From Candidatus Omnitrophota bacterium (GTDB lineage: Bacteria; Omnitrophota; Gorgyraeia; Tantalellales; Tantalellaceae): a stretch of DNA of 62,042 nt. Both the position numbers and the translations under genes were made by a program. Shown piece after piece: positions 1-62,042 of the stretch. Where the stretch lies: positions 1 to 62,042 of the forward strand of contig JBDRLO010000076.1 in NCBI GenBank assembly GCA_043812935.1. Direction: 5' to 3'. Each line of letters begins with the position of its first letter. Positions within the stretch are counted from its first letter, which is position 1. Under the pieces are notes generated by a model. That model saw nothing but the letters and a program-made list of their open reading frames with translations. It was not told where the DNA came from and did not search any database.

Positions 1-2271
1 CAGGCAACGTCAATACGCCTTAGCCGTGTTTTAGGCGCGAGAAGTAAATTCGCGGAAGAACTTAGGTATATAAGCAAACTTATAGCCAGAAAAAAAGCGA
101 AAGATAAAGCTCGAGAAAAAATGGAGGAGATTACACGAATGAAAGAGGAAGCCAAATCAATATGGAGTCAGCTGAATATCCCGAATGCTGCAAAACAGCC
201 CAAAAAGTATGAAATTTATAAGATATCGAAACTTGTTCTAGAAGGTAAAACAAACGAAGCAATGAGATTATTTTTTACAGGAGAAGCGTTTCAGAACAAA
301 ATAGAAAACCTGGATGTTCCCGCGGAAATATTAAATAATTTGTTGGAAGTATATGAAAAAGAACCAAAGGCGCGGGAAAATATTCTGGATTTCACAAAAA
401 GTTTAATAGCCGGGATTGTTGAGTTTTCAGGTAATGATGAAACATCTATTGAAGTCGCGAAAGCTGTACAGATTATGGCAGGGTTAGTATGGATAATGCC
501 CGAAGGTATGAGGTTTACTTCTGATAAAGACAATATGGTGGAAAATGATCGCGGTAAAAGTTATATTGACGTTCGAAAACTCCCGGAAGGTATAATAGAG
601 GTTAAAGAAGAAAAAGAACCAGGGCTCTACTGGCGGCATATAGAAGGTGTAGCTAAAATAAAAGATGTGAATATTATGAAGTTCGCGATTTATAATGAAA
701 GACAGTTTAATAACGCGTCAAAAAAAGTGGTTGATTATATTATGCTTCATGGAGGCAGAATAATTTCGGAAGAACTAAAAGAAGAAATTGGAAAAGGTAA
801 ATTAAGTAATCCTCATCAAACGTTTTTTGTTAACGGAATGTTACGCGGGTCTTTTCAGCCGGCAAGCACAGGACCTGGACATCTTCAGATTAAAAAGGTG
901 GGTGGAAAAAGAAAGGGAGTAGTAGATTTTAAAAAAATAAATAACGGAATGTATCTGCAGGTAAATGTAAAGTATGATACAGCCGGCGGAATGGTAAGAG
1001 TAATAGCTCAAATAGCAAAACAAGGTGAAATGTGTTTTACTATTCCGGGATGGCGGGATTATATGATAGATCTTGGCGGATATGGAATGGAAGGGTTTGA
1101 TGATTTTTCAATGGTGGTTTCTGAAGAACAGGCACAACTATTTGATCCTGATTACAAAGAAAGCGACTTGGAGAAAATAGAAGAAGCATTAGAAAACAAA
1201 GGAGAAAATGATTACGCGCCGTACGGAGCTTTGATGTTAAAAGATGGCCCAATACTTGTGAAGGCAAAAGAAGAATTCCCTGATGTTGTCTGGATTAATA
1301 TATCAAAAGAACATTTTTCCGATATTTCTTTTCAGGAACGCTATGAAAAGATTCTGTTTTCAGAAAAAACTGAAACATTTCTTTCAAATTTAGGCGTTCT
1401 TTGTGATGAAACAAAAAAAGAATCTCCTATCCCTGTTATGTCCATCCCGGAGGCGGAAAAAGCCGTGCAGGTGGAAGCTCCTGAAAAGCTTGAGTCATCA
1501 CCTGCCATGTCGCTGGGAATGACCAGCGGTATAGATTCATTTATGAGTGATACTGCTGACTGTTTAGCCGGGGGTAGCGGCACGGAACAAAAAACGGATA
1601 AACTTATAAGAATTCAGATTGAAACACTTAAGAATATTGAATCGAAAGAAGTAAAAGAATTGCTTAAAACAATGCAGAAGACGGAACATATTAATGTTGA
1701 ACTTTATTCGGGTAAAAATCCTGAACTTGAAGTTAATGCAGAACAATATGAAGATTTTGGCATTAAGAAAAAATCTTTACCGCAAGGTTTTAAAATGTCC
1801 CGCAAAAATACGATTACAATTCTTCAGGTTGATAAAGGTGAAGAGTTTCCTGCAAGTCCGGTTAATGACAAGTGGGCCAGGTTAGGGTTTCCCCTTAAAA
1901 AAGAAGAAAACCCTCTAGAAAAAACAATAATTTTACCTGTTGGATATAATTATGATCATACAGGGTTAGCGCGAAGTATATTTTTCGGATTAATTTTGTC
2001 TGAAATTGCCGAAGATGAGAGGATAAACAAAGAAAGTAATTTTGTCGCAGCGGCTTTAGCGCGTTTGATGAAACTGTATTTGAAACAAGGACAGCCCGCA
2101 AAGGATTTTAATTTAAACTGTGAGGATATCGTTAATTTAGCAAAGGGCGATGTTGAGGCATTTGTATCAGCATTGAATAAATTTATAAAAGTTTTACCCA
2201 TAATGCCTGTTAATGTGAATGAACAGCGTGATATATATGAACGCGCCAGAGAAGCTTGGATAAGGGCGTAA
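1..2271 (+). CDS. 5'-truncated large multidomain protein: cupin (archaeal-type PGI-like) domain plus shared C-terminal domain
   Basis: Frame is open from base 1 (QATSIRLSRV...AREK) into the 716-aa ORF, so the gene starts outside the window. STGPGHLQ...GMYLQV...GEMCFTIPGWRDYMIDLG resembles cupin PGI. Ends LPIMPVNVNEQRDIYERAREAWIRA. Confidence 0.75.
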   Translation, partial: QATSIRLSRVLGARSKFAEELRYISKLIARKKAKDKAREKMEEITRMKEEAKSIWSQLNIPNAAKQPKKYEIYKISKLVLEGKTNEAMRLFFTGEAFQNKIENLDVPAEILNNLLEVYEKEPKARENILDFTKSLIAGIVEFSGNDETSIEVAKAVQIMAGLVWIMPEGMRFTSDKDNMVENDRGKSYIDVRKLPEGIIEVKEEKEPGLYWRHIEGVAKIKDVNIMKFAIYNERQFNNASKKVVDYIMLHGGRIISEELKEEIGKGKLSNPHQTFFVNGMLRGSFQPASTGPGHLQIKKVGGKRKGVVDFKKINNGMYLQVNVKYDTAGGMVRVIAQIAKQGEMCFTIPGWRDYMIDLGGYGMEGFDDFSMVVSEEQAQLFDPDYKESDLEKIEEALENKGENDYAPYGALMLKDGPILVKAKEEFPDVVWINISKEHFSDISFQERYEKILFSEKTETFLSNLGVLCDETKKESPIPVMSIPEAEKAVQVEAPEKLESSPAMSLGMTSGIDSFMSDTADCLAGGSGTEQKTDKLIRIQIETLKNIESKEVKELLKTMQKTEHINVELYSGKNPELEVNAEQYEDFGIKKKSLPQGFKMSRKNTITILQVDKGEEFPASPVNDKWARLGFPLKKEENPLEKTIILPVGYNYDHTGLARSIFFGLILSEIAEDERINKESNFVAAALARLMKLYLKQGQPAKDFNLNCEDIVNLAKGDVEAFVSALNKFIKVLPIMPVNVNEQRDIYERAREAWIRA

Positions 2272-2276
2272 TTTTG

Positions 2277-2310
2277 TTAACCGGTTGGCCGGTTAGCCCG
2301 TTAACCAGTT
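2277..2310 (+). repeat. CCGGTTAG-family octamer tandem repeat
   Basis: ttaa-ccggttgg-ccggttag-cccgttaa-ccagtt just after the stop codon. Confidence 0.8.
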
Positions 2311-2328
2311 ATTTGTGTTGTAAAAAAT

Positions 2329-2373
2329 GGACAGCTGCCATTTAAATGTTTTTTAACAAAATGGCAGCTGTCC
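2329..2373. repeat. 15-bp inverted repeat (GGACAGCTGCCATTT family), probable terminator/MITE-like hairpin
   Basis: ggacagctgccattt (2329-2343) / aaatggcagctgtcc (2359-2373) followed by ttttt; related to the 32678-32740 hairpin. Confidence 0.75.
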
Positions 2374-2483
2374 TTTTTCTTGTTGTAAATATTTTTCATT
2401 CAGGGTATCATATCATAAAAGTTGATCAGCGAAGTGAGTAATTAAATTATAATAATAGTAATACCATTTTTAGAAAAACTTTT

Positions 2484-3917
2484 ATGACAAAAAAAACCGC
2501 GAAATACATATTTTTGTTTTTTTATGTGTTTGCGGTTTTTTTTATAGCAGGTTGTCAGACGCTAAAAGCTCCGCCGAAACCTGATTTAGAATGGGTCCCG
2601 CCCAAATGGGAAAAAACAATCAAAAAACCGGACAAAGTATGGAACTTAATACGAGAAGAAGAAATAACTGATCAAGAGCCGTTAACTTTAGCGGAACTTG
2701 TGGATATGGCTTTTGCTAATAATCCGGTTATACGTAATGCCTGGCAGAAAGCGCGCGCTCGCGAAGCGGAAGTAAAACAAGCCCAAAGTGAATATTATCC
2801 TCAAGGTACGGTTTCAGGGGATATTACCAGGCAGAAGAAAGTTGCTACGCGTAAAATAGAAGATTCCAACAATTACAATTACAGCCCTAAAGCGGTTATT
2901 ACTTACATGATACTCGATCTTGGAGGCAGAGACGCTTCTGTGCGGCAGGCTACACAGGAAGTTATTTCAGCAAATTTTACGTTCAACCGTACAATTCAGG
3001 ATTTACTTTTTGATACAGCCAAGGCTTATTATAGCTTTTACAGCGCGCAGTCTGATTTGAAGGCGAAAAAAGCGAATGTTGAAGACGCTTCTACCGCGTT
3101 AGAGGCGGCTTCAATTAAATTCAGCACAGGGTTAGCTTCTAAACTCGACGTGCTCCAGGCAAAATCCAATTATGAAGATACTCTTTATTCTTTAGAAGAT
3201 GCCAAAGGCACAGTTTTTACAACAAAAGGCGATTTAGCCGAAACAGTGGGGTTTGCGCCTGATCTTGATTTTGAAATTACCGCTCCGGACGAGAATGTTC
3301 CGTTAAATATTACTTCGGAAAATGTGAGTATGCTTATTGAATCAGCTTTAAAAGAAAGGCCGGACATAGGCGCGGCAAGAGCAGTTTTATATTCAAAAGA
3401 GGAAGCAGTTAAAGTAGCGAATTCAGATTTATGGCCTACATTAAATATTACGGGATCCGCGGAAAAAAGATGGTACAGGTTTTTTGGAGATGAAGAGACA
3501 AATTGGCAGTATTACGATTGTTCAGGATATTTCAGCGTTAATTGGGATATCTTTGACGGCTTCTATAAATACTCAAAACGGCGCCAGGCTCAAGCTGAGC
3601 TGGATGCGGAACGTGAACAATTGAAACAAACGGAACTTAATGCCGCCAGTGACGTATGGACTAAATACTATAATTTAAAAACAGCTGTTAAAAAGCTTGT
3701 GTTTAGTAAATCTTTCCTGGAAACGGCGCAAGCTTCACATGATTTGGCGTTGGAAGGATATAAATCGGGTATTAAAAGTATACTTGATCTTTTGGAAGCA
3801 CAAAGTCAATTGCAGGAAGCAAGAAGCAAACTTGTAGAATCACAAAAAGATTTATTTGTATCATCAGCGGGTCTTGCTCGGGCAATGGGCACGCTTAGCG
3901 CAAAAGATTTAAAATAG
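2484..3917 (+). CDS. TolC-family outer membrane efflux lipoprotein
   Basis: Lipobox-like FFIAGC; two OEP repeats (NNPxI...QSEYYP; RPDI...LWPTLNI...VNWDIFDG); first gene of a tripartite operon. Confidence 0.9.
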   Translation: MTKKTAKYIFLFFYVFAVFFIAGCQTLKAPPKPDLEWVPPKWEKTIKKPDKVWNLIREEEITDQEPLTLAELVDMAFANNPVIRNAWQKARAREAEVKQAQSEYYPQGTVSGDITRQKKVATRKIEDSNNYNYSPKAVITYMILDLGGRDASVRQATQEVISANFTFNRTIQDLLFDTAKAYYSFYSAQSDLKAKKANVEDASTALEAASIKFSTGLASKLDVLQAKSNYEDTLYSLEDAKGTVFTTKGDLAETVGFAPDLDFEITAPDENVPLNITSENVSMLIESALKERPDIGAARAVLYSKEEAVKVANSDLWPTLNITGSAEKRWYRFFGDEETNWQYYDCSGYFSVNWDIFDGFYKYSKRRQAQAELDAEREQLKQTELNAASDVWTKYYNLKTAVKKLVFSKSFLETAQASHDLALEGYKSGIKSILDLLEAQSQLQEARSKLVESQKDLFVSSAGLARAMGTLSAKDLK

Positions 3918-3925
3918 CATTTGTT

Positions 3926-3962
3926 TGACCGGGTAATCGGCTAATCGGTTACCCGGCTAACT
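3926..3962 (-). repeat. CCGGTTAG-family octamers, reverse orientation
   Basis: accgggtaa-tcggctaa-tcggttac-ccggctaact upstream of the MFP start. Confidence 0.6.
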
Positions 3963-3977
3963 AAAAAGGGGACGACA

Positions 3978-5150
3978 ATGCCGGACAATTCGAAAAAACA
4001 ATTAGATCTTGATAAGATTTTTCATTATAAAAATTTGTCTGACCAAAATAAAAAGATTATTATTGGTATTTGCGTGGCGATATTTGTAATTACGTCTTTT
4101 GTTCAAATGCAAAAGCATTTAAAACGTTCTAAACATGAAAAGATTCATCCTAAAAGTGTAAAAATTGAGCAGGTAATTAAGAAAAATGTTCCAATGTATA
4201 TTGATTCTTTCGGGACATTGGTGTCTCCCGAGGATGTTGACATCAGGTCGCAGGTTACCGGAAAGATTAAAAAGGTTTGTTTTGTTGAAGGGCAGGATGT
4301 TTTAATAGGCGATCAACTTTTTATTATTGATCCGAGTGAATATAAAGCGAGCCTGAATAAAGCTGAAGCAACTTTACTGGAAGATGAGGCCCAACTTAGG
4401 CTTAAAAAAGATATCTTAGCAAGAAATGTCGGACTTTTAAAAAAAGAATTAATTTCACAACAGGAATTTGAAGAGTATGAAACGGATGTAGCAGTGACTG
4501 TGGCTAAGGTGGAAGTTGACAAATCTGAAATAGAGCTTGCAAAAATAAATCTGGGATATTGTTATATAGTTTCACCGATTAATGGTGTAACGGGAGTTCG
4601 GCAGGTTGATCCGGGAAATATTGTTTCTGCTAATACCGGGCCGGTTTTGGTTAATGTGAAACAGGTTGATACGCTTTACATGGATTTTACCATTCCGGAA
4701 AAAGAGCTCCCACGAGTTAGGAAAACAATGGCTGAGGGAACCCTGAAAGTGGTGCTTACTGTAACCGGCGATGATACTTCATCTTATACAGGAAAACTTG
4801 ATTTTCTGGAAAATTCAGTGGATGATCAAACCGGAAGAGTTTTATTGCGCGCAACAGTTGATAACAAAAACAGGGCGTTATGGCCGGGGCAGTTTGCGAA
4901 AGTTCAGCTTATTTTAGGAACAATTAAAGATGCGGTTTTGGCGCCGTATTCAGCGGTTCAGCTTGGACAAAAGGGAAGTTATCTTTTTGTGATAGACGCG
5001 CAGAATAAAGCTGATTTAAGGCTCGTGACTGTAGGACAAAAAGAAGAAGACTATATTGTAATTGAAAAAGGTGTAAAGACAGGAGAAAAAGCTGTAACGT
5101 CCGGACAGATGGGGCTAAGGCCTGGAGTTTTGGTTAAGGTTATTGATTAG
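3978..5150 (+). CDS. RND efflux periplasmic adaptor (MFP, MdtA/AcrA-like)
   Basis: N-terminal TM; IRSQVTGKI, IVSPINGVTG, LWPGQFAKV motifs. Confidence 0.92.
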   Translation: MPDNSKKQLDLDKIFHYKNLSDQNKKIIIGICVAIFVITSFVQMQKHLKRSKHEKIHPKSVKIEQVIKKNVPMYIDSFGTLVSPEDVDIRSQVTGKIKKVCFVEGQDVLIGDQLFIIDPSEYKASLNKAEATLLEDEAQLRLKKDILARNVGLLKKELISQQEFEEYETDVAVTVAKVEVDKSEIELAKINLGYCYIVSPINGVTGVRQVDPGNIVSANTGPVLVNVKQVDTLYMDFTIPEKELPRVRKTMAEGTLKVVLTVTGDDTSSYTGKLDFLENSVDDQTGRVLLRATVDNKNRALWPGQFAKVQLILGTIKDAVLAPYSAVQLGQKGSYLFVIDAQNKADLRLVTVGQKEEDYIVIEKGVKTGEKAVTSGQMGLRPGVLVKVID

Positions 5151-5215
5151 CCGGTTATGCCGGTTGTGGCCGGTCTATTGATGTAGATACAATGGAAAGT
5201 CGCACCTCTCCATAC

Positions 5216-5243
5216 GTAGGGACAGGCCCCTGTGCCTGTCCGT
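5216..5243 (+). repeat. GTAG-tagged REP-like palindrome, type A
   Basis: gtagggacaggcccctgtgcctgtccgt; GTAG tag followed by GGACAGGC/GCCTGTCC stem. Confidence 0.85.
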
Positions 5244-5300
5244 TAAATTAATGCATGTGAAATATGCAGCGTGTTACGCTAACAAAAGGATTAACAAAAT

Positions 5301-8300
5301 ATGCTTTTTTCTGAAGTTTTTATCAGAAAACCAATTATGACAACGCTTATTATGATGGCGGCGCTCATTTTTGGTGCAGGGGCCTATTTCTCGCTTCCTG
5401 TAAGCGATCTTCCTGTTGTGGATTATCCGGTTATAACTATTAACGTCAGCTATCCGGGCGCGAGCCCTCAAATGGTAGCTTCAACCGTGGCAAATCCTCT
5501 GGAAAACGAATGTATGCAAATCCAGGGGCTTCAAACTATTCTTTCTGATAATACCGAAGGCCAATGCACAATTACTCTTACATTTGATTTAAGCATAAGT
5601 GTTGATTTAGCGGCACCGGACGTTCAGGCTGCTATTTCACGAGCTGCGGGTAATTTGCCGGATGACTTGCCTGAACCTCCAACTTACGATAAAGATAACC
5701 CTTCCGATAAACCAATAATGCATCTTACGGTAACCTCAGATACGCTTACTCCCGGCCAGCTTTATGATTATGGTAATACTACAATAGGCCAAAGGATTAA
5801 TATGGTTAAAGGTGTTTCAAAAGTGGATGTATGGGGAGCCAAATCCGCGGTAAGAGTTCAAGTCGATCCTGATAGGCTTGCTTCTTATCAAATTGGAATC
5901 AATGAGATCGCGGATGCAATTAAAACCGGAACTGTTATTATTCCCGCGGGAAGTATTAACGGGCCATTGCGTGCGTTTTCAATTGAACCGCAGGGCCAGT
6001 TATTAAAAGCGGAAGATTATGCAAATTTGATAGTGACTTATCGGAATAACGCACCTGTGTATTTGCGGGATGTAGCGACATGCGTTGATGGCAATCAAAA
6101 CGACGTAGTTAGAGTTATGTATTACAAAGATGGCGAAGAGTGGCAGTCTGCTTGTGTTCATATTGCTATTAGCCGTGAAAGTGGGGCTAATACCGTTGCT
6201 TTGGCTGAAAGAATCAGAGATGTGCTGAAAGAACTTGAAGAGGAAATACCTGGAGCAGTAAATCTAAATGTGTTTTATGACAGGTCCATTCAAATAGTGG
6301 AATCAGTTAATGATGTAAGAAATACAGTGTTTATAGCGCTTGTACTGGTTGTATTAGTGATATTTTTGTTTATTGGAAGACTTTCTGATACGGTTATTCC
6401 GGGGATAACGCTTCCTTTTACGATTTTTGCCACTTTCATTTTTATGCTTGCCGCGGGATTTAGTTTGGATAACTTGTCTTTAATGGGGCTTACCCTTTCC
6501 GTCGGGTTTTTAGTTGACGATGCTATAGTTGTTTTGGAAAATACGGAGCGGCATGTTGAGGCAGGATTAAAGCCGATTAAAGCGGCTATTAAAAGCATGA
6601 AAGAAATTACGGGAACCGTTATTTCAACGAGCCTCGCGCTTGTAACCGTGTTTATTCCGTTGGTTTTTATGAGCGGGGTAGTAGGCCGTAATTTCAGTGA
6701 ATTTGCTTTAACGGTTGTTATCGCAATAATTTGTTCAACAATAATAGCGCTTACACTTACACCTATGATGTGCGCGCGTATGCTGAAAGTTTCCGGTGGA
6801 AGTATCTCGAAAACAAAAGTAGAAAAATTTACTGATAAATTTGTCGGTATAATGAGAGATAAATACGCGATGCTACTTAAATGGGTTTTGCAGTATAAAC
6901 TTGTCTCTATCGGTATGTGGATTGCGTGTGTAGTGGGATCGGTTTGGCTTTTTATGGTTTTGCCTAAAACGTTTCTTCCAACAGGAGACAGTGGCGCGAT
7001 TGATGGTCAAATGGAAATGATTTTGGGGACTTCAACTGATGAAATACAAAAATTTCAGGATGAAATTGATCTTATTATGCAGGATGATTCGAGTATAGAT
7101 AAGATTGTTACGGTAACCGGGTTACAGGCCGGTTCGGATCAAAGTACCGGGCTGTTTTACGCGGTATTAAAACCGCAAGGCGCAAAAGGCAGAAAACCAA
7201 TGGATAAATTTGTTGCCGGGTTAAGAGAAAAAATGAAAACGCTTGTACGCGGGAATGTATATCTTGAAGCTATTCCCGCGCTTCAAATAAGTACCGGAGG
7301 AGAGAGTACGGCTTCAGGTTCAAAGTATTCATATGTGATGAAAGGAATGGATAGTGCTAGTTTGTACAAATGTGCTTTAGAGTTTGAAGAAGAGGTCAAA
7401 AAGGTTCCGGGGTTTGTTGATGTACAGAACAGTGTAAAACTTAATATGCCGCAGTTAAATATTCGAATTCAGAGAGACCGGGCTTCGAGTTTAGGGATTA
7501 CAGCGAGGGATATAGAATATGGACTCAGTTTGGCTTTCGCGCAGGGCAAAACTACGTTATACAAAACGGAAATCGATCAGTATTATGTAGTAGTAGAACT
7601 CGACAAAAAATATCAAAAAGATCCGCGAAATCTCAGACAGCTTTATATACGTTCAAGCTCGACAGGAGAGTTAGTGCCTTTGAGTTCTATTGTGGAATGG
7701 GACGAAGGTGTTGGGCCGCAAAATGTGCCGCACTTTGACAGGCTTAATTCAGCTACAATATCGTTTAACCTGAAAAGTGATATGCCGCTAGGGAACGCTA
7801 CACGTTCTTTGGAAGAGATTGCTTCCAAGCTTATGCCCGCGGGTGTAACGGGAGAACTCCAGGGAGAAGCGCAGGAATTTGAAGATGCTGTAAAAAGTTT
7901 AAGTGTACTGCTTTTGATTGCGATATTTATTATGTATGTTATTCTAGGCATTTTGTATGAAAGTTACGTACATCCTTTTACCATTCTTACGACTTTGCCT
8001 CCTGCCGCGTTTGGCGGGTTGGCTACGCTTTATCTGTGCCATTCAGAACTTTCTATGTACGCGTATATCGGTATGTTTATGCTTTTAGGTATTGTTTCAA
8101 AAAACGGAATCATAATGGTAGATTTTGCTAACCAAAATTTAGAAGAAGGCGCAAAAACTGACTTAGAGGCTATATATAACGCGTGTCTTGTTAGATTTCG
8201 TCCTATACTTATGACAGGTGCTTCAACAATAATTGGCGCCCTGCCGATTGCTCTCGGATTTGGCGCGGACGGTGCGTCACGCCGCCCTTTGGGGCTTATT

Positions 8301-8462
8301 GTAATGGGAGGATTGATATTCGCCCAGGTCATAACTCTTTTTGTAACCCCGGCTATTTTTCTTTACATGCAGAATTTTCAGGAAAAATTCCTTGATAAGT
8401 TTGAACTATTGCGTTCCGGCCCGGCGCGTAAAGCTATTGACGCAAAACAGGAAGCTGATTAA
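5301..8462 (+). CDS. RND efflux permease (AcrB/MdtB/MdtC family)
   Basis: 1053 aa; FIRKPI start, LPVVDYP, GFLVDDAIVVLEN, KNGI, RFRPILMT proton-relay motifs. Confidence 0.95.
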   Translation: MLFSEVFIRKPIMTTLIMMAALIFGAGAYFSLPVSDLPVVDYPVITINVSYPGASPQMVASTVANPLENECMQIQGLQTILSDNTEGQCTITLTFDLSISVDLAAPDVQAAISRAAGNLPDDLPEPPTYDKDNPSDKPIMHLTVTSDTLTPGQLYDYGNTTIGQRINMVKGVSKVDVWGAKSAVRVQVDPDRLASYQIGINEIADAIKTGTVIIPAGSINGPLRAFSIEPQGQLLKAEDYANLIVTYRNNAPVYLRDVATCVDGNQNDVVRVMYYKDGEEWQSACVHIAISRESGANTVALAERIRDVLKELEEEIPGAVNLNVFYDRSIQIVESVNDVRNTVFIALVLVVLVIFLFIGRLSDTVIPGITLPFTIFATFIFMLAAGFSLDNLSLMGLTLSVGFLVDDAIVVLENTERHVEAGLKPIKAAIKSMKEITGTVISTSLALVTVFIPLVFMSGVVGRNFSEFALTVVIAIICSTIIALTLTPMMCARMLKVSGGSISKTKVEKFTDKFVGIMRDKYAMLLKWVLQYKLVSIGMWIACVVGSVWLFMVLPKTFLPTGDSGAIDGQMEMILGTSTDEIQKFQDEIDLIMQDDSSIDKIVTVTGLQAGSDQSTGLFYAVLKPQGAKGRKPMDKFVAGLREKMKTLVRGNVYLEAIPALQISTGGESTASGSKYSYVMKGMDSASLYKCALEFEEEVKKVPGFVDVQNSVKLNMPQLNIRIQRDRASSLGITARDIEYGLSLAFAQGKTTLYKTEIDQYYVVVELDKKYQKDPRNLRQLYIRSSSTGELVPLSSIVEWDEGVGPQNVPHFDRLNSATISFNLKSDMPLGNATRSLEEIASKLMPAGVTGELQGEAQEFEDAVKSLSVLLLIAIFIMYVILGILYESYVHPFTILTTLPPAAFGGLATLYLCHSELSMYAYIGMFMLLGIVSKNGIIMVDFANQNLEEGAKTDLEAIYNACLVRFRPILMTGASTIIGALPIALGFGADGASRRPLGLIVMGGLIFAQVITLFVTPAIFLYMQNFQEKFLDKFELLRSGPARKAIDAKQEAD

Positions 8463-8556
8463 CCAACTTTCCGAAGGAGGGAAGCGCCTGTTTTTTGGTT
8501 GCATGCAATGTATTATTGGCATCAAGTTAGGGTTTAAAAAAGCTACCTTGCATTAA

Positions 8557-8585
8557 TTGAATAGTCCTTCCAAGAGGTGTAAACT
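8557..8585 (+). promoter_or_regulatory. Putative sigma70 promoter for the 1506-aa gene
   Basis: TTGAAT-17bp-TAAACT. Confidence 0.5.
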
Positions 8586-8654
8586 AATACTGTACAATAA
8601 TTAAGGGAAAGGTGTGGTATTTTTACTTAATAAACACTTTTTAAAAGTAATATT

Positions 8655-11600
8655 ATGGATAACAAACACTACAAAAACATGAAAAAGGGTTTAACTTGTG
8701 CATTGGTAGCAATGTTTTGCGCTTGTTTTGTATTTCAGGATGCTTGGGCTGCCGTGGATCTAAACCGTGCGCGTTATGATATTCCTGTGGCGCCGCCGGC
8801 ATACGGGCATTTTGCCGTACTTGATACCAATACTTTTACTATTCCCGCGCATCTTGGCGATGTTAAATATGCCTATAACGGCGATTCAAATATGGTTGTC
8901 ATTCATATTCAGGATGCGCATTGTAATTATTATGCTCAGCGTAAGATTTCGGATATCCTTGATTATTTAAATAAAGAATATGGTGTAAGTGTAATAAATT
9001 TGGAAGGTGGCGTAGGTGAATATGATCTAGGTGTTTTTACGTCAATATCCGGAGAAACAATCAGAAAAGAAGTTGCCGATTACTTTGTTAAACAGGGTGA
9101 AATTAATGGGGCTGAGTTTTATGCTGTTAACAATCCTGAAAAAGTAATGCTGTGGGGGGTAGAAGACAAGGATTTATATTTGGATAATCTTCAGGTTTAC
9201 CGCGATTCATTAAAATATAAACCTGAAGTGGATAAATATTTAAACGAATTGACACATATTTTAAATAATTTAAAACGCCATATTTTTTCGCCGGAACTTT
9301 TGAAGTTTGACATAGCGTATGGTGCCTACAAGTCAGGGAACCTGGGGTTTCGGGAATACCTTGAATTTTTAATTGCAAAAGCAAATGATGCGGCAATTGA
9401 CGTAAAAAGTTTTAATAATTTGTATCTTTTGATCCAGGCAATGGAGCAGGAAGATGAAATAGATTTTAAAAAAGCAAATATGGAAAGAAACATTCTGATA
9501 GATGAACTTAAAAACAGTCTTTCCAAACATGAGATAGCAGAACTTGTTTCCAAAAGTGTTGATTTTAAAACAAAGAAGATCTCCCGCAAAAACTTTTATA
9601 GCTATCTTTTAACTAAAGCTGAAGAAGTTAAGATCAAGATTAGCCGTTTTTCTGAGCTGTCCAATTATATTACATATGTGATGACATATGAAGCAGTTAA
9701 CCGTTTTCATGTTATGAAAGAGCTTGATGAATTGGAGTCGAAAATAAAAGAGCCTTTATATAAAAATGATATTGACCAGCAGCTTACTAACCTTTCCCGA
9801 AATTTGGCGCTAACCAAAAACATTTTTAATATTTCACTGACAAAAACAGATTATGAATATTATCTTGCGAATAAAGATTCTTTTGGAATAATTAATTATG
9901 TTGATTTCATCGAAAAAGAAGCGCCGAAATATAAAATAGACGCCAGGCCTTCTGCGTCAATTTTTATGTTGGATGATTACCGGGGCAGGATATCCGGGTT
10001 TTACGAGTATTCCTTTGAAAGAGATAAAGTTTTTATTAAAAACCTGAAATTTCATCCTGAACGGGAAAATGTTGAAACAGCTGTACTTATGACGGGCGGA
10101 TTCCATACGGAAAACCTGTGCGATCTTTTTAAAAGTAAAAATATTTCTTATGTATCCATAATTCCAAAATTTACAAGTGAAAAAGGTTATGAGTGCCCGT
10201 ATTTTGATTTGCTTGCGGGCCAGACAACTAATATCCAGCGAATGCTGACTTCAGTTCTTGCGAAAACTTCAACACTTCAATACGCTAGCCGTCTTTCATC
10301 ATTAGGAAAAGATGTTTGGGGCGAACGAGAAATAGACAGTTTTAACGCAGCGGTATATATACGAGAACTTATTGTCAGAGCAAAACAGGAACAAGGCCGG
10401 AATATAAAGATAGTTTTGGTACGGGCAGATAATAGACCAGTTGAAGATGAAGAAGGCGAAGTTATTTTTGGGGAAGAAAACGCAGAACCCGAACTTTTAA
10501 CTGTTACAGAGCTTTTGGATGAGATTGCGCAGCCTATTTCGGTGCCCACTGTACCTTCTGTTCCGTCAAGAGGGGAATTGTCACCTAAAGTACGGGAAAT
10601 GAGAGATATTGCCCGGGCATCCTTCGAAGTTTTAACGACGAATCCTGTAGTGAAAACTGCTGTTCCGGAAAAGTTTGCTTTGCATAAAGCTATGAATCAG
10701 ATTGAAGCTGGTAAAAGCATTCTTGTTGTTACCGCGGAAGCTTCAGCCGTAAGGGATCTAAACGAAATATACGGACATACCGGGGTTGACCTTTTGAGAG
10801 ATGAGTTTGGAAAAGCATTTTACAAATTCATCGAACAGGAAAAAGATGAGTTAAGCGATATAGGTGTAAAATTTACTACATATTACAATCCGTATGGCGG
10901 CAGATGGCATTACATTTTTACGGTTGAAGAAGATTATAATGAACAGGCTTTTGAAAAATTTTTGAATAAGCTATTAGAATCTTCTCTTGCGCTTGCCAGA
11001 GAAGAAGCGGAAAAATCCGGTCTTAAAGAAACAAAAGTATTTAACGTCATTATGAGTGCTTCTGAACCAAGTGCTAAAGATATTAATATAAGTGTGACAG
11101 AGAAATATCAGGACAAAAAACAAAAGGTGCTTTTAGATAAATTATTTGGTATTTGCCGTGAAAAGAAAGTTCCCCAAAATGTGAAGGATTGGCTAGCGAG
11201 CAAAATAAATAGCCCCCCTGTTGAAATTTTGAATGAGCTTGAGGCGTATAAATCCGATTTGGGCATAAGTTCAATCAGTGAGTTTGAAAAAACAGTAGAT
11301 TTATTAGCGCGTGATGAATATTTAAAGAACAAGGTTAGGGATACAATTTACAATAGCCGTGATTTAATAATTTTCGCTGAAAATAAGTATTTCGCTGATA
11401 ATTTTATTCCATGGGCTTCACGAAGGGTTCGGGATGTTCTGGCGCAGAAAAATATATCCAATACTGTTCCAGCCGACGGGATAAAGAGGGTATTTTTTGC
11501 GGATGAAACGATAAAAGACTGGATCAGTAAAGCTAAGAATGACGGAGACTTAAAAGTTTTGTTTGATTATTTTGGACTGCCGAAATATATCCCTGATTAT

Positions 11601-13175
11601 ACTAAGGTAGAAGCGGAATTAAAAGCATTGCAGGAAAGGATAGGGGCAAATCCTCAGGGAGTAGAATTGGATAATTTAACTCAGGATGTGGAAGCTTTTG
11701 TTTCTAAAGTATTATCCCTGAATTTTGAAACAGTTTACGGTGTCCCGACTGGATTGAATGTTATTAATACGCTTATGCGCAAGTTTTCTGAAAAATTGCA
11801 GCAGCGAAAGCAGGGAAGAGTTTTTAGAATTAATGCTGATTTTGATTTTTTGTCGCAGGCTCCTGTTGAAGTCGGTGATGTTTTAAAATTAAAAGGTATT
11901 CCTATTATAAACGAAGAGTTTGGAAATGCTTTTGCGGATAAAAATGAAAGCACGGCAGTTACTGTTCAGAAGGGCGCGGGGGATGAACTTGTGATTATTG
12001 GTTATTTTGAAGGCAAAGAAACAGAATTTAAAGATACTTTGCGGAGAGTATTTACCGCAATTAATGCGAAACTGCAGGAAATCAAATTTAATGGACAGCC
12101 AATCGTTTATAATGTTTTAAGCAAAGGAACAGAACTAAGCTGGAAACCTTCTATAAGCGCTGGTGTGAGTTCTGTTTCGGATTTAACCGGGCAGGAACAA
12201 ATAATACATGAAGCCGAACTTTTGGATGCGAAAGCAGAAGCAGCAGTTCAGTATTCTAAAGATGAAGGAAGAGCGGGTATTTCATTTTTTGAAGATATTC
12301 CGGAAAAACCTGTGGAACTTGAACAGGCGTCTTTTGAGCCGTATGTTTCAGATGATCTTTTTAAACGAATTCCTTTTGCGCGTGAAATTATGACAAAAGA
12401 TGCGGCTTTAGTAGGGCAGAAATTTGCGGAAATGAATCGAGAAGAAATTCACTCCAGAGTTAAACAAATGTCTATTGAAGAGCTTGAAAAGCTTGTGGCA
12501 GAAGTGCCAAAAAATGAAATGGATAGTTTATTCTATAAGGCTGCTTTTTTGGAACTGGAAGGCCGCAAGGCAAAAGATCTTTTATGCCTTATGCGTCACA
12601 CTGCGCCATATGCAATTTTAATTCCGCTTACAGAAGATCAAATGCTGGTAGAAAGATCCAAACATCAGGGTGTTGTCCAAAGTACTGCCAGAGTTATAGA
12701 GAAAAAATATTATGCGAGTATAAGAGTGTTTTTTTACACAAAAGGTGATATAGGGGCATTAAAAGAGGCTAGAGAGAAGGCATTGGCAACAGATGCATTT
12801 AAAAAGGATGAAAATGCGCTTCTTTTGGCTTATGTAACGAATGATATGAAGCAGGCAGATATTGAAGCTTTTAAGCAGCTTAATAAAGTTGCCGGTGTTG
12901 TTAAAGAGGAGATTGCAGAAGGCCAAAGATTAGATGAAGTTCTGCATGTTGTGATTGGAGCAGGGCTTATTGATTATGTAAGAACAGGACGATCCGAGAT
13001 GGCTGAGAAAGTCAAAGCGTTACTTAGTATTATGGTAGAAGATGCTGACAGCATCAAGGCTCTGAGTTTAGAGAATTTGCTTAAAGGTTTAGTCCTATTA
13101 AAAATCAAGAAAATAGATTATGGCGAAATAGACGATTGGAAAGAAGCGCAGGATGCGGTTTTGAAGGCATTGTAA
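8655..13175 (+). CDS. Large secreted multidomain protein: EreA/ChaN/Tiki-like domain, two degenerate GGDEF-like domains, shared C-terminal domain
   Basis: Signal peptide ending QDAWA; HIQDAHCN...NLEGG...LMTGGFH; DLNEIYGHTGVD...YGGRWHY; GAGDELVI...SISAGVS...YSKDEGR; ends LKIKKIDYGEIDDWKEAQDAVLKAL. Confidence 0.8.
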   Translation: MDNKHYKNMKKGLTCALVAMFCACFVFQDAWAAVDLNRARYDIPVAPPAYGHFAVLDTNTFTIPAHLGDVKYAYNGDSNMVVIHIQDAHCNYYAQRKISDILDYLNKEYGVSVINLEGGVGEYDLGVFTSISGETIRKEVADYFVKQGEINGAEFYAVNNPEKVMLWGVEDKDLYLDNLQVYRDSLKYKPEVDKYLNELTHILNNLKRHIFSPELLKFDIAYGAYKSGNLGFREYLEFLIAKANDAAIDVKSFNNLYLLIQAMEQEDEIDFKKANMERNILIDELKNSLSKHEIAELVSKSVDFKTKKISRKNFYSYLLTKAEEVKIKISRFSELSNYITYVMTYEAVNRFHVMKELDELESKIKEPLYKNDIDQQLTNLSRNLALTKNIFNISLTKTDYEYYLANKDSFGIINYVDFIEKEAPKYKIDARPSASIFMLDDYRGRISGFYEYSFERDKVFIKNLKFHPERENVETAVLMTGGFHTENLCDLFKSKNISYVSIIPKFTSEKGYECPYFDLLAGQTTNIQRMLTSVLAKTSTLQYASRLSSLGKDVWGEREIDSFNAAVYIRELIVRAKQEQGRNIKIVLVRADNRPVEDEEGEVIFGEENAEPELLTVTELLDEIAQPISVPTVPSVPSRGELSPKVREMRDIARASFEVLTTNPVVKTAVPEKFALHKAMNQIEAGKSILVVTAEASAVRDLNEIYGHTGVDLLRDEFGKAFYKFIEQEKDELSDIGVKFTTYYNPYGGRWHYIFTVEEDYNEQAFEKFLNKLLESSLALAREEAEKSGLKETKVFNVIMSASEPSAKDINISVTEKYQDKKQKVLLDKLFGICREKKVPQNVKDWLASKINSPPVEILNELEAYKSDLGISSISEFEKTVDLLARDEYLKNKVRDTIYNSRDLIIFAENKYFADNFIPWASRRVRDVLAQKNISNTVPADGIKRVFFADETIKDWISKAKNDGDLKVLFDYFGLPKYIPDYTKVEAELKALQERIGANPQGVELDNLTQDVEAFVSKVLSLNFETVYGVPTGLNVINTLMRKFSEKLQQRKQGRVFRINADFDFLSQAPVEVGDVLKLKGIPIINEEFGNAFADKNESTAVTVQKGAGDELVIIGYFEGKETEFKDTLRRVFTAINAKLQEIKFNGQPIVYNVLSKGTELSWKPSISAGVSSVSDLTGQEQIIHEAELLDAKAEAAVQYSKDEGRAGISFFEDIPEKPVELEQASFEPYVSDDLFKRIPFAREIMTKDAALVGQKFAEMNREEIHSRVKQMSIEELEKLVAEVPKNEMDSLFYKAAFLELEGRKAKDLLCLMRHTAPYAILIPLTEDQMLVERSKHQGVVQSTARVIEKKYYASIRVFFYTKGDIGALKEAREKALATDAFKKDENALLLAYVTNDMKQADIEAFKQLNKVAGVVKEEIAEGQRLDEVLHVVIGAGLIDYVRTGRSEMAEKVKALLSIMVEDADSIKALSLENLLKGLVLLKIKKIDYGEIDDWKEAQDAVLKAL

Positions 13176-13181
13176 TGTGTT

Positions 13182-13216
13182 TACGCTGCACGTGACACGT
13201 TTCACGTTACACGCAG
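13182..13216 (+). repeat. ACACGNW-family heptamer tandem repeat
   Basis: tacgctg-cacgtga-cacgttt-cacgtta-cacgcag right after the stop codon. Confidence 0.75.
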
Positions 13217-13256
13217 CAGATGAAACATTAACAATTGAATTGGGATGTTTAAAAAG

Positions 13257-13730
13257 TTAAAACCGCATAAATTGGAGAAGGTGTATGGTAAATACACAGG
13301 TGCCGATTATTGTACGGATAAGCCTCAAGCCCTGATTTTTCCAGGAAAAATTTTTTTTCAAAGAAAGGCTAAAAAGCCCTTCAACCAGTAGAAATATTCC
13401 TGCGATGAAAGCAGTCCAGTCTATAAAACTCTGAGTGAACGCGCTTTCAAGTATTTTACAGTCAATGCCCCAAATAAACTGTATTAAATGGACAGTAAAT
13501 ATACAAAGGCCTATTAGTATTCGTATAGTCCGCAAAAACTGGTCAGGGAAAAAAGCAGTTGGATATTTGCGTATTTTATAAATTGCTTCAGTTATCAAAA
13601 ATATTCCTACAAGAAAAGAAAACCAGTCAATTGTAGAATTCGCGAAATTTGTATCAAATAACCGGCAGATTATTAAAAATGCGGTTGTTATTAAGACAAT
13701 GATAATTATAATAGGTAATAGCTTTTTCAT
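13257..13730 (-). CDS. Small integral membrane protein with an internal duplication
   Basis: 157 aa, ~5 hydrophobic helices; IDWFSFLVGIFLITEA...LRTIRILIGLCIFTVHLIQF recurs as IDWTAFIAGIFLLVEG...LRLIRTIIGTCVFTIHLLQF. Confidence 0.8.
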   Translation of the reverse strand: MKKLLPIIIIIVLITTAFLIICRLFDTNFANSTIDWFSFLVGIFLITEAIYKIRKYPTAFFPDQFLRTIRILIGLCIFTVHLIQFIWGIDCKILESAFTQSFIDWTAFIAGIFLLVEGLFSLSLKKNFSWKNQGLRLIRTIIGTCVFTIHLLQFMRF

Positions 13731-13765
13731 GAAAAAAGAGTATCATAGAAGTATCACAGGGTCAA

Positions 13766-13812
13766 GTTGGTTAGCCGGTTGGCCGGTTAGCCGGTTAGCC
13801 AGTTAGCTGGTT
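13766..13812 (+). repeat. CCGGTTAG octamer tandem array (about 6 units)
   Basis: gttggttag-ccggttgg-ccggttag-ccggttag-ccagttag-ctggtt, followed by a truncated REP (gtagggacgcctgtccggt, 13814-13832). Confidence 0.85.
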
Positions 13813-13876
13813 TGTAGGGACGCCTGTCCGGTACAAAAACGATATTATAGCAAATTCAAAAAATAATGTCCCGAAT

Positions 13877-13917
13877 TGTCATCCCGGAATCTTGATGAAA
13901 TCTGGATATCCGGGATC
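13877..13917. repeat. TGTCATCCCGG-type palindromic element
   Basis: tgtcatcccgga...atccgggatc imperfect inverted repeat. Confidence 0.5.
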
Positions 13918-13986
13918 TGTTATGTACAATTAATTTCTGTAATTGGAAACAGGAAAAACATATTTGGTGAATATAATAAAAAATAT

Positions 13987-14013
13987 GTAGGGGAGGGCCT
14001 TGCGTCCTCCCGT
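13987..14013 (+). repeat. GTAG-tagged REP-like palindrome, type B
   Basis: gtaggggagggccttgcgtcctcccgt. Confidence 0.8.
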
Positions 14014-14063
14014 AATAACTTTTAAACGACATGTAATACGCGAAGAAAAGAGAGGTGGGGGAT

Positions 14064-14993
14064 ATGGAATATAGAAAGATTGGTAATTCTGATATGGAAG
14101 TGTCGAGTATTTCTCTTGGATCTTGGGTTTTTGGGGGCGATGTATGGGGTAAAGTTGATGATAGTGTTTCTATTCGTGTTATTGAGGAAGCGATAGAACG
14201 AGGTATTAATTTGATAGACACGGCTCCAATATACGGTTACGGCCGTGCAGAGGAAGTTATTGGCCGTGCATTACAAAAAAAGTCAAAACGAGTGATGATA
14301 GCTACAAAATGCGGGCTTGAAGGCAAAGGGGTGTCCGTCAGGCCTAATTTAAGCGCGAAATTCGTTCGGCAGGAAATAGAGAATTCTCTCAGGCGTCTTA
14401 ATGTTGAAAGCATAGATTTGTATCAGTGTCATTGGCCTGATCCCAATACGCCGCTTTCTGAAACTTTTGGTGAGTTTAAAAAACTCATTCAGGAAGGAAA
14501 AATAAAATTTATTGGTGTATGCAACTTTAGTAGAAACCTTTTAGAGGATGCTGTTTCTATCGCGCCCGTTATAAGCAATCAGGTTCAATATTCTCTTTTG
14601 GATAGAGAAATAGAAAAAGAACTTGTTTCTTATTGCGCGGAAAACAAAATATCAATTCTGGTGTATGGATCTTTAGGCGGGGGCATATTAACCGGAAAAT
14701 ATAAAGCGCCTCCTTCATTTTCAAAAGGAGACGTTAAAAGTTTTTTTTATAAGTATTATAAAGAACCATTCTGGAGTAAGGCGCAAAAACTGGTAAGAAC
14801 GCTTGAAAATATTGCGGAAAAATATAAAGTTCCGGTTTCACAAACAGCTGTTAATTGGGTTCTTAGCCATAAGATTGTTGCAAGCTGTATAGTCGGCTGC
14901 CGTACGCCAGGGCAATTTGAACAAAATATCAATGCAGTTGATTGGAGATTGAATGAGGAAGAGCTTGCAGGAATTGAATCCGTTGAATTGTGA
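14064..14993 (+). CDS. Aldo/keto reductase
   Basis: LIDTAPIYGYGRAEE, IATKCG, SLRRLNVESIDLYQCHWPD, IGVCNF, QVQYSLL; ATG at 14064 (GTG at 14055 is an alternative). Confidence 0.95.
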   Translation: MEYRKIGNSDMEVSSISLGSWVFGGDVWGKVDDSVSIRVIEEAIERGINLIDTAPIYGYGRAEEVIGRALQKKSKRVMIATKCGLEGKGVSVRPNLSAKFVRQEIENSLRRLNVESIDLYQCHWPDPNTPLSETFGEFKKLIQEGKIKFIGVCNFSRNLLEDAVSIAPVISNQVQYSLLDREIEKELVSYCAENKISILVYGSLGGGILTGKYKAPPSFSKGDVKSFFYKYYKEPFWSKAQKLVRTLENIAEKYKVPVSQTAVNWVLSHKIVASCIVGCRTPGQFEQNINAVDWRLNEEELAGIESVEL

Positions 14994-15035
14994 AAGGTAA
15001 ATGGTGAATAGTAAACAAGGGGAAATAAAAATATC

Positions 15036-15095
15036 GTAGGGGAGGGTCTTGTGACCGAAGGAAATCCCGAGGATATCCGAAGGGCGTCCTCCCGT
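15036..15095 (+). repeat. REP type B with nested insert, between convergent genes
   Basis: gtaggggagggtcttg-[tgaccgaaggaaatcccgaggatatccgaaggg]-cgtcctcccgt. Confidence 0.8.
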
Positions 15096-15129
15096 AATGA
15101 ATTAGTTGTGAATGGTTGTGACAGGTTAA

Positions 15130-16395
15130 TTATTTAATCTCACCTGTTTTTATAATTTGTGCGTAATAACGCGCGGAATCTTTAATCGTGCGTTTTTGGG
15201 TTTTATAATCTACGTGGACAAGCCCAAAGCGTTTACTATATCCTTCAGCCCATTCAAAATTGTCTAAAAGCGACCAGTGCATATATCCAATTACAGGCGC
15301 GCCTTCATTTATAGCTTTAGCTAGTTCTGATAGATGGCTTTTAATGTAGCCCATCCGGATAGAATCGTTTTTTGTAGCTATTCCGTTTTCTGTTATCATT
15401 ATTGGCAGATTGTAACGGCAAAAGCTTTGTACTATTTCATAGATGCCTTTAGGGTATATTTCCCAGCCCATATCAGTTGTATTGCCGGAATTTGGGTGAT
15501 GATCAAGAGAGCATACTTCCCCAAGAAGTTTTTTGTAATGAATAAACTGACGAAAATAATAATTAAGGCCTATGAAATCAAGTGTATTTTTTGCGTGAAG
15601 TTTTTCTTTCGGTAGTCCTGGAATTAATATTTTGCCTTTAACTAATGATGAAACCGAACTGTAATTATGCAGCCAGCTTCTAAAACCAGTGCTTATCCGG
15701 TCTAAGAGTGAAAACGGACGGCATGGATGAAAAGCTGTTACTGCTTTTGCTATCCCGATTTTAGGGCTTAAAACCTGAGGGTTTGCCGCCGCGTAATTAT
15801 GGAAAATAGTGTAAATTTTCGCGTGGCTTTTAAGCATGTTTTTAAGAACAAGGAGGGCTTCATTAAAATTTTTTTTACAAGGCGGCCAGTCGCCATAGTA
15901 ATAGGCAAGGAAAGCTAAGATATGAGGTTCGTTTATTGTAATCCAGTATTGAATTTTTGTCCCTAATTCTTGTATGCATTTTTTTGCAAACCGTGTGAAA
16001 ATTTCAACTGAATTAGGATTTAACCATGATCCTTTTTGTGCGAACCAAAGAGGTACTGTGAAATGGTTTAAAGTTACTATCGGAGTAATGCCTAATCTGT
16101 GCAGTTCATCTAAAACGGATTTATAATGGTTCCATTCATTTTGATCCCAAACGTTTTCATATTTTTCAAGCCGGCTCCATTCTAAGCTTAGCCTGTGTGC
16201 GTTATGTCCCAGTTCTTTAGCAAGAATAAAATCTTCTTTGAATTTATTGTAGTGGTTGCATGCAAGAAGGGAAGCCTCTGTGTTTCCATTTTGTTCCCAG
16301 TTCCACCAGTCATTAAAAAAATTGTTACCTTCGACCTGATGCGAAGAGGTTGCCGCGCCCCACATAAAATTTTTAGGAAAAGATCTAGAATCCAT
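15130..16395 (-). CDS. Glycoside hydrolase family 1 (beta-glucosidase)
   Basis: FMWGAATSSHQVEG, TLNHF, INEP (acid/base), ITENG (nucleophile), WSLLDNFEW; no signal peptide. Confidence 0.95.
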   Translation of the reverse strand: MDSRSFPKNFMWGAATSSHQVEGNNFFNDWWNWEQNGNTEASLLACNHYNKFKEDFILAKELGHNAHRLSLEWSRLEKYENVWDQNEWNHYKSVLDELHRLGITPIVTLNHFTVPLWFAQKGSWLNPNSVEIFTRFAKKCIQELGTKIQYWITINEPHILAFLAYYYGDWPPCKKNFNEALLVLKNMLKSHAKIYTIFHNYAAANPQVLSPKIGIAKAVTAFHPCRPFSLLDRISTGFRSWLHNYSSVSSLVKGKILIPGLPKEKLHAKNTLDFIGLNYYFRQFIHYKKLLGEVCSLDHHPNSGNTTDMGWEIYPKGIYEIVQSFCRYNLPIMITENGIATKNDSIRMGYIKSHLSELAKAINEGAPVIGYMHWSLLDNFEWAEGYSKRFGLVHVDYKTQKRTIKDSARYYAQIIKTGEIK

Positions 16396-16415
16396 TATAA
16401 ATAAGTATAACTATT

Positions 16416-16540
16416 AAATGACAAAATTCAAATGACAAAAGGGGAATGACAAAATAAAAATGATAAATGATTAGCCGTGTTAGTCTTCTTGTATAAACTT
16501 GCGGGTTCCCCGAGCCGAATGCGAAGGGAAATGACAAAAT
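16416..16540 (+). repeat. Four AATGACAAAA direct repeats plus small palindromic modules
   Basis: Copies at about 16417, 16431, 16445, 16530; ttccccgagccgaatgcgaagggaa module at about 16506-16530. Confidence 0.7.
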
Positions 16541-16593
16541 TTCCTGCTAAAGCCGGGGGTGCTTCGGCGGAAAGGGGGAAAACAACCTTTTTC

Positions 16594-16622
16594 TTGACTT
16601 AATTTGCTTATTTTGCTATACT
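16594..16622 (+). promoter_or_regulatory. Putative sigma70 promoter for the 1315-aa gene
   Basis: TTGACT-17bp-TATACT with extended -10 TG. Confidence 0.65.
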
Positions 16623-16709
16623 TATTAGCACTGTAATGCCATTAAGATTAGGTAATAAATATGCCATAAGTGGTCAATAGGATGACTAACATGTATTTTT
16701 GAGGAAAAA

Positions 16710-19700
16710 ATGTCAAATAATCATAAAAAAGACAAGAATATTCGTAAAACATTAGTTTTCAAGCAGATAGTATTGGTTTTAGTACTTATGCTTTGCTTTG
16801 AAAACATTTGTTTTTCTCATGAAAATATTTCTCCCGAGTCGATTTTCGGGCCTCTAAATAGCGAACAGGTTAATCAGATAGGAGAACTTGAAGCGCATAT
16901 TCTTATGAAACTTTTGTACACATTAAAAAAAGGCACAAATTTGTTGGAACAAGCAAAAACAGGACGCGAGGTTCAAGATATTACCATAAAAAGACCCTAC
17001 GATCAAACCAGGGAACTTGTTGTCGCGTATGATTTACAAAAAGTACAAGAAGAATCCAAAAGTTTACCCGATGGATATTATATCGTTCCATCAACTTATG
17101 ATGATGTTCGGTATTATCACTTCATAAAGTTTAGTGATGAAAGCTACAATGTTGAAACTTTTACGGAGCAAGAATATTTAAAGTTGAACAAGGATTTGTT
17201 AAAAAATCTTATTCCTTTACCAGTTCGAAAAGAAGCTAAACGGATAAAATCAAAAAGAAAACATGAAATAGAAATAGATTCCATTATTTGGAAAAAAGCA
17301 AAACAAGGGTATCTTAAAAAAATACAAAACAATGCGCCTATAATTGGAGAGCTGTTGGAACTTATAAATGGTTTGGAGGTAGAAAGCCTGAAAAACGAAA
17401 TACAAACTTTAATTAAGCGAAACCAGATTTTTCTTATCACAGGGGATGTAGAAAACCTTAGTTTCGTTGGGCATGCTTCAGACAGAGGTATTTATTTAGT
17501 TAAAGGTAAAGGAGATAATTTGCCGGTTTTATTCTGGGAAATAATGAAGTTTAGAGGATTAAAACAGGAGCAAGAACTGGGAATAAGAACACAAATATTG
17601 CGATGGCAGAAAAACAAAAAAGATAAGCCCACGATTGAAGTTCTAAAAAAGTATTTAGTGAAAAACAGGCGCGAGACTCTCTTAAAAGACTACCCGGATA
17701 GAGCTTATTGGGGTGCAGAAAATAGCGAAGAAGAGTTGTTGCTACAATTAGCAGGAGTTCTCGGCAAAATTGAAGAAACGCGGAAGTTAATCAAAACGCA
17801 GAAAGAATTAAACGCAATAGAATCAAAACTTGACGAGCAAAAGAAAAAGCAAGCAGAATTCAAGCCCGAGGAAACTGAAGTCTTACAGCCATATGTAGAC
17901 GCTTTAGCAACTATTCAAAAATGCTCAAAAAAATTACAAAGAATGAGTTTGCGTTCTCAAGATGTTATGGAATGGCGTCTTTATGGAAATGCCAATGACA
18001 TAGAGATTAAACAAACCGTAGCACAGTTTTTTAATTCGAGCGACAAATCTCCAAAAACCCATTATCGAAATTTAGCGCTCAAATTTCACCCGGATAGGAT
18101 TCTTTTTTTGAATAAAAATGTTTCTATGAATATTCAGGAAATTCCTTCCATAAAAGAAAATTTTGAAAAAATATTTGCTTTTATTACAAATGCTTGGGAG
18201 TTTTATTTAAAAAAAGATGGAAATACCCGCAAAGAGATAGAGAACTTTTTGATAGTGGTTAAGGCGCTTGGCGAAATACCTATCACATTACGAAAAGCGT
18301 TCGATTTTACAGAAGTCATTGAAACGGTTAACCGGAACGTTAAGCAGTTAGAAACGGAAAGAAATGCCCTAAAACAAAACATGGCGCAAAATGCAAACCC
18401 TGAAAAAACATTGCAGGATTTAGCGCGGAGAAAAGGCAAAATACTAAACATATTTGGAGCAATTGATCAACATTTTTTTGAACATAAAAAAGAAGCTGTA
18501 ACTGCTGAATGTCTTAAAACTCTTGAAGTGCTGGAAACAGAAAAAGAGGAAGCCGTAAAAAAAGTTAAGCAAATTTTTATTGATCAAGAGACGCAAATCG
18601 GCAAAGAAAAAGAAGAAAATAAAGAGAAAAGAAACCTGGAATATCGAAAAAAAGAAAAAGCAAAAACTATTGCCGAAGAGAAGCATTCACAAACATATAG
18701 CGAATTTTATAAAATTCAAAAGCAAACGGAACACGAGTTCTATGAGAGGCGTTGCGAGGCATATGAGACAGAAAAACAAGTAAAACGAGATATTAATCAA
18801 ACTTTTTATGACGAACGGGATAAGATTTGGAGCCAAGAGAAATTAGAGATAAAAAAAATCGAGGAGAAGTATTCCCAAGAAGTACAAGTTTTTGACAGGA
18901 GATGTAAGCAAATTCAAGAAGATGCTAAAAAGGTTTTTGATAAGGAAAGTAGCAAGCTGAAAGAAATAAAAGAAAAATTAATAAAGGATGCCAAACAAAG
19001 TGCGGAGCAAAAATTTAAAACTATAAAAATTCCGAGAAAGGACGATGCTTACATAAAGGCATGGTCTCCAATCTATGAACAAAGGCAAAAAATAATAGAC
19101 CTTGCGGAAAAGAACTATCTGAACGAATGGAGTAAAATCTATGAACAAAGAAATAAGATGATAGACTTTGCGGGAAGCGCTTATAGTGACAAACGGTGTA
19201 GAAGCCGGGGCGTAATGGAGTCAGCGACAAAAAAGGTAAAAAATATATGTACGCATAAAATTAGTAAGTTAGAAAAAGAAAAAGAGCGAGCTATAAAAAT
19301 TGCCGAGGGACCATATAGCCGGATTAGAAAAGAAGGGGAAGAGAGTAAAGATATATTTGAAAAGAAGCGGTCCATGACGTTTAAAGAAGAAAGGAGAGAG
19401 ATAGGAAGTATAGAACAAGAATACACTGAATTTTGCCGCGCGAATTCAGAAGCTGATAAGGAGTTGGATAAAAAACTGGACAGGGCTAAAATCCTCAAAC
19501 AAAATGCTACACAAGCCGCAGAAAAAGAGTTCAAAAGCAAAAAGAAACAAGCTGAATTTAAAAGAGACACAATAACAAAAACGATAAACCAATTGATTGA
19601 AACAGATTTTCAGGGTAGTGTTTCCGCTGAGCATGTTTCAAACGCGAAAGGTTCAGCTAAATCCGCGATAGATACACTTCTTACATACGTTACTTTCTTT

Positions 19701-20657
19701 AAGAACAGGAAATTTTCACTTTATGAATTTCAATCTAAACGGTTTCTTTCATTCGAAGAACGAGAAAAGCGGGCAGTGAAACAAGGTGTCGCGCCCCAGC
19801 AAGTTGCTAAGGTATATTCAAAAACAACTGTGCAGAAAGAATTGGAGATTTTGGAGGCTATAGGTATTTTGACATATGCAGGAAAAGGTGGAAAACAAAA
19901 TCTTTATAAACTAACCGAGGCTGGAACAAGGTTGTTGCGAAATCCTGTAAGCTTGAAAGCTATTATGGAAATTCCAGAGCTTAATCAGTATGACATTTAT
20001 GGACGAAACTCTCAGGAGCGAATAGAAAAATTGGCGGTATTAAAACAAAAAGTGGGTATGCATTTAGTATCTGAAATTACTCCACAACCTACAATACCTG
20101 AACAAAAAACGCTTATTCATGTGATTTGTAAAGATTTGGTGAAAGACTTTAGAGATGGCTTAAGGACGGTCTTTACTGCCGATTTATTGAAAATAGCGCG
20201 TAAAAATAATAGGGATAATAGAATGAAAGAAAAGATCGAATTTGTTTCAAAACATGAATTACTTGCTAGAGTCTCAGCTTTAACGATGAATTCTAACAAT
20301 ATCGTGGACGTTGCTCTTAGCGATAGAGCGTTTATAGGAAAATTACCTGAAAATGTTAAATCATTAGTCTTCGAATCCTATCCTTCTTCTGACTTTATAA
20401 ATATGCACGGCGTTTTGTCTGCATTGCGTGCTCTTCAGAATGACGACATAATAACATTAACGGAAATATATAAAATTCTGACAGGACAAGAATTCGATCA
20501 AATGGAAAAACTAATAAGTCTTGATCGGAAGAGCCCAAAATATTATCAAGAAGTGGCGAAACTTATTATATTTCACCTCCCACCCGTTATAGTATATGAC
20601 ACCACAGAACTAAAAAAGATGAATAAACAGATGCTGAATTTACTCAAATCAGCTTAA
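16710..20657 (+). CDS. Large secreted multidomain protein: J-domain, 22-residue helical repeats, winged HTH, shared C-terminal domain
   Basis: Basic N-region plus hydrophobic signal; HYRNLALKFHPDR; WSPIYEQRQKIIDLAE / WSKIYEQRNKMIDFAG; SKTTVQKELEILEAIGIL...YKLT; ends LPPVIVYDTTELKKMNKQMLNLLKSA. Confidence 0.8.
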   Translation: MSNNHKKDKNIRKTLVFKQIVLVLVLMLCFENICFSHENISPESIFGPLNSEQVNQIGELEAHILMKLLYTLKKGTNLLEQAKTGREVQDITIKRPYDQTRELVVAYDLQKVQEESKSLPDGYYIVPSTYDDVRYYHFIKFSDESYNVETFTEQEYLKLNKDLLKNLIPLPVRKEAKRIKSKRKHEIEIDSIIWKKAKQGYLKKIQNNAPIIGELLELINGLEVESLKNEIQTLIKRNQIFLITGDVENLSFVGHASDRGIYLVKGKGDNLPVLFWEIMKFRGLKQEQELGIRTQILRWQKNKKDKPTIEVLKKYLVKNRRETLLKDYPDRAYWGAENSEEELLLQLAGVLGKIEETRKLIKTQKELNAIESKLDEQKKKQAEFKPEETEVLQPYVDALATIQKCSKKLQRMSLRSQDVMEWRLYGNANDIEIKQTVAQFFNSSDKSPKTHYRNLALKFHPDRILFLNKNVSMNIQEIPSIKENFEKIFAFITNAWEFYLKKDGNTRKEIENFLIVVKALGEIPITLRKAFDFTEVIETVNRNVKQLETERNALKQNMAQNANPEKTLQDLARRKGKILNIFGAIDQHFFEHKKEAVTAECLKTLEVLETEKEEAVKKVKQIFIDQETQIGKEKEENKEKRNLEYRKKEKAKTIAEEKHSQTYSEFYKIQKQTEHEFYERRCEAYETEKQVKRDINQTFYDERDKIWSQEKLEIKKIEEKYSQEVQVFDRRCKQIQEDAKKVFDKESSKLKEIKEKLIKDAKQSAEQKFKTIKIPRKDDAYIKAWSPIYEQRQKIIDLAEKNYLNEWSKIYEQRNKMIDFAGSAYSDKRCRSRGVMESATKKVKNICTHKISKLEKEKERAIKIAEGPYSRIRKEGEESKDIFEKKRSMTFKEERREIGSIEQEYTEFCRANSEADKELDKKLDRAKILKQNATQAAEKEFKSKKKQAEFKRDTITKTINQLIETDFQGSVSAEHVSNAKGSAKSAIDTLLTYVTFFKNRKFSLYEFQSKRFLSFEEREKRAVKQGVAPQQVAKVYSKTTVQKELEILEAIGILTYAGKGGKQNLYKLTEAGTRLLRNPVSLKAIMEIPELNQYDIYGRNSQERIEKLAVLKQKVGMHLVSEITPQPTIPEQKTLIHVICKDLVKDFRDGLRTVFTADLLKIARKNNRDNRMKEKIEFVSKHELLARVSALTMNSNNIVDVALSDRAFIGKLPENVKSLVFESYPSSDFINMHGVLSALRALQNDDIITLTEIYKILTGQEFDQMEKLISLDRKSPKYYQEVAKLIIFHLPPVIVYDTTELKKMNKQMLNLLKSA

Positions 20658-20718
20658 GCAAAATGGCATCAAGCCATGTTAAGAAAACATCTTCCACTTC
20701 GCTTAAAAACAAAAACAT

Positions 20719-20746
20719 TTGACAAAAAACAAAATAAGCATACAAT
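20719..20746 (+). promoter_or_regulatory. Putative sigma70 promoter (sense) for the 535-aa gene
   Basis: TTGACA-16bp-TACAAT. Confidence 0.6.
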
Positions 20747-20785
20747 AAAAAAGGCGGGTGAGGGTAGGGGATATTCACCCGCCTT
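20747..20785 (-). terminator. Intrinsic terminator on the minus strand
   Basis: 11-bp perfect stem aaggcgggtga (20751-20761) / tcacccgcctt (20775-20785); A-run at 20747-20752 gives a U-tract only on the - strand. Confidence 0.65.
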
Positions 20786-20823
20786 AGACCCTAAAACAGA
20801 ACTGATTTAGGGCTTCTATCTAA
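20747..20823 (-). ncRNA. Candidate ~75-nt cis-antisense small RNA
   Basis: Bounded by a minus-strand promoter (20829-20856) and a minus-strand terminator; internal hairpin ccctaaa (20789-20795) / tttaggg (20806-20812). Confidence 0.4.
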
Positions 20824-20828
20824 GATAT

Positions 20829-20856
20829 ATTTTATCAAAAATCGGAAATGTGTCAA
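20829..20856 (-). promoter_or_regulatory. Putative sigma70 promoter (antisense)
   Basis: Minus strand reads TTGACA-16bp-TAAAAT with extended -10 TGn. Confidence 0.6.
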
Positions 20857-20916
20857 GCAGAACTTTAGATAGGAATAGAGAGTTTAAAACTGTTTCGGGA
20901 CACAAAGGGGTTTATT

Positions 20917-22524
20917 ATGAAAGCAAAAGGATCTATATTGATAATGACATTGTTGGTGGCAGTTAATTTGTTTGTGGTAAAGATTTTTGCTTTATCGCCG
21001 GAATGGTTGAAAAACATTTCTCCTGTTATAAATGGCAGTATTTTATGTTTTGAAAATATTAAGGGAGAAACGGATTTTTACATTGGCACGGATGAAGGTA
21101 TGTATTGGACAAGAAACGCAGGGGAAGAATGGGAGAAAATACTTTTGCCGCCGGGTATTTTTAAGATTTATGATATAGTTCTTACAAGTAAAAATATTTT
21201 CATACTTTGTGAAAAAGGCATATATAAATCAGACAGGTTTGAGTTGTTTTGGAAACGTGTATCCAAGATGAAAGGTATAACAGGGATCGCCTCTTTTCTT
21301 AAAGAAGAAAATGAGTGGGCGGTGTTTGCTTGGTCGGGTAAATGCTTTTATGAAATTGATAAGAATGGAATGAAAAAAATAGGGCCAAAGTTTTTAAAAG
21401 ATGATATTCAGAATGTATCGATGAGAGACGAATATTTATTTTGGACAGCAGCCGGCAGCGTATTTATTTTGGATATTAGAAATAATAAATGGGATGAAAT
21501 ACGTCTTTTTAGTGAAAAGAGTTTTGTGGAAGATGATGACCCCGTGGATAAGAATAGGTTCGAATCGGAATTAAATGAAGATACGTTAAAAGTAACGTCT
21601 ATTAAAGACATGAGTTTGTTTAGCGATAGCAGCATTATTATTTTGGATAGTAAAGGGATACATGTTTTAGACAATAATGGCAGATTAAAAGAGGATATTA
21701 GCGTTTCAGGATTGCCTTTGCGTGATCTGGTGCAGCTAACGTGCGAGGATAATTATGTTTTTGCAGCGTCCGACGGCAAAGTTTTTTTATACAGTTTTGA
21801 GACAAAATCCTGGCAGTTAATTTTTGAAACAACTTTACCTGGGAAAATATCCCGCATAGGTGTGTACAAAAATATGTCAAATGGTATATGTTTGTGGGTT
21901 GCCGCTGATAAAAATCTCTATAGGAAAAATATCGAGCCTGGAAATCTGATATTTGTGCCGGATAATTTTGAAAAGAAATATCAATTGGAAGCATTATATA
22001 AACCTTCGATAAAAGATGTCCAGAAAATGGCAATTGACTATGCGGAAGTAAACAATGACAAAATTAAAAAATGGCGGAATGCTTCAAGATGGAAAGCGGT
22101 ATTCCCGAAATTTTCAATTAGTTTTTCAGAATCAATAGGGGATAATGTGGAAATATACAAAAGCGCGACCACAGCTTATGTTGTAAGCGGACCGAAGGAA
22201 AAAGACAATGATTGGGATTTTAGCCTTAGTTGGGATTTTTCAGACTTAATCTGGAATGACGCTCAGACCAGTATAGATGTCAGGAGCAAATTAATGGTTC
22301 AGTTAAGGGAAGAGATTCTCGAAGAAGTAACGCGGTTATATTTTGAGAGAATAAAGATTTTACTATATATACAGGAAATGGAAAGAACCGCGAATCAAAT
22401 GCATGCATGCGGAACAAAAGGATTTTTAGAAAATTTGCAAAAATTACATGAAGTTACAGCTTATATAGACGCTTTAACCGGCGGAGAATTTTCTGAAGCA
22501 ATCAAAACAGATTTAGGAACATAG
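20917..22524 (+). CDS. Exported beta-propeller (YCF48/BNR-like) fused to a single OEP/TolC-like half repeat
   Basis: Signal peptide; beta-rich repeats (FYIGTDEGMYWTRNAGEEW, GIYKSD); C-term PSIKDVQKMAI...AVFPKFSISFS...WDFSLSWDFSDLIW...LREEILEEVTRLYFER. Confidence 0.6.
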   Translation: MKAKGSILIMTLLVAVNLFVVKIFALSPEWLKNISPVINGSILCFENIKGETDFYIGTDEGMYWTRNAGEEWEKILLPPGIFKIYDIVLTSKNIFILCEKGIYKSDRFELFWKRVSKMKGITGIASFLKEENEWAVFAWSGKCFYEIDKNGMKKIGPKFLKDDIQNVSMRDEYLFWTAAGSVFILDIRNNKWDEIRLFSEKSFVEDDDPVDKNRFESELNEDTLKVTSIKDMSLFSDSSIIILDSKGIHVLDNNGRLKEDISVSGLPLRDLVQLTCEDNYVFAASDGKVFLYSFETKSWQLIFETTLPGKISRIGVYKNMSNGICLWVAADKNLYRKNIEPGNLIFVPDNFEKKYQLEALYKPSIKDVQKMAIDYAEVNNDKIKKWRNASRWKAVFPKFSISFSESIGDNVEIYKSATTAYVVSGPKEKDNDWDFSLSWDFSDLIWNDAQTSIDVRSKLMVQLREEILEEVTRLYFERIKILLYIQEMERTANQMHACGTKGFLENLQKLHEVTAYIDALTGGEFSEAIKTDLGT

Positions 22525-22674
22525 CCGAGACTTGGGACTGGACATTTAAGCGGGTATTGACAACAATAATATTTGATAGTCCGGCAATCCTTGTAGAGTA
22601 TGGATTAGCGGTCAAAACCGATCAAAACAGAGGGTAAATGGCCTTTGGGACTTGATTGTAAAAGCTGAATTCCC

Positions 22675-22702
22675 TTGACAAAAACTATATTACTGTTACA
22701 AT
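22675..22702 (+). promoter_or_regulatory. Putative sigma70 promoter for the fabG operon
   Basis: TTGACA-16bp-TACAAT with TGn extension. Confidence 0.6.
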
Positions 22703-22727
22703 CTACTTCGGAAAAACGGAGGTAAAA

Positions 22728-23471
22728 ATGAAACTGGAAAACAGGGTTTCCATGATAACAGGCGCGGCTCGTGGAATTGGTAAAGAAACAGCCATGCTTT
22801 TTGCTTTGGAAGGTTCTGATTTGGCAATATGTGACGTTAATGAAGAGATCTTGGCATCCACGAAAAGTGAAATCGAAGAAAAAACCGGAAGAAAAGTAAT
22901 AACTGAAAAAGTTAATGTGACGTCAGTTAAGGAAGTTGATGATTTCGTTAAGAAAATTCTTGACAATTTTGGCAAGTTAGATATACTTGTCAACAATGCG
23001 GGCATTACAAGAGACAATCTTTTGCTCAGGATGTCAGATGAAGAGTGGGATACGGTTTTGGATGTAAACCTTAAGGGGGCTTTTAACTGTATAAAAGCAG
23101 TTAGCCGGACGATGATGAAAAAAAGAACCGGCAGAATAGTTAATATGGCTTCAATTATAGGTATAATGGGGAATGCGGGCCAGGCGAATTATTCAGCTTC
23201 AAAAGGCGGACTTATAGCGCTGACGAAAACAGCGGCAAAAGAACTGGGATCTCGTAACATAAATGTTAATGCTATAGCACCCGGTTTTATTCAAACGGAT
23301 ATGACAGATAAGCTTTCAGAAGATGCAAAATCAAAGCTTTTAGGGTTTATTCCTTTGGGACGTATGGGGCAAACGGAAGATGTTGCAAAGTTAGCTCTTT
23401 TTTTGGCAAGTGAAGACGCCGCGTATATTACGGGCCAGGTTGTCCAGGTTGACGGCGGAATGGTTATGTAA
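22728..23471 (+). CDS. fabG: 3-oxoacyl-ACP reductase
   Basis: TGAARGIG, NNAGITRD, YSASK, NAIAPGFIQTDMT; next to acpP. Confidence 0.95.
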   Translation: MKLENRVSMITGAARGIGKETAMLFALEGSDLAICDVNEEILASTKSEIEEKTGRKVITEKVNVTSVKEVDDFVKKILDNFGKLDILVNNAGITRDNLLLRMSDEEWDTVLDVNLKGAFNCIKAVSRTMMKKRTGRIVNMASIIGIMGNAGQANYSASKGGLIALTKTAAKELGSRNINVNAIAPGFIQTDMTDKLSEDAKSKLLGFIPLGRMGQTEDVAKLALFLASEDAAYITGQVVQVDGGMVM

Positions 23472-23526
23472 CAATTAAATTTATAATCCGTGATGTGCAT
23501 ATTAATCACGCAAAAAGGAGGAAAAT

Positions 23527-23769
23527 ATGTCTGAGATAGCGGAAAAGGTCAAGTCTATTGTAGCTGAACAGCTGGGAGTTAAGATCGAAGAAGTAAAAGA
23601 AGATGCTAAATTTATTGACGATCTTGGAGCCGATTCTTTGGATACAGTGGAACTTGTTATGGCTCTTGAAGAAGAGTTTGGCGCTGAAATACCGGACGAA
23701 GAAGCAGAAAAACTTACCACAGTTGGCGAAGCGATTAATTACATCACAGATAAAGCTGCGGAGAAATAG
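23527..23769 (+). CDS. acpP: Acyl carrier protein
   Basis: [20 protein letters not shown]. Confidence 0.97.
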
Positions 23770-23831
23770 TTTTTGTAGTTTTATATAGAACGCTGAATTT
23801 TTCATTCCTAAAATATGGATAATAGTAAATA

Positions 23832-25094
23832 ATGTCTAAAACACGAAGAGTAGTCCTTACGGGGGTAGGTGCAGTTACTCCCGTAGGGAACAATGTTAAA
23901 GATTTTTGGCAAGCGGTTATAACCGGAAAAAGCGGGACAGCCCGTCTTACCGCGTTTGACCCTAATCCTTTTAATTCGCAGATTGCCGCTGAAATTAAGG
24001 GGTTTGATGCTACAAAATATGTCAGTTCCAAACAGGATCGGCGTCTTGATCCTTTTGTTAAATATGCGATTGGCGCGGCAAAAATGGCATTCGAGGATAG
24101 TGGTCTTGACGAAGAGAAAATTAATCTTGAAAGATCAGGAGTATATATCGGGTCAGGGATAGGAGGGCTTCATACTGTTGAAGCCGAACATGCAAAATAT
24201 ATACAAACCTATGATGAAACCAAAGCAGCTTCCAGAATTTCTCCATTTCTAATACCTATGCTAATTGTAAATATGGCATCCGGGTTAGTATCAATTGAAT
24301 TAGGGTTTAAGGGGCCGAATTCGGCGGCTGTAACTGCGTGCGCGACAGCGAGTCATTCAATCGGGGACGCGTTTAAAATAATACAGCGAAATGAAGCTGA
24401 CATAATGGTTGCCGGAGGGTCAGAAGCGGCTATAACCAAGATGGGATTTGGCGGGTTTTGTGCGTTAAAAGCTCTTTCAAAGCGTAATCATGAACCGGAA
24501 AAAGCTTCACGTCCGTTTGATCGTGAGAGAGATGGTTTTGTTATGGGTGAAGGAGCTGCTGTTATTGTGATTGAGGAGTTAGGACATGCAAAAAAACGGG
24601 GCGCTCATATATATTGTGAATTGGTGGGGTATGGTATGAGCGGTGATGCGTATCATATGACAGCCCCAGATCCGGAGGGTTCCGGAGCTGTGAGATGTAT
24701 GAAAATAGCGCTTGAAGACGCTGAAATTAATCCTGAAGATGTAGATTACATAAACGCTCATGGCACTTCAACGCCTTTGAATGATAAGATGGAAACCGGG
24801 GCTATTAAATCAGTTTTTGGCGAGTATGCGTATAAACTTGCCGTTAGTTCGACTAAAGGTGTTACGGGACATTTGCTTGGCGCAACCGGTGCTGCTGAGC
24901 TTATTGCCTGTGCAAAAGCTATTGAAAATAAAGTCATTCCCCCAACCATCAATTATGAATATCCTGATCCTGATTGTGATTTGGATTATGTTCCCAATGA
25001 AGCAAGAGAAAAGGAAGTTAAGGTAGCAATTAGTAATTCTCTTGGTTTTGGCGGGCATAATGTTACATTGGTCTTAAAAAAATTTGAGGATTAA
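23832..25094 (+). CDS. fabF: Beta-ketoacyl-ACP synthase II
   Basis: [29 protein letters not shown]. Confidence 0.96.
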
Positions 25095-25178
25095 GTTTTT
25101 ATCCGACAATTTAGAAGTAGGAATTCCTATCGGAAATCTTTTAAATAATTAATAAAACGAAAAATAAGGAGACAGAAT

Positions 25179-26336
25179 ATGGATTATCTCTTGACTGAAG
25201 AACAACAAATGATAAGAGATTTATGTCGTCAAATTGCGGAAGAAAAGATAAAACCCGTAGCCGCTGAATATGATGAACGCGGTGAGTTCCCATGGGACAT
25301 TGTAAAAGTATTTGCGGAATCAGATATTTGCGGTGTGTATATTCCTGAAGAATATGGCGGTATGGGCGGCGGTGTTCTTGAAATGGCTATTGCCGCGGAA
25401 GAACTTTCCTGGGGATGCGGAGGCATTTCTTTGGCTTTTGCTGCTACTGGTTTGGGAACCTATCCTATCCTTCTTTATGGAAACGAACAGCAGAAATCAA
25501 AATATCTTCCGGATATTGCTTCAGGTAAAAAGCTTGCCGCGTTTGCGATTACCGAAGCCGAAGCAGGATCTGATGCTGGAGGAATAAAGACAACCGCGGA
25601 AAAAGACGGAGATCATTATATCCTTAACGGAACGAAACAATGGATAACAAACGGCGGAGAAGCTGAAATTTATACGGTTATTGCAATGACCAATAAGTCA
25701 AAAGGGCCACGCGGTGCAAGCGCTTTTATTGTTGATAAAGATACTCCAGGCGTAAGCTTTGGTAAGAAAGAAAATAAATTAGGGATAAGAGCTTCAGCCA
25801 CGCGGGAAGTTATTTTTACGGATTGTAAAATTCCGAAAGAAAATCTTCTCGGGAGGGAAGGTCTAGGATTTATTGTTGCAATGAAAACTTTTGATCATTC
25901 CCGGCCGGGTGTTGCGGCGCAGGCTTTGGGAATCGCGCAAAGAGCTTTAGATGAATCTGTTAAGTATTCTCATGAAAGAAAACAGTTTAATACTACAATA
26001 TCGTCTTTTCAGGGAATACAGTTTATGCTTGCGGATATGGCAATGCAGGTAGAAGCATCCCGCGCATTGATATATTCTGCCGCGCGCATGATTGATTCAG
26101 GAGCTAAAAATGTATCCAAGATATCTGCTATGTGCAAAACTTTTGCTTCTGATACAGCGATGAAGGTTACTACGGATGCGATACAGGTTTTTGGAGGATA
26201 CGGCTATATGAAAGAGTATCCGGTTGAAAAACTCATGAGAGACGCCAAAATTACACAGATTTATGAAGGTACTAACCAAATACAGAGAGGTGTAATCGCG
26301 TCAGCTTTAATAAAAGAAGGCCTTGCAAAGAAATAA
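25179..26336 (+). CDS. Acyl-CoA dehydrogenase (butyryl-CoA dehydrogenase-like)
   Basis: FAITEAEAGSD, NGTKQWITNG, QVFGGYGY, IYEGTNQIQR. Confidence 0.93.
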   Translation: MDYLLTEEQQMIRDLCRQIAEEKIKPVAAEYDERGEFPWDIVKVFAESDICGVYIPEEYGGMGGGVLEMAIAAEELSWGCGGISLAFAATGLGTYPILLYGNEQQKSKYLPDIASGKKLAAFAITEAEAGSDAGGIKTTAEKDGDHYILNGTKQWITNGGEAEIYTVIAMTNKSKGPRGASAFIVDKDTPGVSFGKKENKLGIRASATREVIFTDCKIPKENLLGREGLGFIVAMKTFDHSRPGVAAQALGIAQRALDESVKYSHERKQFNTTISSFQGIQFMLADMAMQVEASRALIYSAARMIDSGAKNVSKISAMCKTFASDTAMKVTTDAIQVFGGYGYMKEYPVEKLMRDAKITQIYEGTNQIQRGVIASALIKEGLAKK

Positions 26337-26380
26337 GGCTTTATTAATAAGTTTGTAATTTAATTAACAGGACAAAAGCT

Positions 26381-27169
26381 ATGAAGATTATCGTGTTTAT
26401 AAAACAGGTTCCGGACACAACAGATGTTAAAATCGATCCTAAAACAAATACTCTTAAACGAGAAGGGGTGGAGTCGGTTATTAATCCATTTGATATGTAC
26501 GCGATAGAAGAGGCGCTGCGCGTAAAAGAAAGAATGGATGGCGTTGAGGTGGTTGTTGTCAGTATGGGGCCGCCGCAAGCCGCGGAAGCTTTGAGGAAAG
26601 CAATTTCAATGGGGTGTGACTCCGGCATTTTGGTAAGTGACAGAAAATTTGCCGGAAGTGATACATGGGCAACAAGTTATACTCTTGCGCAGGCAGTGAA
26701 AAAGATTGGAGACTACAAAATAATTTTTTGCGGTAAACAGGCCTCAGATGGGGATACCGCGCAGGTTGGCCCGGGAATTTCTACACATTTGGATATTCCC
26801 CAGGTAACCTATGTTAAAAAAATAGAGAAATTAAATGAAAACCAGGCAACTGTTGAACGGATGACGGAAGAAGGTTATGACATAGTGGAAACACCTTTAC
26901 CTGCAGTTATAACTGTGGTTAAAGAAATAAATGAACCGCGCCTACCGTCTTTAAAAGGTAAAATGAAAGCAAAAAAAGCTGAAATACCGGTTTGGACGGC
27001 AGAAGACCTTGGTTGTGATGAAAAAAAGATCGGTCTTGATGGGTCGCCTACAAGAGTTGTAAAAATTTTTACACCGCCGCCGCGTGAAGGCGGACGTATT
27101 CTTGAAGGAGAACCTTCGGAAAAAGCTAAAGAATTAGTCGTGCTTATTAAAGAAGTTATAATTGGTTAG
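26381..27169 (+). CDS. etfB: Electron transfer flavoprotein beta subunit
   Basis: KQVPDT, NPFD, FAGSDTWAT, GKQASDGDTAQVG, EINEPRLPS. Confidence 0.95.
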   Translation: MKIIVFIKQVPDTTDVKIDPKTNTLKREGVESVINPFDMYAIEEALRVKERMDGVEVVVVSMGPPQAAEALRKAISMGCDSGILVSDRKFAGSDTWATSYTLAQAVKKIGDYKIIFCGKQASDGDTAQVGPGISTHLDIPQVTYVKKIEKLNENQATVERMTEEGYDIVETPLPAVITVVKEINEPRLPSLKGKMKAKKAEIPVWTAEDLGCDEKKIGLDGSPTRVVKIFTPPPREGGRILEGEPSEKAKELVVLIKEVIIG

Positions 27170-27190
27170 CCGATTTATTGATTTATTAAT

Positions 27191-27248
27191 GTAGGGACAG
27201 AGCTTGTCATGTACCCTGTGTGGTACATGGCCCCCCGTGTCTGTCCGT
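27191..27248 (+). repeat. REP type A with nested hairpin insert
   Basis: gtagggacagagcttgt-[catgtacc-ctgtgt-ggtacatg]-gccccccgtgtctgtccgt. Confidence 0.7.
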
Positions 27249-27304
27249 TATTATTATATATTAATACAGATATTACGTGCAGTTTATAATTATTAGGAGA
27301 GTTT

Positions 27305-28513
27305 ATGTCAGAGAATGACGCGATACAAGTATTGAACGAAAAATGTGTTGGATGTTCGCTTTGTATAAAAGTGTGTCCATTCGGGGCGATTGTTGTTGAA
27401 GATAAAAAGGCAATAATAGACCTTTCAAAATGTACATTATGCGGGGCTTGTAAAGAAGCCTGTAAATTTGACGCTATAATAATTCAAAAGAAAGAAGCTG
27501 ATAAAACTTTGGATTTTTCATTATACAAAGATGTCTGGGTCTTTTGCGAACAAAAAAAGAATCAAGTACAGTCGATTTCTTTTGAACTTTTAGGCAAAGG
27601 AAGAGAGCTTGCAGATAAGTTGGGAGTAAAACTATGTGCGGTTCTTATTGGTGATAAAATGGAGAATGTATGTGCAGAGCTTATTGAAAGAGGCGCTGAC
27701 ATAGTTTATTTGGTTGATTCTCCGACACTTAAATCATACCAGGACGATCCCTACACCAAGATTTTAGTGAAACTCGTTTCAAAATATAAACCTGAGATTG
27801 TTCTTTGCGGAGCGACAACTATTGGTCGCAGTCTTATTTCACGCGTTGCCGTAGCAATCAGAGCGGGGCTTACCGCAGATTGCACCGGGCTTGATATTGA
27901 CCCAAAAGAAAAACTGCTTCTTCAAACCAGGCCTGCTTTTGGTGGAAATATTATGGCGACTATTATTTCTCCGAATACAAGGCCTCAAATGGCTACGGTT
28001 CGTCATAAAGTTATGAAGGAAGCCGAAGTTGTATCAGGGCGAAAAGGAGAAATAATTAGGGAAACGTTTTCTGATGAAGTTTATGCTTCCAGGAGCAAGC
28101 TTATAGATATAGTGGAAGAAATTGAAGAAACTATTAATCTCGCGGAAGCGGATATCATAGTTTCCGGGGGAAGGGGATTGGGCGCTAAAGAAAATTTTGA
28201 TATGATAAGAGAACTTGCTTTAGTGCTTAATGCCGCTGTTGGAGCATCTCGCTCAGCGGTTGACGCAGATTGGATACCATATTCGCATCAAGTCGGTCAA
28301 ACTGGAAAAACGGTTTGTCCAAAAGTTTATATTGCTTGCGGGATAAGCGGTCAGATACAGCATCTTATTGGAATGAAGTCATCCGATGTTATTGTTGCGA
28401 TAAACAAAGATCCGGATGCTCCTATTTTTAGTGTAGCAACTTATGGTATAGTGGACGATCTTTTTAAAGTTGTTCCATTTTTGACAAATGAATTTAAGAA
28501 GGTTCTTGGATGA
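27305..28513 (+). CDS. etfA: Electron transfer flavoprotein alpha subunit with N-terminal 2x[4Fe-4S] ferredoxin
   Basis: CVGCSLCIKVCP and CTLCGACKEAC; GLTADCT, RPAFGGN, QVGQTGK, GISGQIQH. Confidence 0.95.
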   Translation: MSENDAIQVLNEKCVGCSLCIKVCPFGAIVVEDKKAIIDLSKCTLCGACKEACKFDAIIIQKKEADKTLDFSLYKDVWVFCEQKKNQVQSISFELLGKGRELADKLGVKLCAVLIGDKMENVCAELIERGADIVYLVDSPTLKSYQDDPYTKILVKLVSKYKPEIVLCGATTIGRSLISRVAVAIRAGLTADCTGLDIDPKEKLLLQTRPAFGGNIMATIISPNTRPQMATVRHKVMKEAEVVSGRKGEIIRETFSDEVYASRSKLIDIVEEIEETINLAEADIIVSGGRGLGAKENFDMIRELALVLNAAVGASRSAVDADWIPYSHQVGQTGKTVCPKVYIACGISGQIQHLIGMKSSDVIVAINKDPDAPIFSVATYGIVDDLFKVVPFLTNEFKKVLG

Positions 28514-28533
28514 CGTTTTGTGCGGATGGATAT

Positions 28534-28570
28534 AAAAAAAAGACAGTCTTATTCTGGACTGTCTTTTTTT
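28534..28570. terminator. Intrinsic (likely bidirectional) terminator
   Basis: aaaaaaaagacagtc-8nt-gactgtcttttttt. Confidence 0.8.
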
Positions 28571-28581
28571 ATATCAATTTC

Positions 28582-28610
28582 TTGACGAGGTGTAGATAGT
28601 TGTATATACT
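28582..28610 (+). promoter_or_regulatory. Putative sigma70 promoter for merR-like gene/smc
   Basis: TTGACG-17bp-TATACT. Confidence 0.65.
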
Positions 28611-28661
28611 TAACTAAAGTTCTATAAACCTGCATAAAAAGTTAACCTGTCAAGAGGTTAT

Positions 28662-28856
28662 ATGTTAAACCTGGAAATAAATAGAAAATACACAGTACAG
28701 CAAACCGCCAATATGTTGGGTGTTTATCGCGGAACGGTTATTAATTATGAAAAAAAAGGTATATTTCCCATACCGCGTAGAAATCCAATAAACGGTTACC
28801 GGGAATACACTGAGGAAGATATAACCATTTTAAAGTCCATACTTGGAAGAACGTGA
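28662..28856 (+). CDS. Stand-alone MerR-family HTH protein (64 aa)
   Basis: YTVQQTANMLGVYRGTVINYEKKGIFP...NGYREYTEEDI; upstream RBS agagg. Confidence 0.85.
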   Translation: MLNLEINRKYTVQQTANMLGVYRGTVINYEKKGIFPIPRRNPINGYREYTEEDITILKSILGRT

Positions 28857-28863
28857 AGAGTGT

Positions 28864-29037
28864 AGCACGTTTCACGCAACACGTTACACGTTTTGTTAGC
28901 ATTTAACGTAGATGGTGAATAGTAAAACCGGCTAACGGGTCAACTGGTTAACCAATATAAAGTTGCACGTTTTATGTAACACGTTACACGTTTTATTAGC
29001 ATTTAACGTGAAGCTTGAAACTTGCAACGTGTAACGC
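28864..29037. repeat. Composite intergenic repeat region
   Basis: ACACG heptamers; 32-bp direct repeat at 28878-28909 and 28978-29009; reverse octamers at 28926-28953; reverse heptamers at 29005-29037. Confidence 0.75.
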
Positions 29038-29052
29038 AAAAAGGGAGATAAT

Positions 29053-32000
29053 ATGCATTTTAAGAGTCTTGAGATAGTGGGGTTTAAATCGTTTTTGAAT
29101 AAAACAAAATTAAAATTTGAACCAGGTGTTACTGCGGTTGTAGGTCCTAACGGTTGCGGTAAAAGTAATGTTGTTGATGCGATTAAATGGGTTTTGGGTG
29201 AACAATCCGCGAAATCCATGCGTAGTTCCGCGATGCTGGATGTTATTTTTAACGGTACGGAAAATCAGGAACCTGTTAATGTCGCGGAAGTGGCTCTTAC
29301 ATTATCCAATACGGATAGGATGCTTGCCGTTGATTATGATGAAGTTACTATTTCAAGGAGATTGTATCGTTCCGGTGAAAGTGAATATCTTTTAAACAAG
29401 ACTCCTGTGAGGCTTACTGATGTACGTAATTTATTAATGGGAACAGGTATAGGTACCAGTTCTTATTCCATAGTTGAACAGGGCCGGATGGATATGATAC
29501 TTAGTTCTAAACCGGAAGAACGCAGGTATATTTTTGAGGAAGCCAGTGGAATCACTCGCTATAAATCCAAAAAAAGAGAAGCGTTGCTTAAACTGGAGCG
29601 GACACAGGAAAATTTAGTTAGGATTAATGATATTATCCGTGAAGTCGAGAGACAGATTAATTCCATCGAACGTAAAGCCAGAAAAGCGGAAAGATATAAA
29701 GTTCGTTACGAAGAACTAAAAGAGCTGGATGTAAAGTTTGCTTATAAAAAATATAAAGATCTGAGCGATAGTGATATTGTTTTGGCGGAAGAGAATGATG
29801 AATTGAAAAAACAATCGGAAATTCTTGAGGCAGAACTGGAAAAATCTTCAGAACGGCTTGTAGGTGTGAGAAAAGAATATAATGATATTTTTGCGCAATT
29901 ACAAGTGCTTCAGGAAGAGCGCTCCCGAGTTTTATCGGATTTTGATAGAAATAAACATATTATTGAAATTAACAATGAAAGAACCGCTGAGCTTAAGAAA
30001 TACGTTGACCGGTTGAATTGGGAAATAGACGATATTAGCCAGCGAAAGGAAAAATTAGGGAATAGGCTTGAGGTGCTGGAAACAAAATTTTTAGAAATAA
30101 GCGGAAAACGGCAAGAAAAAAGTAATGAATTTAAACTTAGTGATGAAGAAGCGAAAAAATTGACGGATTCAATTGAAACATATAAACATGAACTTAATTT
30201 TAACCGTGAAAAAACTATTGATATGCTTTCGGAAGAAACAAAATCAAAAAACAGGTTAATTAAAATTGACGCGGATATTCAGAATACAGAAATGCGTAAA
30301 CGGCGTTTAAGCCTGGAAAGCGCGAATGTTAAATCAGAAAAAGATAAAGCCGCGGAAGAATTAAAAGATACTTTGTTGAAAAAAGAACGGATAGAAAAAG
30401 AGCTTGAACGGAAAAAGGGGCATTTCGAGACATTTAGTAAAGATTATATTAATAAACAGCAGAAATTAAATGTTTTAATCGATGAAAAAAATGATAAAGA
30501 AAAGCATTTAAATGAAATAAGTTTACGCCGCCGCTTCCTGGAAAAACTGCTTATAGAGCGGGAAGGTATCGGGGAGAGCGTTAAAAATATTATGAAGCAG
30601 GTTGAATCAGGCTCTTCACGTTTTTCAGGAGTACAGGGTATACTTTCGGAGCTTGTTAACCTTGATGAAAAATATGAAGAATCAATGAAATTTGTGTTAG
30701 GTGAAGCGGCACAGGCTTTGGTTGTAGATACATATCAAACGGTGGAGTCAGTGACGGTTTATCTTAAAGAGCACTCGATGGCAAGTGTAAGCTTTATTGT
30801 CCTAGATGAGCTTAAATCTGCTGTCAGGGAGAATACTCCTGAAAATGGCCGAGAATCCGGTGCGTTGAATGATGTGTCCCGCGTTTTGACGGCAAAGGAA
30901 CCTTATTTGGCAGCTTTAAAAATTTTGCTTGAAGATATTTTAGTTTCGGCTGATGCAGAAAAATTTATTTTAAATGAAAAGGGGAAAAGAATCGTTATCG
31001 GCCCGGGAGGAATTGTCAATAAACGCGGACTTAAACGCACAATGAATTATTCTGAAAAGGAGAATATTCCGCTTTTTGGACGAAGAGAAAAAATTGAACA
31101 AATGAAAGAATCTGAGGAAAAAGAGAAAACAGAAATTAAAAATTTAGAACAAAATATTTTACAGATAAATGAATGGCTTAATGTTTCTGCCAGTGAGAAA
31201 GATAAATTGGAAACTGAACTTAGGCAAATACAAATGGATTTTGTTGATATCTGTTCTAAGAAAAACATTATTACGGAAAAAACCGGGGCACTGGAAGAAG
31301 AGTATAACTTGTTATGTTCAGAGACTGAAGAAGAAAACAGGATTATCAACCAGCTTTGTCAGGAAAAAGAAGTTTTAAATACAGATTTGAAAGAAATGAA
31401 AGATAAAAATGTTGAAATGCAGGTACGTATTAATGAAATGCAAAATCGTATTCAGGAAAGTTCCATTAGAAGGGAAGCGCTTCTTTTTAAAACCGCGGAT
31501 ATTAAAGCAGAGCTTTCAGTTTTTAGTAAAGAAGAAGAAAATTTAAAGGAAAACCTGGAGCGGGACAAAGATTCTTATGAACATATGGGTATGGAAATAG
31601 AAGATAAAAAGAAACGCATAACTGAAAACAACGAAAAAATTCAACTATTAAATGAAGAAATAACGGTTTTAACCGCGCAAAACGTTGAAAATACAAATTT
31701 TGCCGAAAAAAAGTTTCAAGAAATTTCAGAAAAAGAAGAATGTAAATTGAATCTGGCGGAAAACATTAATCTGGAAGAAGCTTGCCTTAAAGCAAAAGAA
31801 AAGAAAATGGAGGAATTCCGGAATAAAACGAGAGACTCGGATATCAGAAAAAAAGAACTTGAGTTTAAACGCAATGCTTTAATCGAAAAAACTTTTGACG
31901 CTTATAAACTGGATATTACCGGGTTGAATTTGGATCTGGATGAAAACGTAGATTGGCAGGCTCTTTCAGATAAAATCAGTGAGATTAAAGAGCAGCTTGA

Positions 32001-32643
32001 AAAAATGGGCGAAGTAAGTTTATCCGCGGTGGAAGAGCATCGTCAGCTTGAGGAGCGGTACCAGTTTCTTTTTAAGCAAAAAGAAGATCTTGTTTCAGGG
32101 AGAGAATCTCTTCTTCAGGCAATTTCAAAAATTAACAGAACTACCCGCAAACTTTTTATGGAAACCTTTGAAAGTATAAAAAAAGAATTTTCCAATTATT
32201 TTCGAATGCTTTTCGCGGGCGGTAAAGCTGAACTTGTTTTAGAAGACGAATCAAATGTTTTGGAATGCGGTATTGATATTGTGGTCAGGCCTCCGGGAAA
32301 GAAGCTGCACAATATTATGCAGCTTTCCGGAGGCGAAAAAGCCATGACAGCGATCGCTTTAATATTTGCGATTTTTAAAGTAAATCCAAGCCCTTTTTGT
32401 ATATTGGACGAAATTGACGCGCCGCTGGATGAATCTAATATTGTTCGTTTTTGCAAAGTACTGCAGGATTTTATAAAATTATCACAGTTTGTTATTGTGA
32501 CTCATAACAGAATGACAATACAGCTGGCGGATGTTCTTTACGGCATAACAATGCAGGAAAAAGGTGTTTCTAAAGTTGTTTCCGTTAAATTTGCCGAAGA
32601 AAAAGAGGTTCGAGACGAGGAGACAATCCCTGCCGCGGTATAA
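29053..32643 (+). CDS. smc: Chromosome segregation protein SMC
   Basis: GPNGCGKSN Walker A, long coiled coils, hinge, LSGGEK signature, ILDEID Walker B. Confidence 0.96.
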   Translation: MHFKSLEIVGFKSFLNKTKLKFEPGVTAVVGPNGCGKSNVVDAIKWVLGEQSAKSMRSSAMLDVIFNGTENQEPVNVAEVALTLSNTDRMLAVDYDEVTISRRLYRSGESEYLLNKTPVRLTDVRNLLMGTGIGTSSYSIVEQGRMDMILSSKPEERRYIFEEASGITRYKSKKREALLKLERTQENLVRINDIIREVERQINSIERKARKAERYKVRYEELKELDVKFAYKKYKDLSDSDIVLAEENDELKKQSEILEAELEKSSERLVGVRKEYNDIFAQLQVLQEERSRVLSDFDRNKHIIEINNERTAELKKYVDRLNWEIDDISQRKEKLGNRLEVLETKFLEISGKRQEKSNEFKLSDEEAKKLTDSIETYKHELNFNREKTIDMLSEETKSKNRLIKIDADIQNTEMRKRRLSLESANVKSEKDKAAEELKDTLLKKERIEKELERKKGHFETFSKDYINKQQKLNVLIDEKNDKEKHLNEISLRRRFLEKLLIEREGIGESVKNIMKQVESGSSRFSGVQGILSELVNLDEKYEESMKFVLGEAAQALVVDTYQTVESVTVYLKEHSMASVSFIVLDELKSAVRENTPENGRESGALNDVSRVLTAKEPYLAALKILLEDILVSADAEKFILNEKGKRIVIGPGGIVNKRGLKRTMNYSEKENIPLFGRREKIEQMKESEEKEKTEIKNLEQNILQINEWLNVSASEKDKLETELRQIQMDFVDICSKKNIITEKTGALEEEYNLLCSETEEENRIINQLCQEKEVLNTDLKEMKDKNVEMQVRINEMQNRIQESSIRREALLFKTADIKAELSVFSKEEENLKENLERDKDSYEHMGMEIEDKKKRITENNEKIQLLNEEITVLTAQNVENTNFAEKKFQEISEKEECKLNLAENINLEEACLKAKEKKMEEFRNKTRDSDIRKKELEFKRNALIEKTFDAYKLDITGLNLDLDENVDWQALSDKISEIKEQLEKMGEVSLSAVEEHRQLEERYQFLFKQKEDLVSGRESLLQAISKINRTTRKLFMETFESIKKEFSNYFRMLFAGGKAELVLEDESNVLECGIDIVVRPPGKKLHNIMQLSGGEKAMTAIALIFAIFKVNPSPFCILDEIDAPLDESNIVRFCKVLQDFIKLSQFVIVTHNRMTIQLADVLYGITMQEKGVSKVVSVKFAEEKEVRDEETIPAAV

Positions 32644-32677
32644 TCGTATAGTATAAATAGGGACTATAAATAGGATG

Positions 32678-32740
32678 TATAAATAGGGACAGCTACCATT
32701 TAATTGCTTTGCAATTAAATGGTAGCTGTCCCTATTTATA
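32678..32740. repeat. Perfect 30-bp inverted repeat between convergent genes (terminator/MITE-like)
   Basis: tataaatagggacagctaccatttaattgc-ttt-gcaattaaatggtagctgtccctatttata; preceded by two more TATAAATAGG copies (32652, 32665). Confidence 0.9.
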
Positions 32741-32747
32741 GGATGTG

Positions 32748-33983
32748 TTATTTATCTTGTTCAGGAGTATAAACGCAGACAATGTTTTTACCTGTTTGTT
32801 TTGCGCGGTAGAGCGCTTGGTCGGCTTTGTTTATGAAATCGTTTTTTTCAATACTATCATTTGGAAAAAACGCAAGACCCAAGCTTATTGTCAATTTATA
32901 ATCTTTAGGGATGGTTTTATCTTTTTTAAAGGATTTTTCAGTTTCTTTCCTGAGCCTTTCTGCAGTTCTTCTCGCTCCGCTTTTATTGGATTTTGACATT
33001 ATTATACAGAATTCTTCACCGCCGTATCTGCATACAAAGTCAGTTCCGCGGGAATAACGGTTTAGTATATCCGCTACTTTTTTTATAGCATCGTCTCCCT
33101 GCCTATGTCCGAATTTGTCATTAAATCTTTTAAAATTATCGATATCAATCATTAAAAGAGCGACAGGGTTTTTGGTTTCTCTGGATTTTTTTAATTTTTT
33201 TTCAAGCATGGCGCTGAAATAACGCGTGTTCCAAAGCCCGGTTAACCAGTCTGTCCGGGAAAGATGCACGGTTTTTTCATATAATTGAGAATTTTCAATT
33301 GCAAGAGCCGCATGATTCGCGAACATATTTAATATTCGCATATTATCTTTTGTGATAGCTTTTTTAGAAAAAATATTATCAACAAGTATTACGCCGAATG
33401 TGCGGGTTTTAGTCTTAAGCGGAATAGTCACAAAAAGGTCCATCTTAAGCCATTTTTTTATTCGGTCATTAACCATGGATTTGGCTTCGTGTGTAGTAAT
33501 TTCAAACGGCATGCCTTCGAGTATTGTCAGCGCAAGTATTCCGGTATCTTCACGGAGCGGTATTCTGATGCCTTGTACAATTGAATTCAATTTTGATTCC
33601 GGATCGGTTTTAAACTTTTCATAAGCTTCTAACAAATTGTTTAGTTCTAGTTCTTGGTTATAAACATGCTTCCAGATTTTGTCCGCCTCTTCAGTCGAAT
33701 GGGGGCCGATTGCCATTTTGCCTTCCAGAGTTTGCTTTTTTTCATTTACAACAAAAAACATGGCTCGGTCAAAACCAAGGCCGGCATGTGATGTGAGAGC
33801 TGTAAGAATTGTATAAAGAACCTGATCCAATTTGAGCGATCGCATTATGCAGTTAGTTATTTCGGAAAGCATAATAAGTTCATTCTTAGTTTTAACAAAA
33901 AGTTTTTCAAGTTCACGTTTTGTTAAATCCGGTTTTATGAGTATTTTTTTAGTTTTAGATGTTTTCATAGCAAATTTTTCCAT
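32748..33983 (-). CDS. GAF + GGDEF diguanylate cyclase
   Basis: GAF (LGFDRAMFF...FANHAALAIEN); DWLTGLWN, DIDNFKRFNDKFGH, RGTD I-site plus GGEEF, ADQALYRAK. Confidence 0.93.
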   Translation of the reverse strand: MEKFAMKTSKTKKILIKPDLTKRELEKLFVKTKNELIMLSEITNCIMRSLKLDQVLYTILTALTSHAGLGFDRAMFFVVNEKKQTLEGKMAIGPHSTEEADKIWKHVYNQELELNNLLEAYEKFKTDPESKLNSIVQGIRIPLREDTGILALTILEGMPFEITTHEAKSMVNDRIKKWLKMDLFVTIPLKTKTRTFGVILVDNIFSKKAITKDNMRILNMFANHAALAIENSQLYEKTVHLSRTDWLTGLWNTRYFSAMLEKKLKKSRETKNPVALLMIDIDNFKRFNDKFGHRQGDDAIKKVADILNRYSRGTDFVCRYGGEEFCIIMSKSNKSGARRTAERLRKETEKSFKKDKTIPKDYKLTISLGLAFFPNDSIEKNDFINKADQALYRAKQTGKNIVCVYTPEQDK

Positions 33984-34007
33984 AATATTGATTTATTTGA
34001 TCAGAAG

Positions 34008-34036
34008 AGTTTATAATATTAGCCGGACAAAGTCAA
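34008..34036 (-). promoter_or_regulatory. Putative sigma70 promoter for the diguanylate cyclase
   Basis: Minus strand TTGACT-17bp-TAAACT. Confidence 0.55.
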
Positions 34037-34342
34037 CATAGATTAAGGCCAGACGTGCGGAAGTGATAAAAAAAAGCAAAAACCTTTTTAAAAATACAAC
34101 ATAACACGTTATAAACAAAGAAGATATGAAGCGGAAAAGCTATGTAAACATCAGGATTAAGCTTTCAAAAAGTTTGTTATATAGTTGCCACAATTTTCCG
34201 TGGATGTGATATATTAATACAATGATGTTAAGTAAATAAATACCTTGGTATTTCGCTTTATTTTTTTCTTAGGTTGGAGTATTTTATTGCATATTAGACA
34301 TATAAAACTATTGCGGATTATTAGTTGAAGGCACAGTTAGAT

Positions 34343-37300
34343 ATGAGATTAAAAAAAAATAATAATATTATTAAAATTATAGCATTAGGACTTAGCTTTT
34401 CATTGCTTTGGAATGGTGTAATGTGGGCTGATCCTAATGTTTTTGAAAAGGAAACTTTACAGCCTTTGACGCGTTTTACAGATTTTACTACGAATGAATT
34501 TATTTCCGGGATTGTAGGAAAGTATCTTAAGATATATTTTAGAGGTATAGAAAATGATTTTCGTAATTTAAATGTTCAGCATCTGCAAAGACTAATTAAC
34601 GAACGGCTAAAGCAAATAAAAGCTTTAAAAAATGTTCCTCCGGAAGTAAATAATAAGATCCCTGATAAAGTAAGAACTGATAAAAAGAATGCTTGTATAG
34701 TTGATCTAGGATCAGTCAAAATAAGATATTATAATCATCAAATACCTGGAGCTGAGGTTCCGGATCGTGATCCGGATAATCGTTTTTATAAAGCATATCC
34801 TGTTTTTCGGGGAGACTATCTTTCTAAACAATTCTTAGTTGAGGAACAAAACTTTGCGGCTTCTAATAAATTTCATCCAAATTCACCCGGTCCCGCGCTT
34901 TTTTTTGATTTTAAAACCGATACATGGCGGGCATTAAAAGACGTTCCTGAAGCAAGCCGTAAAATGTCAGAACATGATGTAATGAATATCGCGTGTAAAG
35001 AGTTAGTTTTTGATAGGAATAAAACGTCTCTTTCTGCGGGAAACCCTGTATATGATTATGTGTCAAAGGACAGCGGTTTTGAAGAGATTAAGCTGTATAT
35101 TCTTAATGACGATGAATTTAAACAAAATCTTACGGATAAAAAATCACAGTGTTTGGCCAAAGGATTAATAACGCATGCCGGGACGTACACGGATCCTGCC
35201 ACAGGTTTGTCCAGAGCGTTGAATCTTTTTATGCCGGAATCGGTTTATAATTATTTTACAGAATTATTGGAAAAAATGTCATCTATGAAATATGCGGGCG
35301 AGTTGCTTGCGTTCTGGAAAACACATGAATTGCGCCATTTAAAGGACAGAAAAGCTGATATTGATGGAAAATTTACAGAGTCAGAAAAAGATGCCGCGGA
35401 AATTATTCTTTGGATGAGTAAAACCTTATGGGCATTGAAAAAAAATAATTTACATGATGCTTTTGAATATGTGAATAAGATTGAAACGATAGAAAGTCAT
35501 GTTCTTTGTTTGTGTGAAATGCGAGGCCGGCTTCATGAGGCAAGCGGAAATTTGCAGGAAGCGTGTGACAATTATTTCACGGCATTAGCTATTATGAATT
35601 CGGATAATGCGAAAGTGCTGATAGGCCACACACTTGAAACAAAAACTATAGAAATGATTGAATCTTTGCAGCAAATTGTAGATAGAAATGTGAACAAATT
35701 TCCAATAAATAAAAAGAAAGCTGCGAATGCTATTGTGAATCCAAAGATCTCCCACAATCTATTTGTAGCGCGTATGGAAGCAGTGAGTACTTCCCCTCTT
35801 TTTTCTTTTGACGAGGACATGAAGCACAATAATCTTTGTATTATATATTTTGCGTGTGTTCCGATTATGTGCAGCTATATAGAGAATATTCTGCGGGAAA
35901 AAAACAAAATAACTTCATTTGCAAAAGAGATTGTAAGGGAATTATTGAAATTGATCGAAAAAGGAAAATTGGTAAACCCAATACTAAATGAAACTGAGAA
36001 TGATTATTTGGGGCGGGTGTATTATATTGCCGGAGAAGTATTCGCAGGACTTGGAAGTACTAATAAGGCTTTTGAATGCTTTGAACAGGCCTTGGATTAT
36101 GATGATACTGTTCCAGTATATTATGCCAGAAAAGCTGAGTTTTTGGTGGTTACGAAAAAAACAATGGAATCTCTTGCTGAGGCGCGAGAACTTTTATCGC
36201 AGGCTGAACAAAAATTCGGTTCTTTGGAAGTTTTCAGCAGTGCGTGGGTTTTTATAAGCGAAAAAGAAGTTTCAATAAAAAACGCCTTTGAAGAAGAGCA
36301 AGAAATGCATATGTTTTATGAGGAAATGTTAGAACTGTACAAAAATGGCAGATATAAGACCTGTCAGGAACGCATAGTTGAATACGAAAACGGAAAAAAT
36401 GGTTCTCCCAAAAAAAAGATTTCAGCAGAGCTAATGCGATTAAAAAGAGACGCGCATTCAGCGCTAAAATCAAGTCTAAACGCGCAAAAATGGATTAAAA
36501 TGGGGGATATGTCCCAAGCTGAATGGCATTTTAGGAGAGTTTTGCTGAAAAATCCTAATGATTCAAATGCCTGTAAAATAGTGAATATTTTTGAACGTGA
36601 AACCGAAATGCAAAAGCAACAAGTAATTACAGAACATTTGCTGCAGCAGAAACTGTCTGAAGCAAAAAAATATGTTTCAAGCGCCAAAGATAGAGAAGAA
36701 AGAGGGCTTATTGCAAAAGCAAGAAAAAGTTATCAAAGTGCTTTAGCTGAGCTTGCGCAAATTTCCTATAAAAACGAAGAAGCAGCACTTTTAAAAACAG
36801 AACTAGAAAAAGAATTAAAAGAGATAGAAAATCTGCCTGATAGAATTGAAAAAGTTCATGGGAACAATCATGATGAAGAGCCTAAAAAAAGACAGAAAAT
36901 TGTTACGAAGAAAAACGAAGAAGCCCCTAAGAATAAGGAAGAAAATGATGAAGATTACGGCAAACCGAAAATAAATAGAAAAATACGTCTTTCGGAAAAA
37001 GCCGCAAGGCTTTTGGGGAAGAAAAATGATATTGATCGTGAAAAAATTCTGAATATGATTAAAAACGTTGCGGCTGGCCGGCGGGATAATGTTAAAAAAA
37101 TTGAGCCACGCAAAAATCTTTTTAGAATAAGAGGTGACGAAAAAGACGTTGAGAGCAGGGTAGTTTTTACTTTTTGTGATGACAGCAGCATGTTAGTTCT
37201 TTTGATAAAGAAGAAGTCTCAAATAAAATACCCCAATATACTTAAACACTTTACGGAAGGGTTTGATTATGGGCCGATTATGGCATCTTCAGAGGAAATG

Positions 37301-40300
37301 GAAGACTTTGAAAAAAGGATAAAAGCATCAAAAAATGAAAATGTTCTTATGGCCATAGAGTTTCTGACAGGCGGAGTGCTTATTCTTTTTGTGTGTGAAA
37401 TTTTCCGGCAGATTTGGCATGGAAAGGTTTGTAAAAAATTGATTGGCCGCCATTCTAAATTGGCCGCGGCAGGAAATTTCATTTTCCGGGAGAAATCATA
37501 TTTCCCTTCAAATATAGAAAAGATTATTCATGGTTTGATTGTATTCGGATCAAAAGGTGTTGCTAAAGTTTCTGAATTTTTCAAGATAGTCATAGAATTA
37601 AGTAAAATAGCTATTCAAAAGAAAAAATATTTTGGTATTTTTCAGAAGCCTGTTCAACTCTGGTATGACAGGAGTGTTACAGCACAAATCCCAAAAGAAA
37701 AAATCATGAAAAATCTTGAATTAATAGTTGCAAATGCCGAAAATTTAGAGGAAGAAACCAAACAATTTGGGTTTGGCAGACAATTAAAAACTATTGATAT
37801 TGGATCGTATGTAAAGTCTTTATCTATTCTTCAAAACATGCTTAATAATACAAATATTTCTACTTATAGATTGAAAAATTATATCAGAGAAGCAGTAACT
37901 GAGATATTTTGTAAACAGGTAAATTTTTATCGAGAGGAGCCCTTGAAAGAAGATGTAGAATTATTAACTGAAACTTTTGATTATATTTTAAGTGAAGAAT
38001 CAAGGCACTTGGTTAAAGAGGATGCTCTTAAATTTGCTGTTGGAATTTTTATTGATATGCTGAAATCAAAAAAGATGCTTATGAATGGGAATCATAGAAT
38101 AATTAGCATGATTATGAATTTTATACTGCTAAAAAATGGTTTTCCTTGTTTTGTTTTGACATTGGATAATGTAGTCAAATACTATGCAATAAGTAAGTCA
38201 ATACAACGTGGAGATAGGAACTATAGCGATGATGAAATAACAGAATTTTTCAGAAAAGAAATAGAAAAAAACAGGGAAAAATTTAATTGGTTTAATTGGA
38301 TAAAAAAATGTTTAAAGATGCCGGGATTGAAGAATCCTGTTTTTTTGAAAGAAAATAAAGGTTCTTTTGTTGTAACGCCGAACGAAAATAAGGATTCCGA
38401 TCTTTCTGTGCCTTTAAAAGAGATAAAAACTCCGGCAGATATAGTGACAATGAAAGCCCCGGCTGCATCGCCCATAGAACTTGATGCGAGAGTGGATTTA
38501 AAATATATAACCGGTTTAATCTCGCAAGCTCGGGAAAGGACTGACGAGGCAAACATTTCGGAAGCAGTTGGTTATATCAATGTACATGCCCCGCCGTTTA
38601 ATGGTTCCAGGATTAATCCCGCAAATATTAAACTTTTTTCAATAGACTTGGGCAAAAAACTTGGTATTCCAAGGTTTAAAATGGCGGAAAGCGCGCAGGA
38701 TCTTATTTATGTGTTTCCAATTTATGACAGCGAAAAAAACATACTCAAGCTTTATGCGACTAAACAATATTTTGAATCACAGTTGAAGAATAATGCACTG
38801 GCATTGGCTGAAGCCATAGATCACGAATACACTGAAAAGGTTTTAGGGTATTCACACCGCGTGGCTTGTTCACGATCATACTTTTTCGCTACAGAAAAAA
38901 ACCAATTAACGCCTTTTCACAATTTTTATATTAATCAGATTATTTCAGAAGGCAATTTTTCTTTAGCAAAATTTATTGTTCCAGAACGGCACGCTTCTAA
39001 AGATGTTATTGAGGCTTTTGAGAACAATAAAACATTAATCGGCAAAATAGAAAATTATGATAAGCGTTTCTTTGATTATTTGTGTGCTGTTGTTCGTTTA
39101 AGGGATTTTAGTAAGTTCTTAATACGACAAATAGATAAAAATATAGCAAAACAGAATTATGCTGCATTTAAGGATTCAGATACAATTTTATTGGATGGAG
39201 TTGAGTCCGGGATGAGTCCTTTGACTATGCCGGATGAAACTGAACTTCGTGAAAAGCTTTTTGATGTTATTTCTAAAGAAAGCACAGGCCAAGGCAAGAT
39301 ATTATCCCTGGGAATAGGAAGAGGTCTTTTTGAGGCCCCCTTTGTAGGGGCGGGATATGATATGACAGGAATGGATTTTTGCCCGGAGGTCTTATCTTGC
39401 GCAAAAAAAAGAGGAATCAAAACAATAGAAGCTGATGTGGATGACCAGACTGTTTGGGAAAACTTGCACAAAAACCATGCCAAATTTGATACTGTGATTA
39501 TTCCTGAATCAATTGGGTATTATGATGAAGACAAGTTGTTTGAGAATATAAAAACTATTTTAAAACCTGGCGGGGATTTATATATTCTTGTTAGCGCAGA
39601 GTTGGCAGGGCTTTCTTTTGGTTATAAAGGGTTTAACTATAACCAAATTAAGGAAAAACTTAAGAGAAGCGGGTTTTTATTTAACAAAAAAACACAATGC
39701 AGGCATTACAACGGGAAGAAAACGACTATATGTTTAGTTAAGGCATCGCTTCCCGTTGAAAACAAGAATACAGCAGTTGAAGCTATTAAAAAACAGTATA
39801 GTGTGTTTGACGGGTCTGAAAGTCTTTTTGGGGGTATAAGCGGACATATTAGTACGGTAGCATCTCCTGAAGCATCAGAGCTTCGCAAAAAACTTTCGCA
39901 AGTTATTCTAAAACAAACTGGTCCATCTAGCAAAATATTGTCTCTTGCAGTGGGAAACGGTATATTTGAAGAAAATTTTGTTAGGGCAGGCTGCACAGTT
40001 ACCGGAGTTGACTGTACTCCCGAGGTTTTAGAACTGGCTAAACAAAGAGGTATAAATACGATAGAAGCGGATGTGAATAATTCAAATTTGTGGCAAGAAC
40101 TTGAGAAAAAAGAGAAATTTGATGCGGTAATTATTTCTGAAACAATAGGTTATTTCAATGAAGATGTGCTTTTTGAAAGGATAAAAAAAGTATTAAATCC
40201 AGGAGGGCGTATATATATTTTAACAACGCGAAATTCTGAAGAGAGGATGCCGGATTATAAAAGGTTTAATTCTAGGCGGATAAGGGCAAAACTTAGAAAA

Positions 40301-41146
40301 AGTGGATTTATTTGTTCGGAATATTTCGAAGGAAAATATTATCGCGATAATTTTCTAAAAGTACGTTTAATGACAACAAGATTACCTATTCAAAGAAAGA
40401 GAACTGAAAATCAACGAAATCAAACAAAAACGAAAAACATGAAAACTCCTAAAATTTTATGGGATGGTGAAAGAATTATCCGAAACGTTGAAGAAATTGT
40501 ACCTCGTCTTGTTCAAGGGATGATAGATACGGCTGAAGAGGCTTTCCAGAAGAAAGAAAAAGTTATTTTATATCTTGACGAAGCGTTTTCACAAAACAAT
40601 GAAGAAGAAGTTTCAGGTGCAATAGAAGACGTAATTAATTTACTAACAAATATTAAAAACAACAATAAAAGCCTTTTTGAATTTTTGAACGGTAAACTGG
40701 AAGTGCGTTGCGGGACAAAAGAAGAATTTAAGTCTAAAAAAGGAAAGGTTAAATCGGAAAATATTATAGTTGTTACTACTAAAGCCAATTATGAAGCAGG
40801 TTATTTTTCAACTATTGACGGGAATGGTATTATCGCCGCTATTGATGACAAAGATTTGCCCCAAAAGGCATATTGTCCTCTGGTTGAAACTGTTTTTTTC
40901 GCGATTGGTAAGTATCTCATTGGTAAGGATCTCAACTGGAACGAAGAAAAACTTTGCGAATGGTATGAAAAAATTCCGAATGTAACGCTTATAAAAGACC
41001 TTTCAAAAGCGGAGTATGCCGATTTATTTAATGGTAACGCGAAAAGCATAATTGTAAGATTAATACCAAATGCCGTTGAATTCAAAACAGATGATAAACA
41101 TGCTGAAATAATAAGGCATGTAAGGGATGTTCTGAGTAAGGCATAG
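34343..41146 (+). CDS. Giant secreted multidomain protein: HExxH zincin-like, TPRs, RelE/ParE-like, Fic-like, two class I SAM methyltransferases, shared C-terminal domain
   Basis: ATG at 34343 gives a signal peptide ending VMWA (the ORF track starts at TTG 34325); THELRH; TPR helices; IRLSEKA...LFRIR...RVVFTF; NGNHR; ILSLGIGRG and ILSLAVGNG; ends IPNAVEFKTDDKHAEIIRHVRDVLSKA. Confidence 0.82.
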   Translation: MRLKKNNNIIKIIALGLSFSLLWNGVMWADPNVFEKETLQPLTRFTDFTTNEFISGIVGKYLKIYFRGIENDFRNLNVQHLQRLINERLKQIKALKNVPPEVNNKIPDKVRTDKKNACIVDLGSVKIRYYNHQIPGAEVPDRDPDNRFYKAYPVFRGDYLSKQFLVEEQNFAASNKFHPNSPGPALFFDFKTDTWRALKDVPEASRKMSEHDVMNIACKELVFDRNKTSLSAGNPVYDYVSKDSGFEEIKLYILNDDEFKQNLTDKKSQCLAKGLITHAGTYTDPATGLSRALNLFMPESVYNYFTELLEKMSSMKYAGELLAFWKTHELRHLKDRKADIDGKFTESEKDAAEIILWMSKTLWALKKNNLHDAFEYVNKIETIESHVLCLCEMRGRLHEASGNLQEACDNYFTALAIMNSDNAKVLIGHTLETKTIEMIESLQQIVDRNVNKFPINKKKAANAIVNPKISHNLFVARMEAVSTSPLFSFDEDMKHNNLCIIYFACVPIMCSYIENILREKNKITSFAKEIVRELLKLIEKGKLVNPILNETENDYLGRVYYIAGEVFAGLGSTNKAFECFEQALDYDDTVPVYYARKAEFLVVTKKTMESLAEARELLSQAEQKFGSLEVFSSAWVFISEKEVSIKNAFEEEQEMHMFYEEMLELYKNGRYKTCQERIVEYENGKNGSPKKKISAELMRLKRDAHSALKSSLNAQKWIKMGDMSQAEWHFRRVLLKNPNDSNACKIVNIFERETEMQKQQVITEHLLQQKLSEAKKYVSSAKDREERGLIAKARKSYQSALAELAQISYKNEEAALLKTELEKELKEIENLPDRIEKVHGNNHDEEPKKRQKIVTKKNEEAPKNKEENDEDYGKPKINRKIRLSEKAARLLGKKNDIDREKILNMIKNVAAGRRDNVKKIEPRKNLFRIRGDEKDVESRVVFTFCDDSSMLVLLIKKKSQIKYPNILKHFTEGFDYGPIMASSEEMEDFEKRIKASKNENVLMAIEFLTGGVLILFVCEIFRQIWHGKVCKKLIGRHSKLAAAGNFIFREKSYFPSNIEKIIHGLIVFGSKGVAKVSEFFKIVIELSKIAIQKKKYFGIFQKPVQLWYDRSVTAQIPKEKIMKNLELIVANAENLEEETKQFGFGRQLKTIDIGSYVKSLSILQNMLNNTNISTYRLKNYIREAVTEIFCKQVNFYREEPLKEDVELLTETFDYILSEESRHLVKEDALKFAVGIFIDMLKSKKMLMNGNHRIISMIMNFILLKNGFPCFVLTLDNVVKYYAISKSIQRGDRNYSDDEITEFFRKEIEKNREKFNWFNWIKKCLKMPGLKNPVFLKENKGSFVVTPNENKDSDLSVPLKEIKTPADIVTMKAPAASPIELDARVDLKYITGLISQARERTDEANISEAVGYINVHAPPFNGSRINPANIKLFSIDLGKKLGIPRFKMAESAQDLIYVFPIYDSEKNILKLYATKQYFESQLKNNALALAEAIDHEYTEKVLGYSHRVACSRSYFFATEKNQLTPFHNFYINQIISEGNFSLAKFIVPERHASKDVIEAFENNKTLIGKIENYDKRFFDYLCAVVRLRDFSKFLIRQIDKNIAKQNYAAFKDSDTILLDGVESGMSPLTMPDETELREKLFDVISKESTGQGKILSLGIGRGLFEAPFVGAGYDMTGMDFCPEVLSCAKKRGIKTIEADVDDQTVWENLHKNHAKFDTVIIPESIGYYDEDKLFENIKTILKPGGDLYILVSAELAGLSFGYKGFNYNQIKEKLKRSGFLFNKKTQCRHYNGKKTTICLVKASLPVENKNTAVEAIKKQYSVFDGSESLFGGISGHISTVASPEASELRKKLSQVILKQTGPSSKILSLAVGNGIFEENFVRAGCTVTGVDCTPEVLELAKQRGINTIEADVNNSNLWQELEKKEKFDAVIISETIGYFNEDVLFERIKKVLNPGGRIYILTTRNSEERMPDYKRFNSRRIRAKLRKSGFICSEYFEGKYYRDNFLKVRLMTTRLPIQRKRTENQRNQTKTKNMKTPKILWDGERIIRNVEEIVPRLVQGMIDTAEEAFQKKEKVILYLDEAFSQNNEEEVSGAIEDVINLLTNIKNNNKSLFEFLNGKLEVRCGTKEEFKSKKGKVKSENIIVVTTKANYEAGYFSTIDGNGIIAAIDDKDLPQKAYCPLVETVFFAIGKYLIGKDLNWNEEKLCEWYEKIPNVTLIKDLSKAEYADLFNGNAKSIIVRLIPNAVEFKTDDKHAEIIRHVRDVLSKA

Positions 41147-41620
41147 TTACGCGTAACGCGTAGCACGTTACACGGAACATGTAGCACGTTACACGGAACA
41201 TGCAACACGGAACACCTCACACGAAACACGCTACACGAAACACGCCACACGAAACACGCTACACGAAACACGCTACACGAAACACGCTACACGAAACACG
41301 CTACACGGAACACGGAACACGCAACACGGAACACGAAACACGCAACACGGAACATGCAACACGTAACACGTAACACGGAACACGCAACACGGAACACGCA
41401 ACACGGAACACGCTACACGAAACACGCTACACGAAACACGCTACACGAAACACGAAACACGCTACACGAAACACGCTACACGGAACACGCAACACGAAAC
41501 ACGCAACACGGAACACGTAACACGGAACATGCAACACGTAACACGTAACACGGAACACGCAACACGTAACATTTTACACGTAATATGTTACACGCAATAT
41601 GTTACACGATTCACGTTGAT
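41147..41620 (+). repeat. Long ACACGNW heptamer tandem array (about 60 units)
   Basis: Units acacgaa, acacgct, acacgga, acacgca, acacgta, acatgca in mixed order starting right after the stop codon. Confidence 0.95.
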
Positions 41621-41648
41621 GTAGGGACAGGCCCCCGTGCCTGTCCGT
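41621..41648 (+). repeat. GTAG REP-like palindrome, type A
   Basis: gtagggacaggcccccgtgcctgtccgt closes the heptamer array. Confidence 0.85.
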
Positions 41649-41667
41649 TACTAGATCATTGCGTTGT

Positions 41668-41695
41668 TTGCAATTCATTTTCTTTGCAGTATAAT
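41668..41695 (+). promoter_or_regulatory. Putative sigma70 promoter for cinA-thpR
   Basis: TTGCAA-16bp-TATAAT; -10 ends 8 nt before ATG 41703. Confidence 0.6.
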
Positions 41696-41702
41696 ACTTT
41701 TT

Positions 41703-42188
41703 ATGAGTTCTCAAAAAAAAGAATCTATTGAAAAAAATTTGTTCCGTTTATTGAACACGAAAAAACGAACATTGTCTTTTGCTGAATCATGTACAGGCGG
41801 GTTAGTTTCTAACCGTTTTACAGATATCCCAGGTAGTTCTAAATATTTTTTAGGTAGTATTGTTAGTTATTCAAATTCCGCTAAAATATCTCTTCTAAAT
41901 GTGCCTAAGGAAACCATAAGAAAGTACGGAGCTGTTAGCCGTCAAACATGTTTGGCCATGGCAAAAGGTGTAAAAGATATTTTTTGTTCGGATATTGCTG
42001 CCGCGGTTACAGGTGTTGCGGGCCCTGGGGGCGGAACTGCTAAAAAACCGGTAGGGCTTGCTTACGTAGCGGTTGTTTCAAACAGAAAAAAAATATGTAA
42101 AAAATTATTTTTTAAAGGCTCACGGAAGATTATTCAAAATAAATCTGCTGATGCGGTGTTAAAAATGGTTAGCCGGTTAGCCGGTTAG
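41703..42188 (+). CDS. cinA: CinA C-terminal domain protein (PncC, NMN deamidase)
   Basis: AESCTGG, PGSSKYFLG, AVTGVAGPGGG...KPVG; ATG at 41703 preferred to TTG at 41664. Confidence 0.88.
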   Translation: MSSQKKESIEKNLFRLLNTKKRTLSFAESCTGGLVSNRFTDIPGSSKYFLGSIVSYSNSAKISLLNVPKETIRKYGAVSRQTCLAMAKGVKDIFCSDIAAAVTGVAGPGGGTAKKPVGLAYVAVVSNRKKICKKLFFKGSRKIIQNKSADAVLKMVSRLAG

Positions 42189-42228
42189 CCAGTTTTCGTG
42201 AAACGTGTAGCGTGTGGCGTGTAACGCA
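42168..42228. repeat. CCGGTTAG octamers (supplying the cinA stop) followed by reverse heptamers
   Basis: ggttag-ccggttag-ccggttag-ccagtt, then cgtgaaa-cgtgtag-cgtgtgg-cgtgtaa. Confidence 0.8.
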
Positions 42229-42233
42229 AAATT

Positions 42234-42800
42234 ATGAATGAAATACGTACTTTTATTGCGGTGGAACTTTCTGACGAAGCAAAGGCTGAATTGAGCAGGA
42301 TCCAGTCTGTTTTTCAGAAAAATCCTGATAATATCAAGTGGGTAAAACCTGATAATATTCATCTTACTTTAAAATTTTTAGGAAATATCCAAGAAAACAA
42401 ATCCGAAGAGATCGAAAATGTTTTAAAAAAAGCAGTTTTAGGAATAGCTCCGTTTGAAATTGTTTTACATGGGTTGGGTGTGTTTCCTGGAGAAAATGTT
42501 CCGCGTGTATTGTGGGTAGGAATAAAAGACGGCGCAAAACAACTAACGGATATTGCTGATAAAATTGAAACCCTTTTGGCTGAAAAAGGTTTTCCTAAAG
42601 AAAAACGTAACTTCAGCGCGCATCTTACGTTAGGAAGAATAAAGCATATTAAAAACCGTACTTTATTTAAAAATTTGTTAAATTCTGTCATAGTAAAACA
42701 GGTCTCAGTCCATGTTGGCCGAATTGTGCTTTTTAAATCAAAGCTTAGTTCAGAAGGAGCTTTGCATGAAGTCTTACAGGTTATAAATCTTACCAAATAG
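42234..42800 (+). CDS. thpR: RNA 2',3'-cyclic phosphodiesterase (2H family)
   Basis: RTFIAV; two HxT motifs (HLTLKFLG, HLTLGR). Confidence 0.93.
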   Translation: MNEIRTFIAVELSDEAKAELSRIQSVFQKNPDNIKWVKPDNIHLTLKFLGNIQENKSEEIENVLKKAVLGIAPFEIVLHGLGVFPGENVPRVLWVGIKDGAKQLTDIADKIETLLAEKGFPKEKRNFSAHLTLGRIKHIKNRTLFKNLLNSVIVKQVSVHVGRIVLFKSKLSSEGALHEVLQVINLTK

Positions 42801-42863
42801 ATTCTTAAATCATTATTATTTATTATAATATTATTTCAGTATATATATTATACAAGAATTTCT

Positions 42864-42892
42864 TTGCAAAAAAGAGTTTCCATAAGTATAAT
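42864..42892 (+). promoter_or_regulatory. Putative sigma70 promoter for recA
   Basis: TTGCAA-17bp-TATAAT. Confidence 0.65.
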
Positions 42893-42930
42893 AGTCAGCA
42901 AATGAATAGAACAGCTACCAGGAGGTCATT

Positions 42931-43983
42931 ATGACGGATAAAACAAAAGTCAAAGTTTCGGAAAAGGATGTTTCACCAAAAGAAAATAAAGTTGATTCTG
43001 CAAAAAAGAAAGCGTTAGAATTTGCGCTAAACAAAATTGAAAAAGATTTTGGGCAAGGCGCTATTATGAAAATGGGAAAAGATTATAAAATTGAAGTAGA
43101 ATCAATTTCTACCGGGTCGATTGGATTAGATCTGGCATTAGGTATAAATGGAGTTCCCAGAGGAAGGATTGTTGAGATATTCGGACCGGAATCAAGCGGG
43201 AAAACTACGCTTACTTTGAGTATTCTTGCTAATGCCCAAAAAAATGGAGGAGAAGCGGCTTTTATTGACGCAGAACATGCGTTTGATCCTAATTATGCGA
43301 AAAAAATCGGAGTAAATCTTGATAACTTGCTTATTTCACAACCTGATAATGGCGAACAGGCTTTAGAAATAGCGGAAACACTTGTTCGGAGCAATGCTGT
43401 GGATGTTGTAGTTATTGATTCTGTTGCGGCGCTTACTCCCAGAAAAGAAATTGAAGGAGATATGGGTGATTCGCACGTAGGGCTTCAGGCAAGGCTTATG
43501 AGCCAGGCGCTTAGAAAGCTTACAGGTGCGATTAGCAGATCCAAGACATGTGTTATTTTTATTAATCAGATCAGGATGAAGATCGGCGTGATGTTCGGTA
43601 ATCCGGAAACTACGACGGGTGGTAACGCTCTTAAATTTTATTCTTCGGTTAGAATAGACCTCAGGCGTATAGCAACGCTGAAAAAAGGCGATACAATGAT
43701 TGGCAACCGCGTAAAAGCAAAAGTTGTTAAAAATAAAATGGCACCTCCGTTTAAACAGTCTGAGTTTGATATACTTTTTGATGAAGGAATTTCCCGGTCG
43801 TCCAGTATTATTGATATGGCGGAACAGGTCGGGGTTATAAAAAAGAGCGGAACATGGCTTTCTTTTGGTGATGAAAAAATAGGCCAGGGCAAGGAAAACG
43901 CCAGAATATTTCTTAATGAAAATGTAAAAATTCTGAATAAGATTGAACATGAAGTCAGAAAAGCTATAATTTCAAATGTTTGA
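42931..43983 (+). CDS. recA: Recombinase RecA
   Basis: [37 protein letters not shown]. Confidence 0.99.
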
Positions 43984-44461
43984 TATAAAAATGAATGGTT
44001 TCGCGGTAAAATGCAGAAAATACGTTTTACGGTTAATAGCTTTACGTGCCAGGAGTGCGTGGGAGATAGAAAATCGTTTGAAAAAAGCCGGATATGATAA
44101 TAATGTCAGAATTAGTGTAATTACCGCTCTTAAACAGGAAAAATTTATTGATGATGTAAAATTTGCCAAGGAATGGGTTGATTCCAGGCTTCGGTTGAAT
44201 CCTCGTGCCGTTAATGTTATACGGGCAGAACTTGTTAGTAAAGGTGTTTCAGAAGATATTATTGAGCAGACGTTCCTGGATAAAAGCGAACAATTAGATG
44301 ATCATATAATAGCGCTAAGGTTGATAGAGAATAAATTTGGGTTTAAAAAAAAAGTTTCATTAGAAGAAAAGGGCAAAATTAAACTTTTCAGGTTTCTTTT
44401 GAGTAAAGGATTTGACGCGGAACTTGCGGAAGAGGTCATACAAGAAAAATTCCGAGAGTAG
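43976..44461 (+). CDS. recX: Regulatory protein RecX
   Basis: [24 protein letters not shown]; overlaps the recA end. Confidence 0.88.
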
Positions 44462-44481
44462 GGGACAGGCATGCCTGTCCC
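44458..44481 (+). repeat. REP type A variant overlapping the recX stop
   Basis: gTAGgggacaggcatgcctgtccc; reverse heptamers follow at about 44505-44533. Confidence 0.75.
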
Positions 44482-44562
44482 GGGTATACGTTTTATCCGG
44501 TAGCGAGTGAAAAGTGAAACGTGTTACGTGAAAATTGTAATGCATAACAAATGATCAATATT

Positions 44563-47289
44563 ATGAAATCATACGAAATAAGAAAAAGATTTTTAGAATT
44601 TTTTAAACAAAAAGGCCATACCATAGTTGAAAGTGATTTACTTGTCCCAAAGGATGACCCCACGTTGCTTTTTACCGGCGCGGGGATGAACCAATTTAAA
44701 GAACAGTTTATGGGGAAAAATATAGTTTTTACACGCGCGGCAAGCTGTCAAAAATGCTTACGTACGGGAGATTTGGAAAATGTCGGGAAGACGCCTCGGC
44801 ATCATACGTTTTTTGAAATGCTGGGAAATTTTTCTTTTGGAGATTATTTTAAAAAAGAAGCTATTTTTTTGGCATGGGAATTTATGACAAAAGAAATGAA
44901 AATTCCGGAACATCGATTATGGGTGTCGGTTTATAAAGATGACGAAGAGTCGTATTCCATATGGCGCGACGATGTAAAGGTTCCCGTGAAAAGAATAGTA
45001 AAGCTTGGCGCGAAAGATAATTTTTGGCCGGCTGATGCGCCGGCTAAGGGCCCGAATGGGCCTTGCGGGCCATGTTCTGAAATTTTTTATGACTGGGGAG
45101 AAAATACCGGATGCGGGAAAGAGGATTGTAATCCTGCTTGTGATTGCGGAAGGTTTGTTGAAGTTTGGAATCTTGTGTTTACTGAGTTTGAAAGAAAACC
45201 GGACGGCGGGCTTATTCCTCTGCCAAATAAAAATATTGATACAGGTATGGGATTAGAACGCATGGCGTCAGTAATGCAGAACGTAAAAACCAATTTTGAA
45301 ACAGATTTATTTCAGCCGATGCTTGATGATATTGTGAAAGAGTTTAAGAAAAACGGAGATACTGTTTCTTTTGAAAATGTATGTCTTATAGCGGATCATA
45401 TCCGTGCGGCGGTTTTTGCGATAGTGGAAGGGGTATCTCCTTCTAATGAAAAACGGGGATATGTTGTAAGAAAGCTGATCAGAAGGTCTTATCTGAGAAG
45501 TCCGAGGAAGGGCCCGTTTTTGTATAATCTTGTTCCGAAAGTTGTAAGCCTTATGAAGGAAATATATCCTGAAATTTATGACAGCCGTGAACATATTAGC
45601 GCTATTATCAAAGAAGAGGAAGAACGGTTTAGTGAAACTTTAAATTCAGTTTTGCCTATGTTCAGGGATATGATTGAACAAGGAAAAGGCAGATTGGATG
45701 GGAAATCCATATTTAAGCTGGTTGACACTTATGGGTTACCGCTTGACGTAATAAAAGAAGAAGCGGAAAGAGAGAAAATAGCTCTTGATATTGAAGAATT
45801 TGAAAAGTTAATGTGCCGTCGGAAGGAAGAATCACGTAAAGGCAGTGATATTGCTTGCGAGTTTATTTTTAAACCGGATCAGTTTGCGGAAGCACCGAAT
45901 CCGGAATATTCTGACAAACTTCCGCTTGAAGCGCGGATTGAGTTTATCCTGAAAGAAGATAAAATTTCAGATGAAATATGCGAGGGTGAATGTGCTGAAA
46001 TCGTTACCAGCCCGCAAAGCGGTAATTTTTATTCAGAATCCGGTGGACAGGTCGGAGATACAGGTGTTATAACCAAACCGGGTGCGGTTATGAACATCAT
46101 GAATACTTTTGAAACCAATGGCCGGAAAATATTTGGAGTTATAGCGGTAAAAGGCAGTTTTAAAAAAAATGAGAAAATAGAAATTTCGCTTAATTCTGAA
46201 AAAAAACAAAATACGGCTAAGAACCATACCGCGACACATTTACTACAGGCCGCGCTTCGGAATGTTTTAGGAGAACACATAAAACAGTCCGGATCATATG
46301 TGGATGACAAAAGGTTAAGGTTTGATTTTACGCATATGAAAAAGCTGACAGAACGGGAATTAACAAAAATTGAGTATATGGTCAACAGTTGGATAGAAGA
46401 AGCTGTTCCTGTATCAAAAAAATCAAAAGCGTTAAAAGATGCCAGGGATGAAGGAGCTCTTTCTTTTTTTGGAGAAAAATATGGAGATATTGTAAGGGTT
46501 GTTACGATCGGGGATAAATCCAAAGAGCTGTGCGGCGGTACGCATGTTGATAACATCAAAGATATAGGCATAATAAAAATTGTTTCAGAAAGTTCGGTTG
46601 CAAGCGGCATACGGCGGATTGAAGCTTTAACTGACGTAAACGCAGAACATTGGATAAAGGAAAAACTTAGGACATATCATAGTAAAGTTGGATTTAAAGA
46701 TGCTTTTGTGAATAGCCAATTTGATATAGCGCTTTATTCGTATGCTTTAAAAATAATGGAAGAAAATATCAAAATAGATAAAGATGTTGTCCGTGATTTT
46801 GAAGAAAAAATTATACCTGTTTTTAAAAATGCCGTGGAAGATCTGGAAAAGGCGGCAAAAAAAAAGCAAAAGGAAAAAGAATCCGATGGTTTAAATGATG
46901 CAATAAAAACCGCGGATTTGATTGTTAAGACATCTGTTAAGTTCGGCAGGATTGAGTTTTTTTCAGGTATTATTGAGAATATTGGGATGCAGGTTCTTAG
47001 GAAAACTATCTCTTATCTTGAACGAAAATTAAGTCCGGATCAAAATACAGAAAAAATAGTTGTTGTTTTGTTCGGAGCAACTGATAATGACCAGGCGTTT
47101 TTAATCGGTACATCTTCTAATCCTACCGTTAATGCGGCGGAGATGATAAAAAAAGCGGCGGAACATATTGACGGAAAAGGCGGAGGAAAACCTGTGTTTG
47201 CTCAGGCGGGTGGCAGTAATCCGGCAGGTCTTCAAAATGCGCTTAAAACGGCGGCAGAGTTTCTGCGGGAAACAGGAGGAAAGGTTTAA
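44563..47289 (+). CDS. alaS: Alanine--tRNA ligase
   Basis: LLFTGAGMNQFK, HHTFFEMLGNFSFGDYFK, HTATHLL, ELCGGTH, GGGKPVFAQAGG; alternative ATG at 44551. Confidence 0.97.
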   Translation: MKSYEIRKRFLEFFKQKGHTIVESDLLVPKDDPTLLFTGAGMNQFKEQFMGKNIVFTRAASCQKCLRTGDLENVGKTPRHHTFFEMLGNFSFGDYFKKEAIFLAWEFMTKEMKIPEHRLWVSVYKDDEESYSIWRDDVKVPVKRIVKLGAKDNFWPADAPAKGPNGPCGPCSEIFYDWGENTGCGKEDCNPACDCGRFVEVWNLVFTEFERKPDGGLIPLPNKNIDTGMGLERMASVMQNVKTNFETDLFQPMLDDIVKEFKKNGDTVSFENVCLIADHIRAAVFAIVEGVSPSNEKRGYVVRKLIRRSYLRSPRKGPFLYNLVPKVVSLMKEIYPEIYDSREHISAIIKEEEERFSETLNSVLPMFRDMIEQGKGRLDGKSIFKLVDTYGLPLDVIKEEAEREKIALDIEEFEKLMCRRKEESRKGSDIACEFIFKPDQFAEAPNPEYSDKLPLEARIEFILKEDKISDEICEGECAEIVTSPQSGNFYSESGGQVGDTGVITKPGAVMNIMNTFETNGRKIFGVIAVKGSFKKNEKIEISLNSEKKQNTAKNHTATHLLQAALRNVLGEHIKQSGSYVDDKRLRFDFTHMKKLTERELTKIEYMVNSWIEEAVPVSKKSKALKDARDEGALSFFGEKYGDIVRVVTIGDKSKELCGGTHVDNIKDIGIIKIVSESSVASGIRRIEALTDVNAEHWIKEKLRTYHSKVGFKDAFVNSQFDIALYSYALKIMEENIKIDKDVVRDFEEKIIPVFKNAVEDLEKAAKKKQKEKESDGLNDAIKTADLIVKTSVKFGRIEFFSGIIENIGMQVLRKTISYLERKLSPDQNTEKIVVVLFGATDNDQAFLIGTSSNPTVNAAEMIKKAAEHIDGKGGGKPVFAQAGGSNPAGLQNALKTAAEFLRETGGKV

Positions 47290-47290
47290 T

Positions 47291-48514
47291 ATGCGAGCTA
47301 TAAAAATAAACAGTAAAATTTTTAGTAATTTAGTTAATAGATATGATATCGGAAGAGCTCGCCTACAGAAGAAGGTATCCAGAATAATTGATGATGTGCG
47401 TGTCGATGGCGATAAAGCGCTGCTTAGGTATACAAAAAAATTTGATAAAATTGATATTCCTCGGAAAGACTTGCTTGTTACTGAAGCTGAAATCAGCGGA
47501 GCGTATCAGGATATAAAACCTGAGATAGTTAATACTTTAAAAGAAATAATTAGGAATATAAATAAATTCTATACGAATCAGATGCCGAAATCCTGGTCTA
47601 TAAAACAGGAATCCGGCATTGAGCTTGGAGAAAAATTTGTGCCTATCGAAAGAGTCGGCGTGTATGTCCCGAGTGGAACCGTTCCTTTAGTGTCAAGCGT
47701 GTATATGACGGTTCTTCCTGCTAAAATTGCGGGAGTAAAAAAAATAGTAATGGTTTCTCCTCCAAATAAATATAAAAGTATAGATCCATATATTTTAGTG
47801 GTTGCGAACCTTCTTAAGGTGGATGAAATATATAAAATTGGCGGGGCGCAGGCAATTGCGGCGCTTGCTTTCGGCACCAAAACCGTGTCAAAAGTGGATA
47901 AAATTGTCGGTCCGGGGAATGAGTATGTAACGGAAGCTAAACGCCAGGTTTTTGGGTATTGTGATATAGATATGCTGGCAGGTCCGAGTGAAGTTCTTAT
48001 TATAGCCAACCGGTATGCGAATGTGGATTATTTGAAACGAGATCTTATGGCACAGGCCGAACATCATAAAGGTTTAGCAATACTTGTTACGCCGTCACGG
48101 AGAATTTTTAACGCTTTGCGTAAAGATTCTGATACGCGGGGTTATATTATCAAAGTTAAAAATTTGGAAGAAGCCGCGGATATATCAAACATGATTGCTC
48201 CGGAGCATCTCCAGCTTATGGTTAAATCGCCTAAACGAGTGTTAAAAAATATTACAAACGCAGGCGCGGTTTTTCTTGGACAGTATTCTCCTGTGGCGAT
48301 AGGAGATTATATTGCCGGTCCGAGCCATGTTTTGCCTACTGGAGGAACCGCAAAATATTCTTCCGGGCTTAATTTGAGAAGTTTCATCAAAAGTTCCCAT
48401 ATTATTTCGTATTCCCGGAAGGCTCTTAATAGTTCCGCGGGATGGGTGAAAGAAATCGCAGAACTTGAAAAACTTGAAAACCACTGGCAATCAGTTAGGC
48501 AAAGATGTGAATAG
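47291..48514 (+). CDS. hisD: Histidinol dehydrogenase
   Basis: [42 protein letters not shown]; start at ATG 47291 after the alaS stop. Confidence 0.94.
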
Positions 48515-48571
48515 TTGGTTGACCGGTTGTCCGGTTAGCCAGTTATCCGGTTAATCAGTAAGGGAGGAATA

Positions 48572-49204
48572 ATGGGGATATTTTCCGGAAAAGGGAAAGA
48601 AAAAATCAGACAGGTGAAATACGAAAGAAAATCTAAAGAAACGCAGATAGAAATACCTGTTTTAAATATTGACGGTACGGGAAAAAGCAAAATATCAACT
48701 TCGATCGGGTTTTTGGATCATATGCTTACTTTGTTTGCCTATCATGGATATTTTGATATAGAACTTCGCGCTAAAGGTGATACACATGTTGATAACCATC
48801 ATCTTAACGAGGACATAGGTCTTGCGCTTGGTGAAGCGTTTAAAAAAGCTTTAGGTGATTGCCGCGGCATAATAAGAACTGCTTCAGCGGAAGTTCCCAT
48901 GGACATGGCAAGTGCTAAAGTTTTGATAGATCTTTCAAACCGTCCGGCGTTTAGCTTTAAAATAATAAAAGTTCCAGCTGAAATCAGGGATGAAGAAAAT
49001 TATTCAATGCATTATGCTAAAGATTTTCTGGATAGTTTTGCTAAAAAACTTTGCATTAATTTACATATTGAGATAAATGGTGAAGGTGATATGCATCACT
49101 TTTTAGAAGCAGTGTTTAAGGCATTAGGGATAGCTCTTGATAAAGCGACATCTGTTGACGTGCGCAGATCGGATGAAGTGCCGTCAAGTAAGGGAATTCT
49201 GTAA
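48572..49204 (+). CDS. hisB: Imidazoleglycerol-phosphate dehydratase
   Basis: GFLDHML, DNHHLNED, HHFLEAVFKA. Confidence 0.94.
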   Translation: MGIFSGKGKEKIRQVKYERKSKETQIEIPVLNIDGTGKSKISTSIGFLDHMLTLFAYHGYFDIELRAKGDTHVDNHHLNEDIGLALGEAFKKALGDCRGIIRTASAEVPMDMASAKVLIDLSNRPAFSFKIIKVPAEIRDEENYSMHYAKDFLDSFAKKLCINLHIEINGEGDMHHFLEAVFKALGIALDKATSVDVRRSDEVPSSKGIL

Positions 49205-49355
49205 TTGGTTGGCCGGTTGGTCAGTTAGCTGGTTTGCCAGAGTAGGGACAGGGCTTGCCCCTGTTCGTAATAAAATGGTAGGGACAGGCCCCCGTGCCTG
49301 TCCGGTACATTAATGTGTAACCTGCAACGTGCAACGTGAAACGTGTAATGTGAAG
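49204..49355. repeat. Ordered composite: octamers, two REP type A, reverse heptamers
   Basis: ttggccggttgg... (49204-49236); gtagggacagggcttgcccctgttcgt (49242); gtagggacaggcccccgtgcctgtccggt (49278); aacctgc-aacgtgc-aacgtga-aacgtgt (about 49319-49347). Confidence 0.85.
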
Positions 49356-49421
49356 GGGTCTGAACGGTAGAGAATATTTTTACTGTAAAGAGTATTGTGT
49401 AAGGGAGCTAAAAATAACATT

Positions 49422-50030
49422 ATGATTGGTATAATAGATTACGGTGCGGGGAATTTAAGAAGTGTTTATAATGCTTTTCAGTATTTAGGACAGAAGGTTT
49501 GTGTGTGTACGAAACCTGAAGAGTTAGACAGCGTTGATAAAATTGTATTGCCTGGCGTGGGAGCTTCTAAAGAAGCGATGCAGTGCTTAAGACAAAATGG
49601 GTTTATAGAACCTCTTTTAAGAAACATAAAAAAAGGTAAAGATTTTTTAGGTATATGCCTGGGGCTTCAGCTTTTGTTTAACCGCAGTTTTGAATTCGGA
49701 GATAACGAATGTTTGGGGCTTATTAACGGCGAGGTTAAGCTTTTTAGCCCTGAAAATGGTTTAAAAGTTCCGCAGATGGGATGGAATACTGTAAAGTTTA
49801 GTGGTGCAGATTGTCCTGTTTTTAACGGGATAAAAGATAACAGTTATTTTTATTTTGTTCATTCGTATTATTGTGACAACAATGAACCTGAATTTACGTC
49901 GGGTGAAACAGAATATGGAATTGTTTATACTTCCGCGATTTGGAAAAAAAATATTTACGCAGTACAATTTCATCCTGAAAGATCACAGGAGAACGGATTA
50001 AAAATTTTAACCAATTTTGGGGGATTATGA
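49422..50030 (+). CDS. hisH: Imidazole glycerol phosphate synthase glutaminase subunit
   Basis: IDYGAGN, LPGVG, GICLG, YFVHSY, QFHPE. Confidence 0.95.
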   Translation: MIGIIDYGAGNLRSVYNAFQYLGQKVCVCTKPEELDSVDKIVLPGVGASKEAMQCLRQNGFIEPLLRNIKKGKDFLGICLGLQLLFNRSFEFGDNECLGLINGEVKLFSPENGLKVPQMGWNTVKFSGADCPVFNGIKDNSYFYFVHSYYCDNNEPEFTSGETEYGIVYTSAIWKKNIYAVQFHPERSQENGLKILTNFGGL

Positions 50031-50767
50031 GAATAATACCGGCTATTGATTTAATTGAAGGCAAAACCGTGCGGCTAGAGCAGGGAAAATATGATTGTAA
50101 GTTAAATTATGATATTGATCCTGTCGATGCTGCCCGTAAATGGGAATCTATGGGGGCAAAACTTATACATGTTGTTGATTTAGACGGCGCAAAAGAAGGA
50201 CATCCGGTAAATATTTCAGTTATCGAAAAAATAGCTAAGGCAGTTAAAGTTCCCGTTGAAGCCGGAGGCGGATTTCGTACAAAGGAAAATATTCAGCAGG
50301 TTTTAGATAAAGGCGTATGGCGTGTAATTATAGGGTCGCGGGCTTTTGAGGATATGAGTTTTGCGAGAGATTGTGTAAAAACTTTTGGTGAAAAAATAAT
50401 TTTCAGCATGGATGTTAAAGAATTAAGGCCAAGTGTTCATGGATGGGAAAAAACAGTAGATTTGGATATTTCAGTTATTTTAGATTTTTTTGTTAATTTA
50501 GGCGTTCAGGAAATTATATATACGGACATTAAAAAGGATGGTATGCTTTCCGGGCCGAGTATTGATAATCTTGAAAAAATTTTAAAAAAAGCAAAGATTA
50601 AAATTATATCCGCCGGCGGCATAAAAACAATTGAACATGTAAAAATGCTTAAAAAACTGGAAAAAGACGGTATTTCGGGTGTAATAATCGGGCGAGCGCT
50701 TTATGAGGGCACAATAAATCTTAAGGAGGCAGTTGATGTTGGCGAAGCGGATAATTCCGTGTCTTGA
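50027..50767 (+). CDS. hisA: ProFAR isomerase
   Basis: [39 protein letters not shown]. Confidence 0.95.
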
Positions 50768-51500
50768 TGTTAAAGACGGGCGCGTGGTAAAAGGAGTTAA
50801 TTTTGTTAATTTACGCGATGCCGGCGATCCTGTGGAAAACGCTAAGATTTATAATGACGAAGGCGCTGATGAACTGGTTTTTTTAGATATAACAGCCAGT
50901 TATGAAAAACGCAAAACAATGGTGGATGTTGTAAGGAAAGTTGCTAAAAAAGTTTTTATGCCTTTTACTGTGGGCGGGGGTATTTATTCAAAAGAAGATA
51001 TCCGGGAACTTTTGAATGCCGGTTGTGACAAGATATCAATAAACACAGCAGCTGTTTTACGGCCGGATTTTATTAAAGAAGCAAGCGATAAGTTCGGCCG
51101 GCAATGTATTGTTGTGGCTATTGATGCTAAAAAAAAGGGTGCGGATTCATGGGAAGTGTATATAAAAGGCGGCCGGGAATCTGTAGGGCTTGATGCGGTA
51201 AGTTGGGCGAAGCAGGTGGAAGAGCTTGGTGCTGGTGAAATTCTTCTGACAAGCATGGATGCTGACGGTACGAAACATGGGTACGATATAGATTTGACCC
51301 GGGCTATTAGCGAAGCTGTAAATATTCCGGTGATTGCATCCGGCGGGTGCGGGATCCCGGAACATTTTTATGAAGCATTTGAAAAAGGTAAAGCGGATGC
51401 GGCGCTTGCGGCATCAGTTTTTCATTTTAAAGAATTTACAATAGGCGAAGTCAAAGATTATCTTAAACGGAAGAACATAGCTGTACGTGTAACTGATTAG
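50736..51500 (+). CDS. hisF: Imidazole glycerol phosphate synthase cyclase subunit
   Basis: [40 protein letters not shown]; RBS aaggagg before ATG 50736; overlaps the hisA end. Confidence 0.96.
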
Positions 51501-51557
51501 CCAGTGTGCCGGTTATCCAGTTAACCGATTTGTCGGGAACAGGCATGCCTGTTCCGT
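51497..51557 (+). repeat. Octamers plus REP type A variant
   Basis: ttagccagtgtgccggttatccagttaaccgatt, then gtcgggaacaggcatgcctgttccgt; reverse heptamers at about 51655-51704. Confidence 0.7.
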
Positions 51558-51717
51558 TATGGCCCGGACAGTTTAGAATTAACGCAGTACATAATATGTT
51601 TTCGCTCTTCTTTATAGGAGCGGATTATGATGAAGGGGATGCTTTTAGCTTGAGACGTGCTGCGTGCAACTTGTTACGTGAAACGTGTATGCGTGTAGCG
51701 TAACTAGAAAGGTTATT

Positions 51718-52098
51718 ATGGATTTTATTGATAAATTAAATTTTGATGAAAAAGGCCTGATCCCCGCGATTATACAGGACGAAAAATCAGGACACGTTTT
51801 AACTCTTTGTTATATGAATAAAGAGGCTTTGGAGAAAACTATTAAAGAAAAAAAGATTTATGTGTTTCGGCGGTCAAAAGGCCGAATAATGATAAAAGGC
51901 GAAAGTTCTGGATGCGTACAGTTTGTAAAAAAAATGTACATAGATTGCGCGGAAAATTCCGTTCTTTTTAAAGTAGAACAAACTCGTGCGGCATGCCATG
52001 AAGGATATTTTAGTTGTTATTTTAGGGAAATAGATGATAGCGGCAAGGTTGTTATTAATGAACAACGTGTATTTGATCCGAAAGAAGTGTATAAATAG
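51718..52098 (+). CDS. hisI: Phosphoribosyl-AMP cyclohydrolase
   Basis: GLIPAIIQD, KGESSG, DCAEN, ACHEGYFSC. Confidence 0.88.
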   Translation: MDFIDKLNFDEKGLIPAIIQDEKSGHVLTLCYMNKEALEKTIKEKKIYVFRRSKGRIMIKGESSGCVQFVKKMYIDCAENSVLFKVEQTRAACHEGYFSCYFREIDDSGKVVINEQRVFDPKEVYK

Positions 52099-52196
52099 TT
52101 GGCCGGTTAACCTGTTAGCCGGTTAGCCAGTTTGTAGGAAACAGGCCTGTACCCGTTGGGATGCATGTCTGTTCCCTAATTTGGTTGAGTAAAACT

Positions 52197-52277
52197 GTTT
52201 GGTTCGTATGTTCGGCTTAAACAGGGCCTCGGCCGCCAGAGGCGTCCTGCGGAACTCGCCTGACATCTGAACCAAAC
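52197..52277. other. Rod-like ~80-nt hairpin in the trpE leader
   Basis: gtttggttc/gaaccaaac 9-bp closing stem, atgt/acat, cagg/cctg, cctc/gagg. Confidence 0.55.
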
Positions 52278-52326
52278 GTCTTTTGCAGGAAGCCGGTATG
52301 GTTGATTGAAACGTAGTGGAGAATTT

Positions 52327-53801
52327 ATGTATTATCCGAGTAAAAAAGAGTTTGTAAAACTTGCAAAAAAGGGAAATGTGATACCTGTCTACAGTGAAAT
52401 GCTGGACGATTTTGGTACACCGCTTTCTGTTTTTTTAGCAGTTGATGAAGGCGATTTTTCGTATCTGCTTGAATCCGTAGAAGGCGGAGAACATATGGCA
52501 AGGTTTTCTTTTTTGGGAAGCACTCCGTCTTTAGTCCTTGCAAGCAGAGGAAATACTATTAGTATTACAGAAGGCGTAAAAAAGAAAACCTATAAGACTA
52601 AAACAAATCCGATAGATGAGATAAAAAAGCTAATGGAAGAGTTTCGTTTTGTGCAGTTGGACGGGCTCCCGCGTTTTTGCGGCGGATTAGTCGGCTACAT
52701 GGGGTATGATATGGTTAGGCATATTGAAAACATTCCTGATAAGAACCCTTCAGACTTTGATATGCCGGATATGCAGTTTGTTCTTACGGATACTATTCTT
52801 ATTTTTGATCATGTGGAACATCGAATTAAGGTTGTTTCAAATGCCGTGGTAAAAGGTGATCCTGAAAAAGCTTATAATAACGCGTGTAAGAAGATTGATA
52901 AGATAGTAAGCAGGCTTAAGAACTCCAAAATTAAAATTACGGGGACAAAAAAACAGGCAAGCAAATGCCGTTTAAAGTCAAATTTTTCAAAAGAAAAGTT
53001 TTGTGCAATAGTAAAAAAGGCAAAATCATATATTCGAGCAGGTGAAGTTATTCAGCTTGTTCTTTCGCAGCGGATTGAGAGAGAAACAAAGGTAGACCCC
53101 TTTTCAATATACAGAGCGCTGAGATCCATAAATCCTTCACCTTATATGTATTATTTAAAACTTGGGAATTATAGAATAATAGGGTCTTCTCCTGAGATTC
53201 TTGTCAGATGTGAAAATAGTGTTGTTGAAGTGCGTCCGATTGCCGGAACCAGACCTCGCGGTAAAGACGAAAACGAAGATGTGAAGTTGGAAAAAGAGCT
53301 ATTGGCTGATCCCAAAGAAAAAGCTGAACATATAATGCTGGTTGATTTGGGACGCAATGATATCGGAAGGGTATGTGAATATTCGAGTGTTAAAGTGAAA
53401 GAGCTAATGTGTATTGAACGGTATTCGCATGTAATGCATATAGTTAGCGATGTTGAAGGGCGTTTGCGGAAAAACAAAGATATCTATGATTTAATTAAAG
53501 CCGTGTTTCCAGCCGGGACCGTGACCGGAGCTCCTAAGGTTAGGGCTATGCAGCTTATTGATAATCTGGAAAACGTACGCCGGGGTCCTTATGCAGGGTG
53601 TGTGGGATATATAAGTTTTTCAGGAAATGCGGATATGTGTATAACCATACGGACGATAGTTATGAAAGGCAGCACAGTTTTTATACAGGCGGGTGCGGGA
53701 ATTGTGCTGGATTCAAATCCTAAAAAGAGTATGAGGAAACTCTGAATAAAGCTAGGGCAATGATCAAAGCTGTTGAATTTGCGGAGAAGGGGCTGGAATG
53801 A
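52327..53801 (+). CDS. trpE: Anthranilate synthase component I, with an apparent 1-base deletion at 53722-53726
   Basis: LLESVEG, NPSPY, PIAGTRPRG, EHIMLVDLGRND, GTVTGAPK, QAGAGIV. Frame 0 stops at 53745; the -1 frame continues EYEETLNKARAMIKAVEFAEKGLE to TGA 53799-53801. Confidence 0.92.
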
Positions 53802-54361
53802 TTTTTGTTGTTGATAATTATGATTCGTTTACATATAACCTTGTTCAGTATATAGGCGAACTTGGAGAAAAAGTAGTAGTATTTCGTAATGATAAAATAA
53901 CGCTTAAAGAGATTGAAAAACTGGATCCTGATAAGATAATAATTTCTCCGGGGCCTGGACGGCCGTCAGGCGCGGGAATATCAAAAGAGGTAATTCTCGA
54001 GTTTGCGGGTAAAGTGCCGATACTTGGGGTTTGTCTCGGGCATCAAAGTATTGCGGAAGTTTACGGCGCCAAAATTATTAGAAGCAGGAATATTATGCAT
54101 GGAAAAGTCAGTAGAGTTTATCATGGAGGTAAGAATATTTTTAAAGGGATTCCGTCGCCGTTTACAGCAACGAGGTATCATTCGTTGGTGGTAGACCCTA
54201 AAAGTTTAAAAGATCCGTTAGAAGTGTCAGCCTGGACAAAAGAAAAAGAAATTATGGCAATAAAACATAAAGATAAACCTATTTGGGGGGTTCAATTTCA
54301 TCCTGAATCGGTTTTAACTGTTCATGGAATGAACATTCTCATGAATTTTATTAAAATTTAG
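53798..54361 (+). CDS. trpG: Anthranilate synthase component II (glutamine amidotransferase)
   Basis: DNYDSFTYNL, SPGPG, GVCLGHQ, RYHSL, QFHPES. Confidence 0.95.
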   Translation: MIFVVDNYDSFTYNLVQYIGELGEKVVVFRNDKITLKEIEKLDPDKIIISPGPGRPSGAGISKEVILEFAGKVPILGVCLGHQSIAEVYGAKIIRSRNIMHGKVSRVYHGGKNIFKGIPSPFTATRYHSLVVDPKSLKDPLEVSAWTKEKEIMAIKHKDKPIWGVQFHPESVLTVHGMNILMNFIKI

Positions 54362-54374
54362 CATAAGGAAATCA

Positions 54375-55400
54375 ATGGACATAAAATTAGCGATAAAAAA
54401 AGTGGTTTCTTTAAATAATCTTACGGAAAAAGAGGTTTATTCGGTTTTTGACGGGATTATGACTGGAAAAAGTACGTTCGCGCAAATAGGCGCGTTTATT
54501 ACCGCTCTTAGAATGAAAGGGGAAACTGTTGATGAGATAACAGGTGCAGCAAAGGTAATGATAAAAAAAGCGGTTAAAATAAAAACTGCTTTTAAGTCCG
54601 ATTGTGTTGTAGATACCTGTGGAACGGGTGGATCCGGTACAAATGTTTTTAATATTTCAACAGTTTCCGCGTTTGTTTTAGCAGCTTGCAATGTTAAAGT
54701 TGCCAAACATGGGAATAGATCTGCCTCCAGTAAATGCGGGAGCGCGGATGTTTTGGAAGAATTAGGGGTGAATTTAAATGTGTCCTTGAAAACGGTAAAA
54801 AAATGCATTGAATCCATTAACATAGGTTTTTTGTATGCGCCGCTTTTTCATAAGGCAATGAAATATGCGGCATTACCGCGCAAAGAAATAGGAATAAGGA
54901 CTATATTCAATGTTTTAGGGCCTCTTTCTAATCCTGCGTTGGCCAAATGTCAGGTTTTAGGGGTATATGATAAAGATTTAACGGAAACACTTGCCAAGGT
55001 GCTTAAAAAACTTGGAGCTAAAAGGGCTTATGTGGTTCATGGTATGGATTCGCTGGATGAAGTTACAATTACCGCAAAAACTAAAGTCAGCGAACTTTGC
55101 GGCGGTAAAATAAGGTCTTATTTTATCAGTCCGACGGATTTTGGATTAAAGACAGCATCTATGAAAAGTATAAAGGGCGGATCGGTGAAAATGAATGCCG
55201 GGATAGTAAGAAAGATTTTAAACGGCAAACCCGGGCCTCAAAGGGATGTTGTTTTAATGAATTCCAGTGTGGCTCTTATGGCGGCAGGAAAGGTAAGAAG
55301 TTTTAAAGAAGGGGTAAAAATGTCGGAGCAGGCGCTAGATACAGGCGCGGCATTAGAAAAACTGAATGCGTTAATAAAAATAACAAACAAAAAAGACTAA
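54375..55400 (+). CDS. trpD: Anthranilate phosphoribosyltransferase
   Basis: DTCGTGG, NISTVSA, KHGNRSASSKCGSAD, RTIFNVLGPL, GLDE-like SLDEV. Confidence 0.96.
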   Translation: MDIKLAIKKVVSLNNLTEKEVYSVFDGIMTGKSTFAQIGAFITALRMKGETVDEITGAAKVMIKKAVKIKTAFKSDCVVDTCGTGGSGTNVFNISTVSAFVLAACNVKVAKHGNRSASSKCGSADVLEELGVNLNVSLKTVKKCIESINIGFLYAPLFHKAMKYAALPRKEIGIRTIFNVLGPLSNPALAKCQVLGVYDKDLTETLAKVLKKLGAKRAYVVHGMDSLDEVTITAKTKVSELCGGKIRSYFISPTDFGLKTASMKSIKGGSVKMNAGIVRKILNGKPGPQRDVVLMNSSVALMAAGKVRSFKEGVKMSEQALDTGAALEKLNALIKITNKKD

Positions 55401-55418
55401 GTTTGATTAGGGATAAAT

Positions 55419-56195
55419 ATGATGTTGTCAAAAATTATAGAAGAAAAAAGACGGGAAATTGATAAGGCTGAAAAAAAAGTTTCTCTGAATGACTTGAAAA
55501 AAAAGGCCGAGTCTTTATATATCCGAAGTATGTTTAAGAAAAATATTTCACGGAAAGGGTATATTAACCTTATAGCTGAGGTTAAAAAAAGTTCACCGTC
55601 AAAAGGTATTATCCGGCCTAATTTTGATCCTGTAAAAATTGCGCTTGCATATCAGGCGGCAGGTGCCGGAGTTATAAGTGTTTTAACTGATGAAAGATTT
55701 TTTGACGGGAAATTAGAGTACCTTAAAATGATAAAGGAAAGAGTGACAGTTCCGGTTTTAAGAAAAGATTTTATAATTGATGAATATCAAATATATGAAT
55801 CAGCTGTTTCGGGTGCTGATGCAATTTTGCTTATAGCGCATATACTGACACAGGAAGAACTTAAACGGTATCTGGACCTGACCAAAAGTTTGGGTATGGA
55901 AGCTTTGGTTGAGGTTCATAACGAAGAAGAAGTCAATAAGGCTTTAGCCGTTAATGCTCCCATAGTCGGGATAAATAACCGGGATTTAAGAACGTTTAAC
56001 GTTGATATTTCCGTTACCCAGCGGTTAGTCCGGCTTATTCCTGATACAAAAGTGATAGTTTCGGAAAGCGGTATTTCCAGCTATGAGGAAATAATGTTTT
56101 TAAAAAGTTTGGGTGTAAACGCAGTTTTGATAGGTGAAACTTTCATGCGTGCTGAAAATATAGGCGAAAAGGTACGTGAATTAATGAGGGAATAA
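55419..56195 (+). CDS. trpC: Indole-3-glycerol phosphate synthase
   Basis: IAEVKKSSPSKG, SVLTDERFF, LRKDFI, GINNRDL, SESGI. Confidence 0.96.
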   Translation: MMLSKIIEEKRREIDKAEKKVSLNDLKKKAESLYIRSMFKKNISRKGYINLIAEVKKSSPSKGIIRPNFDPVKIALAYQAAGAGVISVLTDERFFDGKLEYLKMIKERVTVPVLRKDFIIDEYQIYESAVSGADAILLIAHILTQEELKRYLDLTKSLGMEALVEVHNEEEVNKALAVNAPIVGINNRDLRTFNVDISVTQRLVRLIPDTKVIVSESGISSYEEIMFLKSLGVNAVLIGETFMRAENIGEKVRELMRE

Positions 56196-56198
56196 GTG

Positions 56199-56239
56199 TT
56201 GGTTAGCCGGTTAACCGGTACGCCGGTTTGCCGGTTAGT
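56199..56239 (+). repeat. CCGGTTAG octamer array
   Basis: ttggttag-ccggttaa-ccggtacg-ccggtttg-ccggttag. Confidence 0.8.
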
Positions 56240-56282
56240 TTAAATGAAGAAGGGCGAATAGAATAATCGGGAGTGTTGTAAA

Positions 56283-56954
56283 TTGGTTAAAGTAAAGATT
56301 TGCGGGATAACTAATCAGGAAGATGCTTTGGAAGCTGTTACATGCGGTGCGGATTTTCTTGGTTTTATATTTGTTAAAAATACTCCGCGTTTTGTGAATA
56401 AAAATATTGTTAAAGCTATTCTGTCCAGCGGATTTAAAAAAATAAATCCGAATCTAATTTGTGTAGGGCTCTTTAAGGATGAAGGTCTGGAAGAAGTGGC
56501 GGATATAATTAATTATTGCGGATTAAATTGTGTTCAGCTTCATGGAGCGGAAACTCCTGATTATTGCGCGCGATTAAAAAAGGTTTTATGTAAAGAATAT
56601 GGTACATTGGTTACGGTAATTAAGTCTTTTAAAGTCGGGCAAGAGATTTTGCCTAACGGAAATTATGGTATTAGAGATTATGAGAGTGCCGATTATTTTG
56701 TTTTCGATACTTTTCATCCTGAAATTGCCGGTGGTACAGGAACGGAATTTGATACGGAAGTTTTAAAAAAAGAGAAAGTTCGAATAAAAACCCCGTTTTT
56801 TATTGCAGGGGGGCTGAACCCTGGAAATGTTTCATATGTTGTAAAAAATATTTTACCTTATGGTGTGGATGTTTCAAGCGGGGTAGAAACGATTGTCGGG
56901 AAAAAAGACAAAAATCTTCTAAAGGAGTTTATTTATAATGCGAAAAACGCGTAA
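56283..56954 (+). CDS. trpF: Phosphoribosylanthranilate isomerase
   Basis: [31 protein letters not shown]; TTG start. Confidence 0.93.
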
Positions 56955-58143
56955 AGTACCAGACAAAAAAGGGTATTTCGGGAATTTTGGTGGAACATAT
57001 ATCCCTGAAACGCTTATGCCGGCAATAAAGGAATTGACCGAAGCATATGAAAAGATTTCAAAGAATAATTCTTTCAAAAAAGAGTTAGCCGATTATTTAA
57101 GTAAATACGCGGGCAGGCCTACTTTATTATATTTTGCTGAGAGGCTTACGAAAAAGCTTGCCGGACCTAAGATATACCTTAAACGTGAAGATTTACTGCA
57201 TACAGGGGCTCATAAAATAAATAATACAATCGGGCAGGCTCTTCTCGCATTGAGAATGCGGAAAAAAAGGTTAATTGCCGAGACCGGAGCAGGTCAGCAT
57301 GGAGTTGCTACTGCAACCGTTGCGGCGCTTTTTGGACTTAAATGTGATATTTATATGGGGACGGAAGACATTGAAAGGCAGAGTTTAAATGTTTCGCGTA
57401 TGAAATTGTTGGGAAGCAGGGTTATTCCGGTAAACAGCGGTTCATGTACTTTAAAAGACGCGATGAATGAAGCAATAAGAGATTGGGTTACGAATGTTCG
57501 TGATACTCATTATGTTATTGGTTCTGTTGCCGGGCCGCATCCTTATCCAATGATGGTCAGAGATTTCCAGGCTGTGATTGGGAATGAAGTTCGCCGGCAG
57601 ATAATGCGGGAGGAAGGTAAACTGCCTACGCATCTTGTTGCCTGTGTCGGTGGAGGAAGCAATTCAATGGGGCTTTTTTATCCGTTTTATTGGGATACTA
57701 AAATAAAGTTTATTGGGGTGGAAGCCGCCGGGTTTGGTCTGAAAAGCGGGCGTCATGCTGCGGCCTTAATGAGAGGCAGAGTGGGGGTGCTTCACGGAAG
57801 TAAAAGTTTTGTGCTGGAAAACGATGATGGTCAGATTAAACTTGCTCATTCAGTTTCAGCCGGATTGGATTATCCTGGAGTAGGGCCAGAACATGCATAT
57901 TATAAAGAAACGCACCGAGCGGAATATGTTTCTATAAATGATAAAGAAGCTCTTAAAGGAGTGACGTTGCTTTCAGAGACAGAAGGTATTATTCCGGCGC
58001 TTGAAACTGCGCATGCCGTGTTTTATCTTACCAAATTGGCTAAACAAACTAAGAAAAGCGATATAGTAGTTGTTTGTTTATCCGGGCGCGGGGACAAAGA
58101 TATGGACATAATTAAGGAATCGTTAATGGTTAATAGTGGATAG
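56938..58143 (+). CDS. trpB: Tryptophan synthase beta chain
   Basis: [46 protein letters not shown]. Confidence 0.98.
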
Positions 58144-58270
58144 TGGATGGTTGAATGGTTTATGGTTGAATTGAATGGTCGTAGGGGAGGGCCTTGAGAC
58201 CGAAGGGAATCCCGAGTATACTCCGAGGGGTGTCCTCCCGTAATAGTGGATGGTGAATAGTGAATCGAAT
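58128..58270 (+). repeat. ATGGT/ATAGT heptamer runs flanking a REP type B with nested insert
   Basis: atggtta-atagtgg-atagtgg-atggttg-aatggtt...; gtaggggagggccttg-[agaccgaagggaatcccgagtatactccgaggg]-gtgtcctcccgt (58181-58241). Confidence 0.8.
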
Positions 58271-59063
58271 AGATGAAACGTTTAAAAAATTGAAGGCTGA
58301 AAACAAAGCTGCATTTATACCGTATATAACAGCAGGGGATCCTGATATAAATACTACCAAAAAACTTTCGCTTATTTTAGCTGAATCCGGAGCAGATATT
58401 ATTGAGCTTGGCATACCATTTTCTGACCCGTTGGCAGATGGTCCTACAATACAAAAAGCTGTTGAACGTGCTCTTAATGCAGGCTGTTCTGTGAAAAAAG
58501 TTTTTAACATGGTTAAAGAATTAAGGTCTTGTATTCAAATCCCGCTGGTTTTTATGACGTACTACAATATTGTTTTTAATTATGGGATAGAGAAGTTTGT
58601 TCGTGATGCTAAAGTTTCGGGTGCGGATGGTATTATTGTTCCGGATCTTCCGATGGAGGAGTCTTTTGCGATCAAAACTATAGCGGATAAATACGAGTTT
58701 AACGTTATAATGCTTACGGCGCCTACCACGCCGATAGAGAGATTCAAAAAAATTGCGAATTTTTCAAAAGGGTTTATTTACTATGTGTCTGTAACAGGAG
58801 TTACCGGTATGCGGGATAACCTTTCAGGTAATTTAAAAACGAATATAAAAAACCTTAAAAGAGTAACAAAAAAGCCTTTATGTGTAGGGTTTGGTGTTTC
58901 AGATGCCGGGCAAGCAAAAGATATTGCTGCTGTTGCGGATGGTGTAATCGTTGGAAGCGCGATAATTAAAAAAATTGAGAAAAATCTTCAAAGTAAGAAT
59001 GCGATGGTTAACGAAATTGAAATTTTTGCGAGTAATATTGCTAAAGCTGTGCATTCTGTTTAA
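58260..59063 (+). CDS. trpA: Tryptophan synthase alpha chain
   Basis: IPYITAGDP, ELGIPFSDPLADGPTIQ, YVSVTGVTG, VGFGVS, IVGSA. Confidence 0.97.
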   Translation: MNRIDETFKKLKAENKAAFIPYITAGDPDINTTKKLSLILAESGADIIELGIPFSDPLADGPTIQKAVERALNAGCSVKKVFNMVKELRSCIQIPLVFMTYYNIVFNYGIEKFVRDAKVSGADGIIVPDLPMEESFAIKTIADKYEFNVIMLTAPTTPIERFKKIANFSKGFIYYVSVTGVTGMRDNLSGNLKTNIKNLKRVTKKPLCVGFGVSDAGQAKDIAAVADGVIVGSAIIKKIEKNLQSKNAMVNEIEIFASNIAKAVHSV

Positions 59064-59137
59064 GCAGTTCTTCAATGTAGCCGCTGTGCGGTTTTGGTTA
59101 GCCGGTATAGAGACAGGCCCCTGTTGAAGATAAATAT

Positions 59138-59219
59138 GTAGGGACAGGCCCCCGTGCCTGTCCGTAATTGAAAGAGATCAGAATAAAATGCGTAGGGACA
59201 GGCCCCTGTGCCTGTCCGT
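59138..59219 (+). repeat. Two tandem REP type A palindromes
   Basis: gtagggacaggcccccgtgcctgtccgt (59138-59165) and gtagggacaggcccctgtgcctgtccgt (59192-59219); partial copy at about 59106. Confidence 0.88.
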
Positions 59220-59273
59220 TAAAAAAAGCTTTTAAGAAAAAAATAAAACAAGGTACAAGCAGAAGAAGATTAT

Positions 59274-59690
59274 ATGCGGATAGTGGGATTGGATATTGGA
59301 ACCAAGAATATTGGTGTTGCTCTGAGTGATGAAACATGCACTATTGCGCAGAGTAAAGAGGTTGTTCAGAGAAAAAAAGATAGCCAGGCTATTATTGCTA
59401 TTGTTCAAATCCTGGATGAATTCGATGCGCGGGAAATTGTTGTCGGGTTGCCTATAAATATGGATGGGCGAGAAGGCCCACGGGCGGAGGATAGTAGAAA
59501 TTTTGCGCGAAAACTTCAGGAAAAAACAGGTTTACCCGTTCATTTGTGGGACGAACGGTTAAGTACTAAAGAAATGGAAGATGTTTTGATCGGAGCTGAT
59601 GTTTCTCGAAAAAAAAGAAAAAAAGTTATTGATAAACTTGCGGCTCAGATTATATTGCAGGGGTATTTGGATAGCCGGTACGCCGGTTAG
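59274..59690 (+). CDS. ruvX: Holliday junction resolvase-like / pre-16S rRNA nuclease (YqgF)
   Basis: GLDIGTKNIGVALSD, VVGLP, WDERLST, IDKLAAQIILQ. Confidence 0.94.
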   Translation: MRIVGLDIGTKNIGVALSDETCTIAQSKEVVQRKKDSQAIIAIVQILDEFDAREIVVGLPINMDGREGPRAEDSRNFARKLQEKTGLPVHLWDERLSTKEMEDVLIGADVSRKKRKKVIDKLAAQIILQGYLDSRYAG

Positions 59691-59758
59691 CCGGTTGGTT
59701 TGTTCATTAAGTTAATGCACGTGCTGCGTGAAACGTGAGAACTTTTAAGGAAAAAACT

Positions 59759-61030
59759 ATGTATGAAAACTATAAAACAAAAAATGGATTAAGGATATTA
59801 GCATCGTCAATGCCGCATATGAGTTCAGTATCTTTAAGTATATGGATCGGTGTGGGCGGGCGTTATGAATCAAAAAAACAAAGCGGTATAAGTCATCTTG
59901 TGGAACATATGCTTTTTAAAGGTACTTATGCAAGGACTGCCAAACAGCTTAAAGAAGCTGTCGAGGGTGTGGGCGGGGCTTTTAACGGTTTTACATCAGA
60001 TGAAGTAACTTGTTATATGGTGAAAGTACCCAGTGAATATATGGAACTGGGAGTAGATATTTTATCGGATATGGTTTTAAATGCAAAATTTGATCAGGAA
60101 GATCTTTTGAAAGAAAAGTATGTTGTTTGTGAAGAAATAAAAATGTATAGGGATCAGCCGTCAGAGCATGTATTAGATATCCTAAACGAAATAATGTGGC
60201 CGAATAACGCGTTGGGAAGGCCTCTCACGGGAACTAGTGAAACTGTTAACAATTTGTCCATGGATGAGCTTAAAAAGTTTAAAGAAACTTATTATCATCC
60301 CGCGAATATTGCGGTTATTGCGGCCGGCAATGTTAATATAAAGAAGTTTTTTAACTATACGGCAGAAAGATTTGAAAAGACAAAAAAGAAAAAGGTTTTT
60401 TCTTTTACATCTCCAAAAGTCAGTCAGAATAAAGCGAATTTTAAAGTGTGTCGAGAAAATATAAAACAAACGCATATCGCAATGGGGTTTCATGCTGAAG
60501 ATCGTAGTGAAAGAGAAAAGTTTGCGATAAAACTTATGAACATAATTTTCGGCGGGAATATGTCTTCGCGTCTTTTTGAAGAATTACGTGAAAAATACGG
60601 GCTTTGTTATGATATCTCTTCTTCATATAAACGGCACAGTGATAAAGGGGAGATACATATACATGCCGGAGTAGACAGCAAAAACGCGGTTCGTTCGGTT
60701 ATTGCCATATTGGATGAAATAAAAAAGATGAGAGATCTGGGGGTTACGGAGGAAGAACTTGTCCGTGCGAAAAAATATACGAAAGGACAGTTTTTACTTG
60801 CTATGGAAGCGACTTCATCAAGGATGTTGTGGCTTGGGGATAGAATTATGGTGCACAATCGTATTCCCGAAGTAAAAGACGTATTGAAAAACATCGACGC
60901 AGTAACAATAGATGATATAGAAAAAGTTTGTAAGAATATTTTTAAAACTTCTTTAGCTAATTTATCAATGGTAGGCAAACTTGGCGAGAGCGAAAGAAAT
61001 AAAATAAAGAAAGAATTAAATATGTTATGA
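59759..61030 (+). CDS. M16 (pitrilysin/insulinase family) peptidase
   Basis: GISHLVEHMLFKGT (HxxEH), NGFTS, GGNMSSRLF. Confidence 0.93.
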   Translation: MYENYKTKNGLRILASSMPHMSSVSLSIWIGVGGRYESKKQSGISHLVEHMLFKGTYARTAKQLKEAVEGVGGAFNGFTSDEVTCYMVKVPSEYMELGVDILSDMVLNAKFDQEDLLKEKYVVCEEIKMYRDQPSEHVLDILNEIMWPNNALGRPLTGTSETVNNLSMDELKKFKETYYHPANIAVIAAGNVNIKKFFNYTAERFEKTKKKKVFSFTSPKVSQNKANFKVCRENIKQTHIAMGFHAEDRSEREKFAIKLMNIIFGGNMSSRLFEELREKYGLCYDISSSYKRHSDKGEIHIHAGVDSKNAVRSVIAILDEIKKMRDLGVTEEELVRAKKYTKGQFLLAMEATSSRMLWLGDRIMVHNRIPEVKDVLKNIDAVTIDDIEKVCKNIFKTSLANLSMVGKLGESERNKIKKELNML

Positions 61031-62042
61031 AGGGGACTTTTCGCTTAACTAAAGTTTTGGGTATAGATATAGACATACATATTACTTTTTTTCTGCTGCT
61101 TGGTTTTTTCTTTTTGTTTTTTGGAATTAAAGGTCTTGTTTTAATAGTCGGTATATTCTTTTTTGTGACTGTGCATGAGCTGTGTCATAGTGTGGTCGCG
61201 GCAAAATTTGGGATAAAAGTAAAACGCATAACGCTTTTGCCTATTGGCGGAGTAGCTTCTATGCCGGAAATTCCCGCTAAACCTTATCAGGAACTTTTGA
61301 TATCCCTTGCCGGTCCGTTATCGAATATTCTGATAGTTGTTGTTTTTTATTATCCGTTATATATCCTGTTAGGCGAAGAAACATTGCTGTATCCGCTTAA
61401 GGTTCTTACAGGCCAGGCCAAGTATGCTGGGCAGTTTAATGTTATCGCCCATATATACTGGATAAATCTTGTTCTTGCTGTTTTTAATATGATACCGGCG
61501 TTTCCCATGGACGGGGGACGTATTTTACGCGCTGTTTTATCTTACAGTATGGATCGTAGAAAAGCTACGCGCATAGCGGTTAAACTTGGGCATATATTTG
61601 CACTGATTTTTGCGTATTTCGGGATAGTATACGGTAATATCTTCCTTTTACTTATTGCGGTTTTTGTTTATATGGCAGCTACAAGTGAAGGATTGCATGT
61701 ATCGGTTACGGAAACAATAAAGAATTATAGAGTAAAAGATGTATTGCCGGAAAAGTATGTTTATGTTAATTGCCGTACATCACTTGCAAAGATTTTAGAA
61801 CTGGTTTTTCATACCCATCAGGAAGATTATCCTGTTCTTGAAGCCGGTCGTTTGAAAGGTATTGTTACGCGAAAAGAGATAATCCGTGCGATACATGAAA
61901 AAGGAAAAAACGTAACAGCGGATTATATTATGCGTAAAGATATTCCGCCTGTGAAAGTAAATGAAAAGCTTCATATTGTACAAAAAATGATGCAAAATTA
62001 TAGTACACATGCAATGCCGGTTCGAAGAAACGACGAAATAGT
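61027..62042 (+). CDS. Site-2 protease (M50) with CBS domains, 3'-truncated by the window end
   Basis: Not in the ORF track because it has no stop. ATGA overlap with the M16 gene; translates MKGTFRLTKVLG...VTVHELCH...LAGPLSN...FNMIPAFPMDGGR, then CBS-like segments. Confidence 0.9.
   Translation, partial: MKGTFRLTKVLGIDIDIHITFFLLLGFFFLFFGIKGLVLIVGIFFFVTVHELCHSVVAAKFGIKVKRITLLPIGGVASMPEIPAKPYQELLISLAGPLSNILIVVVFYYPLYILLGEETLLYPLKVLTGQAKYAGQFNVIAHIYWINLVLAVFNMIPAFPMDGGRILRAVLSYSMDRRKATRIAVKLGHIFALIFAYFGIVYGNIFLLLIAVFVYMAATSEGLHVSVTETIKNYRVKDVLPEKYVYVNCRTSLAKILELVFHTHQEDYPVLEAGRLKGIVTRKEIIRAIHEKGKNVTADYIMRKDIPPVKVNEKLHIVQKMMQNYSTHAMPVRRNDEI

Follow-up and report, generated by a model that had tools for sequence, protein, structure and literature searches.

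A divergent C-terminal domain superfamily on otherwise unrelated, leader-bearing proteins of one Omnitrophota clade

Four large proteins encoded on one contig of a Candidatus Omnitrophota bacterium end in members of a single, divergent C-terminal domain superfamily that had not previously been modeled, spans approximately 205 to 240 aa, and belongs to one Omnitrophota clade. The DNA analyzed, here called the window, is positions 1 to 62,042 of the forward strand of contig JBDRLO010000076.1 (GCA_043812935.1), from a genome of 1.39 Mb. An earlier note on this DNA had claimed that four open reading frames with differing middles share a common tail; the open reading frames exist as it gave them, and profile comparisons join the tail families. 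The same domain at the exact C terminus of otherwise unrelated proteins, behind an export-type leader, looks like an address or docking module. We put the probability that the C-terminal domain (CTD) is a lineage-specific module of this kind, serving swappable cargo on leader-bearing proteins, at about 0.45, and a role in sorting is plausible. The four genes, named A to D, and the features discussed below are as follows.

1..2271, + strand: gene A, its 5' end cut off by the contig edge
1552..2268, + strand: A-type C-terminal domain, from the HMM match and family alignment; ends ...EAWIRA, with the stop immediately after
2484..8462, + strand: TolC-like, HlyD-like, and AcrB genes between A and B
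8655..13175, + strand: gene B, 1506 aa
8655..8750, + strand: leader of B, with a basic n-region, a hydrophobic core, and an AWA/A site, from sequence and hydrophobicity
8802..9254, + strand: N-terminal domain of B, with an IHIQDAHCN... motif, common to 7 other large ORFs in the genome
12549..13172, + strand: B-type C-terminal domain, from HMM, family alignment, and AF2; ends ...KIDYGEIDDWKEAQDAVLKAL
16710..20657, + strand: gene C, 1315 aa, with a leader at approximately aa 1 to 36
19983..20654, + strand: C-type C-terminal domain, HMM limits
34325..41146, + strand: gene D, 2273 aa from a TTG, with the leader ending at approximately MWA/D
37346..37402, + strand: internal hydrophobic segment of D (aa 1008 to 1026), followed by a basic flank and atypical for the family
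39242..40249, + strand: cargo of D, two class I SAM methyltransferase domains
40412..41140, + strand: D-type C-terminal domain, from HMM and alignment; continues to 41143 and ends ...VLSKA

The likely start of gene D is not this TTG but the ATG at 34343, from which the protein has 2267 aa. Full-length orthologues of gene A are 1804 to 1810 aa long and have no Pfam domain; a Pfam search likewise found none in B and C, and D matched models for its two SAM methyltransferases and for a TPR region. In C, the letters FHPDR resemble a J-domain motif, and D and B have stretches resembling Fic, RelE, and GGDEF; searches of Pfam, NCBIfam, and PDB gave these readings no support, and they were dropped. 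The start that the earlier note gave for the C domain, at 20105, lies approximately 40 aa too late in comparison with the HMM limit of 19983.

Similarity among the tails is undetectable when sequence is compared with sequence, since pairwise BLASTP of the last 240 aa of A to D gave zero tail-to-tail matches. The genome contains five C-type, six D-type, and three B-type paralogues, and each type, including A, has dozens of homologues in related genomes, forming strictly C-terminal conserved families. A word-index homologue search with the D tail region returned the query alone, its index and length window being ill suited to the family. With profiles built from the own-genome paralogues alone, hhalign showed no significant link between families, and the comparison succeeded only once homologues from other genomes were included. 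Families C and D then aligned at 95% (E = 2e-8, 168 columns), A and D at 87%, or 95.5% with a deeper D profile (E = 1.6e-8), and A and B at 59% (P = 9e-5, 85 columns). The remaining pairs gave P values of 6e-4 over 111 columns (B-D), 0.005 (A-C), and 0.05 (B-C). All six alignments were colinear and C-terminally anchored, and 12 of 12 reversed-profile controls were null (P >= 0.12, scores <= 15.8). The HMM cross-matching that the earlier note had named as a check on its idea was significant for C-D, A-D, and A-B. We count as superfamily members those families that show colinear profile similarity to at least one of A to D, ending at the last residue of a leader-bearing protein. On profile comparison, A, C, and D belong to the proposed superfamily at probabilities of 87 to 95%. 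Family B is the weakest link; its statistics are moderate (59% against A, P = 6e-4 against D) and are joined by the structural agreement described next.

AF2 models were made of the B tail (pLDDT 88, pTM 0.87) and the D tail (pLDDT 70), and they have an identical order of elements, H-E-H-E-H-E-H-E-H-H-(h,h)-E-H. The DSSP strings of these two models, mapped through the sequence-only hhalign alignment, agreed with Q3 = 0.70, compared with 0.39 +/- 0.05 in 226 circular shifts, none of which equaled the observed value. Of the four tails whose predicted structures the earlier note had proposed to superpose, B and D agree in element order. The models show a predicted five-stranded Rossmann-like alpha/beta fold, closed by a last strand and an amphipathic helix. 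The N-x-hydrophobic strands that the earlier note had picked out correspond to the third strand of this fold, and the hydrophobic helix said to follow them turns out to be the helix after the fourth strand. The strand-(P)-acidic-helix pattern that it saw at the end of each protein is the best-conserved part of the domain. At E <= 0.1, no Pfam or NCBIfam model matched any of the four tails, and neither Foldseek against PDB and BFVD nor profile searches of PDB sequences produced a convincing relative. None of these searches turned up a known enzyme fold that would explain the domain.

The fold class itself suggests another reading, in which the CTD is a regulatory, ligand-binding, or enzymatic Rossmann-like module, for a nucleotide or a sugar phosphate, for example, that acts on the cargo and is uninvolved in sorting. 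The weak Foldseek neighbors, SIS isomerases, Piwi MID domains, TIR, and vWA, speak for this reading. However, their TM-scores are approximately 0.3 and none reaches E <= 1e-3, the vWA proteins, whose fold has a MIDAS metal site of the form DxSxS...T...D, appearing only at E >= 0.02. In the D family, the acidic motifs LAFDxDIG and AIDD end strands 1 and 4 and are reminiscent of a metal site, but they are not conserved in A, B, and C. In the family alignments, no polar residue is common to A, B, C, and D, a pattern more in keeping with a binding module than with an enzyme. The B profile also gave a marginal match to ARF GTPases (E = 8e-4, 79 positions); an identity as an ARF-like small GTPase, a group marked by a P-loop, GxxxxGK[ST], and an NKxD motif, was rejected, as the B alignment has no P-loop and the Foldseek matches include no GTPase. 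A regulatory or enzymatic module would furthermore leave the strict C-terminal position, the exact end, and the coupling to a leader unexplained, and we regard it as unlikely.

There is a very consistent relation between the domain and the end of the protein. The domain ended 0 to 3 residues from the stop in 106 of 110 homologue loci, and approximately 148 of the best 150 D-type database representatives terminate on it, in agreement with the suggestion that it always lies C-terminally. Ala, Val, or Leu occupies the final position in nearly all cases, and in the A-type family it is Ala in 30 of 30 members. The tails carry no C-terminal hydrophobic segment; their final element is an amphipathic helix, and the residue at its end is small. 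At the other end of the proteins, the Sec-type signal peptides reported in the earlier note were recovered as leaders in B, C, and D, and a basic-then-hydrophobic leader was present in all 40 homologue N termini inspected. These leaders were called purely by inspection of the sequence, from hydrophobicity, charge, and AxA-like sites. Among D-type database representatives, 87 of 112 have a leader, and in 80 of the 87 no other membrane segment follows it. Some short D-type database proteins were considered as cargo-less CTDs; they look like fragments without leaders. Across the families, the middles of the proteins are freely swapped; most of their sequence is unknown, and the rest includes WD40 propellers, methyltransferases, and a helicase-like ATPase.

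The phyletic range is narrow, as the earlier note had supposed in calling the domain lineage specific. The four families were present in 36 of 38 genomes from five related Omnitrophota families, compared with 3 of the 262 other Omnitrophota genomes in the phylum sample. The D family comprises approximately 530 database clusters. The genome from which the window derives encodes at least 15 CTD proteins, approximately 4% of its coding capacity, and the number of copies is probably 18.

The strict C-terminal end, the leaders, the joined families with their common narrow range, the at least 15 copies, and the diversity of the cargo together argue for a docking module. Against it, the alpha/beta domain is, at 220 aa, bigger than one would expect of a pure signal, and the SAM methyltransferase and helicase-like ATPase cargo needs cytoplasmic cofactors. 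In addition, the membrane-like internal segment of D, judging by the orientation of its basic flank, would keep the D CTD in the cytoplasm. If the domain is a docking module, the cargo would be exported by Sec first, and the folded CTD would act afterwards by binding a single partner common to all the proteins. This would be a receptor or anchor in the envelope, or else the site at which an outer-membrane translocon recognizes its cargo. Such a partner would bring diverse cargos to one place on or beyond the cell surface, and the exactly conserved free C terminus would probably lie within the recognized surface. A bolder and more doubtful version is that the CTD and its free carboxyl end are the recognition element of an unrecognized sorting pathway of this one Omnitrophota clade. 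This pathway would pick up Sec-exported folded enzymes, possibly via secretin- or pilus-type machinery near giant genes, for surface display or for delivery into host or prey cells.

Alternatively, the CTD could be one of two bookends, paired with the conserved N-terminal leader, a post-leader motif, or a head domain. It might then clasp the chain ends or mark processing into modules, and would be no address by itself. A post-leader motif, L-x-V-Q/E-S/T-h-x-x-P, was found in 23 of 50 CTD proteins and in 13 of 543 control ORFs; its definition, however, was made post hoc, and half of the CTD proteins lack it. The B-type proteins do have a conserved N-terminal domain in common, which is also present in genes downstream of A- and B-type genes in other genomes; however, no N-terminal domain links B to the A-, C-, and D-type proteins. 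We consider paired bookends rather improbable.

The earlier note had gone on to describe the proteins as polymorphic effectors, which here would mean toxins or effectors injected into a host or prey through a new secretion system dedicated to them, with the CTD as its recognition signal. The combination of a leader, exchangeable enzyme cargo, and a constant tail would suit such proteins, as would cargo enzymes of cytoplasmic type. Omnitrophota are also thought to be host dependent or predatory, and their secretion and pilus loci adjoin giant genes (West-Roberts et al. 2023, 10.1101/2023.11.21.568195). However, the CTD genes are resident and syntenic across genera, with A followed by B and then an aldo-keto reductase gene, and with D adjoining cinA-recA. 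The neighbors that recur are other members of the family, the aldo-keto reductase, and a small membrane protein, none of them immunity-like, and searches of Pfam and NCBIfam detected no toxin domain in CTD proteins. Resident, syntenic genes without immunity-like neighbors make polymorphic effectors the wrong picture, and we think this reading very unlikely. The RND pump encoded by the TolC-like, HlyD-like, and AcrB genes was ruled out as machinery for the CTD: in the related genome G045, A, B, and the reductase are present but the same slot contains no pump, so the pump genes are context and lie outside the system. Finally, it is hardly credible that the four tails, or at least B, are unrelated and resemble one another by a generic alpha/beta pattern and chance, as the null pairwise BLAST, the null thin profiles, the weak B-C and B-D scores, and the commonness of Rossmann-like element orders might suggest, given the significant C-D, A-D, and A-B links with 12 of 12 null reversed controls, six colinear alignments ending at the C terminus, an in-register Q3 of 0.70 for B-D, and a phyletic range, architecture, and exact C-terminal end common to the families.

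Omnitrophota are abundant, tiny, uncultivated, and probably host-dependent bacteria with unusually large, modular proteins. One C-terminal module on at least 15 proteins offers a concrete handle on how these are placed, both in defining a cargo list and as bait for a receptor, anchor, or translocon. If the partner is a translocon, the docking module would represent a new cargo-recognition principle beside the type IX secretion system (T9SS); an anchor would account for the way in which these bacteria decorate their cell envelope with enzymes.

Long and giant modular proteins of Omnitrophota mostly have signal peptides or membrane segments, and they carry mixed enzyme cargo that includes methyltransferases, GNAT, and TPR/HEAT domains (West-Roberts et al. 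2023, bioRxiv 10.1101/2023.11.21.568195; 2026 preprint 10.64898/2026.06.07.730766). A text search of these two preprints found no description of a shared C-terminal domain. The CTD proteins come from the same phylum and have a similar mix of cargo, but at mostly 0.6 to 3.4 kaa they are not giants. The earlier note had held the tails to be unlike those of T9SS, PEP-CTERM, and LPXTG substrates, and neither a model match nor a motif contradicts this. The T9SS CTD is a domain of approximately 70 to 100 aa with an Ig-like, seven-stranded beta-sandwich, known from structures of RgpB, PorZ, and others (PMC11285876). T9SS cargo in Bacteroidota (Por_Secre_tail) resembles the CTD proteins in having a Sec leader, arbitrary cargo, a domain that is always last, a conserved extreme C terminus, many paralogous cargos per genome, and a lineage-restricted range. 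The Omnitrophota domain, in contrast, is predicted by AF2 to be an alpha/beta domain of approximately 220 aa and not a small beta-sandwich, it occurs in a different phylum, and none of the four tails matched a T9SS CTD or Por_Secre_tail model of Pfam or NCBIfam at E <= 0.1. PEP-CTERM/exosortase substrates end in a PEP motif, a transmembrane helix, and a basic tail, whereas the tails described here have no C-terminal hydrophobic segment and no NCBIfam match. Neither the four tails nor the consensus sequences of the families have the LPXTG motif, hydrophobic stretch, and basic tail that mark sortase substrates. Polymorphic toxins have a constant N-terminal trunk, a variable C-terminal toxin, and an adjacent immunity gene; here, the C terminus is constant and the middle varies.

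The XVIPCD of Xanthomonas X-Tfes and the BID domain of Bartonella Beps are C-terminal recognition domains of approximately 120 to 140 aa that route interchangeable enzymatic cargo to type IV secretion. The CTD is likewise a C-terminal domain on interchangeable enzymatic cargo, and no similarity to them was found. Substrates of the XVIPCD and BID type have no Sec leaders; their recognition by a coupling protein takes place in the cytoplasm, and X-Tfes have immunity genes. CWB2 (in Cwp proteins of Clostridioides difficile), SLH, and OmpA-C-like domains are noncovalent envelope-anchoring modules of paralogous exported proteins. CWB2 and OmpA-C are alpha/beta domains, CWB2 and SLH occur in triplets, and none of these modules is tied to the exact C terminus. 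They have no sequence or Foldseek similarity to the Omnitrophota domain, but they resemble it in that a constant folded module is combined, in proteins with a signal peptide, with a wide variety of functional domains, and in their case the module fixes the attached domains to one envelope component.

The source genome is a metagenome-assembled genome of 1.39 Mb on 79 contigs in which very long open reading frames (ORFs) are numerous, the longest exceeding 8,500 amino acids (aa). In the window, four large ORFs with almost no Pfam content (A to D) are interspersed among housekeeping genes that include an RND pump, fatty-acid enzymes, SMC, recA, recX, and alaS.

Genes and sites of the window referred to in the text
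1-2271, plus strand: gene A, its 5' end lost at the contig edge
2484-8462: TolC-like, HlyD-like, and AcrB genes (the RND pump), between A and B
8655-13175, plus strand: gene B
8802-9254: N-terminal domain of B (LDxxTFTIPxHLG ... IHIQDAHCN), B aa ~50-200
8820-8846: example of the motif that follows the leader, within the first ~90 aa (also in own-genome contigs C59, C9, and C41)
13257-13730, minus strand: a membrane protein of 157 aa, without Pfam match, in which STIDWFSF...IHLIQF occurs twice as an internal duplication
16710-20657, plus strand: gene C
34325-41146, plus strand: gene D, its ORF opening at TTG

The database copy of D starts at ATG 34343, six codons past the TTG (window 34325-34345), giving a protein of 2,267 aa. 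Directly 3' of C, an ORF at 20917-22524 encodes 535 aa with a clear signal peptide and propeller-like repeats; it has no Pfam match and lacks the C-terminal domain described here.

The earlier note had suggested that A to D share a C-terminal domain of ~200 aa. No tail-to-tail similarity was found by BLASTP of the last 240 aa of each, and no Pfam or NCBIfam model matched any of the four tails. Each tail instead founds a family of C-terminal domains (CTDs). Its matches within the genome were always at the C terminus, in four proteins for C, five for D, and two for B, the latter being fragments at contig ends. The source genome holds at least 15 members, among them a C-type protein of 1,789 aa; three further ones found by relaxed sequence searches, including the 2,219-aa protein C24_61406_68065, probably belong as well. 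The A-type and B-type domains were present in 42 and 40, respectively, of 54 genomes of the same GTDB family, and the C-type and D-type domains in 29 and 26 of 301 sampled Omnitrophota genomes, D with as many as nine copies per genome and with open frames as long as 6,838 aa.

The domain ends almost exactly at the stop codon. Its envelope closed 0 to 3 residues from the stop in 30/30 (A), 20/21 (B), 30/30 (C), and 26/29 (D) fetched loci, and the same motif lay directly before the stop in all 35 loci from public genomes and metagenomes. The last residue is Ala in 30/30 A-type and 32/34 C-type proteins, Leu in 28/32 B-type proteins, and Ala or Val in 143 of 150 D-type database representatives. 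Among 1.84 billion representatives, the D profile matched 530 clusters at an E value of ≤1e-3; of the best 150, about 148 have the domain as their C-terminal end. Many D-type proteins (loci L136-L155, database representatives P0006-P0155) terminate in Y-[LVT]-A-A or S-A-[AV]. Such ends resemble the apolar C termini that tail-specific proteases recognize and that ClpX reads on ssrA tags, which might point to a PDZ-type reader or a quality-control degron.

Profiles of own-genome paralogues alone gave no link between families. With ~30 sequences per family, profile-profile comparison yielded the following.

Profile-profile comparison of the four CTD families (probability, E or P value, aligned columns)
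C-D: 95%, 2e-8, 168 columns
A-D: 87%, 4e-6, 46 columns
A-B: 59%, 9e-5, 85 columns
B-D: 29%, 6e-4, 111 columns
A-C: 7.6%, 0.005, 26 columns
B-C: 1%, 0.05, 38 columns

All six alignments were colinear and reached the last column. The 12 controls with a reversed partner profile all gave P values of ≥0.19 and scores of at most 14.9, versus 18.5 to 60.5 for the real pairs. When the D profile was deepened with 140 D-type database representatives, A-D rose to 95.5% (1.6e-8), C-D stood at 94.5% (8e-8), and B-D had a P value of 0.0014. One protein (locus L029) was matched by the C and D profiles alike. The A, C, and D tails are homologous, and that of B is very probably homologous to them.

The predicted fold points the same way. 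Models of the B tail (pLDDT 88, pTM 0.87, 14 sequences) and the D tail (pLDDT 70, pTM 0.70, 23 sequences) are built in a common order. A long helix comes first, then four strand-helix units, then two longer and two short helices, and last a fifth strand and a helix that extends to the C terminus. Compared as DSSP strings mapped through the sequence-only B-D profile alignment, the two agreed at 70% of 194 positions, a value attained by none of 226 circular shifts (39 ± 5%, best 52%), and their five strands paired one to one. The elements that the earlier note had picked out by eye are recovered here, its "N-x-hydrophobic strands" being strand 3, its "hydrophobic helix" the helix after strand 4, and its final "strand-(P)-acidic-helix" strand 5 with the terminal helix. 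The last two elements are the most conserved part of the domain, with the C-terminal consensus LLPIMPxNxEELRxIYExAREALIRA in A-type, LKIKKIDYEEIRDWKxAQDEVLRSL in B-type, and YILPKxxxFxTxxLRELYE....AA in D-type proteins.

Foldseek searches of PDB and BFVD gave no match at an E value of ≤1e-3; the weak neighbors, at TM-scores of about 0.3, were generic Rossmann-like folds (SIS isomerases, Piwi MID, TIR, and vWA domains). Profile searches of PDB sequences returned nothing for A or D. The B-type profile gave a marginal match to an ARF GTPase (E = 8e-4) over a strand-helix-strand stretch (alignment positions 46 to 124); the tail has no P-loop, and no GTPase was among the Foldseek matches. Each family keeps its own conserved residues, and no polar residue is conserved in all four, a pattern more in keeping with a binding or docking module than with a single-site enzyme.

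The carriers appear to be exported. At the N terminus of B, C, D, and the complete own-genome paralogues, basic residues lead into a hydrophobic core and then an AxA-like site. Such a leader was found at 40 of 40 homologue N termini (13 C-type, 11 D-type, 8 A-type, and 8 B-type). Among 112 D-type database representatives starting with Met, a crude score of hydrophobicity detected it in 87, and 80 of these had no further membrane-like segment. D itself is atypical: its aa 1008-1026 form a strongly hydrophobic segment with a basic flank after it, an arrangement that would place the C-terminal half of the protein in the cytoplasm. After the leader, a short motif L-x-V-Q/E-S/T-h-x-x-P occurred in 23/50 CTD proteins versus 13/543 control ORFs, figures that are only indicative, the pattern having been set post hoc. 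The N-terminal domain of B is common to seven other large own-genome ORFs and to genes 3' of A-type or B-type genes elsewhere.

The middles are mutually unrelated. That of D contains two methyltransferases and a TPR region, those of two C-type paralogues WD40 propellers, and that of one D-type paralogue a helicase-like AAA_12 domain; those of A, B, C, and several others have no Pfam match. Cargo that requires SAM or ATP argues either for action inside another cell or for a wrong reading of the topology in some members.

These are resident genes with conserved synteny. In at least 10 genomes, an A-type gene precedes a co-oriented B-type gene, and D adjoins cinA-recA-recX-alaS. In one sampled genome (G045), the order is A (1,804 aa), B (916 aa), and aldo-keto reductase, with no pump between, so the RND pump is a lineage-specific insertion or loss outside the system. 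The neighbors that recur 3' are additional B-type genes, the aldo-keto reductase, and, on the opposite strand, a small membrane protein; none of them looks like an immunity gene or a secretion component. At least five other loci have a homologue of the 157-aa membrane protein on the opposite strand, 3' of B-type genes. The label "polymorphic effector," which the earlier note had given to the cargo of a candidate new sorting or secretion system, is not supported, the genes being resident and syntenic and their recurrent neighbors including nothing that looks like an immunity gene.

Taken as the union of the four families in the 301-genome sample, the CTD was present in 17/17, 14/15, 2/2, 1/1, and 2/3 genomes of GTDB families f1, f2, f3, f14, and f15, and in 3/262 of all others; these counts describe range and carry no statistical test, since related genomes are not independent. 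One genome with 6% contamination, from a distant Omnitrophota family, has both a C-type and a D-type tail on a single short contig (G150:C232; L028, L052), which may reflect horizontal transfer or a binning error. B-type tails also occur on several public contigs titled "uncultured Planctomycetia bacterium" (L121, L123-L126, L129, L133-L135) with Omnitrophota-like content, labels that are probably wrong.

In two papers on long Omnitrophota proteins (10.1101/2023.11.21.568195; 10.64898/2026.06.07.730766), full-text searching turned up no account of a C-terminal domain common to such proteins. New here are the recognition of the tail as an α/β domain of ~220 aa, the joining of at least four CTD families by profile and structure evidence, the exact end of the domain, and a clade range put in numbers. 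Given the strictly terminal position, the exact end, the leaders, the exchange of cargo, the number of paralogues, the restriction to one clade, and the lack of conserved catalytic residues, the best-fitting reading is a module that serves Sec-exported proteins as a common address or docking site. Its partner would be either a translocon or an anchor in the envelope. PEP-CTERM and LPXTG tails are ruled out. CWB2, SLH, and OmpA-C-type modules are known parallels for the anchor reading. For the translocon reading the parallel is the T9SS. The CTD is not itself a T9SS CTD, whose fold is an Ig-like β-sandwich (PMC11285876) versus the α/β fold predicted here.

Follow-up and report, generated by a model that had tools for sequence, protein, structure and literature searches.

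A stop-to-start order of octamers, REP hairpins and heptamers in the spacers of an Omnitrophota genome: probable anatomy of a young repeat mosaic

Background

Throughout the 1.39-Mb genome of the Omnitrophota bacterium studied here, intergenic repeats follow a fixed order, namely stop, forward array, REP, reverse array and start. We favour, with a probability of roughly 0.55, the reading that this grammar emerges from the make-up of a young mosaic of repeats, selfish or neutral and specific to the species, and is not a code for starts and stops. The components are of known kinds, i.e. a REP/BIME-like mosaic combined with short tandem repeats. Heptamers with a comparable placement have been described in Xanthomonas and Nostoc (units GGGAATC and GGGGAYT), where they run forward after a stop and reverse before a start (Rehm 2015, PMC4692102); the original prediction that no description ties repeat orientation to start or stop is therefore mistaken, as this report contains exactly such a rule.

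Results

Three kinds of repeat occur in the window, i.e. the whole stretch of 62,042 nucleotides that was analysed: octamers with the unit GCCGGTTA, heptamers with the unit ACACGNN, and REP hairpins headed by GTAG. All three were present where they had been reported and lie far above chance as judged by shuffled sequences. The motif CCGGTTAG has nine matches, on the plus strand only, against 0.85 expected; three phased CGTG heptamers in a row give 50 matches against 0 expected; and GTAGGGACAGG, a motif of the REP1 hairpin, with at most one mismatch, has seven matches, again on the plus strand only, against 0.31 expected. About 12 octamer loci had been predicted and 13 were counted, 11 of them forward and two reversed (3926-3962, the array expected before the MFP start, and 28924-28944). 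Either orientation of the octamer offers one stop per 8 nt, and three units close all three frames. The CCGG core of the octamer and the stem of REP1, the main hairpin family, are palindromic. No Rfam family matched any part of the window. Across the genome, TRF reports 120 period-7 and 154 period-8 arrays, with copy numbers from 2 to about 65. Mutual pairing of octamers and heptamers was considered and rejected, the two families not being complementary and each folding on itself. The elements of the window are as follows.

2275-2311, plus: forward octamer array, about 4.5 units, beginning 4 nt past the stop at 2271
3926-3962, minus: reversed octamer array ending 16 nt upstream of the start (3978) of a HlyD-type MFP gene
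5145-5178, plus: forward octamer array, the first unit containing the stop TAG (5148-5150)
5216-5241, plus: REP1 hairpin with GTAG head and 8-bp stem GGACAGGC/GCCTGTCC
5253-5279, minus: degenerate reverse heptamers after the cap ATTAATGC, upstream of the AcrB start (5301)
13189-13216, plus: forward heptamer array in a convergent spacer, 13 nt past the stop at 13175
13764-13814, plus: forward octamer array, 6 units, in a divergent spacer; 33 nt separate it from the start of minus-strand ORF 13257-13730
After 13764-13814: truncated REP1
13987-14013, plus: REP2 hairpin of the GTAGGGGAGGGCC... family
15036-15095, plus: REP2 with nested insert in a convergent spacer; a lagging GH1 gene has its stop 35 nt away, yet the REP2 is still oriented with the leading strand
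27191-27246, plus: REP1 whose loop contains a further, nested hairpin; a single octamer unit (27167-27185) lies ahead of this REP1, at the stop
28866-29035, no single strand: inverted copy of the octamer-heptamer module, with forward heptamers at 28866-28893 and reversed octamers at 28924-28944
Within 28866-29035: heptamer hairpin, forward at 28966-28993 and reverse at about 29003-29035
41164-41618, plus: giant array of forward heptamers, with about 57-65 units, following a 2273-aa gene
41621-41646, plus: REP1, linked to the giant array by TTGAT
42163-42224, plus: REP-less module in the cinA/ligT spacer, forward octamers followed directly by reverse heptamers; the octamers supply the TAG stop and the heptamers end 10 nt ahead of the ATG
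44458-44535, plus: REP1-like hairpin, its GTAG head including the recX stop codon, then reverse heptamers ahead of alaS
48517-48559, plus: forward octamer array in the hisD/hisB spacer
49207-49354, plus: forward octamers, two REP1 (49242, 49278) and reverse heptamers in the hisB/hisH spacer
51497-51705, plus: forward octamers that include the TAG stop, a REP-like hairpin at 51532-51555, unique sequence of about 90 nt, and reverse heptamers ending 12 nt before the ATG at 51718
52097-52180, plus: forward octamers and a REP-like hairpin (GTAGGAAACAGG...)
56197-56240, plus: forward octamer array, 1 nt past a stop
58118-58265, plus: REP2 carrying a nested insert and lying within a direct heptamer array of the ATGGTGA type
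59138-59217, plus: two direct REP1 copies with a 54-nt period
59669-59737, plus: REP-less octamer-heptamer module with the centre TTCAT/TAAGTTAAT

Forward heptamers had been placed after three stops and were found there, at 13189, 28866 and 41164. Reverse heptamers ahead of starts were located at 42194, 44505, 49325, 51653 and 59717, those near 5253 being degenerate. Two further examples hold in part: the octamers beside the minus-strand gene at 13730 are present and belong to a divergent spacer, and the spacer at 44458-44533 contains a REP and reverse heptamers but no octamers. The gene called at 51685 most likely begins at the ATG at 51718, since its orthologues align from codon 12.

Orientation was measured against the nearest start or stop across the genome, the check proposed with the original prediction, by two independent detectors, a direct motif scan and a TRF-based test; the two agree. 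In the motif scan, sense octamers lie at a median of 0 nt from the stop and antisense octamers at 20 nt from the start, the corresponding medians for heptamers being 17 and 27 nt. In the TRF-based test, the ratio of octamer arrays nearer a stop to those nearer a start is 41:5 in sense and 3:16 in antisense orientation (Fisher p = 2e-8), and that of heptamer arrays 10:4 against 3:16 (Fisher p = 0.003). REP1 copies in co-directional spacers are sense in 70 cases and antisense in seven. The ordered grammar claimed for the window is thus genome-wide. Furthermore, of 64 octamer arrays 57 have their 5' end nearer the neighbouring ORF, as do 26 of 33 heptamer arrays, and close inverted pairs comprise 15 of the form X> <X and two of the form <X X>. 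Single arms make up most of the arrays, including 28 lone forward octamer and 14 lone reverse heptamer arrays, and the arms within one spacer often come from different families. Sense octamer arrays begin between -30 and +12 nt of the stop in 56 of 81 cases, and TAG accounts for 30 of these 56 stops, compared with 21.5% elsewhere in the genome (p = 3.5e-7).

Chance or an artefact of ORF calling, in which stop-rich arrays merely set the ends and starts of naively called ORFs, is effectively refuted as the source of this pattern. The stop every 8 nt in octamers of both orientations could act in this way, and so could our use of the most upstream start codons as ORF starts; however, ORF ends were taken as the first in-frame stops, which a caller cannot move, and gene ends are confirmed by orthologue alignments. 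In addition, an artefact should affect both orientations equally, yet orientation and position are linked at the Fisher p value given above for octamers, and the motif counts exceed those of all shuffles.

The octamer family has 86 matches in the host genome and none in the same-genus genome G001; for REP1 the numbers are 92 and seven. Elements are not conserved at orthologous spacers in relatives, even within the genus, and in the stretch compared, only the REP2 element at 58118-58265 has a conserved counterpart in G001. Orthologous junctions in another relative (G013) measure about 0-20 nt, and the junction occupied by the module at 51497-51705 spans 184 nt in the window and 11 nt in G001; in median length, junctions without elements measure 30 nt and those with elements 172 nt. 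The elements are evidently recent, species-specific insertions into formerly tiny spacers, in which their ends would have been forced against the stop and the ribosome site. Of the two interpretations attached to the original prediction, a directional insertion process fits these recent insertions, the GTAG REPs and the cognate RAYT gene described below; an mRNA-level code is unsupported, with elements not conserved within the genus and whole families missing from relatives.

When each spacer of the window was compared with the genome by BLAST, shared segments measured 25-90 nt and occurred in changing combinations, never as a whole spacer. This bears on the proposal that octamers, REP1 and heptamers form a single composite transposon, moved whole by the RAYT in fixed orientation, so that the order would be simply the element's own sequence. 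The composite octamers-TTGAT-REP1-GTTAnATTAAT-heptamers does recur at no fewer than 13, i.e. at least 13, loci, and composite units of about 125-160 nt are tandemly duplicated on contigs C26, C27 and C40. However, sharing is limited to modules, REP1 is missing from the modules at 42163-42224 and 59669-59737, and elsewhere it comes after forward heptamers or forms tandem arrays. The centre of the module at 59669-59737 moreover looks like an empty REP1 site with a filled counterpart at C38:31785, the one convincing candidate from a search for such sites, and this pair suggests that REP1 moves on its own. We reject a composite transposon as main explanation, and it appears decidedly improbable. 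Compared with MITEs, which have terminal inverted repeats and a target-site duplication and move as a unit, the arrays show inverted arms in 15 close pairs and no whole-element copies common to loci. The genome's single PF05635 (IVP) gene, on C49, is bracketed by inverted ACGACAT-type heptamer arrays; octamer or ACACGNN arms bracketing a gene were not found, there or elsewhere.

A REP is defined by a GT[AG]G tetranucleotide 0-2 nt 5' of the foot of a hairpin (PMC6006769), and REP1, which reads GTAG-GGACAGGC-loop-GCCTGTCC, has its tetranucleotide at that place. Its head has 147 genomic matches with at most one mismatch, full copies number 121, and the exact core is dispersed in 92 copies, mainly between genes. 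A 179-aa ORF on C39 (about 21256-21795), with REP1 on both sides, is the RAYT gene: its Pfam Y1_Tnp score is 38.5 bits (cut-off 23), and it carries an HAH motif and an FYDH tyrosine motif, in line with the HUH and Tyr motifs of a cognate tnpA-REP. Its best NCBIfam match is REP_Tyr_transpos, where its 53.9 bits fall short of the 80 set as equivalog cut-off. Relatives of this RAYT also carry GTAG REPs. The REPs bordering the gene are direct and not inverted, and tandem REP1 copies are likewise direct, with a period of 52-54 nt, instead of the inverted doublets of a BIME or REPIN. TTGAT, the target pentanucleotide of ISDra2, precedes REP1 in 14 of 92 solo copies, flank statistics that hint at its possible use as a REP1 target. 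REP1 as an intrinsic terminator was rejected, because the hairpin is followed by GTTA and A/T-mixed sequence with no T-run and elements occur inside the his operon.

In this genome 92% of the genes lie on the G-rich strand, taken here as the leading strand, with a GC skew of 0.22, and 92 of 1153 ORFs run against the skew. This is consistent with complete Omnitrophota genomes, in which nearly all genes occupy one strand per replichore (West-Roberts et al. 2023). Because genes and skew are co-oriented to this degree, gene direction and replichore are inseparable here. Convergent and divergent spacers hold 11 REPs in all; of 11 REPs that adjoin a lagging-strand ORF, 10 are in leading-strand orientation, and one of them lies 50 nt past the recN stop, antisense to recN. 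The 14 spacers between two lagging-strand ORFs (1431 bp) contain no element, about 3.5 being expected. With replication and transcription confounded, the strand choice of REPs could equally reflect selection at the transcript level.

Such selection underlies a further alternative, RNA punctuation of a genome transcribed almost wholly in one direction, in which forward octamers and REP would form 3' hairpins on the stop side, stabilising the upstream cistron or pausing the polymerase, and reverse heptamers would form 5' structures on the start side; only the G/U-rich orientation would fold and hence be selected. Elements do lie within operons (the hisD, hisB, hisH and hisF spacers) and are therefore probably transcribed, REPs stabilise upstream mRNA in E. 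coli, and the genome-wide order itself would suit this reading. The majority array orientations are those that self-fold as RNA through G.U pairs, which would suit an RNA-level reading equally well, with -0.35 kcal/mol per nt for forward octamers against -0.24 for their complement and -0.22 for reverse heptamers against -0.13, and the module at 42165-42236 folds at z = -3.4. On the other hand, the module at 59668-59740 folds no better than shuffles (z = -0.05), and the near-palindromic REP gives an RNA fold that barely depends on orientation. The 'wrong' orientation occurs in about 30% of the arrays and in 9-16% of the REPs. The sense strand has G>C in 69 of 96 period-7/8 arrays, with a mean skew of 0.12 against a spacer background of 0.175, so the orientation bias of the arrays is no greater than the background strand skew. 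Together with the missing conservation at same-genus spacers and the lack of the octamer family in G001, this makes RNA punctuation unlikely. A variant treats fast-turnover modules as interchangeable RNA punctuation of bacterial replichores transcribed almost wholly in one direction; orientation and position would carry the function, sequence would not, and the modules could for this reason turn over without being conserved. We regard this variant as quite improbable, and equally so its division of roles, with a G.U-paired octamer hairpin and REP closing the upstream cistron and a G/U-rich heptamer array opening the next.

Discussion

According to the mosaic reading that we prefer, the 7-8-nt tandem arrays would be arms of inverted-arm elements, the arm next to an ORF reading from that ORF into the spacer. 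As most arrays are single arms, we infer this origin for the majority of them. An arm that reads outward from an ORF on either strand would appear as forward after a stop and reverse before a start, with no gene polarity involved. Insertions presumably landed in spacers of originally 0-20 nt and survived only between the stop and the next ribosome site, so that element ends would come to abut both, the octamer often providing the TAG stop itself. GTAG REPs would occupy the element centres with a single orientation and probably owe their mobility to the RAYT of the genome, a transposase of the HUH/Y1 type that acts on single-strand DNA. Their GTAG strand, which is sense for genes on the leading strand, would be the lagging-strand template, on which Y1 enzymes act (PMC6006769), and the RAYT may thus have set the strand choice. 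G/T-rich arms (forward octamer, reverse heptamer) are about twice as common as their complements, a bias that matches the strong strand asymmetry of the genome, may be caused by it, and would yield the heterologous octamer-to-heptamer order.

The arrays resemble the Xanthomonas and Nostoc heptamers (STRR or long-SSR class) in being intergenic tandem 7-nt units (class range 5-11 nt) of variable copy number whose 5' end abuts an ORF. They share further features with the heptamers of Rehm 2015: enrichment between co-directional ORFs, inverted pairs, content that varies among close relatives, and a position within 50 bp past a stop on the coding strand or before a start on the non-coding strand, with overlap of the stop possible. 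The rule of Rehm 2015 (PMC4692102) holds independently of ORF orientation and is therefore about spacer edges, not starts and stops. Unlike those heptamers, GCCGGTTA and ACACGNN, read directly, contain no GGG tracts and cannot form G-quadruplexes; unrelated 8-nt and 7-nt families are combined per spacer in a fixed order with REPs between; and the host has nearly all genes on one strand.

As in REP/RAYT systems (Nunvar 2010; Bertels and Rainey 2011, PMC3116915; Quentin 2018, PMC6006769), a 5' GTAG stands at the foot of a GC-rich hairpin, copies between genes number about 100-150, one intact HUH/Y1 gene is bordered by its own REP, and spacers are mosaic, with nested insertions and tandem REP arrays. 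A further likeness is seen in P. fluorescens SBW25, whose tandem REP arrays point opposite ways in the two halves of the genome. Unlike the inverted doublets of BIME-REPIN systems, most REPs of this genome stand singly and point one way (84-91%) or form direct tandem arrays; those beside the RAYT gene are direct as well, and REPs are typically joined to 7-8-nt tandem arrays. IS200/IS605 elements (IS608, ISDra2), which transpose as single strands on the lagging-strand template, offer another parallel, with a Y1 HUH enzyme, a hairpin with a 5' guide tetranucleotide, an orientation tied, here probably, to the replication strand, and TTGAT often found before REP1; in contrast to them, the mobile unit here has no transposase and one hairpin instead of left and right ends.

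Conclusions

Gene annotation in such genomes calls for caution, as about 20-30 genes take their TAG stop from an octamer array and repeat arrays create spurious ORFs. The finding brings together a heptamer edge rule that is itself unexplained, unidirectional and unpaired REP/RAYT elements, and a gene layout that is extreme in its preference for one strand. Should REP orientation follow transcription, operon punctuation would be a candidate role for the repeats; should it follow the replication strand, such genomes would preserve a natural record of REP insertion that is single-stranded and coupled to the fork.

Repeat families in the window

The 62-kb window, contig C76 in its full length, belongs to a 1.39-Mb genome assembly of 79 contigs with 37.9% G+C. 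Three kinds of repeat occupy the spacers of the window, i.e. octamer arrays (O), heptamer arrays (H) and REP1 hairpins (R), and minor heptamer families are also present. When motif counts were compared with those in dinucleotide-preserving shuffles, all three motifs exceeded expectation.

Repeat families, motif counts and largest array in the window (expected values from shuffles)
Octamer array: unit GCCGGTTA
Heptamer array: unit ACACGNN
REP1: hairpin, GTAG head plus 8-bp stem GGACAGGC/GCCTGTCC
REP2: second hairpin family, GTAGGGGAGGGCC...
CCGGTTAG: 9 matches, all on the + strand; 0.85 expected
Three phased CGTG heptamers: 50 matches; 0 expected
REP1 head, at most 1 mismatch: 7 matches, all on the + strand; 0.31 expected
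41164-41618: largest heptamer array, ~57-65 units, directly 3' of a 2273-aa gene

The units of this largest array vary among ACACGAA, ACACGCT and ACACGGA with super-periods of 14 and 21 nt, and the array produces a spurious 156-aa minus-strand ORF (40801-41271). The spacers in which the original prediction had read a tendency towards the order of stop, forward array, REP hairpin, reverse heptamers and start are all present as described, apart from minor corrections.

Other structures in the window spacers
27191-27246: second hairpin, CCATGTACCCTGTGTGGTACATGG, nested within a REP1 loop
~28740-28860, in a 539-nt spacer: small unannotated putative helix-turn-helix ORF, MerR-like by eye
32652-32747, convergent spacer: 13-nt tandem repeat TATAAATAGGGAC leading into a long near-perfect palindrome
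52210-52290, upstream of the gene at 52306: structured-looking 73-nt segment

The nested hairpin, a recurrent REP-in-REP composite, is also seen in ~20 other REP1 copies genome-wide. Promoter-like and terminator-like sites of its own precede the putative helix-turn-helix ORF, and an inverted octamer-heptamer module comes after it. The palindrome region shares a 57-nt stretch at 100% identity with a segment of contig C52 and a 47-nt stretch with one of C17; it could serve as a terminator in both directions or represent a further mobile palindrome. The 73-nt segment has an 88%-identical copy at C43:33665, and Rfam gave no match to it or anywhere else in the window.

Orientation and position of the repeats across the genome

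A total of 1191 ORFs (593 + and 598 -) were called on all contigs, covering 90% of the sequence, and each co-directional spacer was oriented by its genes before the elements were scored as sense (>) or antisense (<).

Elements in co-directional spacers
Octamer array, sense: n=69, median 0 nt from the stop
Octamer array, antisense: n=35, median 20 nt from the start
Heptamer array, sense: n=19, median 17 nt from the stop
Heptamer array, antisense: n=34, median 27 nt from the start
REP1: n=77 (70 sense, 7 antisense), mid-spacer

In an independent TRF-based detection, sense octamer arrays were nearer the stop than the start in a ratio of 41:5, and antisense ones in a ratio of 3:16 (Fisher p = 2e-8); the corresponding ratios for heptamers were 10:4 and 3:16 (p = 0.003). 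The most frequent spacer strings were O>, O> R>, H<, O<, R> and O>...H<. As the two detectors agree genome-wide, the ordered, polarised spacer grammar is real and not an oddity of one contig.

The original prediction also regarded the tying of repeat orientation to start versus stop as undescribed, which is contradicted by the literature: Rehm et al. 2015 (PMC4692102) gave the same rule for the GGGAATC / GGGGAYT heptamers of Xanthomonas and Nostoc, whose coding-strand repeats lie no more than 50 bp past the stop and frequently overlap it, whereas those on the non-coding strand come ahead of the start. Since its formulation is invariant under reverse complementation, the rule concerns spacer edges rather than starts and stops. 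The ORF-proximal end is the 5' end in 57 of 64 octamer arrays and 26 of 33 heptamer arrays, and close pairs of same-family arrays (X) take the form X> <X 15 times and <X X> twice; therefore, the arrays act like the arms of inverted-arm elements that are always read from the outside inwards. PF05635 (23S rRNA IVS protein) is represented in the genome by one gene (C49, 22054-22368; positions 1440-1900 of locus L003), which is bracketed by inverted arrays of a third family, the ACGACAT-type heptamers, and this family fills orthologous spacers in the same-genus genome G001.

Polarity relative to replication and transcription

REPs point one way in 84-91% of cases, O> is commoner than O< (69:35), and H< is commoner than H> (34:19), all of which is beyond what a symmetric edge rule accounts for. 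The two array excesses together yield the heterologous O>...H< order, seen in 8-13 cases versus 1-2 inverted ones. The GC skew is ~0.22 in the genome and ~0.2-0.25 per contig (e.g. C59, C72 and C49). A large share of it appears to be replication-linked, because the ORFs opposing the skew still retain part of it. As the G-rich strand of the respective contig, taken here as the leading strand, carries 92% of the ORFs, gene direction and replication direction are nearly one variable; almost all genes lie on one strand per replichore in complete Omnitrophota genomes (West-Roberts et al. 2023).

None of the elements occurs in the 14 spacers between two lagging-strand ORFs, which total 1431 bp. Among the REPs adjoining a lagging-strand ORF, 10 of 11 keep the leading-strand orientation (binomial p ~0.01 versus 50:50 by our own reckoning, n being small); Pfam supports six of the neighbouring ORFs, the most clear-cut REP sits in antisense to recN, 50 nt past its stop, and the sole exception adjoins an ORF without a Pfam match. 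These few REPs thus tip the limited evidence towards the replication strand. For leading genes, the sense strand is the one with GTAG; it is the lagging-strand template, on which Y1 transposases act (Quentin et al. 2018, PMC6006769). In P. fluorescens SBW25, tandem REP arrays likewise have opposite orientations on the two sides of the genome. G exceeds C on the sense strand in 69 of 96 period-7/8 arrays, and their mean skew (0.12) is not above the spacer background (0.175), so the 2:1 arm bias needs only the strand asymmetry of the genome.

Probable recent filling of small spacers

Synteny with relatives extends across 42-60 kb of the window. The corresponding junctions are ~0-20 nt long in a family-level relative (G013). 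In G001, with ~83% nucleotide identity, the junction between hisF and the next gene is 11 nt versus 184 in the window, other junctions are occupied by different repeat families, and the REP2 element at 58118-58265 is the only one in common within this stretch. The octamer family has 86 matches in the window genome and 0 in G001; REP1 has 92 and 7, respectively. A genome of another genus of the family (G012) contains 115 copies of a one-base REP1 variant, GTAGGGGCAGGCCCC. Most copies on a given contig point the same way, and close inverted pairs occur a few times. This type of REP has expanded independently in G012.

Genome-wide, the median junction is 30 nt without elements and 172 nt with them, and 355 of 834 element-free junctions are no longer than 20 nt. 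From these comparisons the elements are best regarded as probable young insertions into tiny spacers; in a genome that is 90% coding, inserted material would be tolerated only in the gap from a stop to the following ribosome site, and its ends would therefore abut both. Sense octamer arrays start within -30 to +12 nt of the stop in 56 of 81 cases; every octamer unit contains TAG, and TAG is the stop in 30 of these 56 abutted genes versus 21.5% elsewhere in the genome (p = 3.5e-7). Copies of one transposon were rejected as the main explanation, since the spacers share only modules of 25-90 nt in changing combinations; such spacers are BIME-like mosaics.

The elements may instead provide structures at the 3' or 5' side of cistrons in polycistronic transcripts, as they lie within operons such as his and G.U-paired RNA self-folding favours their majority orientations. 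However, they are not conserved even inside the genus, a sizeable minority is oriented the 'wrong' way, the fold of one module is no better than that of shuffles, and no signal exceeds the background skew. The mRNA-level code offered in the original prediction is unsupported, while its other proposal, a directional insertion process, is plausible.

REP1 and its candidate transposase

A single intact Y1 HUH gene is present in the genome; it lies on C39 and encodes a 179-aa protein, a putative REP-associated transposase (RAYT). Against Pfam Y1_Tnp (cut-off 23) the protein reaches 38.5 bits, and its best NCBIfam match is REP_Tyr_transpos with 53.9 bits, under the cut-off of 80. C6 carries another Y1-type ORF that appears truncated, its match being confined to the C-terminal portion of the profile. 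REP1 stands on both flanks of the C39 gene in the gene's orientation: arrays of ~40-nt tandem units (TTGACCAATATTAAAACAAYAC plus the REP head) lie before and after it (C39 ~21100-21910; L002:1050-1870), and both terminate in a full REP1, likewise oriented as the gene. This direct-REP layout is unusual for a RAYT gene. Its relatives, 34-40% identical, come from Dadabacteria, Anabaena, Armatimonadia and other taxa, with GTAG 'double-foot' REPs beside or within their genes, traits that Quentin et al. 2018 (PMC6006769) give for their subclass 2.4.

The 5' flank of REP1 is typically A/T-rich with T as its last base (TTGAT in 14 of 92 solo copies), and GTTA follows directly 3'. About one third of the copies come after a forward octamer array and some after forward heptamers, and in many a ATTAATGC cap plus reverse heptamers come next. 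At 59669-59737, the REP-less module differs from its copy on C38 solely by one REP1 unit inserted between TTGAT and TAA, and the two look like an empty and a filled site.

Direct tandem arrays of 5-8 REP1 with a constant 52-54-nt period and array-specific linkers were also observed.

Tandem REP1 arrays (minus-strand coordinates)
C67 ~4070-4460
C24 50-300
C26 330-680

Because several are located at contig ends, they probably broke the assembly.

Taken together, the best explanation, to which we assign a probability of roughly 0.55, is that the arrays would be arms of inverted-arm repeat elements, that recent insertions would have filled tiny spacers, that the RAYT would mobilise the REPs with strand-specific insertion, and that the G/T-rich arms would be retained in a strand-asymmetric manner.

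Follow-up and report, generated by a model that had tools for sequence, protein, structure and literature searches.

The 2,267-residue protein encoded by a single intact open reading frame (34343–41146, plus strand) of an uncultured Candidatus Omnitrophota bacterium, within the 62,042-nucleotide stretch of DNA that we analyzed (the window), is quite probably a Sec-exported modular protein of an Omnitrophota 'bracket' family. On balance, we favor an explanation in which the toxin folds carried by this exported protein are non-catalytic modules. An earlier note, made from the DNA alone, had described a secreted mosaic of toxin-like and modifying domains and had proposed a MARTX-like multi-effector cassette. 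All the features it listed were recovered at their positions (Table 1), and the mosaic organization, the toxin folds and the methyltransferases stood; the toxin-like character did not hold to the same extent, the Fic motif being lost and the ParE-like modules showing no conserved catalytic residues.

Table 1. Features of the protein, with residue numbers and positions in the window
Feature	Residues	Positions	Strand	Basis or remark
Signal peptide (Sec-type)	1–29	34343..34429	+	Predicted cleavage between VMWA and DP
N-module	30–175	34430..34867	+	Constant head of the family, about 145 residues
HExxH domain	176–360	34868..35422	+	Alignments A5 and A9, AF2 model
Helical/TPR and coiled-coil region	361–870	35423..36952	+	Weak TPR_14, TPR_2 and TPR_9 matches
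ParE/RelE-superfamily module with conserved C-terminal extension	871–1000	36953..37342	+	Family-level profiles
Hydrophobic helix	1002–1027	37346..37423	+	Kyte–Doolittle 2.13
Degenerate Fic domain	1100–1330	37640..38332	+	Profile match to FICD
HExxE module	1390–1620	38510..39202	+	Alignment A7, AF2 model
Class I SAM methyltransferase 1	about 1621–1800	39203..39742	+	Pfam
Class I SAM methyltransferase 2	about 1830–2010	39830..40372	+	Pfam, E 7e-23
CTD	2030–2267	40430..41146	+	Alignment A2; ends ...RDVLSKA, then stop

Sequence comparison assigns the protein to a lineage-restricted family characterized by a signal peptide, an N-module and a strictly C-terminal domain (CTD) of about 230 residues, with middles that are swapped freely. 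N-module and CTD occur together on open reading frames ranging from 800 to over 6,000 residues in the same order, where 28 of 53 other genomes carry the former, N-terminal to differing middles, and 29 of 36 the latter; in other families of the class, the corresponding figures were 0/24 and 1/24 genomes. The export signal reported earlier is of the Sec type: a K/R-rich n-region (MRLKKNNN) precedes a hydrophobic core (Kyte–Doolittle 1.75) and the cleavage site. Among homologues whose start is intact, about 30 of 30 show this pattern ahead of the N-module, with a conserved c-region (W-x-G-V-V-W-A, followed after the cut by (N/D)-P-D). The N-module, recognized by the motifs TLQPxTxFT, IENDxRNxN, IDLG..IRYxN and GxYLxxQ, also heads an 850-residue HD-domain protein in AlphaFold DB (E 1.7e-6); structural comparison of its AF2 model (pLDDT about 90) gave no convincing fold match. 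The CTD search returned 282 clusters at E<=1e-3 among 1.84 billion protein representatives, the match reaching the last residues of the protein in nearly all full-length cases, and the domain had no Pfam, PDB-sequence or Atlas match. All family members with names are from Candidatus Omnitrophota.

The cargo held between these ends is mostly of an ordinary kind. In 31 CTD-bearing proteins, whose consensus opens with this signal peptide and N-module, it comprises methyltransferases and HD, PGK, enolase, iPGM, kinase and GNAT domains, and a carbamoyltransferase is also found in the family. Since the same head and tail carry ordinary enzymes, the architecture is that of a general carrier and not of a toxin family.

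The chromosomal site of the gene is conserved (SMC – X – CinA – RecA – RecX – AlaS); its upstream neighbor is a divergent GGDEF gene, its downstream neighbor is CinA, and the nearest RecA likewise comes from the Omnitrophota. Synteny is kept for the orthologue P0002 and for that in G001, a genome of the same genus. A comparison of orthologous loci for domain swapping, as the earlier note had suggested, revealed a strongly variable architecture. The cargo that stays constant at the SMC–CinA locus consists of one or two class I SAM methyltransferases. P0002 lacks the HExxE module. In the positional orthologue of G001, ~1,415 central residues are missing, residue ~172 being fused to residue ~1590 (flank identities 65% and 79%), and with them the entire toxin-like block and both zincins; methyltransferases and CTD are kept in both relatives. 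The block is thereby shown to be dispensable in a congener. In other relatives, HExxH–TPR–ParE(–HExxE) forms a tandem cassette within open reading frames of 3,500–6,800 residues, with repeats in G005:C29, G008:C6 and G072:C2. The block is assembled from modules circulating among giant proteins of the order.

The RelE/ParE and Fic folds proposed earlier proved, by family profiles, to be real homologies and not chance motifs. Taken singly, the ParE-like sequence matched Pfam Gp49 below the cut-off (E 0.002, 18.6 bits against 23.9) and gave no significant match to the profile of free-standing ParE toxins. At the family level, PF05016 matched six of nine orthologous modules, two embedded copies exceeded the Pfam cut-off, and when the module profile was compared by hhalign with 16 free-standing ParE toxins from the same order, the probability was 95.7% (E 1e-8). 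At that level, the module can be assigned to the ParE/RelE superfamily, and it has in common with the ParE/RelE/Gp49 (HigB) proteins (PF05016, PF05973) a beta1-alpha-alpha-beta-beta-beta sequence pattern. Unlike these type II toxins, it has no partner antitoxin gene, is fused within an exported protein and bears an extra conserved extension of ~35 residues (FPExFDYGxIL..AVxIEDF). Conserved catalytic residues are not apparent in the aligned modules: one Leu is the single invariant residue, no polar residue is conserved, and R, Y and H, which are near-invariant in the free-standing ParE toxins of the order, are not retained, Lys standing opposite the His. ParE toxins can do without RNase-type residues, so that the missing conservation is no proof of an inactive module.

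The Fic-like region (motif K1244-MLMNGNHRII-S1255 at 38072–38107, reading KMLMNGNHRIIS) departs from HxFx(D/E)GNGRxxR by His to Lys, the loss of the catalytic His noted earlier, and by three further changes, Asp/Glu to Asn, Gly to His and Arg to Ser. A profile built from this sequence and three copies embedded in giant proteins, true Fic proteins being left out, matched FICD (E 5e-13) and IbpA (3e-4); the sequence alone gave E 0.05 against FICD and fell below the Pfam threshold. Judged by this profile, the region is a true Fic homologue, with an active-site loop core and next helix (NGNxR...MNFILLKNGFP...YY) homologous to those of Fic/Doc proteins (FICD/HYPE, IbpA; PF02661), that has lost the catalytic His and three motif residues. 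The embedded copies of relatives are likewise degenerate (QPLIDGNKR, LLFADGTQR, QAFFNGNHR). Given this motif and the sub-threshold Pfam score, we regard the domain as a pseudo-Fic.

Confident models were obtained for both the HExxH and the HExxE module (pLDDT 87–89); both resemble minimal zincin-like metallopeptidase folds, with weak structural matches throughout (Z 5–6, TM below 0.5, Foldseek E above 0.05). In the first, HELRH (35324–35338) is invariant in 23 of 24 aligned copies, the domain invariants being THAGT (H278), N294, P298, W325 and H328-E329-x-x-H332; the top five VIA matches of residues 232–360 (model m3c0109ba1b9c, pLDDT 86.6) were abylysin (Z 6.0), selecase (5.5), jannalysin (5.4), HtpX (5.0) and BlaR1 (4.9), and ESM Atlas returned met-zincin, M10 and YbeY. 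In the second, HEYTE (38822–38836) belongs to the invariant set H1494, E1495, E1498, H1505 and A1508 of 24 sequences (alignment A7); zincins made up eight of the nine top VIA matches of its model (m6ada5c903bf3, pLDDT 88.9, pTM 0.82), namely selecase and Ste24 (both Z 5.3), BlaR1, abylysin, ZMPSTE24, jannalysin, an M35 peptidase and 3e11, while the AFDB matches (M48, DUF4157, SprT, IrrE, M56) were all weak. Minigluzincins (abylysin 4jiu, jannalysin 4jix, selecase 4qhf) and M48/M56 catalytic domains (Ste24, HtpX, BlaR1) are thus the best structural matches of both modules: the overlap of ~90–110 residues corresponds to the entire minimal protease and places HExxH on the corresponding helix region, but identity is only 14–20%, and no match appeared at the sequence level. 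HExxE is not a canonical zincin motif, and the second module has HExxE...H where these proteases have HExxH; no third metal ligand was identified. The conserved THAGT and FH motifs and the embedding within a large exported protein also set the modules apart from minigluzincins. Between the first zincin and the ParE-like module, the TPR assignment is weak (TPR_14, 25.0 bits against a cut-off of 23.5), and the region is 27–28% identical to cassette copies in relatives. The two methyltransferases, by contrast, gave two-domain Pfam matches above the cut-offs (Methyltransf_25, _11 and _23). They are 43% identical to each other; the first is 89% identical to that of the G001 orthologue, and the closest solved structures to the second are UbiG-type O-methyltransferases (E 5.5e-7).

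MARTX proteins (multifunctional autoprocessing RTX toxins) are large secreted toxins whose exchangeable internal modules vary between strains, and they have RTX/glycine-rich repeats, a cysteine protease domain (CPD) and type I secretion. The present protein resembles them as a large secreted protein with exchangeable internal modules, and processing of the chain by a protease module is conceivable. It is nevertheless not a MARTX relative: Pfam detected neither RTX/glycine-rich repeats nor a CPD (Peptidase_C80), an N-terminal Sec signal is present instead of a C-terminal type I signal, the 'effectors' are degenerate, and no rtx transporter genes lie near the gene. With polymorphic toxins and T9SS cargo, the family shares constant trafficking-type ends, one head and tail being reused for variable cargo; its variable part, however, is central and not C-terminal, there is no immunity gene after it, ordinary enzymes make up most of the cargo, and the strand–helix pattern predicted for the CTD would not suggest a T9SS-type beta-sandwich. 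Also comparable are the long and giant modular proteins of the same phylum ('Archaeovorins', multi-enzyme clusters), which, in the passages of the two reports concerned (bioRxiv 10.1101/2023.11.21.568195, 10.64898/2026.06.07.730766), likewise have a signal peptide and/or transmembrane topology, very variable architectures and strings of cytoplasm-type domains such as methyltransferase, TPR and peptidase. Our protein is below the 'giant' range, and those passages describe no N-module/CTD bracket, HExxH–TPR–ParE(–HExxE) cassette or embedded ParE/Fic folds.

For the mechanism of the bracket protein, we can offer a tentative proposal. The signal peptide would be cleaved, after which head and tail would be handled by a route specific to the family, for export or docking; machinery for secretion or docking was not found. 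The ParE-like and Fic-like folds would serve as binding or scaffold modules, and any catalysis would be due to the methyltransferases and the HExxH zincin, perhaps also to the HExxE site. We know of no SAM supply for methyltransferases beyond a cytoplasm, which makes full export hard to reconcile with activity unless another cell is reached. The cargo would act beyond the cytoplasm of the producer, the most plausible target being a host or prey cell supplying SAM. The hydrophobic helix counts against the favored explanation, since together with its positive C-terminal flank it would retain the C-terminal half, and the methyltransferases with it, in the cytoplasm of the producer. It is a possible transmembrane or stop-transfer segment, and the protein could accordingly be a bitopic envelope protein, with the N-terminal ~1,000 residues (N-module, HExxH zincin, TPR and ParE-like parts) in the periplasm as a protease/binding unit coupled to cytoplasmic enzymes (Fic-like, HExxE, methyltransferases and CTD) where SAM is present. 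Such a topology would solve the SAM problem for this protein, agrees with the positive-inside rule (the segment is followed by five K/R/H, HGKVCKKLIGRHSK) and, according to parts of bioRxiv 10.64898/2026.06.07.730766, is commonly predicted for long Omnitrophota proteins. We nonetheless consider it unlikely: two Glu and a Gly-Gly pair lie within the helix, and it is specific to this genome, being missing from P0002, the G001 orthologue and the Fic-bearing homologue of G002, which have the signal peptide and a methyltransferase or Fic-like part, so that conserved methyltransferases and CTD (the latter in P0002 and G001) would lie on opposite sides of the membrane among close relatives.

Two further readings were considered. 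In a true multi-effector toxin delivered to target cells, the ParE/RelE-like module would poison gyrase or translation, the Fic-like module would modify a host protein, and zincins and methyltransferases would be further effectors. The export signal and the genuine ParE/RelE and Fic homologies are consistent with this, as are the ESM-feature neighbors of the HExxE module, which include type III effector zincins (M85 NleC-like, M91, PipA/GogA/GtgA; sub-threshold leads, scores 0.85–0.89), and the host-dependent or predatory lifestyle described for Omnitrophota in parts of PMC10066038 and bioRxiv 10.1101/2023.11.21.568195. We find it very improbable, however, given the degenerate Fic motif, also in relatives' embedded copies, the ParE-like modules with no conserved polar residue in common, the lack of MARTX, RTX or CPD features and of any PADLOC match, the absence of the block from the congeneric orthologue and the housekeeping-type enzymes of sister proteins. 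Nor does any gene adjoining the open reading frame encode a small antitoxin-like or immunity protein, as had been noted before. Little probability likewise attaches to a self-processing polyprotein, in which the zincin-like modules would cut the exported chain at module boundaries, in a role analogous to that of the MARTX CPD, and release methyltransferases and ParE-like units. Zincin-like modules do flank other modules, one per cassette in the giant open reading frames, no residues of the cassette are more strictly conserved than their HExxH/HExxE motifs, and minigluzincins such as abylysin and jannalysin were crystallized as zymogens, according to their PDB titles; but no cleavage-site motif was identified, the zincin fold similarity is weak, and methyltransferases and CTD are retained where HExxE (P0002 and G001) or both zincins (G001) are missing.

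Finally, the repeat array that the earlier note had placed after the stop codon was found at 41150–41610, where it consists of ~60 ACACGNN heptamers whose three-unit pattern was matched 43 times, versus 0 in shuffles.

The ORF at 34343-41146 (+) is a single open frame of 2,267 codons, and its ATG at 34343 opens an N-terminus (MRLKKNNN...) that agrees with that of the same-genus orthologue (MKLTKNN..., genome G001). The elements that the earlier note had read in this sequence were all found in place: an HExxH motif, helical/TPR segments, a ParE/RelE-like stretch, a hydrophobic helix, a Fic-like region, an HExxE motif, two methyltransferases (MT1 and MT2) and a CTD (residues 2030-2267). Upstream of the gene lie a divergent GAF-GGDEF gene and, farther off, SMC; CinA, LigT, RecA, RecX and AlaS come downstream. 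As the same note had claimed, no immunity gene and no small ORF fit for the role of a cognate antitoxin adjoins the gene, and a repeat array, consisting of ~60 ACACGNN heptamers, follows the stop. The host genome (1.39 Mb) is 88.7% complete; its nearest RecA (70% identity) comes from a Candidatus Omnitrophota MAG, and every relative compared below is likewise from MAGs.

Location of motifs and segments in the 34343-41146 protein and its gene
Feature	Sequence	Location	Strand
HExxH motif	HELRH	35324-35338	+
ParE/RelE-like stretch		residues 871-1000	
Hydrophobic helix		residues 1002-1027	
Fic-like motif		38072-38107	+
HExxE motif	HEYTE	38822-38836	+

Comparison of orthologous loci, proposed earlier as a check for domain swapping, revealed that the architecture varies at the locus itself. 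The syntenic orthologue of the same-genus genome (gene order GGDEF, X, CinA, LigT, RecA) is only 847 aa long: a 'DYL' common to both proteins marks the point where residue ~172 of the window protein is joined straight to residue ~1590, and identity is 65% up to this junction and 79% beyond it. This orthologue therefore lacks the entire HExxH-TPR-ParE-helix-Fic-HExxE block. P0002, a 1,448-aa homologue from JGI metagenomes encoded in the same SMC - X - CinA - RecA - RecX - AlaS context, comprises an N-module (residues 30-175 in the window protein), HExxH, TPR and ParE-like units, one methyltransferase and the CTD, and is without residues ~1005-1802 of the window protein. The constant parts are thus the signal peptide, the N-module, the methyltransferase(s) and the CTD; the toxin-like block is accessory cargo, as indicated by a clean ~1,415-residue in-frame indel between two congeneric species, a pair that amounts to a natural knockout. 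In other genera, the HExxH-TPR-ParE unit, often followed by HExxE, occurs in two or three copies per ORF, and ORFs with the repeated cassette measure 3,550 aa (G005:C29), 6,706 aa (G008:C6) and 6,838 aa (G072:C2).

The constant ends recur around other cargo, in what we call the bracket family. Of the genomes of the same order covered by six-frame searches, 28 of 53 have the N-module on long ORFs, 29 of 36 have the CTD and 17 of 53 have the HExxH domain; matches to the three were almost absent from the other 24 families of the class. About 30 homologues have a textbook signal peptide in front of the N-module, with W-Q-G-V-V-W-A|(N/D)-P-D as its end. Among 1.84 billion representative proteins, searched exhaustively by profile, only 282 clusters have the CTD, and in nearly all full-length matches (500-6,377 aa) the CTD ends at the last residues. 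Thirty-one CTD-bearing proteins have the signal peptide and the N-module in common, while their middles comprise TPRs, methyltransferases, HD domains, phosphoglycerate kinase, enolase, iPGM, carbamoyltransferase, protein kinase, GNAT and others. A Sec signal and N-module at the start, a CTD at the extreme C-terminus and unrelated middles are thus what unites the family; given these recurring ends, the signal peptides, the rarity and terminal position of the CTD and the mixed cargo, the window protein is one bracket-family member with swapped cargo. Its named relatives are all Omnitrophota. A word search with the whole protein returned a single homologue, P0002, and the other relatives surfaced only through the six-frame genome searches. 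Pfam holds no family for any of 14 CTDs, and single-sequence CTD patterns gave no match in the genome contigs. The N-module yielded a good model, for which no convincing structural neighbour was found. An 850-aa 'HD domain-containing protein' in AlphaFold DB (A0A0F0CRY6) matches the N-module with 30% identity (Foldseek E 1.7e-6), so that in a UniProt-held genome, too, this head is joined to further cargo. Among the head/tail sharers retrieved with the CTD (P0003-P0151), CofD is also found behind a Sec signal peptide. Glycolytic and other cytoplasm-type enzymes are here set inside an export-type frame.

By eye, four large ORFs of the window (ends 2271, 13175, 20657 and 41146) resemble one another in their last ~28 residues: a Pro-containing hydrophobic strand, then an acidic patch, then an amphipathic helix with A or L at its end (e.g. 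...LPPVIVYDTTELKKMNKQMLNLLKSA vs ...LIPNAVEFKTDDKHAEIIRHVRDVLSKA). Two of the three other ORFs also start with a signal peptide. The 230-residue CTD profile did not match their tails significantly (E 0.45, 0.35 and 0.021), so any common element would be a short tail and not the whole CTD.

As regards the cargo, the two class I SAM methyltransferase stretches score well over threshold (Pfam Methyltransf_25, 81.5 bits against a cut-off of 27). Both have a motif I of the GxGxG type (LSLGIGRG and LSLAVGNG), and their closest solved structures are UbiG-type O-methyltransferases (E 5.5e-7). MT1 and MT2 are 43% identical, which points to a tandem duplication. The TPR matches in Pfam are weak.

The RelE/ParE-like assignment made earlier stands at the level of the fold family. 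The window sequence reaches only 18.6 bits with Gp49, under the cut-off of 23.9, but ParE_toxin (PF05016) is matched by six of nine orthologous modules (best E 3.1e-5), and two embedded copies exceed Pfam's curated cut-off when the model is run over 54 genomes of the order. Moreover, in hhalign the profile of the embedded modules matched the profile built from 16 free-standing ParE toxins of the same order (95.7% probability, E 1e-8). Since the module of the window protein, taken by itself, does not reach significance with the free-toxin profile, the assignment holds for the family of modules. Conserved functional residues were not found: a single Leu is the sole invariant residue among the nine modules, and a Lys stands opposite the His that is near-invariant in the free toxins. 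No small ORF that could encode an antitoxin is adjacent. Free-standing ParE toxins above Pfam's cut-off occur in 22 of 54 genomes of the order and are a possible source of the embedded modules. The window's own genome encodes a free-standing 91-aa ParE-family toxin scoring 39.4 bits, above the Pfam cut-off (L179, G000:C60, 355-609).

Similarly, the earlier reading of a Fic/Doc-like region devoid of the catalytic His proved right as to both homology to the Fic core and loss of the His, and incomplete in that three more motif residues are also lost. The window sequence alone gave a marginal FICD match (E ~0.05) and no Pfam match; in PHROGs, the Fic-like part matched one family of unknown function. 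Related modules are found in four genomes of the family, one free-standing and three embedded in long ORFs, with a different position in the protein of G002:C25, and three of five match PF02661. A profile of the window sequence and the three embedded homologues, built without any canonical free-standing Fic protein, still matched FICD (E 5e-13), the Fic-domain protein 3cuc (8e-8) and IbpA (3e-4); the region is therefore homologous to Fic. Indeed, a related genome encodes a free-standing 314-aa Fic protein with a canonical HPFIDGNGRTAR (L035, G024:C103, 1225-1692), which ties the degenerate embedded modules, whose motifs read QPLIDGNKRTAS, LLFADGTQRTAV and QAFFNGNHRMAD, to active-type Fic proteins. 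In the window protein, the motif is K1244-M-L-M-N-G-N-H-R-I-I-S1255: compared with the consensus HxFx(D/E)GNGRxxR, four positions have changed, namely the catalytic His, the acidic D/E, the second Gly and the final Arg. We therefore read the region as a pseudo-Fic. As judged from these motifs, the protein belongs to the Fic and ParE/RelE superfamilies by descent only.

The HExxH domain (residues 176-360, motif H328-E-L-R-H332) displays an invariant THAGT, N, P and W, with H-E-x-x-H in 23 of 24 copies, and the HExxE module (residues 1390-1620) has H1494, E1495, E1498, H1505 and A1508 invariant in 24 sequences. At sequence level, both are without counterparts in Pfam and PDB, where profile searches with the two alignments gave nothing meaningful for PDB, and BLAST and hhalign detected no relationship between the modules; a fold common to both would rest on models only. 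AlphaFold2, run with alignments gathered from relatives, gave a pLDDT of 88.9 and a pTM of 0.82 for HExxE and a pLDDT of 86.6 for residues 30-360. Foldseek against PDB gave no match at E<=0.001 for either model. A weak but consistent zincin signal was seen only in an exhaustive VIA search and in AlphaFold DB and ESM Atlas. The VIA neighbours of HExxH were abylysin (Z 6.0), selecase (5.5), jannalysin (5.4), HtpX (5.0) and BlaR1 (4.9), and those of HExxE were selecase and Ste24 (5.3), followed by BlaR1, abylysin, ZMPSTE24, jannalysin, M35 peptidase and a 'predicted zincin-like metalloprotease'; nearly all best matches are thus zincins, with weak scores (Z 5-6, TM below 0.5). The AlphaFold DB and Atlas neighbours were M48, M56, DUF4157, SprT, IrrE, met-zincin and YbeY. 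The Atlas feature search returned sub-threshold zincin-effector leads for HExxE and nothing usable for the HExxH domain or the CTD. Because the matches are consistent, each score being weak, and both motifs lie on model-predicted helical segments, a minigluzincin-like zincin fold would be the best reading of the two modules.

Overall, we consider it fairly probable that the protein is an exported carrier. The pseudo-Fic and ParE-fold modules would then serve as binding or scaffold units, and any catalysis would fall to the methyltransferases, the HExxH zincin and perhaps the HExxE site. The least secure part of this reading is where the protein goes. Full export agrees with the family-wide signal peptide and with the orthologues that lack the helix, but the SAM enzymes would be without cofactor unless another cell is reached. 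The latter is conceivable for host-dependent Omnitrophota, a dependence described in PMC10066038 and bioRxiv 10.1101/2023.11.21.568195. A bitopic protein, with a periplasmic N-half and a cytoplasmic C-half, would suit the hydrophobic helix and its positive flank, but close relatives would then differ in the side of the membrane on which the conserved methyltransferases and CTD lie; we regard it as unlikely. The toxin-fold homology notwithstanding, an active toxin is highly improbable in view of the lost residues, and we think just as little of a self-processing polyprotein. Hardly more probable is a broader scheme in which the HExxH-TPR-ParE(-HExxE) unit would be a domesticated toxin-protease module that exported Omnitrophota proteins carry in tandem into a host or prey cell, where the flanking minimal zincins would release or activate ParE-fold and enzyme cargo. 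If true, the SAM methyltransferase cargo would be workable only in a foreign cytoplasm, and the N-module and CTD would define a new Sec-dependent effector-polyprotein delivery system.

The proposal of a MARTX-like multi-effector cassette had to be abandoned: the protein has no RTX repeats, CPD or type I signal (no Pfam or NCBIfam matches to RTX/glycine-rich repeats or CPD at E<=1-10, with the whole protein or pieces). Whereas MARTX toxins use type I secretion, the window protein starts with a Sec-type signal, and the neighbours of its gene are SMC, GGDEF, CinA, LigT and RecA, with no rtx transporter genes nearby. Polymorphic toxins, for their part, have a variable C-terminal toxin and an immunity gene, while here the C-terminus is constant and followed by the repeat array and CinA. 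PADLOC returned no matches. The window protein is somewhat like a modular effector carrier, which makes MARTX, polymorphic toxins and T9SS cargo instructive parallels, but it lacks their defining features. The closest published frame is the literature on long Omnitrophota proteins; the passages searched there contain no account of this pair of constant ends, the cassette or toxin folds embedded in such proteins.

Omnitrophota are abundant, ultra-small and probably host-dependent bacteria; of all their features, the long modular proteins stand out most and are least understood. Here, such proteins have taken up ParE/RelE and Fic, two classic folds of toxin-antitoxin systems that seem to have come without their catalytic residues, and these adjoin two families of minimal zincin-like domains lacking sequence matches in Pfam or PDB. 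Toxin calls made at motif level in such mosaics do not equal toxicity, which calls for caution in annotation. With its Sec signal and SAM-dependent enzymes, this 2.3-kaa protein offers a manageable case for the destination of bracket proteins (periplasm, surface or other cell).

The heptamer array (41150-41610) begins 4 bases past the stop and contains sub-runs of the 14-mer ACACGAAACACGCT. A three-unit heptamer pattern gave 43 matches, vs 0 in shuffles, and a short copy lies between CinA and LigT (42204-42222, -). Neither P0002 (L002-L006) nor the same-genus genome (L237) has the array at the orthologous loci. In the latter (G001:C37), the place of the array, between the orthologue and CinA, is occupied by an extra 149-aa ORF (6928-7377, -) with weak nucleotidyltransferase matches (DUF6036, aminoglycoside adenylyltransferase-like). 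Throughout the window (1-62042), the large ORFs are nearly all on the + strand and GC skew is positive (0.05-0.30); among the few exceptions is the GGDEF gene (32748-33983, -).
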